Of a DNA stretch of 64,000 nt, positions 1-64,000 are shown one piece after another. The DNA is taken from positions 310,001-374,000 of the forward strand of contig OZ249436.1 of the NCBI GenBank assembly GCA_965235115.1, written 5' to 3'. A program made the translations under genes and the position numbers. Within the stretch, counting starts at the first letter, position 1. Every line of letters starts with the position of its first letter. The notes beneath the pieces are model-generated. The model searched no databases. It was given only the letters and a program-made list of their open reading frames with translations, and was not told the DNA's origin. Origin of the DNA: Laetmonice hystrix (lineage: Eukaryota).

Positions 1-539
1 GACGTAAAGTCACTCACTTACTCACACGGCTGTGTGCACGGAGTGGAAACCATTGCCGTTCATTCCAAACATAAGATTTGAATCCGCAGTAGAACTTAAT
101 GATATCTGTACTTCTCTACTCAAATGTAAATAAAACGATCCATATTCCTTTTCTTTTAGAACATGAGAATATGCCTTAGAGAAAAAGAACCCATTCCATT
201 TCATTTCCCGTCGTCTAACTTGTTGTGAGGAAACATTAAAGTGAACCCCAGGGTTTCAACGATGAATCAATATCAGAACTAAAACACTGATAGAAACACA
301 GAGGATTGTGTCATGATCCAAGACAATCATTAAAATGTAATTATCTTTCACAGCACCACCATCAGAATTAAATTGCTGGTATATTTGTCTCAGAACCTTT
401 CAACCTTTTCTTATAATCTAAACGTGTTAGGTGTAATCTGTCACGTACTCAAACACCGAGATGGTGTTTAAGGCTCCGTTGTGTGACCACAGCACCTCTC
501 ACCTCGAAATATCTTCAAGCCGCATGTGAAATGGTCTGT

Positions 540-1465
540 TGACCGGTTAGTGAGCTTTCCGTAACTTAAGGTTAGAGGACTGCTTTATTGACCGTGGTTA
601 GTGAACTTTCCATAAGGTTGGTGGATCGGTTTATTGACCGTGGTTAGTGAACTTTCCTTAAGGTTGGTGGATCAGTTTATTGACTGTGGTTAGTGAACTT
701 TCCGTAAGGTTGGTGGATCAGTTTATTGACCGTGGTTAGTGAACTTTCCTTAAGGTTGGTGGATCAGTTTATTGACCGTGGTTAGTGAACTTTCCTTAAG
801 GTTGGTGGATCAGTTTATTGACCGGTTAGTGAACTTTCCGTAAGGTTGGTGGATCAGTTTATTGACCGGTTAGTGAACTTTCCTTTAGGTTGGTGGATCA
901 GTTTATTGACCGTGGTTAGTGAACTTTCCGTAAGGTTGGTGGATCAGTTTATTGACCGTGGTTAGTGAACTTTCCTTAAGGTTGGTGGATCAGTTTATTG
1001 ACCGTGGTTAGTGAACTTTCCGTAAGGTTGGTGAATCAGTTTATTGACCGTGGTTAGTGAACTTTCTGTAAGGTTGGTGGATCAGTTTATTGACCGTGGT
1101 TAGTGAACTTTCCTTAAGGTTGGTGGATCAGTTTATTGACCAGTTAGTGGACTTTCCATAAGGTTGGTGGATCGGTTATTGACTCTGTAAGGTTAGTGGA
1201 TCGGTTTATTGACCGGTTAGTGGACTTTCTGTAAGGTTGGTGGATCAGTTTATTGACCGTGGTTAGTGAACTTTCTGTAAGGTTAGTGGATCGGTTTATT
1301 GACTGGTTAGTGGACTTTCTGTAAGGTTAGTGGATCGGTTTATTGACCGGTTAGTGAACTTTCTGTAAGGTTAGTGGATCAGTTTATTGACCAGTTAGTG
1401 GACTTTCTGTAAGTTTAGTGGATCAGTTTATTGACCAGTTAGTGGACTTTCCATAACGTTGGTGG
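540..1465. repeat. Minisatellite, 44-46 bp unit, ~20 copies
   Basis: ttattgaccgtggttagtgaactttccttaaggttggtggatcagt. Confidence 0.95.
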
Positions 1466-2609
1466 TTTTCCCCAGATACACCAGTTTCATCCACCGGTAA
1501 AGTTGACCTCCACGATTTGATCGTGGCTCATGCGGAGGCATACAACCACAAAATGAAACCCAGAATCAAGGTAGAAGTTCTACTTCACTACAGTAGCGAA
1601 GTCTCTGACACGCCGTGGGAAATGTTTCAATTACTCTGGCGTCAAGAGCGTCTCTTTAAGGCGTCAGGCAGTGCGCTTTAACGCTGATCTCCACTTGTCC
1701 ATCTTAAGTTTTAATGATTTACGGCTGCAGAAATCCCATCTGGAACTTTAGCAAAAAAAAAAGGAAGGGGGACGCAAGAATTTTCTACTGGTGCGAGTAG
1801 GTATCAAAGCGAAGCGGAACTCACCTTTAAAGGTGTGTAACTCTCAGGTAGACGTAATCTTTCCTTTTAGTCTCGTGCCGAACACTGCTGGCTGGCCTGG
1901 AGGCTGGCTGGAAGGCTGGCAGGCTGGCTGGCTGGCTGGTAGTAGGTGGCTGGCAGGTTGGGTAGCTGGCTTTCCCCAGTAATGTTCTAGGAAGCAGTGA
2001 GGTCAGGATGAGTCTGTGCTCGCTGGAGGGAGGCTGAAGACAGTTTGAGATAATTGGTTTCCAGAACCGTCTCAACTCCAGCCAAGGTGGGACAGAATCA
2101 CTAGAAATCCTACAAGTGTTGTCGTACTTCGGAGATGCTCGTTAGGAGCATGTATGTGTTTGTAAAACAGCCGCACTTCTGTCTCCTTAAGTGCTTAACC
2201 CCAGTGGATGGACTCGCTTTAAAACGCAGACAGGAGTTTTTGGAGATGCTTCACGCCTGAACTGGGAAGTAGTGAGTGAATTCACTCTCGTCACGTTGTA
2301 GTAGGGATGGAGAGACAGGCGCGCGCTGATCGTCATACCAACTGCAGCGGCAGTGTTGATGCTTCCTGTCTTGTAGTGGTTCGGGACGGGGTTTGGTTGC
2401 CAGGGACTGCGTGGATGGGGAGGGCAGAGCCTGTGTACGAGCTGGCTGGTTGGTTGGTAGAGCGACCGTTTGTCCAGGTGCTGCAGGCAGAGCGGCCGCC
2501 GGCTTGATGCGGGCGGGGCCGGTGTCCTTCCGCCCTTCCCAGTTCTCCGTTTGGGTGGCTGCATATTTGGGTGTGTTTGCATAGTTCTCTTGAAACTATT
2601 AGCAATTTC

Positions 2610-3266
2610 AGGCCCTGGTTTCAGAAAGGCTCTAATCAGCAAGCTGTAAGCTAAGCAGAGCTACGGGACATAAATCTTTCTAGATTGATTTTCATCGATA
2701 TTTTCACAGTGACATAGGCGCCAGAAGCGGGGGGGGGGAGGGGGGGGGCGACCGCCCCCTCAATAATCTGGTTGGGGGGGGCATCGCCCCCCCCCCAATA
2801 ATCTGTGATCATGAATTAAAAAAGCAGGTTTTTCCACATACAGTAGGCCTGTTGAAACCGTGACTTGGGTGCCTCAAAGACTGGGTCGATTGTCCTAATG
2901 ATACATTGTAACCTATTCATTCACGCCTTCAAAACATAAAAAATCCTGCCTCAAAATGGTGTAGAAAAGCGTTTTAATGTGTGTAGTTTTCAGAATTTTC
3001 TCAGGGAGGGCCTCCGACCTAACAATGTTGTAGCCTATGACTTTCGCTTCAGCTCTCTTGCCCCCCCCCCCCCCAATAATAATTTGCTCCCGGTGCCCCT
3101 GCACAGTGATAATAATTTAACCGTGGTGGTAATATTTTCACTGCGGGGAAAATATCTATGAAAATCAATATAGAAAAGTTTAATAGACCTCGTGGGCCAC
3201 CGTAGCCCAGCTTAGCTTCAAGCTTACTGCTTAGAGCCTTTCTGAAACCTTTCTGAAACCGGGCCA
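2610..3266. mobile_element. MITE with ~55-bp imperfect terminal inverted repeats, carrying a nested MITE
   Basis: ggccctggtttcagaaaggctctaa...gctacgg at left is the reverse complement of ccgtagc...ttagagcctttctgaaacc...gggcc at right. Confidence 0.7.
2713..3101. mobile_element. hAT-type MITE with 8-bp target-site duplication CACAGTGA
   Basis: TSD at 2705-2712 and 3102-3109; imperfect TIR CATAGGCGCCAGAAGC / GCTCCCGGTGCCCCTG. Confidence 0.75.
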
Positions 3267-3292
3267 AGGTATGCATTGCCTCACTTCTCTAA

Positions 3293-3706
3293 ATACTATA
3301 TTTTCTCTTCCATAAGTCGCTCCACAATTTTCCTATCCACCATTTATTATCGCCAATCTAAGGTACTATATTTTCTCTTCCATAATTCTCTCCACAATTT
3401 TCCTATCCACCATTTATTATCGCCAATCAAAGTACTATATTTTCTCTTCCATAATTCTCCCCACAATTTTCCTATCCACCATTTATTATCGCCAATCTAA
3501 GGTACTATATTTTCTCTTCCATAATTCTCTCCACAATTTTCCTATCCACCATTTATTATCGCCAATCTATAAGTACTATATTTTCTCTTCCATAATTCGC
3601 TCCACAATTTTCCTATCCACCATTTATTATCGCCAATCAAAGTACTATATTTTCTCTGCCATAACTCGCTCCACAATTTTCCTATCCACCATTTATTATC
3701 GTCAAT
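3293..3706. repeat. Minisatellite, ~70 bp unit, ~6 copies
   Basis: actatattttctcttccataa...ttattatcgccaatc. Confidence 0.95.
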
Positions 3707-4272
3707 CAGTTTGCAGACGACCAGAGTTGTGAATCCAAACTGCGACACGCGTGCGCACTTTGATGCCGCATGTATCAATAAGAAACCATGGCCACCCCCG
3801 GAGACCTGAGACCGCCGGAGAGCTGAGACTGGGACACCGGTTTAATACGGTGGGGGGAGTAGATGGTGGCGGCGTTTGTCAGGCGAGCCGTGCCGCCCGC
3901 AATGCCAGATGACACCCTCCCCGGCCCCCTTCGCCCAAACCTCCCTGAGTGTGAATAACCTCGTCAGGACCATTCACACCATCATCCCCTCGGGTCGGCC
4001 CGGCCAGGAGTCGTCGACCTTAGAGTCTAGTTAGGATTCCGTCAACATCCCTGCCATCGATTTTTATTCAGATCTTTGATATCTTCACTTAGTTTGGTTA
4101 ATGAATAGGCTGTGTGTAGGCGAGGTGTCCTCAATGACCAGTTTTACCTTGCGCTCATAATTAACCAGAACTGCCTTCTATACGTCGAGCCGCAGCTGCA
4201 CCGTTGGCGCCGACAAGTTGGGTGGGTGGGTGGGGGGAGTAGTAGATGGAACTGTTGCTGTGGTAAGCCCCC

Positions 4273-6111
4273 CTCGCACGACCTGCTGCAGTACGTTATT
4301 ATACGTGAGTGGCGTGTATTACTCGCACGACCGGCTGCAGTACGTTATTATACGTGAGTGGCGTGTATTACTCGCACGACCGGCTGCAGTACGTTATTAT
4401 ACGTGAGTGGCGTGTATTACTCGCACGACCGGCTGCAGTACGTTATTATACGTGAGTGGCGTGTATTACTCGCACGACCGGCTGCAGTACGTTATTATAC
4501 GTGAGTGGCGAGTATTACTCGCACGACCGGCTGCAGTACGTTATTATACGTGAGTGGCGTGTATTACTCGCACGACCGGCTGCAGTACGTTATTACACGT
4601 GAGTGGCGTGTATTACACGCACGACCGGCTGCAGTACGTTATTACACGTGAGTGGCGTGTATTACTCGCACGACCGGCTGCAGTACGTTATTACACGTGA
4701 GTGGCGTGTATTACTCGCACGACCGGCTGCAGTACGTTATTACACGTGAGTGGCGTGTATTACTCGCACGACCGGCTGCAGTACGTTATTATACGTGAGT
4801 GGCGAGTATTACTCGCACGACCGGCTGCAGTACGTTATTATACGTGAGTGGCGTGTATTACTCGCACGACCGGCTGCAGTACGTTATTATACGTGAGTGG
4901 CGTGTATTACTCGCACGACCGGCTGCAGTACGTTATTATACGTGAGTGGCGTGTATTACTCGCACGACCGGCTGCAGTACGTTATTATACGTGAGTGGCG
5001 TGTATTACTCGCACGACCGGCTGCAGTACTTTATTATACGTGAGTGGCGTGTATTACACGCACGACCGGCTGCAGTACGTTATTATACGTGAGTGGCGTG
5101 TATTACTCGCACGACCGGCTGCAGTACGTTATTATACGTGAGTGGCGTGTATTACTCGCACGACCGGCTGCAGTACGTTATTATACGTGAGTGGCGTGTA
5201 TTACTCGCACGACCGGCTGCAGTACGTTATTATACGTGAGTGGCGTGTATTACTCGCACGACCGGCTGCAGTACGTTATTATACGTGAGTGGCGTGTATT
5301 ACTCGCACGACCGGCTGCAGTACGTTATTATACGTGAGTGGCGTGTATTACTCGCACGACCGGCTGCAGTACGTTATTATACGTGAGTGGCGTGTATTAC
5401 TCGCACGACCGGCTGCAGTACGTTATTATACGTGAGTGGCGTGTATTACACGCACGACCGGCTGCAGTACGTTATTATACGTGAGTGGCGTGTATTACTC
5501 GCACGACCGGCTGCAGTACGTTATTATACGTGAGTGGCGTGTATTACTCGCACGACCGGCTGCAGTACGTTATTATACGTGAGTGGCGTGTATTACTCGC
5601 ACGACCGGCTGCAGTACGTTATTATACGTGAGTGGCGTGTATTACTCGCACGACCGGCTGCAGTACGTTATTATACGTGAGTGGCGTGTATTACTCGCAC
5701 GACCGGCTGCAGTACGTTATTATACGTGAGTGGCGTGTATTACTCGCACGACCGGCTGCAGTACGTTATTATACGTGAGTGGCGTGTATTACTCGCACGA
5801 CCGGCTGCAGTACGTTATTATACGTGAGTGGCGTGTATTACTCGCACGACCGGCTGCAGTACGTTATTATACGTGAGTGGCGAGTATTACTCGCACGACC
5901 GGCTGCAGTACGTTATTATACGTGAGTGGCGTGTATTACTCGCACGACCGGCTGCAGTACGTTATTATACGTGAGTGGCGTGTATTACTCGCACGACCGG
6001 CTGCAGTACGTTATTATACGTGAGTGGCGTGTATTACTCGCACGACCGGCTGCAGTACGTTATTATACGTGAGTGGCGTGTATTACTCACACGACCAGCT
6101 GCAGTACGTTA
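4273..6111. repeat. Minisatellite, 49 bp CpG-rich unit, ~37 copies
   Basis: ctcgcacgaccggctgcagtacgttattatacgtgagtggcgtgtatta. Confidence 0.97.
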
Positions 6112-6622
6112 ACCCTGACCAAAATATCATATTTATATCGTCCAGAAAAAAAGGCAAAATGTGAATAATATTTTGATATTATTTATTAAGTATTAAATCG
6201 CGATCGTTATAATTACAGTACATCATCGTAGCAGATGCATGTGAAGCACCAATTGGGAACGCTCTATTCTTAGACTACATAAATCAGTGTATGCTCACAG
6301 AAATTAAGAAATCTAAGAAATTCAACATTCCAGTTGCCTGTTGTCGCTATGAAGCGATCGTCTTATGGCTGGTTAACAAAATAGTTGACCTGGCATTGAC
6401 TTGAGCAGCCAATAAATTCATGGGGTCATCGCCCATGTCTGTTTGTATACATTTATTGATGTGTGTAGTCTGAGGCCTTATCTAACCTAACGGCACATGT
6501 CTGCATTTTGGAGTCAGTGAAAGTCGAGATGGTCTATGATAATACGCCTCGAGCATATACGGGCATAACATCGTCGAGACCTCGCGCCTCGTGTGATATA
6601 CACGTTAACACACTTTAAAACA

Positions 6623-6918
6623 ATACAGTTAGCGGTTTCATGAAGTTATGATACAGTTAGCGGTTTCACGAAGTTATGATACAGTTAGCACTTTCATGAA
6701 GTTATGATACAGTTAGCGGTTTCATGAAGTTATGATACAGTTAGCGGTTTCATGAAGTTATGATACAGTTAGCGGTTTCATGAAGTTATGATACAGTTAG
6801 CGGTTTCATGAAGTTATGATACAGTTAGCGGTTTCATGAAGTTATGATACAGTTAGCGGTTTCATGAAGTTATGATACAGTTAGCGGTTTCATGAAGTTA
6901 TGATACAGTTAGCGGTTT
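6623..6918. repeat. Minisatellite, 28 bp unit, ~10 copies
   Basis: atacagttagcggtttcatgaagttatg. Confidence 0.95.
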
Positions 6919-7305
6919 ACAAGTATACGCCCACCCACTTCAGCATTCAGTTGGCAGGCAGGCTAACACTACATGTAGAGATCTTGTTTATCCGATCACA
7001 TTCCTGAGACGTGGTGATTTAAACCATGTTAGAACTGTTAGTTTTCATTCACAGGACTAGTGTGGATCTTCCGGGATAGAAATGTCGACTTGGATGGAAT
7101 TATAATGGCACGATTGGAACAGTCAGATGTAACCCATCCACGAGGCTGATACCTTCATGCATGGGCCTATCTGCGTTTTTTGGTTTTACTCTTGTTTTGG
7201 GGGTTCAGTTTTTACCCCCTCTCCTTGTTTTTTAAGGTTTTATGTGTACTTCCTGCCCAGAGTAAGATATTTACCATAATTGGAATACCTTGATCTTGGA
7301 ATGAG

Positions 7306-8283
7306 ATTTGGTGCCGGAAAGTTTTCCATCAATGACTGGGCGGTACGTTACTGTGACGACCGACTAGATGTAACCCTGCAGTAGATGTACCTGTGACAAA
7401 ACGTTTCGATATCTATAGAAGAATTTATTTGGTGCCGGTTATAAGTTTTCCTCAATGACTGGGCGGTACGTTACTGTGACGACCGACTAGATGTAACCCA
7501 GCAGTAGATGTACCTCTGACAAAACGTTTCGATATCTATAGAAGAATTTATTTGGTGCCGGAAAGTTTTCCTCAATGACTGGGCGGTACGTTACTGTGAC
7601 GACCGACTAGATGTAACCCAGCAGTAGATGTACCTGTGACAAAACGTTTCGATATCTATAGAAGAATTTATTTGGTGCCGGTTATAAGTTTTCCTCAATG
7701 ACTGGGCGGTACGTTACTGTGACGACCGACTAGATGTAACCCTGCAGTAGATGTACCTCTGACAAAACGTTTCGATATCTATAGAAGAATTTATTTGGTG
7801 CCGGAAAGTTTTCCTCAATGACTGGGCGGTACGTTACTGTGACGACCGACTAGGTGTAACCCTGCAGTAGATGTACCTGTGACAAAACGTTTCGATATCT
7901 ATAGAAGAATTTATTTGGTGCCGGTTATAAGTTTTCCATCAATGACTGGGCGGTACGTTACTGTGACGACCGACTAGATGTAACCCAGCAGTAGATGTAC
8001 CTGTGACAAAACGTTTCGATATCTATAGAAGAATTTATTTGGTGCCGGTTATAAGTTTTCCTCAATGACTGGGCGGTACGTTACTGTGACGACCGACTAG
8101 ATGTAACCCTGCAGTAGATGTACCTGTGACAAAACGTTTCGATATCTATAGAAGAATTTATTTGGTGCCGGTTATAAGTTTTACATCAATGACTGGGCGG
8201 TACGTTACTGTGACGACCGACTAGATGTAACCCTGCAGTAGATGTACCTCTGACAAAACGTTTCGATATCTATAGAAGAATTC
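7306..8283. repeat. Tandem repeat, ~121-124 bp unit, ~8 copies
   Basis: atttggtgccgg...gatatctatagaagaattt. Confidence 0.95.
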
Positions 8284-8794
8284 ATCCTTTTTGCCGGGAA
8301 AGAATCATGGATTTTGTCAAAGTACAAGTATTTAATCCAGCTCAGTTTTGTCGACATGAGAAAGATAGCGGTACAGAAGTTGATTTTCCTTCATTCAAAG
8401 CCGGCCAGATAGAGCGAATAATGGAGAGACAGGTGATCAATAGAGATTTGCACACCATGAACATTGTATGTGTGTGTTCCTGGTGTCTGAGGTGGGAATG
8501 ATCAAAGTATGCAGGCTATATCTGTTCACGAGGTTTTACAAACAAAAGAATTTACCTGTAATATATGTGATGTTGGGGTGCATCCAAGGTCGATACGGTT
8601 TCAGCCCTCAGGGGGAATGAGGATAAAAAGGTTTTATGTTGCAAAGAACATACATCACCAGTAAGTCGTCGTTACCAAAGTCACTTTTATTTCACGTCGC
8701 TGAAAAGGGAAAAGACTAAAAATAAAACGACACGTCGTAGAAATTTAATACACCTTTCAACCCTTTCTTAGAATATAGAGACAGACAGAGAAAG

Positions 8795-9080
8795 TCTGTC
8801 TCTATGTGTCCATCTGTCATGACCTGGCACTCACCCAACTGTCTGTCTGTCTGTCTGTCTGTCTGTTATGACCTGGCACTCACCCAACTGTCTGTCTGTT
8901 ATGACCTGGCACTCACCCAACTGTCTGTGTGTTTCTGTCTGTATGTGTCTGTCATGACCTGGCACTCACCCAACTGTCTGTGTGTTTCTGTCTGTATGTG
9001 TCTGTCATGACCTGGCACTCACCCAACTGTCTGTGTGTTTCTGTCTGTATGTGTCTGTCATGACCTGGCACTCACCCAAC

Positions 9081-9111
<31 letters not shown>

Positions 9112-9646
9112 ATGTGTCTATATGTCATGACCTGGCACTCACCCAACTGTCTGGCTGTCTGTCCGTCTGTTATGACCTGGCACTCACCCAACTGTCTGTC
9201 TGTCTGTATGTGTCTATATGTCATGACCTGGCACTCACCCAACTGTCTGGCTGTCTGTCTGTTATCACCTGGCACTCACCCAACTGTCTGTCTGTCTGTC
9301 TGTCTGTTATGACCTGGCACTCACCCAACTGTCTGTCTGTCTGTCTGTTATGACCTGGCACTCACCCAACTGTCTGTCTGTCTGTCTGTCTGTTATGACC
9401 TGGCACTCACCCAACTGTCTGTCTGTCTGTCTGTTATGACCTGGCACTCACCCAACTGTCTGTCTGTCTGGCTGTCTGTCTGTTATGACCTGGCACTCAC
9501 CCAACTGTCTGTCTGTCTGTCTGTCTGTTATGACCTGGCACTCGCCCAACTGTCTGTCTGTCTGTATGTGTCTGTATGTCATGACCTGGCACTCACCCAA
9601 CTGTCTGGCTATCTGTCTGTCTGTTATGACCTGACACTCACCTAAC
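8795..9646. repeat. Composite minisatellite: atgacctggcactcacccaac plus variable (TCTG)n
   Basis: ~19 copies; ends ~15 bp before the LIG1 acceptor. Confidence 0.95.
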
Positions 9647-9661
9647 GTTATTTTCCTCCAG

Positions 9662-31214
<21,553 letters not shown>

Positions 31215-31219
31215 CGTGA

Positions 31220-31470
31220 TGTGACCTAGATGTCTGAGATTGCAAATAGTGGGCAGCAGGAAGAGAGATGTACAGATCATAGTAACGTGACCTAGATATC
31301 TGAGATTGCACATAGTGGGCAACAAGAAGAGAGATGTACAGATCATAGTAACGTGACCTAGATATCTGAGATTGCACATAGTGGGCAACAAGAAGAGAGA
31401 TGTACAGATCATAGTAACGTGACCTAGATATCTGAGATTGCACATAGTGGGCAACAAGAAGAGAGATGAC
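31220..31470. repeat. Tandem repeat, 66 bp unit, ~4 copies, directly after LIG1 stop
   Basis: gtgacctagatatctgagattgcacatagtgggcaacaagaagagagatgtacagatcatagtaac. Confidence 0.93.
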
Positions 31471-31873
31471 CCGTACAGATCATCGTAGGGTATGAACAGA
31501 TTGTAAGACAAAAAATGACCTCTCATTTTAGAACAGAACTACACTGTACACTGGGGAATTATGAGGTGTCCCAAACGTTGTCACTGTTCTCCCACTAGTT
31601 GATGGGACAGTTTTTATTTTCACGTTGAAGACCATCAACTGGGGCAGTCGGAGATCATGGATTCAGCCGTTACTTTCGTACAACAAAGATCAACCCAACG
31701 GTTATCGCTAGAGTTGGTCAGTTACGAGGAGGACGAGGCGAAATATTACCGTGTGTAGGAAAACAAAAGTTGACAAAGGCCGACAGTTATTGAATAGAAT
31801 GGTAGAAGAGTTTATCTTGGAGAGCGTAATACTGACATGTTAGCCTGGAGACTGCGGCCAGAATGGTGTAATC

Positions 31874-32114
31874 TACCACTATAATTGTTTTGATGAGGTG
31901 AAATGGTGTACCACTATAATTGTTTTGATGAGGTGAAATGGTGTACCACTATAATTGTTTTGATGAGGTGAAATGGTGTACCACTATAATTGTTTTGATG
32001 AGGTGAAATGGTGTACCACTATAATTGTTTTGATGAGGTGAAATGGTGTACCACTATAATTGTTTTGATGAGGTGAAATGGTGTACCACTATAATTGTTT
32101 TGATGAGGTGAAAT
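31874..32114. repeat. Minisatellite, 35 bp unit, ~7 copies
   Basis: taccactataattgttttgatgaggtgaaatggtg. Confidence 0.95.
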
Positions 32115-32184
32115 CCCGGACTTTGTCCAGGTTCACTTTACTCTCCAGCCTATCGTGCGGGAAATAGTAATGTGGATGTCCATT

Positions 32185-32242
32185 GTAGAATAAAGTTATG
32201 TTTAAAAACGTAGGTGCATGAATTGAAACTTTTATAATAAAA
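32185..32242 (+). promoter_or_regulatory. Candidate LIG1 polyadenylation signals (two AATAAA)
   Basis: AATAAA near 32189 and 32236, ~1 kb after the stop codon. Confidence 0.4.
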
Positions 32243-32534
32243 GATTTTGCATAAAAGAAACCTGAAGTCGCGTGTTCATATTTTATATCGCCTCAAGGCG
32301 GGTTTGTATCGCCTCAACTTCCGTAGCCGATTATGAAATACTTCTGTAGCCGATCATGAAATACTTCCGTAGCCGACCATGAAAGATAAAAATCTTCAAA
32401 AAGATTGACACAAAAATGGTTCTTTTGAAACTTTATTTCAATTGGTTGGGTGAAAAATTAACTGCAGGCGAGATTTACGGAAATATGCCGCCTTCACCAC
32501 ACTATCTTCGCGAGATAAGAAATCGATACCTGAT

Positions 32535-33515
32535 ATACTAGAGTCCTTGCTATACTAGAGTCCTTGCTATACACATCTATGTATACACTAGAGTCCTTGC
32601 TATGCACATCTATGTATACACTAGAGTCCTTGCTATACTAGAGTCCTTGATACACATCTATGTATGCACTAGAGTCCTTGCTATACACATCTATGTATAC
32701 ACTAGAGTCCTTGCTATACTAGAGTCCTTGCTATACTAGAGTCCTTGCTATACACATCTATGTATACACTAGAGTCCTTGCTATACTAGAGTCCTTGCTA
32801 TGCACATCTATGTATACACTAGAGTCCTTGCTATGCACATCTATGTATACACTAGAGTCCTTGCTATACTAGAGTCCTTGCTATACACATCTATGTATAC
32901 ACTAGAGTCCTTGCTATACTAGAGTCCTTGCTATACACATCTATGTATACACTAGAGTCCTTGCTATACACATCTATGTATACACTAGAGTCCTTGCTAT
33001 ACACATCTATGTATATACTAGAGTCCTTGCTATACACATCTATGTATACACTAGAGTCCTTGCTATACACATCTATGTATACACTAGAGTCCTTGCTATA
33101 CACATCTATGTATACACTAGAGCCCTTGCTATACTAGAGTCCTTGCTATACACATCTATGTATACACTGGAGTCCTTGCTATACACATCTATGTATACAC
33201 GAGTCCTTGCTATACTAGAGTCCTTGCTATACTAGAGTCCTTGCTATACACATCTATGTATGCACTAGAGCCCTTGCTATACTAGAGTCCTTGCTATACT
33301 AGAGTCCTTGCTATACACATCTATGTATACACTGGAGTCCTTGCTATACACATCTATGTATACACGAGTCCTTGCTATACTAGAGTCCTTGCTATACTAG
33401 AGTCCTTGCTATACACATATATGTATACACTAGAGTCCTTGCTATACTAGAGTCCTTGCTATACACATCTATGTATACACTAGAGTCCTTGCTATACTAG
33501 AGTCCTTGCTATACA
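32535..33515. repeat. Composite minisatellite of 17 bp and 33 bp units
   Basis: actagagtccttgctat with or without acacatctatgtatac. Confidence 0.95.
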
Positions 33516-33974
33516 GATCCATGCTAAATCGCGATGATTCCAAACATAATTTCACCAGCAAAAATGTTGCTTGCGGGCCCTGAAATATTTTTGCTTGTTA
33601 AGACTGTAAGGAAGAGACAGAAAAGAGATGGGGGGGGGGTACCACCTCATGACATGGTGACGCTCGGGCCGGTCGTAGACTGCCTGAATCGACCAAATGT
33701 TGACGGGTTGAGGGAACGTAAATTTGTCTCATGAAATGACAAGAATTAGGCGGGAAGCAGCACCAGACGTGACCGATTTATTATGATAGGCCCTACGGCT
33801 GTATGTGGTTACCACGCGGCCGTATCGGCCGACATCGCCAATATTAGTAGAGGCGACAATACTAGTAATGTCAACGTGCAAGTTGGAATGTAAAAAGACG
33901 TGATTTTTTAAAAGACCGTGTTTATTGTTCGGGTGAGGTGGACCTCGGGACGATGCATGTTGGATTTTTTTTTT

Positions 33975-35470
33975 CCGTTTAATGTCGTTTATTTCACCAC
34001 AAGATATTTACAAGGCAGTGTGCTATTGTATTTTCATGTACATAGTAATAACTTCAGATGGATATTCACATTTGACCAATATGGGACAGAAAAAACCTTA
34101 TGGTGATGTAGGGTTGAAGCTTAAAGCTTAAGTACCCTGTCTCAGTCTCAATACATGGAATTAATTGGAACTCTTATAAAATGATCTTAATACATAAAAA
34201 GGTACAAAATACTGTTACTTAATTCACTGTTAAATATTTCTGCAGTGTGATCTATTCACTATGCGTTTTTGTATGAAAAGTCATATAATACAGTATACTA
34301 TTGTAGTCATTCAATGTCTCCATTCAGAAGCAGGTCTTTAACTAGGCGTTTAAAAACACAGAAGTTCATATCATTAACAGTGGTCAGGATATTACAAACA
34401 TTGTTCCACAGTTTCACTCCAACACACCTTATACATGAGGATTTAAGTTGATTTTTTGATATAGGTATGTGCAACAAAAATTGCTTGTCTTGTGTTATAT
34501 GAATGTATAGTCACATTAACCTGATAGAAATCGTCAAATACATTTGGAAGCATTGAAGTATGATATTTGAACATAAATCGAAGTACCGTGTACTTGTATA
34601 TTTCAGAAAGTTGTAATATCTTTAGTTTTATAAAAACTTGTGAAATAGATTCAAATCGTTTTACTCCAGCCATGATCCTGATTGTCTTTTTCTGTAATTT
34701 AACAAGTGGTAATAATGTCGTGGCATTTGCGCCTCCCCAGACCGTTAAGCAATAGGTGAAGTATGAATAAACAAAAGTGTAATACATATTAACTAATGTT
34801 TCTCGATTAAGGTATTTTCTTGCTTCACGCAATATACCCATAGCTTTAGAAATTTTATTAGATAAGTAGTGCACATGTGGCCTCCAAGATAAATTTTCCT
34901 CCAATATAACTCCAAGAAACTTAATTTTTTCCACTTTAGAAACGTTATCATTGTTAATTTTGACAGGCAATTCTGTTCTGCAGTTTTTATGTTTCGGTCT
35001 AATAAGCATATAGTTAGTTTTCGTAACATTCAGGCTTAATTTGTTTGCGTTCAGCCAATCATAAAGTAATGCTAATTTTTCATTCATGACTGTACATAAA
35101 TAGTGTTCATTTTTTCCATGAACAAAGACGTTTGTGTCGTCTGCAAACATAAGTAAAAATAAGTCTGGTGAGACATTTGCCATATCATTTACATACATAA
35201 GGAACATCAAGGGTCCCAGAATGGACCCTTGTGGTACACCACAATTTACAACAGTTTCTGGCGAGGCAATTTTATTATATAATACTCTTTGCTTTCGGTT
35301 TGATAAATAATCTCTAAACCAGTCCAATGCAATCCCCCTGATTCCATAATGCTCTAATTTCTTTAACATAATATCGTGATTTACTGTGTCGAATGCCTTT
35401 GAGAAATCTAAGAAAACACCTAATATTACTTCCCCTTTTTCAAGAGAGCTTATCAGCCTATCAAGTATTC
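33975..35470 (-). mobile_element. 5'-truncated non-LTR retrotransposon (CR1/L2/jockey-group LINE), RT domain and 3' UTR
   Basis: FLDFSKAFDTVNH, GVPQGSILGPLMF, FADDT, KFLGVILEENLSW in ORF 34443-35369 (reading frame extends to ~35470); frameshift near C-terminus; AATAAA at the 3' end near 33990. Confidence 0.92.
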
Positions 35471-35700
35471 AAAGGATTCATTTCCTTTACAGTTCGATAT
35501 ATATTTATAAAACTTTGTATTCTCTGTCTAGCTGTCTGTCTGCATCTGCATCTGTCTGTCTTTCTGTCTGTCGATATATCGATGGCAGAATTCTACACTT
35601 GCCAAACTATATAGTCTATAGGCCTATACATGTAGACTGGAGGCCGCCGAGAGTGGCCAATAGGCCTATTATAGGCCCTACGCCGGTCATAGATCTATGA

Positions 35701-36053
35701 CACTGGGGGATCGGGGGGGGCAAGGGGCCCGCCCCCTTAAATTTTCATTTTCCCCGCTTTTTTGTAAGAAGATCATGCATTATTCGGACCCTGAAACCAG
35801 TATTCCAACAAAATTCTGTAAAAAAAAGCCTCCTATATTGTATGTGATAGTAACATCGGGCCCAATAGGGCCTCCTCAGTCATCCAGGAGCAACATAACT
35901 CTGGGCCATGTAGCATTGAAAATCAAATAGACCAAAAGGGGCCCAAAATGGCCATAATTAGGCCTACAATAAAATCATGCAGAGCGTAGCGAGGTTAAAA
36001 AATTTTTTAGGTGGCGCCCCCCCCCCCTTATCAAAATCCTGGATCCCCCACTG
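35701..36053. mobile_element. MITE with 5-bp target duplication TATGA
   Basis: CACTGGGGGATC / GGATCCCCCACTG termini; TATGA at 35696-35700 and 36054-36058. Confidence 0.7.
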
Positions 36054-36078
36054 TATGATATAGGATGACTGGGGAAAT

Positions 36079-36355
36079 CGGAGGCGGATCTAGGGGGGCC
36101 AGGGGCCCGGGCCCCCCTTAGATTTTGGACAAGTAGGCCTATAGTAGCCTATAACTTAGGCCCAAATGAACCCAGCCACCCCTTTCGAGCAGTAAACTAA
36201 GGTCTAACAGTAAACCTGGAGATTTAATGAAGATCGGAATTTGTAGGCCTATAAAACACGATTTAGTTAGCAGTTCAGGACCCGCCACCCCTTTCCGACT
36301 TCGTCCCGGTAGTTCCCCCCCCCCCCCCCCAACGAAAATCTTGGATCCGCCCCTG
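36079..36355. mobile_element. Related MITE with 5-bp target duplication GAAAT
   Basis: CGGAGGCGGATCT / GGATCCGCCCCTG termini; GAAAT both sides. Confidence 0.7.
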
Positions 36356-36603
36356 GAAATAGTGAAGTCGCAAATCTGCGGATTTTTTGTTGTTAATTTA
36401 GGCCTACCGAGTATTTTGGCACCGGCGACCAAAAAAAACAAACGCTTTTTGTAAGAAATTTCGAGACCGCTCGACTCAATCTCCTGCAGAACTAAAAATA
36501 AATAGATCTAGGGGTCTAGGCCTATAAAAAGGCGCAGCACTTTAGGCATATCCGTAAAATCAACCGTACGGGCTTCCTCTATAGGCCTATATAGGCCTAG
36601 ATC

Positions 36604-37153
36604 CAGACCTGCCAAGTCCCCCGGTTTCACCGGGGGACTCCCGGGTTTTAACCTGATCCCCCGTCCCCCCGGTATGTCACAATTTTCTCACGGTAAATTG
36701 AACACTCATGTATGCACACAAAGTACACAAAACAGAAGAAAAAGATAGATAAATATGTTTGGACAATTTTAAGTTTAAAAATATAATGAAAAAATATGTT
36801 TGAGTATGTTTTTAAGTACATGTAGCAACTATATGCAACGCAGAACATTAAAAAAGGATACATAAAGAGAAAAGAAACAACATAAAGGAGCTGATGTCTT
36901 AGGACAATTTTTTATTTTAAATTTATTAAACTGATTGTATGTAAGTTGTGTATTTCATGTGTAGAATGTAGTGGCTCCATACTAACGTTTCTCCCCCACT
37001 CATAGGTCTATATCAGCTTCATAATGTAGTCTCCAGGTTTTTCCCCAAAATCTCCAGGTTTTCCCCCCAAAATCCCCCGGTTTTCCTCCCAATTTCCAGG
37101 TTTTTGGACACCAACTTTTAAAAATCTCCCGGTTTCTTCTGTTGGCAGACCTG
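36604..37153. mobile_element. MITE-like element
   Basis: CAGACCTGCCAA / TTGGCAGACCTG termini with subterminal CTCC(C/A)GGTTT motifs; no clear TSD. Confidence 0.55.
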
Positions 37154-37574
37154 TCTGTTTATCTAGATCTATAGGCTATTGGCCCACGGACAGAACAATT
37201 AGGGAAATTAATAGGAAGGCCCCTAGGCCTAACTCATCATGAAAACTGTTTTGGTAGCATTTCCCGGCGCTCACTACTTAGAGGCCTAGGTTTAATTCAC
37301 GCGAATGCTGAGCTGCTCGGAGCTGATAGGCCTACTACATGCCTACCGATAGATAGCCTAGATCTAGAGTAGGCCTATTAGTATTAGGCCTAACTTTCCA
37401 TGAGAATCTGGTTTTAAAAAGGAACCTTTGCTCTACCGTTGGGGGTTGTGCTATTTTTCGAACATAAATTCGTTAATCCTCCCCGATATAAAGAGTATAA
37501 GTATATTCTTTATGAGTTTAAAAACCCAGAGCTCTTGAGACGGACTGTGTCTGTGAGTGCAACACGGGCACCTG

Positions 37575-37615
37575 CCAACTGGCGGGCGCTGCGCAGGACC
37601 TGTGACGTCACGGCG
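37575..37615 (+). promoter_or_regulatory. Candidate CBX proximal promoter elements: full CRE palindrome GTGACGTCAC and E2F-like TGGCGGG
   Basis: TGACGTCA at 37603-37610, ~95 bp upstream of ATG, in a CpG-rich stretch. Confidence 0.45.
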
Positions 37616-37703
37616 AGTATTATGGGATGGATGGCACCCGCTATCGGGGAAGCCCTCGAAATCACCTACACAAAGATTCCTCGCTGTAGACCCCCTCCGA
37701 AAC

Positions 37704-37772
37704 ATGGAGCTTTCAGACGTCGGCGAGCGAGTATTCGCTGCCGAGTGCATCCAGAAGAGACGAATACGGAAG
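37704..37772 (+). CDS. Pc: CBX exon 1 ([23 protein letters not shown])
   Basis: aaacATGG start, AAG|GTAGGT donor. Confidence 0.95.
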
Positions 37773-40700
37773 GTAGGTGTTCTTGTCACTCCGTAAATCG
37801 TGTTTCTTGGTTTCAAAGGGGAGTGTACCGGCACCGGTTAGTGTATTATTAAACGCGTGTGTTTTTATTGCAGGGCCGCGTCGAATACCTTGTCAAATGG
37901 AAGGGATGGAGTCCTAAGTAAGTACAGCTATTTGCCATGGTGGTGGCCACTATGTCCTCATTATCAGCACCTTATTTAGATATTATCGTTCACCAGGAAG
38001 GCTGACGTTTATTATTCGGGTGTTTCAGATATAATACCTGGGAACCAGAAGAAAACATTCTCGATCAACGTCTCCTGGAAGCGTTCCGAACGAGGTAGGT
38101 CGACCATCGCCCCGACCTCGGGCTGAGCTCTCGGTCGGTGGGCCAGGCCCTGGCCGAGGCTGCAGCCATGTCCAGTCTCACCCAGTCACGGTCTCGCTTC
38201 TTACCTTGTTCCCGACCCGAGCTCACCGCTCGGACTGAGCTCTCGGTCGGTGGGCCAGGCCCTGGCCGAGGCTGCAGCCATGTCCAGTCTCACGGTCCCG
38301 CTTCTTACCTTGTTCCCGACCCGAGCTCACCGCTCGGACTGAGCTCTCGGTCGGTGGGCCAGGCCCTGGCCGAGGCTGCAGCCATGTCCAGTCTCACCCA
38401 GTCACGGTCTCGCTTCTTACCTTGTTCCCGACCCGAGCTCACCGCTCAGACTGAGCTCTCGGTCGGTGGGCCAGCTCAAGCCCTGGCCGAGGCTGCAGCC
38501 ATGTCCAGTCTCACGGTCCCGCTTCTTACCTTGTCCCCGACCCGAGCTCACCACTCAGACTGAGCTCTCGGTCGGTGGGCCAGCTCAAGCCCTGGCCGAG
38601 GCTGCAGCCATGTCCAGTCTCACGGTCCTGCTTCTTACCTTGTCCCCGACCCGAGCTCACCACTCAGACTGAGCTCTCGGTCGGTGGGCCAGGCCCTGGC
38701 CGAGGCTGCAGCCATGTCCAGTCTCACGGTCCTGCTTCTTACCTTGTCCCCGACCCGAGCTCGCCACTCAGACTGAGCTCTCGGTCGGTGGGCCAGGCCC
38801 TGACCGAGGCTACAGCCATGTCCAGTCTCACCCAGTCACAGTCCCTCTTCTTACCTTGTCCCCGACCCGAGCTCACCGCTCAGACTGAGCTCTCGGTCGG
38901 TGGGCCAGGCCCTGGCCGAGGCTGCAGCCATGTCCAGTCTCACGGTCCCGCTTCTTACCTTGTTCCCGACCCGAACTTTGCCGCTTGGACTGAGCTTTCG
39001 GTCGGTGGGCCAGGCCCTGGCCGAGGCTGCAGCCATGTCCAGTCTCACGGTCCCGCTTCTTACCTTGTTCCCGACCCGAACTTTGCCGCTCGGACTGAGC
39101 TTTCGGTCGGTGGGCCAGGCCTTGGCCGAGGCTGCAGCCATGTCCAGTCTCACGGTCCCGCTTCTTACCTTGTTCCCTTGGCCGTGCTCTGTAACTGGTA
39201 ACAGTCGCATAAGGATGGCTCCATACAGGACGTGCAATACCAGGAAAATGTGATGAGCCTGCTAAACCGTTTGTAGCTCCAATATTGCAATAATATAATT
39301 TATTGTAAAATTGACTTGTAAATTTATCATGTTATCGCGAGCTGTGGGCCTCTACCATAACCATTCTGGTACTAAGTAGTATAAATTATATGTAGGCCCT
39401 ATATTATATACTATGCTATAGTAATAAGACTGTTATTTAAAAACAAGTTACGAACTGCACTCCTACGTCTGTCCCAGACTCGATACAAAACATCCTAAAG
39501 TTTGTATCAGCAGAACTGATAAAATTGTCTTATTTGTAGATCTATACTACATGTTCAAAATTCTGATTCCATTGTCAATGTCAGTAATTAACGCAGAACA
39601 ATCCATGTGCAGAGTAATCGAGTAACTACCCACAACAATTCCTGTTCAGTCACTTCAGACCAGTGTAATAAATTAACTTTGACAAGTACCGTACCGTGAA
39701 GTACTGGCTTGGATGTAGACTTATATAATTTTACCATAGGCCTACCACAGTATTCACATTTATGGATGGTTACATATTGTAAGTTATGAATGAAATAATA
39801 ACTGGCACCGTACCAACAAAACGGCACCTTGGTAATTATGTCATAATGTGGAAGCATCATGAGATAAAAGTGTTACTCCTTTCATACTTGGTATATTTTT
39901 ATAGAGGCCTACCGGCTCTGGAAAAGTTGCCGCTACAACTGAATTTGATTTTATTGGTCAGTGATGGCATTTTTTGAATACTGCCGTATAGATGTGTGGT
40001 GGGTGTTCAACTGTTGGTATGAAAGGGTAGCCCATCACCTGGCTTTGATATAGGCCACTGACACTCCAGAGCTCAGTTAGACAAGCCCAGACCAGTGACA
40101 GTTGGCCGGCAGATGGACTGGGGTCATTCAACCGTGACATGTACTGGCTGTAGAGCTGTCCACCAGTTCGTGGTCACACTAAGTGGTTCCATTCACCTAC
40201 CTATCTGCATGTATTACAGGCGAAAAATCACAAAGTCTACAAAGTTATTTTAAATGTTCTACAAGTTTATTTTAAATGTTCTACAAGTTTATTTTAAATG
40301 TTCTACAAGTTTATTTTAAATGTTCTAAAGTTTATTTTAAATGTTCAGAGGTGCAGGGGTTTCAATAAGAAAAGTAGTAGAAGGTGAAGTTAACAAAGTA
40401 GGAGGTGGTCCTATAGTGCAGCAGCCGTATGTTGGTGCCGCGCCGACCTTGGGGGTGTGGAGTGGGAAGAGGAACCCCAGTCTCACTGGAGGGGTCTGGG
40501 GGCATCCCCCTGAAAAGTTTTGATTTCTTGGTGTCCGTAGGTGAACTCTGGTGTATTCTGAAAGTAAAATTGGCACCAATTTGTGGGGTAAATAGATCAG
40601 TTCCACTCAGATTTATGTCGGAGGACATACTGGACTAAAAACGATTTTTTATTTTGAGAAAGTTGCGGGCGGTTTTTGGGAAGTAGACGGGCAAAACCGC

Positions 40701-43700
40701 CGGCCGCTGGCGCTTATTGAGAAGGCTTGAAAAGGCTGATAGGGACGTTTTGTTATTTCTAGAAGGGAGGCAAAAAACTGTAAGGTCCCCTAAACTGTCT
40801 AGGCTAGCATATATGTTAAAAATGGCTAAAGCTAGTGTCGTGAAGTTGGTTACAGGGGATGGGGTGGGGATGGGGGGTGGGGGTGCAATAATGGTCAATC
40901 GTTGGTCTCATTGGTGGGCCACCATTGAATATTAAGGTGGGTTTTTTTTTGTTTAACCAAAAACTCCTTTGGGAACAAAATATTCGTTTATTTCACCCAT
41001 TTCCCAACAACTAGTCATTTTTAAACAAATCCAGCCCCTGCTAAAATTCTAATGCCCCCCCCCCACGGCTTTGAGTTGGTGACCGTGAGTAGTTGGTGTT
41101 TAACGCCATTTTAGCAGTATTTGACCTATATCAGGGCGAGAACAAGGGGTAACTAACTCAGTCGGTGAAAGCCAATGTGTGTTATTTAGAAAGATTACCG
41201 GGGCAACCCAATCTTTTCTATAGAGGTTAAGAGATCTGTAACGTACCCAGGTTACTCTGTCTTGTCTCGTATCGAGGCCAAGAGATCTTTAACGTACCCA
41301 GGCTGCTCTGTCTAGTCTCGTAACGAGGTCAAGAGATCTTTAACGTACCCAGGCTGCTCTGTCTAGTCTCGTATCGAGGCCAAGAGATCTGAAACGTACC
41401 CAGGCTGCTCTGTCTAGTCTCGTATCGAGGCCAAGAGATCTTTAACGTACCCAGGCTACTCTGTCTAGTCTCGTATCGAGGCCAAGAGATCTTTAACGTA
41501 CCCAGGCTGCTCTGTCTAGTCTCGTATCGAGGCCAAGAGATCTGTAACGTACCCGGGCTACTCTGTCTAGTCTCGTATCGAGGCCAAGAGATCTTTAACG
41601 TACCCAGGCTACTCTGTCTAGTCTCGTATCGAGGCCAGGAGATCTTTAACGTAACCAGGCTACTCTGTCTAGTCTCGTATCGAGGCCAAGAGATCTTTAA
41701 CGTACCCAGGCTGCTCTGTCTAGTCTCGTATCGAGGCCAGGAGATCTTTAACGTACCCAGGCTACTCTGTCTAGTCTCGTATCGAGGCCAAGAGATCTTT
41801 AACGTACCCAGGCTACTCTGTCTAGTCTCGTATCGAGGCCAGGAGATCTGTAACGTACCCAGGCTACTCTGTCTAGTCTCGTATCGAGGCCAAGAGATCT
41901 TTAACGTACCCAGGCTACTCTGTCTAGTCTCCTATCGAGGCCAAGAGATCTGTAACGTACCCAGGCTACTCTGTCTAGTCTCGTATCGAGGCCAAGAGAT
42001 CTGTAAGGTATCTAGGCTACTCTGTCTAGTCTTGTATCAAAGCCAAGAGATCTGTAACGTACCCAGACTACTCTGTCTAGTCTCGTATCGAGGCCAAGAG
42101 ATCTTTAACGTACCCAGGCTACTCTATCTAGTCTCGTATCGAGGCCAAGAGATCTGTAACGTACCCAGGCTACTCTTTCTAGTCTCGTATCGAGGCCAAG
42201 AGATCTTTAACTTACCCAGGCTACTCTGTCTAGTCTCGTATCGAGGCCAAGAGATCTTTAACGTACCCAGGCTACTCTGTCTAGTCTCGTTGCATAAACG
42301 TATCGTGACACGGCCGGTGTGATGTGGTAAAGTGACCCGGGGGTCAATTTACCACGTGGTAAATCGACCCCCGGGTTACTTTACCACAGTGGAAAAGTGA
42401 CCTCCCCTGTGGAAAAATGACCCAGGTTGAATAACATGGATATTAGGCATAACGTCTTTACATTGGAATCTATCGTCATTTTCCTGCTTCGTGGTATTTT
42501 TCAACAGTTTTGACACCTGTTCAGCAGTACTCACTTTCGCGACTTGCGCAAATTTAAAAGGGCAAACCAGCAGATACGGTTGTTACCTGGACGCCCCCCG
42601 GTTAGGGTTAAGGTAAGTTTAGGGTTAGGTCTATTTGAATTAACACTATTTGCAAATTGCGCAGATTGACAAATTGAGTCTGACATGTGAACAGAACCAT
42701 CCTTTGTATCCTTTCCATAAAAAGAAAAAATAAACAGAACAAGAAATGTCTTAACTTTTCCTTGATGGTCAGATTACCACAGGGAGGGTCACTTTTCCAC
42801 TGTGGAAAAGTGACCCGGGGGTCAATTTACCACAGGGGTCAGTTTTCGATGTGACACCGGCCTTTGATGAAGCAGTCGGCAGCACTGCTGTGCAGGTAAA
42901 TCTGACGGCCATGGTTCGAACCCAGAACCCTTGGATCAAATATTCTGTACTCTTACCACTGCACCGCCCAACCCCTCCCATCCCTTGAGTGACCATTGTG
43001 ACCATACTATGAGCTGGTAGTTGAACCTGGCCCCCAAAGTTTTTTTTAATGTACCTTTATCCACACAGTCCAGAGATTCAATGATCATGGAGGTGTTTGA
43101 AATTATAAGGTCAAGATTTTATCTTGGAATAATAATTATAAGCAACATAATCAGCCTTCATTAGTATTAGATCGACTTTAAGTTGTAATGACATGAAATA
43201 ACAGGCTGTCTTCTTGAATCCACAGCCAACATGATGGGGGTCCAACAGGAGCAAAACGAGGACCTAAACCCAAGAGACAGAGAGCGTTGGTAAGTTTCAA
43301 TTTCATGCTTCACTGTCGGAATGTAGCAGCAGTTCTCAGTGTTTTCTAACATTTTCACAGGCCTTGGTGAGTATTGTCAATGTCAACCTTTGTATGAAAA
43401 ATTTTGGCAAAAGTTGCACATTTAGCTTGTTGCCATTATGTTTCTTTAAAGGTTGGCAGCACTGTACTCGCAATAATTACTCTTGACGGTTATCATGTCA
43501 GAATATTGTCAGTGAAGCTCCTGAAGTCTTGCTCTGGTATGTGACACTCTGCATTGAGATTGTTCTGAAAGTCTCGACAATAATTACAAAGTAAACCCCA
43601 TAGTTCAAAGTATCCCCACTTTACGGTACTCCTGACAGTTATCATGTCAGAATATTGTCAGTGAAGCTCCTGAAGTCTTACTCTGGTATGTGACACTCTG

Positions 43701-46700
43701 CATTGAGATTGTTCTGAAAGTCTCGACAATAATTACAAAGTAAACCCCATAGTTCAAAGTATCCCCACTTTACGGTACTCCTGAAGTTATCATGTCAGAA
43801 TATTGTCAGTGAAGCTCCCAAAGTCTTGCTCTGGTATGTGACACTCTGCATTGAGATTGTTCTGAAAGTCTCCACAATAATTACAAAGTAAACCCTATAG
43901 TTCAAAGTATCCGCACTTTACGGTACTCCTGAAGTTATCATGTCAGAATATTGTCAGTGAAGCTCCTGAAGTCTTGCTCTGGTATGTGACACTCTGCATT
44001 GAGATTGTTCTGAAAGTCTCCACAATAATTACAAAGTAAACCCTATAGTTCAAAGTATCCCCACTTTACGGTACTCCTGACATTTATCATGTCAGAATAT
44101 TGTCAGTGAAGCTCCTGAAGTCTCGCTCTGGTATGTGACACTCTGCATTAAGATTGTTCTGAAAGTCTCCACAATAATTACAAAGTAAACCCCATAGTTC
44201 AAAGTATCCCCACTTTACGGTACTCCTGACAGTTATCATGTCAGTGAAGCTCCTGAAGTCTCGCTCGGGCATGTGACACTGTTTGTGCATGAACATAATA
44301 ACCACAAAGTAACCAAACAGTACTGACTGTGTGTCTGTCATGTTCAAGAAATAGACTTTGAATCTTGAAGAAAGTCATGAACTGTTAAGTGGACCTGTAA
44401 TGTGTGGAATTTATTGCATACTTGTTGTGCATGTATTGTTGACGGCATTGAACTACTTTCACAAAGTGTGAGGAGGAGCACGTCTTGTGGTGTGGGTGAA
44501 TGGACGTGTCTATGAAGTGATTAAAGAATCTTTCACTCCCTATGTATGGTATTTATATATAATTTTTTCTCTCTGCATACGTGGAAGGTGCAATACAACA
44601 TCGTGACAAAGGTTTGTACTGCGCCTTAAAGACGGTTGTTTTGTCTCTAGATACTCTGTGATGGTTGTTACCGTGTGGTTTACTTGTTCCCAGTGTACCC
44701 CCGGCAATACGTCTCTCTTTAATTAAACAGTCTTATTCTCGGCGTTTTTTTACTGCATCTCGTTTACTTACTACCATTAATTTACGGGTAGTTGAATTTT
44801 ATTGTTTGAATTGAAGTGAATGTACATGTATATGGTAGTGTGAACATAGTGGTGTTAAAGATAGTTTCAACTTTTCGTTAACAGTATGTATCTTATTCTG
44901 ATTTGAAAGAGAGATTATTTCTTTGTTATCGACAAAAGATACGGGTAAAAATGAAGCAAATTTAGATAATCTTTGATCAAGTTGTTGATCAGACCAGCCA
45001 CGTATATTTTATGATCATTGATGCTTTCAAATCTGTAATACTGACATGACACTTGGACAGATTTATAGCAGTAAATCTGTAATACTGACACGACACTTGG
45101 ACAGATTTATAGCAGTAAATCTGTAATACTGACACGACACTTGGACAGATTTATAGCAGTAAATCTGTAATACTGACACGACACTTGGACAGATTTATAG
45201 CAGTAAATCTGTAATACTGACACGACACTTGGACAGATTTATAGCAGTAAATCTGTAATACTGACACGACACTTGGACAGATTTATAGCAGTAAATCTGT
45301 AATACTGACACGACACTTGGACAGATTTATAGCAGTCATTCTGTAATACTGACACGACACTTGGACAGATTTATAGCAGTAAATCTGTAATACTGACACG
45401 ACACTTGGACAGATTTATAGCAGTAAATCTGTAATACTGACACGACACTTGGACAGATTTATAGCAGTAAATCTGTAATACTGACACGACACTTGGACAG
45501 ATTTATAGCAGTAAATCTGTAATACTGACACGACACTTGGACAGATTTATAGCAGTGAATCTGTAATACTGACACGACACTTGGACAGATTTATAGCAGT
45601 GAATCTGTAATACTGACACGACACTTGGACAGATTTATAGCAGTGAATCTGTAATACTGACACGACACTTGGACAGATTTATAGCAGTGAATCTGTAATA
45701 CTGACACGACACTTGGACAGATTTATAGCAGTGAATCTGTAATACTGACACGACACTTGGACAGATTTATAGCAGTAAATCTGTAATACTGACACGACAC
45801 TTGGACAGATTTATAGCAGTAAATCTGTAATACTGACACGACACTTGGACAGATTTATAGCAGTAAATCTGTAATACTGACACGACACTTGGACAGATTT
45901 ATAGCAGTAAATCTGTAATACTGACACGACACTTGGACAGATTTATAGCAGTAAATCTGTAATACTGACACGACACTTGGACAGATTTATAGCAGTGAAT
46001 CTGTAATACTGACACGACACTTGGACAGATTTATAGCAGTGAATCTGTAATACTGACACGACACTTGGACAGATTTATAGCAGTAAATCTGTAATACTGA
46101 CACGACACTTGGACAGATTTATAGCAGTGAATCTGTAATACTGACACGACACTTGGACAGATTTATAGCAGTAAATCTGTAATACTGACACGACACTTGG
46201 ACAGATTTATAGCAGTAAATCTGTAATACTGACACGACACTTGGACAGATTTATAGCAGTAAATCTGTAATACTGACACGACACTTGGACAGATTTATAG
46301 CAGTAAATCTGTAATACTGACACGACACTTGGACAGATTTATAGCAGTAAATCTGTAATACTGACACGACACTTGGACAGATTTATAGCAGTAAATCTGT
46401 AATACTGACACGACACTTGGACAGATTTATAGCAGTAAATCTGTAATACTGACACGACACTTGGACAGATTTATAGCAGTAAATCTGTAATACTGACACG
46501 ACACTTGGACAGATTTATAGCAGTAAATCTGTAATACTGACACGACACTTGGACAGATTTATAGCAGTAAATCTGTAATACTGACACGACACTTGGACAG
46601 ATTTATAGCAGTAAATCTGTAATACTGACACGACACTTGGACAGATTTATAGCAGTAAATCTGTAATACTGACACGACACTTGGACAGATTTATAGCAGT

Positions 46701-48909
46701 AAATCTGTAATACTGACACGACACTTGGACAGATTTATAGCAGTAAATCTGTAATACTGACACGACACTTGGACAGATTTATAGCAGTAAATCTGTAATA
46801 CTGACACGACACTTGGACAGATTTATAGCAGTAAATCTGTAATACTGACACGACACTTGGACAGATTTATAGCAGTAAATCTGTAATACTGACACGACAC
46901 TTGGACAGATTTATAGCAGTAAATCTGTAATACTGACACGACACTTGGACAGATTTATAGCAGTAAATCTGTAATACTGACACGACACTTGGACAGATTT
47001 ATAGCAGTAAAATTATTTTAAGGACGACAGCAGCTAATTCCCTTTGGGCCTTTCAATCCGGTGAAATATATGATCGTTATGACAAGTGAAAGCTCACGCT
47101 CTTCCTCATTGTGTAGTCAGTTCTTGTCAAATCCAATTGTTATCCAGGACAAACTCCTCCTGTAGCAGAGATTCTGCGTGTCATTCAGGATCAAATAATT
47201 ACTACGACTGTCTACACATGATTTCCGTCCTCGCATAAAATTATTTTGACTTGCACATAATTAGTAATAAATATGATGGTAGCTAGGATAGCCATCCATT
47301 TAAAGTATGGTCCAGAGGGAAATAAATAAAAGTTACACCATGTCTAGTCATAACACCAAGTATGTAAAGCAACTTAAAGGTGAAGAAAATACTTCTGCAA
47401 ACTCCTGAGTGTGAGTTTGGAAAAATGGTTTCAAGTAGGGCAGTGTCATTTAAAGTGCTTTCCACTGCTCAGATTTCTTATAAAATAGTTTAAATACACA
47501 TGGTACAGGTAGGTACACTGTAGACACTGTATATGGAGATGTTTGTGTATTGTGTTAGGTGGGTTTCTTTACCTGCCCCCCCCCCCCCACGACATTCCCG
47601 AGCCATTTCGCACCCGTTTCTTCTAATTTGTTAGACAGTAAAGCTGGAAGGAAAGTAAAATATATCAAATCGACCCTACAATCGATAGTTATCTTTAAAT
47701 ATTGACTTATTCAATCAGTTTGGTTTTGGTAAAGGTTTTGAAATGATAAATATTGCTGGTCTGTGCCGTTGTAGTCAAGAGACGCTGAGATTCTCCAGTT
47801 GACTGAATCCACTGTGGGTGTTTCAGGATTCCTCAGACACTGTGTCTGACTCACGATCCGAGGTGAAGTCTGACGATGATGGCGACGACTCGAGTAGCTC
47901 CGACGATAAAGACTTGTCCAGCAGCTCGTCCTCGAGCAGTGACAGTGATGACAGCTCAGACAGCAAGGATGAGGACATACCACTCAAACAGCTGACGGAC
48001 ACTAAGAAAGACAGTGCTGATGGTAAGGTGGACCACAATGACAAGGACAGGTCTACAGACTCTGCGTCCTGCTCGACAGAGGGCAGCACCCAGCAGAGCT
48101 CCCCACCTATCGTCCTCAAACCTTCCGTACCGCCCTCCCGCCGGCAAAAGGTGAAACCTATCAAACTGCAGATGAAACGGTCCGTGCTCAAATACCCAGG
48201 CCCAGGTCGGCCTAGCACCAAGGACCCTAACAAACCGCGCAGACCTAGAGGTCGGCCGCCCAAGAACCCACGGCTTCACGCCCAGAAGGGTGCAGCCAAG
48301 GCCTCTAAACCTCCCACCAACCAAAAGATGACCCCGAAACCAACAGCAGTACCCAAGGAGAAGAGTTCAGCAGGCCCAGGACGGCCACCTACAGCGCAGC
48401 CCACTGTCCCTCCCGTAGTCATCCAGCTCACCCTCCCCCACGGCCACAGACTCGCCACGGGTCTGACGGCAGCCGCCACCTCCAAACGTAAACACAAGGA
48501 GGAGTCGACTGTCACCACCCCCGCCTCTCAAACACACGCTCACACACCATCACCCACAGCGCCCCCTGATGAAGCGGAGGCGACCAGCCCCAAACAGAAG
48601 AAAGTTGAAGAAGCAGTGGGAACAAATGGTGACCATGTGGAGCAGGCCGCACAGCCGGGCGAGGTGGCCGAGTTGGGGAAAGAGGAAGGGCCGGGTGGGG
48701 AGGCAGTGACAGCACCGACCGGGGCCGAACAGCCGGCAGTAACAGCAGCCTCAGCCCCGGAGGTCCGCTCCTTCTGGAGACCACCACCCGAGACAAAACC
48801 ACTGCTGGACCAGGTTCTCATAACTGACGTCACATCCGCTGACGTCACAGTGACGGTGCGGGAGAGCAGTACCGATAATGGTTTCTTTAAACACCGCGGG
48901 GAGGACTGA
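37704..48909 (+). CDS. Pc: Polycomb-group chromobox protein (Pc / CBX2-4-6-7-8 family), spliced. Exons: 37704-37772, 37874-37917, 38029-38094, 43226-43289, 47827-48909 (~441 aa)
   Basis: Chromodomain [56 protein letters not shown]-hook-like [16 protein letters not shown]-hook; C-terminal Pc box [25 protein letters not shown]...GFFK; GT-AG introns with consistent phases. Vertebrate paralogue cannot be assigned. Confidence 0.93.
37874..37917 (+). CDS. Pc: CBX exon 2 ([15 protein letters not shown])
   Basis: ttgcag / GTAAGT; chromodomain aromatic cage. Confidence 0.95.
38029..38094 (+). CDS. Pc: CBX exon 3 ([21 protein letters not shown])
   Basis: tttcag / GTAGGT. Confidence 0.95.
38110..39178. 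repeat. GC-rich tandem repeat, ~104-112 bp unit, ~10 copies, CBX intron 3
   Basis: gagctctcggtcggtgggccaggccctggccgaggctgcagccatgtccagtctcac... Confidence 0.95.
41229..42290. repeat. Minisatellite, 51 bp unit, ~21 copies
   Basis: aagagatctttaacgtacccaggctactctgtctagtctcgtatcgaggcc. Confidence 0.96.
42312..42862. mobile_element. MITE-like element with GGCCGGTGT termini and subterminal palindromic GTGGTAAA/TTTACCAC motifs
   Basis: GGCCGGTGT / ACACCGGCC; repeated gtggtaaagtgacccgggggtcaatttaccac at both ends; internal ttagggtta. Confidence 0.6.
43226..43289 (+). CDS. Pc: CBX exon 4 ([21 protein letters not shown])
   Basis: cacag / GTAAGT; KRGPKPK AT-hook-like motif adjacent to chromodomain in CBX proteins; phases fit exons 3 and 5. 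Confidence 0.88.
43485..44280. repeat. Tandem repeat, ~149 bp unit, ~5 copies
   Basis: gttatcatgtcagaatattgtcagtgaagctcc...ttacggtactcctga. Confidence 0.95.
45029..47010. repeat. Minisatellite, 44 bp unit, ~45 nearly identical copies
   Basis: aaatctgtaatactgacacgacacttggacagatttatagcagt. Confidence 0.98.
47827..48909 (+). CDS. Pc: CBX exon 5 (Ser/Asp-rich, AT-hook, Pc box)
   Basis: tttcag acceptor; 360-codon ORF ending in Pc box then TGA. Confidence 0.93.
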   Translation, partial: DSSDTVSDSRSEVKSDDDGDDSSSSDDKDLSSSSSSSSDSDDSSDSKDEDIPLKQLTDTKKDSADGKVDHNDKDRSTDSASCSTEGSTQQSSPPIVLKPSVPPSRRQKVKPIKLQMKRSVLKYPGPGRPSTKDPNKPRRPRGRPPKNPRLHAQKGAAKASKPPTNQKMTPKPTAVPKEKSSAGPGRPPTAQPTVPPVVIQLTLPHGHRLATGLTAAATSKRKHKEESTVTTPASQTHAHTPSPTAPPDEAEATSPKQKKVEEAVGTNGDHVEQAAQPGEVAELGKEEGPGGEAVTAPTGAEQPAVTAASAPEVRSFWRPPPETKPLLDQVLITDVTSADVTVTVRESSTDNGFFKHRGED

Positions 48910-48915
48910 CTGTAG

Positions 48916-49602
48916 GCCAACCCGGTTCTCTGACAGTCGCGGCTCTGGGCGGCTGGGTTTGCTTTAGTGCGCCAACCCGGTTCTCTGACAGTTGTGGCTC
49001 CTGGCGGCTGGCTCTCTGACAGTCGCGGCCCTGGGCGGCTGGGTTTGCTTTAGTGCGCCAACCCGGCTCTCTGACAGTCGCGGCCCTGGGCGGCTGGGTT
49101 TGCTTTAGTGTGCCAACCCGGTTCTCTGACAGTCGTGGCTCCGGGCGGCTGGGTTTGCTTTAGTGCGCCAACCCGGTTCTCTGACAGTTGTGGCTCCGGG
49201 CGGCTGGGTTTGCTTTAGTGCGCCAACCCGGCTCTCTGACAGTTGTGGCTCCGGGCGGCTGGGTTTGCTTTAGTGCGCCAACCCGGCTCTCTGACAGTCG
49301 CGGCTCTGGGCGGCTGGGTTTGCTTTAGTGCGCCAACCCGGTTCTCTGACAGTCGCGGCCCTGGGCGGCTGGGTTTGCTTTAGTGCGCCAACCCGGCTCT
49401 CTGACAGTCGCGGCTCTGGGCGGCTGGGTTTGCTTTAGTGCGCCAACCCGGTTCTCTGACAGTTGTGGCTTCGGGCGGCTGGGTTTGCTTTAGTGCGCCA
49501 ACCCGGTTCTCTGACAGTCGCGGCCCTGGGCGGCTGGGTTTGCTTTAGTGCGCCAACCCGGCTCTCTGACAGTCGCGACTCTGGGCGGCTGGGTTTGCTT
49601 TA
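48916..49602. repeat. Minisatellite, 55 bp unit, ~12 copies, directly after CBX stop
   Basis: gccaacccggttctctgacagtcgcggctctgggcggctgggtttgctttagtgc. Confidence 0.96.
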
Positions 49603-50003
49603 GGGGTGGTTCAACATTTTCAACATTTTCACAAGCGCTAGGGGGGAGGGGGTTAACAGCCAATGTACGCTTTTTTTGAAATCTGAAAAATGTCGATCTG
49701 TAATTGATCAGTCAAGCAGCCCACATACCACCTCTCCCCTTTGTGCGAATCACAGGGTGATGAATATACAAGATCTGCTCACCAGGGGCTTTATGGGGAT
49801 ATTTGTTTTGATGGACCTCCCTACATCACTGACCTATTCTTCGGTTAACTGTGGCCACAAGTAATGATCTAATCTCATCCTTGGTCATCATATAGATCTA
49901 TAATGTAAAAAAACAGACATTTTCTTATGTACGCTTTTGGGAGGGGGGGGGGGTCATCAAAAAGAGTACTCTTTGTACGCTTGTGAAAATGTTGAACCAC
50001 CCC
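49603..50003. mobile_element. PIF/Harbinger-type MITE, TTA target duplication, in CBX 3' region
   Basis: Perfect TIR GGGGTGGTTCAACATTTTC / GAAAATGTTGAACCACCCC; TTA both sides; removing it restores gctttagtgc of the flanking repeat unit. Confidence 0.88.
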
Positions 50004-50712
50004 TTAGTGCAGTACAGCACAAAAATGTACAATTGAACAGAAAAAATGATTTTTTAATGAAATTCACGACTCGTCGCAATGTACTCTCTCCTGGAATTTC
50101 TCGTGGAGAGCAAAGACGAACAGTCTAAAACTCTTCACAATTATCAAAAACAGGTGCTGCCCGCTGACACTTTTTTTTCAAAACTTTTGTCCAGACTCTC
50201 AAATTTTTCACTGTATATTAGCGAAATTTTTCACTGTATATTAGCAAAAGTTTTCAGTGTATATTAGCGAATGAACTCAGCCAAATTGCTCCGGCGTCAC
50301 GCACGAGAGCAACGTTACAGTAATCCTGTCAACAATGTCAGTTTGTATCCAAGGGTGTGCGTAAAACAAACACCTTTGGTCACAATGTAAATTGTCTTGC
50401 CAGTGGCGTTAATTTTTGTACAAAAGTTAACTCTGTTAACATAGAGGGATATAACTGAGCTAAACGTTAGCATGATGAAATACGATAACTGAGCTAAACG
50501 TTAGCATGATGAAATACGATATGTCATCTGGGCTGACCAGGTGTTCCACTGTGCTGTGATCATATTACTGCACATACATTGTACATACGCCAGTGTATAT
50601 ATACATAGTAGGCTTAAGTGTTATACACGTGCATGAACTCGCTTGTATAGTGTACATCTCTAGACATTCAAACCCATTCACAAGTGTACCCACTTAAATA
50701 CATTACACACAC

Positions 50713-50868
50713 GCATGGATGTCGACACCTTATGCTATGCGAATGGGTGCAGTAATCTTAGGGCCTGGGTTCGATTCCTGTAGAGGACTATACAACTTTT
50801 CTCTTTAGGGACATTGTCAAAGTAATTGGGTTACCCCTGATGCCCGTGCATTTCAAAAGAAAAATACA
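50713..50868 (+). mobile_element. 5'-truncated copy of the SINE-like element at 51028
   Basis: ~155 bp apparently identical to 51049-51204. Confidence 0.65.
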
Positions 50869-51027
50869 GTCTACGCCAGTGCCAGGATTACCTTAACAGT
50901 CAATGTTCGGTAGAAATCATGTGTAGCTCTAACTAGGAAAAATATGGATTCCGTCTCATTTAAAAAAGATGTGTGTAGGGGGGAGGGTCCATTGTCCTGC
51001 TCGACCACCAAAGCTCCTTTTTTTAGG

Positions 51028-51204
51028 GGAGTGGCGGTGGCCTAGTGGGCATGGATGTCGACACCTTATGCTATGCGAATGGGTGCAGTAATCTTAGGGC
51101 CTGGGTTCGATTCCTGTAGAGGACTATACAACTTTTCTCTTTAGGGACATTGTCAAAGTAATTGGGTTACCCCTGATGCCCGTGCATTTCAAAAGAAAAA
51201 TACA
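51028..51204 (+). mobile_element. tRNA-derived SINE-like element
   Basis: A box TGGCCTAGTGG, B box GGTTCGATTCC, A-rich tail. Confidence 0.65.
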
Positions 51205-51509
51205 TACACAAGACATACAACAGACATCCCTGAAACAAGATAATGGATTTATTAGATGACGGTGAAGACATGGTAAAGGTGGCCACCAAGTGTACAGCTT
51301 CTGTTTGTGCCGAAACCTACCAAGTTGGCAGCTTTAAAATGGTATGATACAGTGGCTCATTTAAAGCCAACTTTAGAATCATTCCCAAGGAGTTTTTCTC
51401 GACAACAGAAGTTGATATAGCAGTATAGTCCTCTCTCTATATATGGCCGACAGACCAGAAACTTTATCTTACCCGGGTAAAAGAGTTAGAATTGGTAGTA
51501 ATTCGCCTA

Positions 51510-52398
51510 GGTGGAACACGTGGTCTATCTGTATGTCCTGTTGATTGCCAGTGTTGTACAATCCTGGTTGTGAACCAGGACACAGTGGAACACGTGGTCT
51601 ATCTGTATGTCCTGTTGGTTGCCGGTGTTGTACAATCCTGGTTGTGAACCAGGACACAGTGGAACACGTAGTCTATCTGTATGTCCTGTTGATTGCCAGT
51701 GTTGTACAATCCTGGTTGTGAACCAGGACACAGTGGAACACGTAGTCTATCTGTATGTCCTGTTGATTGCCGGTGTTGTACAATCCTGGTTGTAAACCAG
51801 GATACAGTGGAACACGTGGTCTATCTGTATGTCCTGTTGATTGACGGTGTTGTACAATCCTGGTTGTGAACCAGGACACAGTGGAACACGTGGTCTATCT
51901 GTATGTCCTGTTGATTGCCAGTGTTGTACAATCCTGGTTGTGAACCAGGACACAGTGGAACACGTGGTCTATCTGTATGTCCTGTTGATTGCCAGTGTTG
52001 TACAATCCTGGTTGTGAACCAGGACACAGTGGAACACGTGGTCTATCTGTATGTCCTGTTGATTGCCGGTGTTGTACAATCCTGGTTGTGAACCAGGACA
52101 CAGTGGAACACGTGGTCTATCTGTATGTCCTGTTGATTGCCAGTGTTGTACAATCCTGGTTGTGAACCAGGACACAGTGGAACACGTGGTCTATCTGTAT
52201 GTCCTGTTGATTGCCAGTGTTGTACAATCCTGGTTGTGAACCAGGACACAGTGAAACACGTGGTCTATCTGTATGTCCTGTTGATTGCCAGTGTTGTACA
52301 ATCCTGGTTGTGAACCAGGACACAGTGGAACACGTGGTCTATCTGTATGTCCTGTTGATTGCCAGTGTTGTACAATCCTGGTTGTGAACCAGGACACA
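51510..52398. repeat. Minisatellite, 74 bp unit, 12 copies
   Basis: gtggaacacgtggtctatctgtatgtcctg...tcctggttgtgaaccaggacaca. Confidence 0.97.
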
Positions 52399-53120
52399 TG
52401 AGAGCGCGTGGTTGGGACAGTTGGAAGGCGCTGTTAGTGGCCACCCTGTCGGTAAGCTGTTGATAAAGTCATTGGTGAATGCATAGTCAATTAGAGATGA
52501 AAAGTATTTCAATAAACATATGGCACCAATGCTATATTGATGAACGAAATATATAACTCATTGCGGCTTTTATTGATTTGTTTAATTTTTTCAGGGTTAT
52601 AAAGTTTCGGTTTGAACCTGTTGAAGATACGTGAGTAATGCGAACATCAGAGGCCACTAATATCGGAAATCTTTGTAATACCCTATTCTGTCGTTTTACC
52701 GGGGTTTTCTGTTGGACACTTATGTTGAGACTTTCCATAAAGAATATTTCTTACTTTAATTTCTAACCTATAACACCCCCCCCCCCCAATGAAGTCTCAG
52801 AAAACCTTGGAGATGTATATTATTGTATTCGTTTCAAAATATATTGTATTTGTCTGACGTCAGCCTGTTACGCACGATGGCGCTCCGATGTCGTGTTTAA
52901 ATGTCGCCCTTTTTTCATGGATGAGACGCGACTTGCATAATATAGTATTTAAGAATATCGTTTTTGTTCACGCTCACCGGCTAAGGTCTGTGGTGAGGAT
53001 GGCGGCGTGCTTTCTGAGAGCTGGTTTTCTTTCAGTAATTTATAGGGGGACTGAATGATCTCAAAATTGGTTTATCGAGGTAACCTAGAACACAATTCAA
53101 ATAGTTTTCCTCTTACTAAG

Positions 53121-54553
53121 GGACTCTTTCAACTCCTGGCAGTCGGTCTGGGCCAGAGTTCACAAATAGCATTCAGTTATTGAACATCCAGTCATGGGTG
53201 GACTCTTTCAACTCCTGGCAGTCGGTCTGGGCCGAGTTTACAAATAGCATTCAGTTATTGAACGTCCAGTCATGGGTGGACTCTTTCAACTCCTGGCAGT
53301 CGGTCTGGCCCAGAGTTTACAAATAGCATTCAGTTATTGAACGTCCAGTCATGGGTGGACTCTTTCAACTCCTGGCAGTCGGTCTGGGCCAGAGTTTACA
53401 AATAGCATTCAGTTATTGAACGTCCAGTCATGGGTGGACTCTTTCAACTCCTGGCAGTCGGTCTGGGCCAGAGTTTACAAATAGCATTCAGTTATTGAAC
53501 GTCCAGTCATGGGTGGACTCTTTCAACTCCTGGCAGTCGGTCTGGCCCAGAGTTTACAAATAGCATTCAGTTATTGAACGTCCAGTCATGGGTGGACTCT
53601 TTCAACTCCTGGCAGTCGGTCTGGGCCAGAGTTTACAAATAGCATTCAGTTATTGAACGTCCAGTCATGGGTGGACTCTTTCAACTCCTGGCAGTCGGTC
53701 TGGCCCAGAGTTTACAAATAGCATTCAGTTATTGAACGTCCAGTCATGGGTGGACTCTTTCAACTCCTGGCAGGTCGGTCTGGGCCAGAGTTTACAAATA
53801 GCATTCAGTTATTGAACGTCCAGTCATGGGTGGACTCTTTCAACTCCTGGCAGTCGGTCTGGGCCAGAGTTCACAAATAGCATTCAGTTATTGAACGTCC
53901 AGTCATGGGTGGACTCTTTCAACTCCTGGCAGTCGGTCTGGGCCAGAGTTCACAAATAGCATTCAGTTATTGAACGTCCAGTCATGGGTGGACTCTTTCA
54001 ACTCCTGGCAGTCGGTCTGGGCCAGAGTTCACAAATAGCATTCAGTTATTGAACGTCCAGTCATGGGTGGACTCTTTCAACTCCTGGCAGTCGGTCTGGG
54101 CCAGAGTTTACAAATAGCATTCAGTTATTGAACGTCCAGTCATGGGTGGACTCTTTCAACTCCTGGCAGTCGGTCTGGGCCGAGTTTACAAATAGCATTC
54201 AGTTATTGAACATTCAGTCATGGGTGGACTCTTTCAACTCCTGGCAGTCGGTCTGGGCCGAGTTTACAAATAGCATTCAGTTATTGAACGTCCAGTCATG
54301 GGTGGACTCTTTCAACTCCTGGCAGTCGGTCTGGGCCAGAGTTTACAAATAGCATTCAGTTATTGAACGTCCAGTCATGGGTGGACTCTTTCAACTCCTG
54401 GCAGTCGGTCTGGGCCGAGTTTACAAATAGCATTCAGTTATTAAACGTCCAGTCATGGGTGGACTCTTTCAACTCCTGGCAGTCGGTCTGGGCCAGAGTT
54501 TACAAATAGCATTCAGTTATTGAACATTCAGTCATGGGTGGACTCTTTCAACA
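53121..54553. repeat. Minisatellite, 78-79 bp unit, ~18 copies
   Basis: ggactctttcaactcctggcagtcggtctggg...gtccagtcatgggt. Confidence 0.97.
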
Positions 54554-54771
54554 TTCAGTTCATGGTTTGTATAAGACTTCTAACACATTTTCCTTCTCCC
54601 CAATCCGGCGACCATAACACATTTTTATATATGATAGGTACCGCGTAGACAGCTGCAGTCGGCTTTACGGGAGGTCTATACATGATACATGATATCATTC
54701 GTTAGGAGTGTCACGATACACGGACATGCCTGAAGGAACCCGTTTATTGGGGAATTGTGCGAGGCTGGCCA

Positions 54772-55731
54772 GGCCCTTACCGCTGGCGAGTTTCAACACC
54801 GGGATGGCCCTTACCTTGTGTGGTGGGCCCTTCCCGCTGGCGAGTTTCAACACCGGGATGGCCCTTACCTTGTGTGGTGGGCCCTTACCTTGTGTGGTGG
54901 GCCCTTACCGCTGGCGAGTTTCAACACCGGGATGGCCCTTACCTTGTGTGGTGGGCCCTTACCTTGTGTGGTGGGCCCTTACCTTGTGTGGTGGGCCCTT
55001 ACCTTGTGTGGTGGGCCCTTACCTTGTGTGGTAGGCCCTTACCTTGTGTGGTGGGCCCTTACCGCTGGCGAGTTTCAACACCGGGATGGCCCTTACCTTG
55101 TGTGGTGGGCCCTTACCTTGTGTGGTGGGCCCTTACCTTGTGTGGTGGGCCCTTACCTTGTGTGGTGGGCCCTTACCGCTGGCGAGTTTCAACACCGGGA
55201 TGGCCCTTACCTTGTGTAGTGGGCCCTTACCTTGTGTGGTTGGGCCTTACCTTGTGTGGTGGGCCCTTACCGCTGGCGAGTTTTAACACCGGGATGGCCC
55301 TTACCGTGTGTGGTGGGCCCTTACCTTGTGTGGTGGGCCCTTCCCGCTGGCTACTTTTAACACCGGGATGACCCTTACCTTGTGTAGTGGGCCCTTACCT
55401 TGTGTGGTGGGCCCTTACCGCTTGCGAGTTTTAACACTGGGATGGCCCTTACCTTGTGTGGTGGGCCCTTACCTTGTGTGGTGGGCCCTTACCGCTGGCG
55501 AGTTTTAACACCGGGATGGCCCTTACCTTGTGTGGTGTACCCTTACCGCTGGCAAGTTTTAACACCGGGATGGCCCTTACCTTGTGTGGTGGGCCCTTAC
55601 CTTGTGTGGTGGGCCCTTACCTTGTGTGGTGGGCCCTTACCTTGTGTGGTGGGCCCTTACCGCTGGCAAGTTTTAACACCGGGATGGCCCTTACCTTGTG
55701 TGGTGGACCCTTACCTTGTGTGGTGGGCCCT
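54772..55731. repeat. Composite minisatellite of ~20 bp and ~33 bp units
   Basis: ggcccttaccttgtgtggtg and ggcccttaccgctggcgagtttcaacaccgggat. Confidence 0.95.
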
Positions 55732-55795
55732 GGTCAAAAAGCCCAACAGGCGAAGAAAGGAGTCGTATTATTTCGGTCTAATTGGATCGATCTGC

Positions 55796-56332
55796 CACGC
55801 CCCTCCCCTGCACAACACGTGTGCCACGCCCCTCCCTCGCCCAACACGTGTGAAAAACACACGCCCCTCCCCGCCCAACACGTGTGAAAAAAACACGCCC
55901 CTCCCCCCGCCCAACACGTAAAACAACACGCCCCTCCCCTGCACAACACGTGTGAAAAAAATGCCCCTCCCCCGCACAACACGTGTGAAACAAACACGCC
56001 CCTCCCCCGCACAACACGTGTGAAAAAACGCCCCTCCTCCGCACAACACGTGTGAAAAAACGCCCCTCCCCCGCACAACACGTGTGAAAAAAAACAGCCG
56101 TTTACAATATTAGCACAGACAAGCATATTGTGTATAATTGTTCCTTTAAATATTAGCACAGACAAGCATATTGTGTATAATTGTTCCTTTAAATATAGCA
56201 CAGACAAGCATATTGTGTATTGTTCCTTTAAATATTAGCACAGACAAGCATATTGTGTATTGTTCCTTTAAATATTAGCACAGACAAGCATATTGTGTAT
56301 TGTTCCTTTAAATATTAGCACAGACAAGCATA
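55796..56332. repeat. Two adjacent short arrays (~38-41 bp and ~41-43 bp units)
   Basis: cgcccctccccgcacaacacgtgtgaaaa (55796-56095); atattagcacagacaagcatattgtgtattgttcctttaa (56107-56332). Confidence 0.9.
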
Positions 56333-56428
56333 CATGTATTGAGTATTGTTCTTATTTTGTCCAATAAAACCAACCAACACTAGAAACAGCCTCAAAATCT
56401 GGCGGCCGACTTATCGTCAGTCCGACAC

Positions 56429-57331
56429 TTTAGGTCAGAGGCAGACTCCACGGCTGGTTGTGGGGACGATCCCTGGTGTCGGTCTGACCCTTAGGTCAGA
56501 GGCAGACTCCACGGCTGGTTGTGGGGACGATCCCTGGTGTCGGTCTGACCCTTAGGTCAGAGGCAGACTCTATGGCTGGTTGTGGGGACGATCCCTGGTG
56601 TCGGTCTGACCCTTAGGTCAGAGGCAGGTTCCACGGCTGGTTGTGGGGACGATCCCTGGTGTCGGTCTGACCCTTAGGTCAGAGGCAGACTCCACGGCTG
56701 GTTGTGGGGACGATCCCTGGTGTTGGTCTGACCCTTAGGTCACAGGCAGACTCTATGGCTGGTTGTGGGGACGATCCCTGGTGTCGGTCTGACCCTTAGG
56801 TCAGAGGCAGGTTCCACGGCTGGTTGTGGGGACGATCCCTGGTGTCGGTCTGACCCTTACCACGGCTGGTTGTGGGGACGATCCCTGGTGTCGGTCTGAC
56901 CCTTAGGTCAGAGGCAGGTTCCACGGCTGGTTGTGGGGACGATCCCTGGTGTCGGTCTGACCCTTACCACGGCTGGTTGTGGGGACGATCCCTGGTGTCG
57001 GTCTGACCCTTACCACGGCTGGTTGTGGGGACGATCCCTGGTGTCGGTCTGACCCTTAGGTCAGAGGCAGACTCCACGGCTGGTTGTGGGGACGATCCCT
57101 GGTGTCGGTCTGACCCTTAGGTCAGAGGCAGGTTCCACGGCTGGTTGTGGGGACGATCCCTGGTGTCGGTCTGACCCTTAGGTCAGAGGTAGGTTCCACG
57201 GCTGGTTGTGGGGATGATCCCTGGTGTTGGTCTGACCCTTACCACGGCTGGTTGTGGGGACGATCCCTGGTGTCGGTCTGACCCTTAGGTCACAGGCAGG
57301 TTCCACGGCTGGTTGTGGGGACTATCCCTGG
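56429..57331. repeat. Minisatellite, 61 bp (and 44 bp) unit containing the last ~15 codons and stop of the ankyrin/SOCS gene, ~16 copies
   Basis: ttaggtcagaggcaggttccacggctggttgtggggacgatccctggtgtcggtctgaccc. Confidence 0.96.
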
Positions 57332-58583
57332 TGAGCTGGAAGTCCGTGAGATGGAGGTTCAGAGTTGCCATGGTAGTTCCAACCCGCTGTACCAGACACG
57401 AACAGTTGACCAGGCGGACAGTAAATGTTTTACTGGCCCAAGTTTTCTCCGGGTCTCGTTCCATCATCACAAACTGTGGCACCGAGTTCGGCGACTTGCT
57501 CTCCGATATCCTCACCGTGAACAAATCGGGAACTAATACAGACATGATAAGTTCTCTGGGCAGAGGAAGCTTGTTGAGTCGTTGTATGAAAAAAGATCCA
57601 GCGCTTGACTGAATAAGTTGTTTCCTTATCACCTCGAGAGAAATGTGCTTGAGCGAGGGAAACTGCTTGAGAACCTCAGCGTCAAATGGATTCCTTGAAC
57701 AGTGTAATCTGCCGCGGTTATACTCGAGGGGAAAGTCTTGACCGTGGAGCAGCAAAGTCAGAATCCCACGATACTTCAAACATGACTGCCTGACCCAAAT
57801 CTTTGAAAAAAGACATCTTCCCTTTTTATCTAAGATGTCCATATTACAGCCAGCCCAAAGCAAGTTATACAAATTGGGTTGAAAGGCGAATTGTTCTGCC
57901 AGGAAATGAAGATGCGAACTTAACTTTAGATCAGAGACAAGTGCAGGATGTTGTCGCAGGAGTTGCTGGAGCAAACTGCCGCACCTGTTGTCCCTTACAA
58001 TGTTATGAATGAGGGCGCGGTCGTTGGGAATCGCACCATATTGTATGAAGGTCTCTGTCACATCCAGATTCTGGCCATCCACAGAGAACACCAAGTCGAG
58101 GGCTGTTTGACCGCGTTTGTTTTTCAACCGGTGGTCGGCACCGTTTTCTAGGAGGAACGCGATGACGTCAGTTTTACGTGATTGGTGCGTCACAAAGCCG
58201 TCCCCCGTCAGAACGTGCAGGGCGGTATCACCGACCGAGTTGGAGGCGTTAACGTCGGCTCCAAGCTGTACCAGCAGTCGTATGACGGAGGGCAAGAAGA
58301 GGTGTGTGGCCGTGTGGAGTGGCGTGTTCCCATCGTGGTCCACCAGCGCCACCTGAGTTCCGTCAAACTTCAGTAGCTGACGTAGAATGTTTTTATCGTC
58401 CGTATAGATAGCCAGGTGGATGGCCTTGTGTCCGCCGCGCGTAACGTCATTTGTGACGTCACCGGTGCCGTTCATGAGCAGTTTCAAAATGTCGCGGAGA
58501 GCGGCACGTCTCTCTGTCACTGACATTTGTGACGGAGTCGGCGTCCGCTTGGCCAGACGCCGCAGTTTGAATCGTTTGATCAT
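57285..58583 (-). CDS. Ankyrin-repeat and SOCS-box protein (ASB-like), apparently single exon, 432 aa
   Basis: Ankyrin repeats GGHKAIHLA, DGNTPLHTA..LLVQLGADVN, GDTALHVL..LLENGAD, RGQTALDL; SOCS-box-like FPSLKHISLEVIRKQL...LNKLPLPREL; in-frame stops upstream of the ATG. Confidence 0.82.
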   Translation of the reverse strand: MIKRFKLRRLAKRTPTPSQMSVTERRAALRDILKLLMNGTGDVTNDVTRGGHKAIHLAIYTDDKNILRQLLKFDGTQVALVDHDGNTPLHTATHLFLPSVIRLLVQLGADVNASNSVGDTALHVLTGDGFVTHQSRKTDVIAFLLENGADHRLKNKRGQTALDLVFSVDGQNLDVTETFIQYGAIPNDRALIHNIVRDNRCGSLLQQLLRQHPALVSDLKLSSHLHFLAEQFAFQPNLYNLLWAGCNMDILDKKGRCLFSKIWVRQSCLKYRGILTLLLHGQDFPLEYNRGRLHCSRNPFDAEVLKQFPSLKHISLEVIRKQLIQSSAGSFFIQRLNKLPLPRELIMSVLVPDLFTVRISESKSPNSVPQFVMMERDPEKTWASKTFTVRLVNCSCLVQRVGTTMATLNLHLTDFQLTRDSPHNQPWNLPVT

Positions 58584-59019
58584 ACTGTCACCATTCTCTC
58601 ATTACGTGTGGATCTATAGCCTGGCTGTCCGCCTGACCTCTTCTGTCGGCATCCCCTGCACTGCTTCGCACAGGGTTAAATGCGGAGCCCCTCAGGCCTA
58701 TTATCGGAATGCATGTAGGCTCTCAATCTATAGCTCGGCTAGAAGCTGAACGAGGTATAGCATGCGGCCTGCGACAATCGGTGAGAATCCAATGGCAGTT
58801 TGTCGGGTAAACACGACAGACACGACCCAGTGCACCGTGACATTAGTCTGGCATGGAAAAACGAGTTGAGACCAAGACACACAGTGGGTGGAAGTAATGT
58901 GGGGCATAATGCAATCCCACTCGGTGTAAGTCACCATAGCCGTCATTTAGTTGTTCTCATGGCGAGGAATAGGCCGCCTATCGAAGAATAGGCTACGTGA
59001 AGAAGGCTACACGTCATTT

Positions 59020-59187
59020 CAGTAGTGTAGGAAGGAAAAAAATATTGGGGGGGGGGGGGGGGGCAGAAGTGACGTCATAATGACTTGCGCCTATGTTTTT
59101 GCATTGAGCCATGCAGTCATTTTATAAATATTGGGGGGGGGGGGGGGGGGCAGCAGCCCCTTCTGCCCCCAGCTTTCGACACCCCTG
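59020..59187. mobile_element. Short MITE with 5-bp target duplication CATTT
   Basis: CAGTAGTGTAGG / TCGACACCCCTG termini; G-runs inside. Confidence 0.55.
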
Positions 59188-59577
59188 CATTTCACTCAAG
59201 GACATGCATGCGATTGGATCTATAGACCTATGCCTTACCGTGGACCTAAATCGCTTTTAAAATCGCTTTTTCTACGTATGTTGATAGCTTGGATCCATGT
59301 TTGAAACAATGTCTGAAACAATAGGCCCCTATTTGTGCTTTGAGTTGTCACTGATGGTCTTCGTTGTTTGATTATTTGTTTGATATTTTAATGTTTCAGT
59401 ATAAGTTAAAGTATTATATTATGTATAAGTTAAGTTTTTATGTTGCTTATTTATCAATTGAGTTGGTAGGCCTAGGCCTATCTGGATACATCGGGAAACC
59501 AGCAAATGGGAAGAAAGATCAGAGGCAGGTCTGTGGATTTTAAAACTGTCAGTTGCTTGGTTTCTTGGGTTAAACAC

Positions 59578-61208
59578 AAGCAGTCACTGAGGTAGAGTGT
59601 AGCGTGGGGTTTGGTATTAAAGCAGTCACTGAGGTAGAGTGCAGCGTGGGGTTTGGTATTAAAGCAATCACTGAGGTAGAGTGCAGCGTGGGGTTTGGTA
59701 TTAAAGCAGTCACTGAGGTGGAGTGCAGCGTGGGTAGAGACGCGTCACTTTTCTCAGTGGCGCCACCTCGTGGCAATTGACGAACTCTATTTTTACACGT
59801 TGCAACGCGTTTTTTACGTCACTCAATGCTGTCAACAACACGGCAATGCAGAGGCAGAGTCAAGTCTGGCCGCTTCGCATCCCAGAAACAGTTTGACAAA
59901 AGGCTTCACGATGCCAGAAAAATGTACTTGACTATGCGTTTTAACATTGGAGTCTATGGGACCGATAAGACCCTTGGTAGTGAAAATGGCGATATCTCAT
60001 GAATTTCCATGGTGACATATGATTTTTTTTAATCTAAAGTGTTCAAAACAAGTCATGCAACAATTCTGAGAAGTATTTTCAGAATCTCTGGGTTAGAAAT
60101 GTCTGAAAAAAATCTTCTCTCTTTTAATTCGAACCAAAAATTTCACGTATCTCTCTCTACTCTAGACTAGTAGTGCGAGTTGAAGGCCTATCTTCAAATG
60201 CTCATAACTCAGGATCCGATATGGTGACCCGCCATTTTCTTTGCATCAAAATACTCGAAAAATGTAGAATTATTTTATGTGAAAGTAGCCTGAAAATCTC
60301 TGGGTCAGAAATTTTTGGCTTATTGGTGTCGAGTCCCTTGGGGTTTGGTATTAAAGCAGTCACTGAGGTAGAGTGTAGCGTGCGGTTTGGTATTAAAGCA
60401 GTCACTGAGGTAGAGTGTAGCGTGCGGTTTGGTATTGAAGCAGTCACTGAGGTAGAGTGTAGCGTGGGGTTTGGTATTAAAGCAGTCACTGAGGTAGAGT
60501 GTAGCGTGGGGTTTGGTATTAAAGCAGTCACTGAGGTAGAGTGTAGCGTGGGGTTTGGTATTAAAGCAGTCACTGAGGTAGAGTGCAGCGTGGGGTTTGG
60601 TATTAAAGCAATCACTGAGGTAGAGTGCAGCGTGGGGTTTGGTATTAAAGCAGTCACTGAGGTGGAGTGCAGCGTGGGGTTTGGTATTAAAGCAATCACT
60701 GAGGTAGAGTGTAGCGTGGGGTTTGGTATTAAAGCAGTCACTGAGGTAGAGTGTAGCGTGGGGTTTGGTATTAAAGCAGTCACTGAGGTAGAGTGCAGCG
60801 TGGGGTTTGGTATTAAAGCAGTCACTGAGGTAGAGTGTAGCGTGCGGTTTGGTATTAAAGCAGTCACTGAGGTAGAGTGTAGCGTGGGGTTTGGTATTAA
60901 AGCAATCACTGAGGCAGAGTGTAGCGTGGGGTTTGGTATTAAAGCAATCACTGAGGTAGAGTGTAGCGTGGAGTTTGGTATTAAAGCAGTCACTGAGGTA
61001 GAGTGTAGCGTGCGGTTTGGTATTAAAGCAGTCACTGAGGTAGAGTGTAGCGTGCGGTTTGGTATTGAAGCAGTCACTGAGGTAGAGTGTAGCGTGGGGT
61101 TTGGTATTAAAGCAGTCACTGAGGTAGAGTGTAGCGTGGGGTTTGGTATTAAAGCAGTCACTGAGGTAGAGTGTAGCGTGGGGTTTGGTATTGAAGCAGT
61201 CACTGAGT
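59578..61208. repeat. Minisatellite, 42 bp unit, in two blocks (59578-59735, 60340-61208) split by ~600 bp unrelated DNA
   Basis: gggtttggtattaaagcagtcactgaggtagagtgtagcgtg, ~4 + ~21 copies. Confidence 0.95.
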
Positions 61209-63158
61209 ATATTGTAAACAGACAGCAGCGAAATGCACCTGCACATTTCAGATTTCTTGTCGAGAACACTCAAAAACAACGCTGCCTTCCGCCATCGGGA
61301 ATGTCTGACCTGCAGGCATAGCGTTGCAACGGGTGAGATGATCACGTGATTGCGGCTATAGTCTCGCATTCTGTGAAAAGGGTGTAAAGTCGCCCGGCCA
61401 AAACTCTATCTCGTAGGTGGGCTGCAGGTCTTGAAGAAGACGCGCGTCATTCCAAACTTGCTGGTTTTTAGATATTTTTTTTAAATAGTCACGAAATCCA
61501 ATCACGCAAGTAGGCAGGGCTGTGGAACATAATTACCAGACTATATACAAGCAGTATTTTCGCCAATTTGTAAAATCTATATGAAATAAGTGACATGAGT
61601 CTTTTAACGAATCTGCCACCTAGCGTTTTCTAGAAGCTTTCTGCGGGACCGGAAGACGTCACGTCCGACCAGCCACGCCACGCAAACGGCGAGTATAGAT
61701 CCTTTTTGAGTAAGTTAACACTTTTATCTGCAAAAGGGAGACTATGTTGAACCCTTGAAAAACTAGCAGATGTCAGATTGAAATGTCAGATGTGACCTTG
61801 AATTGGCAGAAATATTAAGGCCGCTGTGCACCTTGCTTTTCTTGGTTGTTAGATTGGCGTAAGACCCCTTCATAAACTCATGGCGTTGGTAGATCTAAGG
61901 TTGAGTAATAACCTGATGGTAGGCCTCCAAGGTAAGAGATGGTAGGGTAGAGGATTGTAACCATGTCCATGAGCCATGTCTTGTTCGCTATGGACACATA
62001 TTTAAATATCTCTGTTGCTGAGGTGTCCACATCGGTGGGCATCTCCTCCCTAAATTTCATCAAGATATCTCAAAAACTCACCGAGTTATGAATACTGCTT
62101 TACCACTACCTAAATGACACACAACCGTGCAAGATGTTGAAAAAAAGCAGAAGAAAAAAAAAATTCCCATTCCACATGAGAGCGAAGAGGGACAATCTAT
62201 CGGATGATCATTGTAATAAACCGGAAACCCGACATTTCAGAATTCCGCTCGTCCCTTTAGTGAGGAGCGGAATTTAGAAATATCGGATTTCCCAAAGTAT
62301 GCTATCAGAATAATAGTCTAAAACCCCAAAAATTGCAAGCTTCACGTTTGATTGATCTGCTCTTCTAAACTTTCCTATTTGTGGATGGCCCGCTTTCGGA
62401 GTGACTGAAGGTTTGTGGACAACACGAATGGTGTCTTCTTACACAGAGGCACATTTCCAGGCAGGATATGTAAAGAAGCCTATTATGTCAGTGTTGGCAG
62501 GACGCCTTTTACAGGTGTGTGTGATGTAGGAGTTTTTATACGCATTGAGCCACCGTACTTAGATTTGGAATTAACTTTTATTGACAAATAACGCAGAAAT
62601 ACAAAGATATGAGATGAAAACATACGACCTCTAAAGGCGCCCTCTATCGTGGGGTTGCCACCTAGCGGCACAGAGCTGACACACAGTCGGCTGGCACCTG
62701 GCAATGGACTGACAGGAGGCCATTTGTAGGAAGGATAGCCAGAGATATAATAAGGAACTCACTAGTAGAATCATGTAACATTACTAATTGAGAGAGGAAA
62801 GTAAGGGATGGAAGAAGGAAGAAAGGGTCGGATTGTTGCTCTCCATATTGCCTGCCAGACTCTGCAGCCATGATGGAACTGTCGACATCTAGGCTGACGA
62901 TACTTGTATCGCATAACGTAGAAGTGCATAGGCCTATTGGTAGGAGAGAGCACATCTTCAGTACTTCAGATTTGAAATTCAGTGAGGCCAAAGTGTACAG
63001 TGAGGCCAAACAGTACACTGTGGGGCAAGTTGTGTGGGAGGCCAACCAGTAGAGTGAGAAGTCCCTAAATCTTACCGGCTGGCCTATAGTAGCCATGCAG
63101 ACACTACAGTGAGGTAGTGGAAAGGAAAGGTTCCAGGCCAGGAGCATCTAATGTTAAA

Positions 63159-64000
63159 ATCTGGAGAAGATACTCAAATGAGAAGTGTACACATCACAAC
63201 CATATATCTGTAGCGAACGTACGAGACCTATACGTTTGACAGTTATACATCCGGCCAAAGAATAATAATTTTGGGGTGCGGAGGTTCAATTTGACGTACC
63301 AAAAATGTAGCCATTTTTCGCTTATCATTGCTTTAACCTGTCTCTCGCCTAAGAGCCACAGGTGCCTGCCAGCCCGGCAGGTGTACGTGGTGATTCCACC
63401 GCTGGCCGGAAGGCGGCAGTGCAGTCAAAACGAAAAAATACACAGAGATGTTGCAGGCAGAGGCATGCCATACGTTTCGTCTATCATCTACTTCCATTTA
63501 ATCTGTGTCCCCTACAGACCATCTGTAAGCGTCCGACAACGTTGTCAGGTCGTCCCAATGATTGTTTGCCGTAAAGGTTTAGTTAATAAGTGCAAATGAC
63601 GTTGTACGCCTTTTCTATATCAGATATCCCATCCCCAAGTAACAAAGAAAGAAAGAAAGAAAGAAAGAAAGAATACACAGAGATGTTGCACGCAGAAAAC
63701 ACCAGGGTGCAGCGCAGCTCCACTGATGCGCGACGGCGGCGCTGACTGCACTGCCGCCTTCCGTCCGGCGGTGGAATCACCACGTACACCTGCCGGGCTG
63801 GCAGGCACCTGTGGCTCTTAGGCGAGAGACAGGTTAAAGCAATGATAATCGAAAAATGGGGTAGTCAAATTGAAACTACGCACCCCAAAATTATTATTCT
63901 TAGGCCAGATGTATAACTGTCAAGCGTATAGGTCTCGTACGTTCGCTACAGATAAATGGTTGTGATGTGTACACTTCCCATTTGAGTATCTTCTCCAGAT
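63159..64000. mobile_element. Foldback-like element: ~265-bp inverted arms (63159-63427 and 63743-64000) around a 315-bp spacer
   Basis: atctggagaagatactcaaatg...ggcggcagtgcagtca is the reverse complement of tgactgcactgccgcc...tttgagtatcttctccagat; may extend past window end. Confidence 0.8.

Follow-up and report, generated by a model that had tools for sequence, protein, structure and literature searches.

A gene-rich region dense in minisatellites that probably arose in place, including a mirage-type array at a LIG1 splice donor

Minisatellites are head-to-tail arrays of units of ~7-180 bp and extend up to a few kb (PMC9071541). Among the closest described systems are the "mirage" minisatellites of amphioxus, which have units of 10-160 bp and are found in Adh3, the globins BflGb6 and BflGb9, troponin C, and PGBD5 (PMC3087553, PMC3902484). 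One of these two lancelet papers reports that edge copies escape homogenisation. On zebra finch dot chromosomes, minisatellite density is 51.3% in gene-rich compartments, where the repeats colocalise with intron-enriched motifs (bioRxiv 10.1101/2025.10.14.682431). In humans, long-unit VNTRs are 7-fold enriched, and GC-rich long-unit VNTRs 21-fold enriched, within 5 Mb of chromosome ends; the subtelomeric VNTRs are linked to recombination, and many lie in introns of single genes (PMC7608644). Human duplicated genes that are recent paralogs in segmental duplications carry internal tandem repeats at exon-intron boundaries (PMC2812944), and earthworm metallothionein genes contain intronic minisatellites (PMC12783039). 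Two models of minisatellite birth are slippage at non-contiguous repeats and duplication between direct repeats of 5-10 bp (as described in PMC3389668). Together, these models explain only 6% of the transposon-derived repeats in that paper (PMC3389668).

The window, the whole 64,000-bp stretch of DNA analysed here, contains three genes that are intact and in frame: LIG1, a CBX/Polycomb gene, and an ankyrin gene. TRF returned 107 rows for the window, which merged into 44 loci covering 28,919 bp (45.2%). The arrays of at least 100 bp number 31 and cover 28,137 bp, or 44.0% of the window, with units of 13-149 bp and array lengths of 111-3,532 bp. These values agree with the preliminary description, which put the arrays at ~40% of the window and their units at 13-150 bp, and all 31 arrays fall within the size range of minisatellites. 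Copies are mostly 92-100% identical and have a mean GC of 0.46. We consider it likely, with a probability of about 0.7, that the arrays are minisatellites of a single locus each, in a gene-rich region that undergoes tandem duplication at a high rate, perhaps because it lies near a chromosome end. Tandem pairs of the telomere hexamer are found on neither strand of the window.

LIG1 and the arrays within or beside it are as follows, with a strand given where one is assigned.

9662..31214, plus strand, LIG1 (DNA ligase 1), 17 exons in the window, one open frame of ~668 codons
8813..9646, compound array in which a tetranucleotide run is joined to a fixed part; a LIG1 exon lies 15 bp beyond its end
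10502..11708, array of 42 bp x 28 in a LIG1 intron
12515..13687, plus strand, mirage-type array of 53 bp x 22, copy 1 being the coding copy
14351..14533, array of 13 bp x 14, whole-number end
15433..17004, compound array built from a 15-16-bp subunit, with higher-order units of 61 bp and more; an exon lies 32 bp beyond its end
18731..19131, array of 40 bp x 10, 100% identical, whole-number end; an exon lies 28 bp beyond it
20013..20587, array of 66 bp x 8.8, within the longest intron of LIG1
24441..25812, array of 28 bp x 49, whole-number end; an exon lies 18 bp beyond it
26779..30310, array of 62 bp x 56, whole-number end, begins 34 bp past a donor
31221..31468, array of 66 bp x 3.8, begins 6 bp past the LIG1 stop

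The internal junctions of LIG1 are all AG/GT and its frame stays open; the 5' exons were not located in the window. One contig is spliced across the last two introns, including the intron with the 26779 array. Array sequence makes up 9,978 of the 19,545 bp of intron (51%), so that LIG1 intron size is set largely by local repeats.

The array at 12515-13687 is the clearest case of birth from local sequence. Its unit consists of the last 37 bases of a LIG1 exon, the donor site, and 16 intron bases, and thus lies across an exon-intron boundary, as in a mirage. Copy 1 is the end of the exon that aligns to named LIG1 proteins, and this exon ends at 12551. The donor is kept in all 22 full copies; four translate like the exon and 18 carry derived changes. 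When the first donor is used, the LIG1 frame is open. The preliminary description had named the LIG1 exon end as a local source, and the identity of copy 1 with the conserved exon end bears this out.

The remaining genes, arrays, and one short duplication are given below on the same terms.

538..1465, array with a 46/44-bp unit (TRF)
3288..3708, array with a 69-70-bp unit, whole-number end
4273..6111, array of 49 bp x 37.5 (TRF)
6623..6918, array of 28 bp x 10.6 (TRF)
7306..8282, array of 123 bp x 8, whole-number end
31874..32114, array of 35 bp x 6.9, 100% identical (TRF, depth ratio)
32554..33526, compound array with mixed 33- and 50-bp periods (TRF)
37704..48909, plus strand, CBX/Polycomb-type gene with 5 exons, 441 codons before the stop, and a terminal CBX7_C motif
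38123..39177, array with a 104-112-bp unit, begins 28 bp past a CBX donor
40236..40346, array of 22 bp x 5, whole-number end
41224..42290, array of 51 bp x 21, ~600 bp from a putative tRNA-like, SINE-type head on the minus strand
43478..44244, array of 149 bp x 5.2, last copy continues with a deletion
45029..47011, array of 44 bp x 45, whole-number end
48927..49603, array with a 55-bp unit, begins 17 bp past the CBX stop
50451..50521, two exact copies of 34 bp that overlap by 3 bp, seed stage
51511..52398, array of 74 bp x 12, whole-number end
53121..54552, array of 79 bp x 18 (TRF)
54806..55731, compound array with 20- and 34-bp subunits (TRF)
55796..56092, array with a 32-34-bp unit (TRF)
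56101..56332, array of 40 bp x 5.7 (TRF, end analysis)
56430..57333, compound array of 61/46 bp; the final 49 bases of the ankyrin frame and its stop lie in the end copy
57285..58598, minus strand, open frame with ankyrin repeats, 437 codons from stop to stop
59578..61207, 42-bp array in two pieces (59578-59734 and 60339-61207) split by a 604-bp insert

The SOCS box match in the ankyrin frame is below the Pfam cut-off (E 0.076). Pfam domains were matched by one of 34 scanned frames, an RVT_1 frame at 34446-35468. As to a coding role of the arrays, the open frames derived from them are periodic.

The units had been described as mutually unrelated. When the 31 consensuses were compared with the window by BLAST, the only full-length cross-match was between 59578-59734 and 60339-61207, and the other matches between consensuses were 17-24 bp long. 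In the 30-unit set, where the split 42-mer array is entered once, k-mer sharing did not exceed that of 200 dinucleotide shuffles at any of the seven values of k (6-12), and a core motif common to the units was rejected on this ground. Within the window, the claim therefore holds by both measures, with the 42-mer array in two pieces as its one exception. Folding gave a similar picture. Although 19 of 30 units fold better than their shuffles, the excess is not significant (p=0.096), and the longest stem does not differ from shuffles (p=0.20) or from random window segments (p=0.28). Hairpin-prone units are thus not supported as a general rule by either test. Single units that fold well are those at 45029, 26779, and 53121. 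Rfam gave no matches at the gathering score. The sequence-independent process proposed in the preliminary description fits the lack of common words and of a significant hairpin excess. Array GC correlates with the GC of 60-bp flanks (rho 0.44, p=0.014, n=30). With 300-bp flanks the link vanishes (rho 0.16, p=0.39), an observation that counts against the preferred explanation.

The ends of the arrays carry further information on their origin. In nine of 20 arrays the end is no more than 3 bp away from a whole copy, compared with 1.9 expected (P=2.5e-5); this set omits 55796, which has a ragged A run, and 56430, where the TRF row falls short of the true end. Two further arrays of the 20 have end overlaps of 7 and 8 bp. 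Random truncation would not be expected to give such in-phase ends. Outside the large arrays there are five low-copy short tandem duplications, which we read as seeds. Local birth is more widely supported by the nine whole-number ends and the two-copy seeds. First and last copies had also been said to fade into the flanks, which applies to a minority only. Of the 28 arrays that were decomposed (the compound arrays 8813, 32554, and 54806 being omitted), 26 have at least five near-full copies, and in these neither the first nor the last copies show more divergence than interior ones (p=0.27, p=0.86). Residual similarity beyond a partial last copy occurs in the 3' flank of three of 11 arrays and in the 5' flank of none of the 11. 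Given the lancelet report on edge copies, the lack of extra divergence in end copies counts against the preferred explanation. In the 45029 array, one variant clusters in runs of adjacent copies. TRF shows the arrays at 8813, 15433, 32554, 54806, and 56430 to be compound rather than single-unit.

Collapse or inflation of the repeats during assembly and the spread of mobile or dispersed elements are both addressed by read depth. Contig depth was compared over exact 31-mers for two of the 31 arrays, the 66-mer at 31221 and the 35-mer at 31874, in runs that derive from one sample, perhaps the same source as the assembly. Where the window alone predicts ratios of 2, 3, 6, and 7, run X1 gave 1.71, 2.84, 5.84, and 6.70, and run X2 gave 1.50, 2.47, 5.57, and 6.56. 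Run X3 was lower for the 66-mer, at 0.97 and 1.74 compared with 2 and 3. Depth at the two arrays in X1 and X2 tracks local copy number, which argues that they are neither an assembly artefact nor a high-copy family. No skip or length allele was seen in the four runs of this sample over 30320-32550. An artefact is very improbable, because unit contigs and depth fit the assembled copy number at both arrays in X1 and X2 and because copies share patterned variants, which are not something an assembler invents, even though the read check covers two arrays of 31, none longer than 250 bp, and no contig crosses the whole of 30320-32550. Many arrays could instead be internal repeats of mobile elements or inserted members of dispersed satellite families. 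The window has the RVT_1 frame, dispersed and inverted repeats, and the SINE-like head near the 41224 array, and transposon-derived tandem repeats are common in humans (PMC3389668). Against this, the depth at the two arrays is that of local copies, the LIG1 donor array derives from an exon, and the in-phase ends are unexpected under random truncation. The 604-bp insert also lies inside the 42-bp array, so that the array is the target there. We regard a mobile or dispersed origin as quite improbable. Arrays belonging to a dispersed satellite or transposon-borne family were encountered neither in the window nor at the two arrays with depth data.

The placement of the arrays is not random, as they crowd at exon edges. 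Between 8,300 and 59,500, ten of 24 arrays are no farther than 35 bp from the edge of a coding exon, compared with 3.6 expected (P=0.0015), a count that rests on mapped exons and leaves out unmapped exons and UTR ends. When the two overlapping arrays are removed, the count is eight of 22 compared with 1.4 expected (P=4e-5). Each of the three stop codons (LIG1, CBX, and ankyrin) is overlapped by an array or has one no more than 17 bp away. The exon-adjacent arrays at 18731, 24441, and 26779 keep whole-number ends, and deletions eating into these arrays therefore did not bring them to the exon, which counts against the preferred explanation. All three observations speak for targeted birth, in which a process tied to gene anatomy, such as transcription- or splicing-linked breaks or exon-edge chromatin boundaries, would start duplications at exon edges and after stops, and ordinary turnover would then grow them. 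However, the 35-bp threshold was picked after the data were seen, and at 20 bp, with overlaps allowed, P is 0.07. The 12 arrays within introns show no placement bias inside their own introns, where they are uniform (P=0.54). Within LIG1 introns, with the longest dropped, four of six arrays are near an edge at 35 bp (P=0.023), and the test weakens to P=0.069 at 50 bp and P=0.12 at 100 bp. Moreover, 14 of the 24 arrays are more than 35 bp from any mapped exon. We regard targeted birth as doubtful, and a sequence-independent duplication steered to splice junctions and stop codons, which would make exon edges the birth sites of minisatellites, is unlikely. Rolling-circle copying of intron lariats was dropped by eye, as no unit runs from a donor to a branch-point-like site.

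Under the preferred explanation of single-locus minisatellites arising in place, a local piece of 13-150 bp would be duplicated head to tail by slippage or break repair with little or short end homology. This step is seen at the LIG1 donor array, and we infer it for the rest. Misalignment of the copies would then let the array grow and homogenise through unequal exchange, gene conversion, or slippage, with its end phase preserved. Variants that newly arise, and deletions inside the array, could pass to neighbouring copies and form compound units, as variant patterns and established minisatellite biology suggest. Selection would purge arrays that break exons or splicing, leaving survivors in introns, after stops, and between genes. 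Exon-side arrays may last longest because flanking deletions are not tolerated there, and they may persist because the parts filled with transposons are younger than exon-side sequence. The arrays would be by-products, and no function is proposed for them. The preliminary claim that they were born in place is thus demonstrated for one of the 31 arrays and is consistent with the end phases, the two-copy seeds, and the depth at two of the 31.

The region is a dense case of known minisatellite behaviour and does not represent a new class of element. Every part of the mechanism has been published, and the process we infer is the published model of minisatellite birth, so no new mechanism is involved. 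To our knowledge, the birth of a minisatellite is rarely caught. The region spans every stage, from seeds of two exact copies up to an array of 56 copies and compound arrays, among exons that are intact and can be aligned, and is of value as a test bed for birth rate, end homology, and placement, unless the exon-edge bias is a bias of birth. If steered duplication were true, mirages would be the conspicuous part of a broader link between gene anatomy and tandem duplication, and a non-chordate would routinely gain new splice sites and introns in this way.

Like the amphioxus mirages, the array at 12515-13687 repeats an exon-intron boundary in tandem, carries surplus splice signals, and sits in a gene that is intact. 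Unlike those mirages, it is the only one of the 31 window arrays to span a splice site, and most others abut exons or lie away from them. The likeness is one of sequence, and the host is not a lancelet by a quick LIG1 tree; mirage-type repeats are thereby extended to a probable lophotrochozoan. With arrays taking up 44% of the window and 51% of the intron length of LIG1, the region is similar to zebra finch dot chromosomes. The finch units are described as degenerate, 10-30 bp, and G4-associated, whereas those here are 13-149 bp, mostly 92-100% identical, with a mean GC of 0.46. Human subtelomeric VNTRs are GC-rich, and the window arrays are not. As in the human repeats of PMC2812944, minisatellites have expanded at exon-intron boundaries, but the genes here are of housekeeping type and no second copy is seen in the window. 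As in the birth models, units probably come from local sequence, and some arrays have an incomplete last unit or a short flanking repeat. The 7- and 8-bp overlaps in two of 20 arrays are of the size of the flanking-repeat model (PMC3389668), whereas the end overlap of at most 3 bp in nine of the 20 is shorter than the 5-10 bp that it requires.

Tandem Repeats Finder returned 107 overlapping rows that merge into 44 loci in the window. Thirty-one of these loci are at least 100 bp long (arrays, named here by start coordinate) and together occupy 28,137 bp, or 44.0% of the window, with unit lengths of 13-149 bp. This agrees with the preliminary description of about 30 different arrays at some 40% coverage. 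Its statement that no two loci share a unit stands for the window by BLAST and word sharing, except for one pair. When the 31 consensuses were searched against the window, the only full-length cross-locus match joined 59578-59734 and 60339-61207, a single array interrupted by a 604-bp insert; the remaining matches were of 17-24 bp only. Word sharing among 30 units (k=6 to 12) never rose above 200 dinucleotide shuffles, and hairpin richness of the units was not significant, both consistent with the claimed sequence independence. The insert (59735-60338) has imperfect 13-bp inverted ends (10/13 by eye) with a 4-bp repeat on either side, and looks like a non-autonomous DNA transposon.

The arrays lie among three coding features:

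9662-31214, LIG1 (DNA ligase 1), 17 exons with AG/GT junctions and a single open frame
37704-48909, CBX/Polycomb-type gene
58598-57285, minus strand, ankyrin-repeat open frame

A LIG1 exon used as a query matched named animal DNA ligase 1 proteins. When the window protein was placed in a quick tree with 35 of 120 listed matches, LIG1 fell in a weakly supported 19-row group with molluscs, a brachiopod, a nemertean and an annelid, was nearest by path to Lamellibrachia, and lay inside no well-supported set. Because of this grouping, the host is probably a lophotrochozoan and perhaps an annelid. GC-rich open frames of 95-157 codons are located at 1827-2660 on the minus strand, and a Pfam scan of three of them gave no match.

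Judged from its sequence, the array at 12515-13687 is a clear case of local origin, and it is the one array with a demonstrated local source. Its unit is composed of the 37 terminal bases of a LIG1 exon and 16 intron bases, and the coding copy is copy 1, which bears out the proposed origin from the LIG1 exon end. Exon-like translation is found in 4 of the 22 full copies, derived changes in 18, and the donor is retained in all 22. The commonest derived variant forms a 6-bp stem missing from the coding first copy, the outcome expected if a near-palindrome underwent templated correction; the folding z-score of the unit is only -1.1. Variants in arrays 45029, 26779 and 12515 are grouped into runs or into short blocks that alternate, as expected from exchange among adjacent copies.

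Whole-copy ends (within 3 bp) are present in 9 of 20 usable arrays, against 1.9 expected with random phase (P=2.5e-5); the 20 are the 28 decomposed arrays minus four whose row fell short of the locus, the two split-array pieces, 55796 and 56430. End overlaps measure 7 and 8 bp in two arrays and 13 bp in one more. In-phase ends are the expected trace of one local duplication followed by unit-wise expansion. Outside the large arrays there are five short low-copy duplications, in one of which a 34-bp sequence is repeated exactly, its two copies overlapping by 3 bp. These ends and low-copy seeds indirectly support local birth of the remaining arrays. Array GC correlates with that of 60-bp flanks (rho 0.44, p=0.014), and no correlation was found with 300-bp flanks (p=0.39). 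The claim that first and last copies fade into the flank is weak. In 26 of the 28 decomposed arrays, divergence was no greater in the first and last copies than in those of the interior (p=0.27 and 0.86), in a test biased against detecting fading since Tandem Repeats Finder halts at mismatches. The flanks past array ends were inspected for the same reason, and among the 11 arrays whose last copy is partial, leftover similarity was found in the 3' flank of three and in the 5' flank of none.

The ankyrin frame terminates 49 bases within its array. Roughly 600 bp separate array 41224 from a minus-strand tRNA-like head that shows a promoter-box resemblance. No second copy of this element is present in the window, so a SINE host for the array is only putative. 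At 15433-17004 the subunit includes the complement of the telomere hexamer, probably by chance; the window holds 51 such words and no tandem pair. Other repeats include two 100% identical, non-tandem copies of a 156-bp piece of a SINE-like element (50713-50868 and 51049-51204, 336 bp apart). A 341-codon frame at 34446-35468 on the minus strand matches the Pfam reverse transcriptase domain RVT_1 (E 4.7e-26) and is probably a LINE fragment; the stretch 33,527-38,122 is free of arrays of at least 100 bp. A 590-bp direct repeat in the long LIG1 intron (21108-22151, 79% identity) and a 269-bp inverted repeat at the window end (63159-64000, 92% identity) are likely transposon remains.

Contigs from four sequencing runs of one sample (X1-X4) were compared with 30320-32550, which contains two of the 31 arrays, a 66-mer (31221-31468) and a 35-mer (31874-32114). 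Contig depth is not copy number and was used solely as a within-run ratio. Unit-contig depth relative to flank was 1.71, 2.84, 5.84 and 6.70 in X1 and 1.50, 2.47, 5.57 and 6.56 in X2, against 2, 3, 6 and 7 expected from window copy numbers. In X3 the 35-mer ratio fits (6.4), and the 66-mer ratios are low (0.97 and 1.74) where flank depth is uneven. For these two arrays, the X1 and X2 ratios argue against an assembly artefact, which the preliminary description had raised against itself and which is hardly credible as an explanation of the arrays. The ratios also argue against many exact copies of the two arrays elsewhere, diverged relatives being beyond their reach. For the 31 arrays overall, descent from transposon- or satellite-borne families appears quite improbable. 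In X4, a GT..AG skip joins the last two LIG1 exons and the loose end of the contig fits the preceding exon by eye; therefore the intron carrying the 3.5-kb array is removed in this contig. Judged from the exon joint, X4 appears to be RNA. Between the two arrays past the LIG1 stop (31439-31903), an X4 contig deeper than the spliced one may represent 3' untranslated sequence or a separate transcript.

The idea that birth is targeted to coding boundaries draws on array placement. With arrays collapsed to one unit each, the test covered the 24 arrays between 8,300 and 59,500 (six lie outside these bounds). Ten of them come within 35 bp of a coding-exon edge, where 3.6 would be expected (P=0.0015); without two exon-overlapping arrays, the count is 8 of 22 against 1.4. 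An array also sits at each of the three stop codons, 6, 17 or 0 bp away. Three exon-adjacent arrays keep intact in-phase ends, which favours birth near the exon. However, the 35-bp threshold was picked after the data were seen (P=0.07 at 20 bp, 0.003 at 50 bp, 0.011 at 100 bp, 0.048 at 200 bp), the 12 arrays lying entirely in introns show uniform placement inside their own introns (P=0.54), and in LIG1 minus its longest intron the excess (4 of 6; P=0.023 at 35 bp) fades at 50 bp (0.069) and 100 bp (0.12). We read the exon-edge excess as real, its most likely cause being the age and survival of arrays beside constrained sequence; targeting is unlikely. This excess, with that at stop codons, is the sole point that could raise the significance of the region.

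We give a probability of roughly 0.7 to local duplication, growth with homogenization, and selective filtering in a high-rate region. Local sequence would be duplicated via slippage or break repair, and arrays would grow and homogenize via misaligned recombination or slippage. Selection on exons and splice signals would filter them, in a region with a high duplication rate, possibly a chromosome end. The local source of one array, the in-phase ends, the seeds and the intact genes are observed; the enzymes involved, present activity and regional cause are what we infer.

The observation of dense arrays holds. Its interpretation as local birth, for which the LIG1 source stands for one array and ends and seeds fit, is largely the textbook one: in the standard model, as described in PMC3389668, minisatellites arise from local sequence. 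Titles and abstract openings, with few subscription papers and thus as a weak negative, gave neither this pattern in an annelid nor a test of exon-edge bias. Exon-intron boundaries repeated in tandem have been reported from lancelets as mirages (PMC3087553, PMC3902484), which array 12515-13687 resembles, and from human duplicated genes (PMC2812944), and enrichment close to chromosome ends is described in human (PMC7608644). Array density also has precedent: on the dot chromosomes of zebra finch, minisatellite density in the gene-rich compartment reaches 51.3% (bioRxiv 10.1101/2025.10.14.682431), compared with 44.0% here.

Follow-up and report, generated by a model that had tools for sequence, protein, structure and literature searches.

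Results

Organization of the locus

The 64-kb stretch of DNA analysed here (hereafter the window) contains LIG1 on the plus strand, which ends near 31 kb, a Polycomb-type CBX gene starting at 37704, and an ankyrin gene on the minus strand with its start near 58590. The first coding exon of CBX presumably encodes the beginning of the chromodomain, and a CBX7_C motif is found in the last CBX exon (47803-48906). Upstream of CBX, a fragment of a LINE reverse transcriptase is followed by a tract in which unique blocks alternate with high-copy elements (Table 1). This tract carries a cluster of palindromic octamers built on the plan TA-NN-NN-TA, whose end lies 311 bases before the CBX ATG. Because their duplications are not TA, E1, E2 and E3 are passengers and not makers of these words; E1, which we take to be hAT-like, is out as a TA-target element, its target duplication being of 5 bp. 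Self-comparison of the window revealed no further full copies of E1-E3, and no Rfam match was obtained in 33500-40500.

Table 1. Coordinates of the features discussed, numbered within the window.
Feature	Position	Strand	Description
LINE reverse-transcriptase fragment	34479..35468	-	330-codon open frame; RVT_1, E 4e-26; young
Palindromic octamer cluster	35619..37392	.	19 octamers: 13 TAGGCCTA (35619, 35661, 35959, 36134, 36244, 36399, 36517, 36582, 36592, 37224, 37327, 37370, 37385), 4 TAGATCTA (35690, 36503, 37164, 37359), 2 TACATGTA (35627, 36817); plus 5 related 7- to 9-mers (TAGCCTA/TAGGCTA at 36145, 37172, 37354; TAGGCCCTA at 35672; TAGGTCTA at 37003)
Unique block A	35601..35700	.	4 octamers (35619, 35627, 35661, 35690) and TAGGCCCTA (35672); single-copy depth
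Element E1	35701..36053	.	high-copy non-coding TIR element; CAGTGG-type ends; 5-bp target duplication TATGA; depth about 1e4 to 3e5
TAGGCCTA inside E1	35959..35966	.	6-bp insertion at TA relative to other family copies
Element E2	36079..36355	.	high-copy TIR element; CAGGGGCGGATCC-type ends; 5-bp duplication GAAAT; carries TAGGCCTA at 36134 and 36244, TAGCCTA at 36145
Unique block B	36356..36603	.	5 octamers (36399, 36503, 36517, 36582, 36592); single-copy
Element E3	36604..37153	.	high-copy; CAGACCTGCCAA-type ends, no clean target duplication; carries TACATGTA (36817) and TAGGTCTA (37003)
Unique block C	37154..37400	.	6 octamers (37164, 37224, 37327, 37359, 37370, 37385) and two 7-mers
Presumed CBX core promoter and leader	37401..37703	+	TGACGTCA at 37603; promoter role inferred from position
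First coding exon of the CBX gene	37704..37772	+	gene start at 37704
Weaker cluster upstream of the ankyrin gene	58601..59560	.	TAGGCTA at 58989, TAGACCTA at 59223, TAGGCCTA at 59467 and 59473 sharing one TA

Three palindromic words are strongly enriched upstream of CBX

The palindrome cluster upstream of the CBX gene is real, and every motif coordinate listed in the first-pass annotation of this DNA is exact. TAGGCCTA is present 17 times in the window; outside the cluster it is found at 39737, 59467, 59473 and 62929, that is, at each place where the annotation had reported a recurrence, including the doubled copy at 59467. It is absent from 1-33500, which holds LIG1, in agreement with the annotation's view of that gene body. 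The cluster holds four of the seven window copies of TAGATCTA and two of the seven of TACATGTA. Two pairs of motif copies in the window have 13-14 letters of context in common. Five related words of 7-9 letters (Table 1) come in addition to those listed in the annotation.

In 1000 dinucleotide shuffles of 35601-37400, used as the null model, the mean counts were 0.063 for TAGGCCTA, 0.029 for TAGATCTA and 0.018 for TACATGTA, and the observed counts were reached in none of the 1000; the annotation, too, had expected far less than one copy of a given 8-mer in 1.8 kb. Among the other 13 palindromic TA-NN-NN-TA words, TAAATTTA alone is present in this interval, once. Hence, only four of the 16 possible palindromic words are present and the excess concerns three specific words, not palindromes generally. 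Outside the cluster, 33,357 non-tandem bases contain the four further TAGGCCTA copies against 0.28 expected (0 of 100 shuffles), so that the excess extends through the window and has a local peak in the cluster. The density of motif-family words, in copies per kb of non-tandem DNA, is 13.9 for the cluster, against 4.2 for the DNA upstream of the ankyrin gene, 1.3 for the introns of CBX and 0.38 for the body of LIG1; three coding or exon-rich segments have none.

Within the cluster, 15 of the 19 octamers lie in about 620 unique bases and the other four, spread over three different high-copy elements, in about 1180 element bases (p 9e-5); the annotation had rightly placed copies in MITE-like elements as well as in unique DNA. 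With the ancestral TA sites counted by collapsing each word to TA, words occupy 18 of 49 sites in unique DNA and 6 of 77 in elements (p 0.0004), so that roughly every third ancestral TA of the unique flank carries a word. No motif was found at the 106 TA sites of the LINE region (34300-35450), nor at the 18 TA sites of the last 303 bases before the CBX ATG (37401..37703). Word density across unique DNA, elements and the young LINE looks like a clock, the LINE piece being also farther from the start site.

The TAGGCCTA at 35959 is an insertion at a TA

Contigs from three runs of one sample, which are not mutually independent and are possibly the source of the assembly, were aligned to the window. 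At 35959, other copies of the E1 family are without six letters in 15, 11 and 8 contigs (three runs), without five letters in 8, 13 and 10, and without four letters in 6, 6 and 6. The 1-letter gaps at 35965 and the 2-letter gaps at 35964 match in depth, and the shorter gaps are therefore read as 5+1 and 4+2. Among the indel rows listed, 6, 5(+1) or 4(+2) letters are missing in 29, 30 and 24 contigs, corresponding to 68%, 69% and 55% of the depth. Since most of the E1-family depth is without the six letters, this motif was inserted at a TA. The annotation had proposed micro-insertions that duplicate TA and were gained after the elements, had suggested looking for a 6-bp change from TA to TAGGCCTA relative to MITE family copies, and had named membership of a MITE consensus as the outcome that would speak against it. 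The 6-bp change is what the alignment contains, in a family that mostly does without the word. Insertion origin is demonstrated in this way for one of the 19 cluster octamers. Contigs covering 37111-38100 have 6-10 single-letter differences and 0-1 gaps relative to the window, and all six block C octamers are kept; no 6-letter presence/absence difference was seen among the contigs of one individual.

Similar clusters in other animals

A mixed pattern (TAGGCCTA, TA(G/C)AT(G/C)TA and TAGGCCTA, each at most 30 bases apart) was searched for in sequence collections. It was found in at least 121 metagenome stretches, whereas prokaryote genomes, 596 billion bases in all, gave four and viral contigs one; a triple-TAGGCCTA pattern gave 17 stretches in viral contigs, mostly tandem repeats. 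After removal of 12 records (five simple or tandem repeats, seven duplicates) from 120, the set comprised 108 loci and 268,970 bases. Pfam matches were obtained for seven of the 84 longest frames (of 147 listed), and include a nuclear-receptor ligand domain, a rhodopsin-type receptor and an Ig domain. These frames are of animal type, and at least those loci are therefore animal DNA.

A foldback element with TA-CACCGTG ends is present in three of the 108 loci. At three sites, one of its arms has no more than a TA and the other has TAGGCCTA, TAGATCTA and TAGGCCTA, each exactly six letters longer; one copy is without the first insertion but carries a fourth such insertion beside the second. By eye, and with self-palindromic alignments excluded, 14 distinct octamer sites could be compared with an informative homologue: nine are longer by 6-7 letters, four are of the same length and one is unclear. 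Insertion at TA is therefore the main, but not the sole, origin of the octamers. At the 7- and 9-mer sites, also judged by eye, one of seven is an insertion, of five letters. An indel tally was set aside, being dominated by one simple-repeat locus (L042). Motif density is 4.3 per kb within 100 bp of the clusters and 1.4-2.5 farther out.

Insert spectrum and target flanks

Inserts between two TA were counted in the 108 loci with the search triple masked, and compared with the expectation from 20 shuffles; since the loci were chosen for GGCC plus CATG or GATC words, the ratios between classes are biased. The GGCC core dominates (167 observed vs 2.6 expected), together with GGC/GCC (140 vs 23.6) and GGCCC (18 vs 0.9). 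GGTC (39 vs 5.4) and GGCT (42 vs 6.9) are single transitions away from GGCC and look like its decay products. Also in excess are CATG (45 vs 7.6), CAG/CTG (81 vs 43), CAGTG (11 vs 3.3), CCGG (12 vs 2.6), CCG/CGG (49 vs 25) and GATC (8 vs 3.1), whereas CA/TG (206 vs 197), GG/CC (70 vs 105), GC (63 vs 70) and GGG (9 vs 22) are not. The remaining inserts can be read as 2+2, 3+0 and 3+2 combinations of the letters of an element tip with their reverse complement, the putative tips being GGC, CAG and CCG.

Flanks are symmetric in the metagenome loci, with a purine at -1 in 233 of 334 (51% for all TA) and A or T at -2 in 230 of 334; in the window, A is commonest at -1 and T at -2. Several traits of Tc1/mariner-type footprints are present: a net insertion with duplicated TA, at 35959 and at the nine sites elsewhere; a symmetric target preference around TA; and, for CATG, inserted letters identical to the terminal letters of TA-target elements resident in the metagenome loci. 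TA-CA...TG-TA termini are indeed found there (TA-CAGGGTG 13 times, TA-CACCGTG 10, TA-CACTGTG 7) and could leave TACATGTA. On the other hand, one-sided 2- or 3-letter products, the commonest in measured spectra, do not prevail here, the symmetric GGCC exceeding GGC/GCC.

Inverted-repeat and shared-terminus searches of the window and 269 kb of loci revealed families with TA-CA ends but no element family with TA-GGC or TA-GA ends, in a sample too small to establish absence. The GG-ended elements of the window have 3-bp TAA or TTA duplications, which, like the AT duplication of ISL2EU, would not give TA-GGCC-TA with a net gain of six letters. A 112-bp candidate with a TA-GGGGCC end (L075) was set aside because similar sequence continues past its left end, and a pogo-like DDE_1 fragment (L031) is without GG ends. 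As described in excerpts of the respective papers, ISL2EU duplicates AT (PMC4482050), Sailor duplicates TATA and has GT or CC ends (PMC8533490), and Mosquito duplicates TA (PMC10379824); none of the three supplied the source, and the excerpt of PMC9179366 yielded no source element either.

Promoter context

Enrichment is found before both gene starts visible in the window (CBX and ankyrin), and the apparent promoter specificity rests on these two. In the metagenome loci, a set of promoter words was counted against shuffles: 41 vs 10 within 1 kb of a cluster and 31 vs 8 beyond 1.5 kb, about 4-fold in both cases and without near/far contrast (2.98 vs 3.16 per 10 kb). The open promoter chromatin invoked by the annotation thus agrees with the two gene starts of the window and finds no echo in the metagenome loci. 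The observed/expected ratio of TpG+CpA is lower in the cluster (0.80) than in most other segments (1.13-1.22), as might be expected of unmethylated DNA; that of CpG is 0.63, not a high value. Motif spacing showed no clear nucleosome-length (about 200-bp) period, in a test of low power.

The annotation had also suggested a relation to Polycomb response. With words known from Drosophila, counts in the cluster against shuffles were 3 vs 4.0 for Pho, 1 vs 1.9 for GAF, 12 vs 6.8 for Dsp1, 8 vs 5.7 for GTGT and 4 vs 0.8 for Zeste-type words (2 of 300 shuffles, one of five tests). Counts for Pho and GAF do not exceed those of the shuffles, and the same palindromes also gather upstream of the ankyrin gene and in unrelated DNA of animals; the Polycomb idea is unsupported.

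Discussion

A probable deposit of excision footprints

We consider it likely that the cluster is built of footprints left by the excision of TA-targeting cut-and-paste transposons, their number in promoter-flank DNA growing with age. An element would insert at an accessible TA and duplicate it. Excision by staggered cuts, following Tc1/mariner chemistry, would leave the terminal 2-3 letters in each flank, and end-joining that retains letters of both tips would produce TA-GG-CC-TA, TA-GA-TC-TA or TA-CA-TG-TA. Alternatively, the same word could arise if a 3-letter tip with GC or AT at its end annealed by two letters; with a GC-ending tip, annealing overhangs would favour TAGGCCTA, which may account for the dominance of the symmetric product. 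The net result is a change from TA to TA+4+TA, six letters longer. Each such scar offers two new TA targets, so that scars can nest. A whole element beside a promoter would probably be removed by selection and a 6-bp scar tolerated; spared by selection, scars would then pile up with the age of the DNA. This would leave the old unique flank rich in scars, the younger elements with few, and the young LINE and the core promoter with none. We infer the transposase, the geometry of its cuts, the accessibility bias and the selection step; the net insertion itself is shown. If scars arose by insertion and excision, the cluster would be a mutational record and not a dedicated Polycomb element, and the CBX locus a dense example rather than a special device; later co-option as protein-binding sites is possible.

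Excision footprints, as the annotation already supposed, are the best reading, though an unproven one in that the window and 269 kb of loci yielded no source element for GGCC or GATC. The hairpin-repair variant that it also named is not supported. In hAT-type hairpin-repair footprints the inserted letters are an inverted copy of the flank and differ from site to site; here, they are fixed words independent of the flanks. Against the footprint reading itself we count the four of 14 octamer sites with a same-length homologue, the single insertion among seven 7- and 9-mer sites, the dominant GGCC class without a matching family and a spectrum unlike that of Sleeping Beauty and Tc3. We also count against it that one of the 19 cluster octamers is demonstrated as an insertion, that the contigs of one individual agree in presence of the words, that promoter words have no near/far contrast, that no clear nucleosome-length spacing was seen and that the CpG ratio of the cluster is not high.

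Other explanations

The absence of a GGCC source from the window and 269 kb would be expected if a host enzyme made the words, with staggered breaks introduced at accessible TA by a domesticated transposase or another nuclease, filled in, extended by a polymerase with a short tail (e.g. GG) and joined head to head. The recurrence of three words across several animals also fits, and the series GGC, GGCC, GGCCC and GGCCCC can be read as a G-run plus a C-run. However, free tailing should yield GC, GG and GGG, none of which exceeds its expectation; GATC, CATG and CCGG would each need a tail of their own, CATG has matching resident elements, and the source search covered only 0.3 Mb. We know of no enzyme that writes such tailed words at TA, and regard this origin as unlikely. 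On this improbable account, germ-line break-and-fill in several animal lineages would write GGCC and GATC words into accessible TA with no mobile source; promoter flanks would be steadily rebuilt, and lineage-typical palindromic promoter words, usually read as factor-binding sites, would be created by it, an outcome that we equally doubt. A dominant scar without a mobile source, small as its chances appear, would be far more surprising if true. Clusters could also grow from a few founders, a broken TA end priming on a nearby scar and copying the next letters. The density peak within 100 bp of clusters and the two window pairs with common context point in this direction, but documented insertions are exactly TA+4+TA with no flank letters carried along, two-letter priming cannot explain why three of 16 palindromic words dominate, and doublets sharing a TA outside the search triple (5 of 220 motifs) are at about the level given by the overall rate. 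Such templated seeding is quite improbable.

We give just as little credence to selected binding sites for a dimeric factor, built by point mutation into a homotypic cluster or Polycomb-response element. The position directly upstream of the CBX promoter, the Zeste-type words and the same-length homologues at four of 14 sites agree with it, and excerpted sources describe TACATGTA as bound by PsMyb37 in Phytophthora (PMC11134190) and cite it as an Irx site (PMC3520976). Its difficulties are the exact 6-letter insertion origin, three unrelated cores with the TA frame alone in common, flanks and spacing that are not conserved, abundant transition derivatives (GGTC, GGCT), as in decaying sequence, and Pho and GAF words that are not enriched. 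Hardly credible, finally, is that the words are parts of repeat consensus sequences or an artefact of assembly or library, although GGCC, GATC and CATG are restriction-site words and some inserted words do become inherited, three element copies having two in common. Most octamers (15 of 19) lie in single-copy DNA and the E1 family is mostly without the word; contigs of three runs keep the unique-block motifs unchanged, and homologous loci from different metagenome records have motifs in common. These contigs and loci rule out a restriction-site library artefact and largely refute the remainder of this explanation.

Relation to known systems

Single excision footprints are long known and textbook matter. 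Tc1/mariner elements duplicate TA, and their staggered-cut excision leaves 2-3 terminal letters; the commonest Tc3 footprints are TACATA and TATGTA, and the eight Sleeping Beauty footprints given in the excerpt include TACAGTA/TACTGTA and not TACATGTA (bioRxiv 10.1101/659086). PMC3520976 quotes TACATGTA from Eide and Anderson 1988 as a rare footprint of Tc1, and the pogo transposon Passer, whose footprints measure 0-4 bp, prefers promoters and enhancers (PMC9976928). The words described here resemble Tc1/mariner and pogo footprints in the TA duplicated around a few fixed letters, in TACATGTA itself, in the CAG/CTG and CAGTG excess and in the TA-CA...TG-TA elements of the animal loci; we count the promoter bias of Passer as a further likeness. 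Unlike Tc1/mariner footprints, which are single events, they form a dense natural deposit. Their symmetric 4-letter product is dominant, whereas measured footprint spectra contain it seldom or not at all, and their GGCC and GATC cores, unlike known Tc1/mariner footprints, have no matching element in the window and 269 kb. PHISTA, a Harbinger-related element with TA duplication and G-starting ends (PMC12730594), has the geometry needed for a TA-GG-CC-TA scar; it differs in that the excerpt places it in rust fungi only, in its ends (GGGGG, not GGC) and in that none was found in the window or loci.

In Phytophthora, TACATGTA is a promoter motif (PMC11134190), an identical octamer abundant upstream of genes. 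There it is a functional binding site, for which the authors argued against a footprint origin (PMC3520976, PMC11134190), whereas here some sites derive from insertion.

The literature searched, which comprised listings, the opening lines of abstracts and few subscription papers, yielded no report of a mass accumulation of footprints, nor any animal study in which TAGGCCTA or TAGATCTA figures as a genomic word. If the footprint reading holds, promoter flanks would be a countable record of past transposon visits, with about 140 of 1800 bases here being scar DNA. Sequence alone would then suffice to map germ-line accessibility and relative age through the density of scars, and scars would reveal an active GG-ended, TA-targeting element with few visible copies. 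A caution would follow as well, in that strongly enriched palindromic promoter words can stem from a mutational process and not from selection for binding; unexplained promoter words in other taxa would gain a testable origin. The nearest published puzzle, on the excerpted text, is that of the hypomethylated promoter domains of medaka and zebrafish, where short motifs (top 6-mer GCTAAC) are enriched in nucleosome linkers (PMC5607494). These are likewise short words of promoter domains, mostly unlike known factor motifs and of an origin left open by the authors; they differ in the words themselves, in a periodicity of about 200 bp and in low linker SNP rates, and no insertion origin is proposed for them in the excerpt.

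Elements and repeats around the word clusters

Within the word cluster upstream of the CBX gene lie two neighbouring high-copy TIR elements, E1 and E2, whose ends are related to each other and of the GGCGGATCC type. For hAT elements, a target duplication of 5 bp is at the short end of the range. Two further, small TIR elements of the window are Harbinger-like. In addition, tandem repeats account for 28,919 bases of positions 1-64000, or about 45%, and many introns carry a private minisatellite, unrelated to the others, with unit lengths from 13 to about 150 bases.

Coordinates of the elements, frames and word variants
Feature	Location	Strand	Details
E1, TIR element	35701-36053		5-bp target duplication, TATGA
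E2, TIR element	36079-36355		5-bp target duplication, GAAAT
Small TIR elements, G-run ends	23066-23311; 49604-50002		TAA or TTA duplications
Long inverted repeat	63159-64000		Arms of 269 bases, 92% alike; continues past the window end, termini not visible in the window
LINE reverse-transcriptase fragment	34479-35468	minus	Open frame of 330 codons; 2.2 kb upstream of CBX start
Ankyrin-repeat frame	57288-58598	minus	437 codons, without introns
TA-GGCCGCC-TA	58969		Upstream of ankyrin gene; one case
TA-GGCCCC-TA	59322		Upstream of ankyrin gene; one case
Foldback element copies	L074 760-1137; L130 207-602; L071 30-247		Metagenome loci

In the foldback element, present in three metagenome loci picked for mixed word clusters, all four insertions are confined to a single arm, the opposite arm being free of them. 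Such a bias could reflect local accessibility or an effect of orientation, and a single ancestral burst is also possible.

Upstream of the ankyrin gene, each of the two longer word variants, represented by a single case, could correspond to a complete GGCC followed by a piece of a second tip, that is, of the terminal letters of a TA-target transposon. The ankyrin-repeat frame itself is unusual here in being intronless, the other genes of the region being cut by many introns; it is possibly a retrocopy, or one of an expanded family.

Word-rich mosaic loci

Two other metagenome loci, L108 and L042, consist nearly entirely of short TA-bounded words, forming mosaics rich in CTAG-, GGCC- and CATG-words, and were excluded from every count. 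In L042, 62 TAGGCCTA are interspersed with telomere-like TTAGGG units. A non-tandem cluster at about 2900-3200 of L010, from a viral contig collection, resembles the word arrays studied here, with seven TAGGCCTA interspersed with TAGGTACCTA words.
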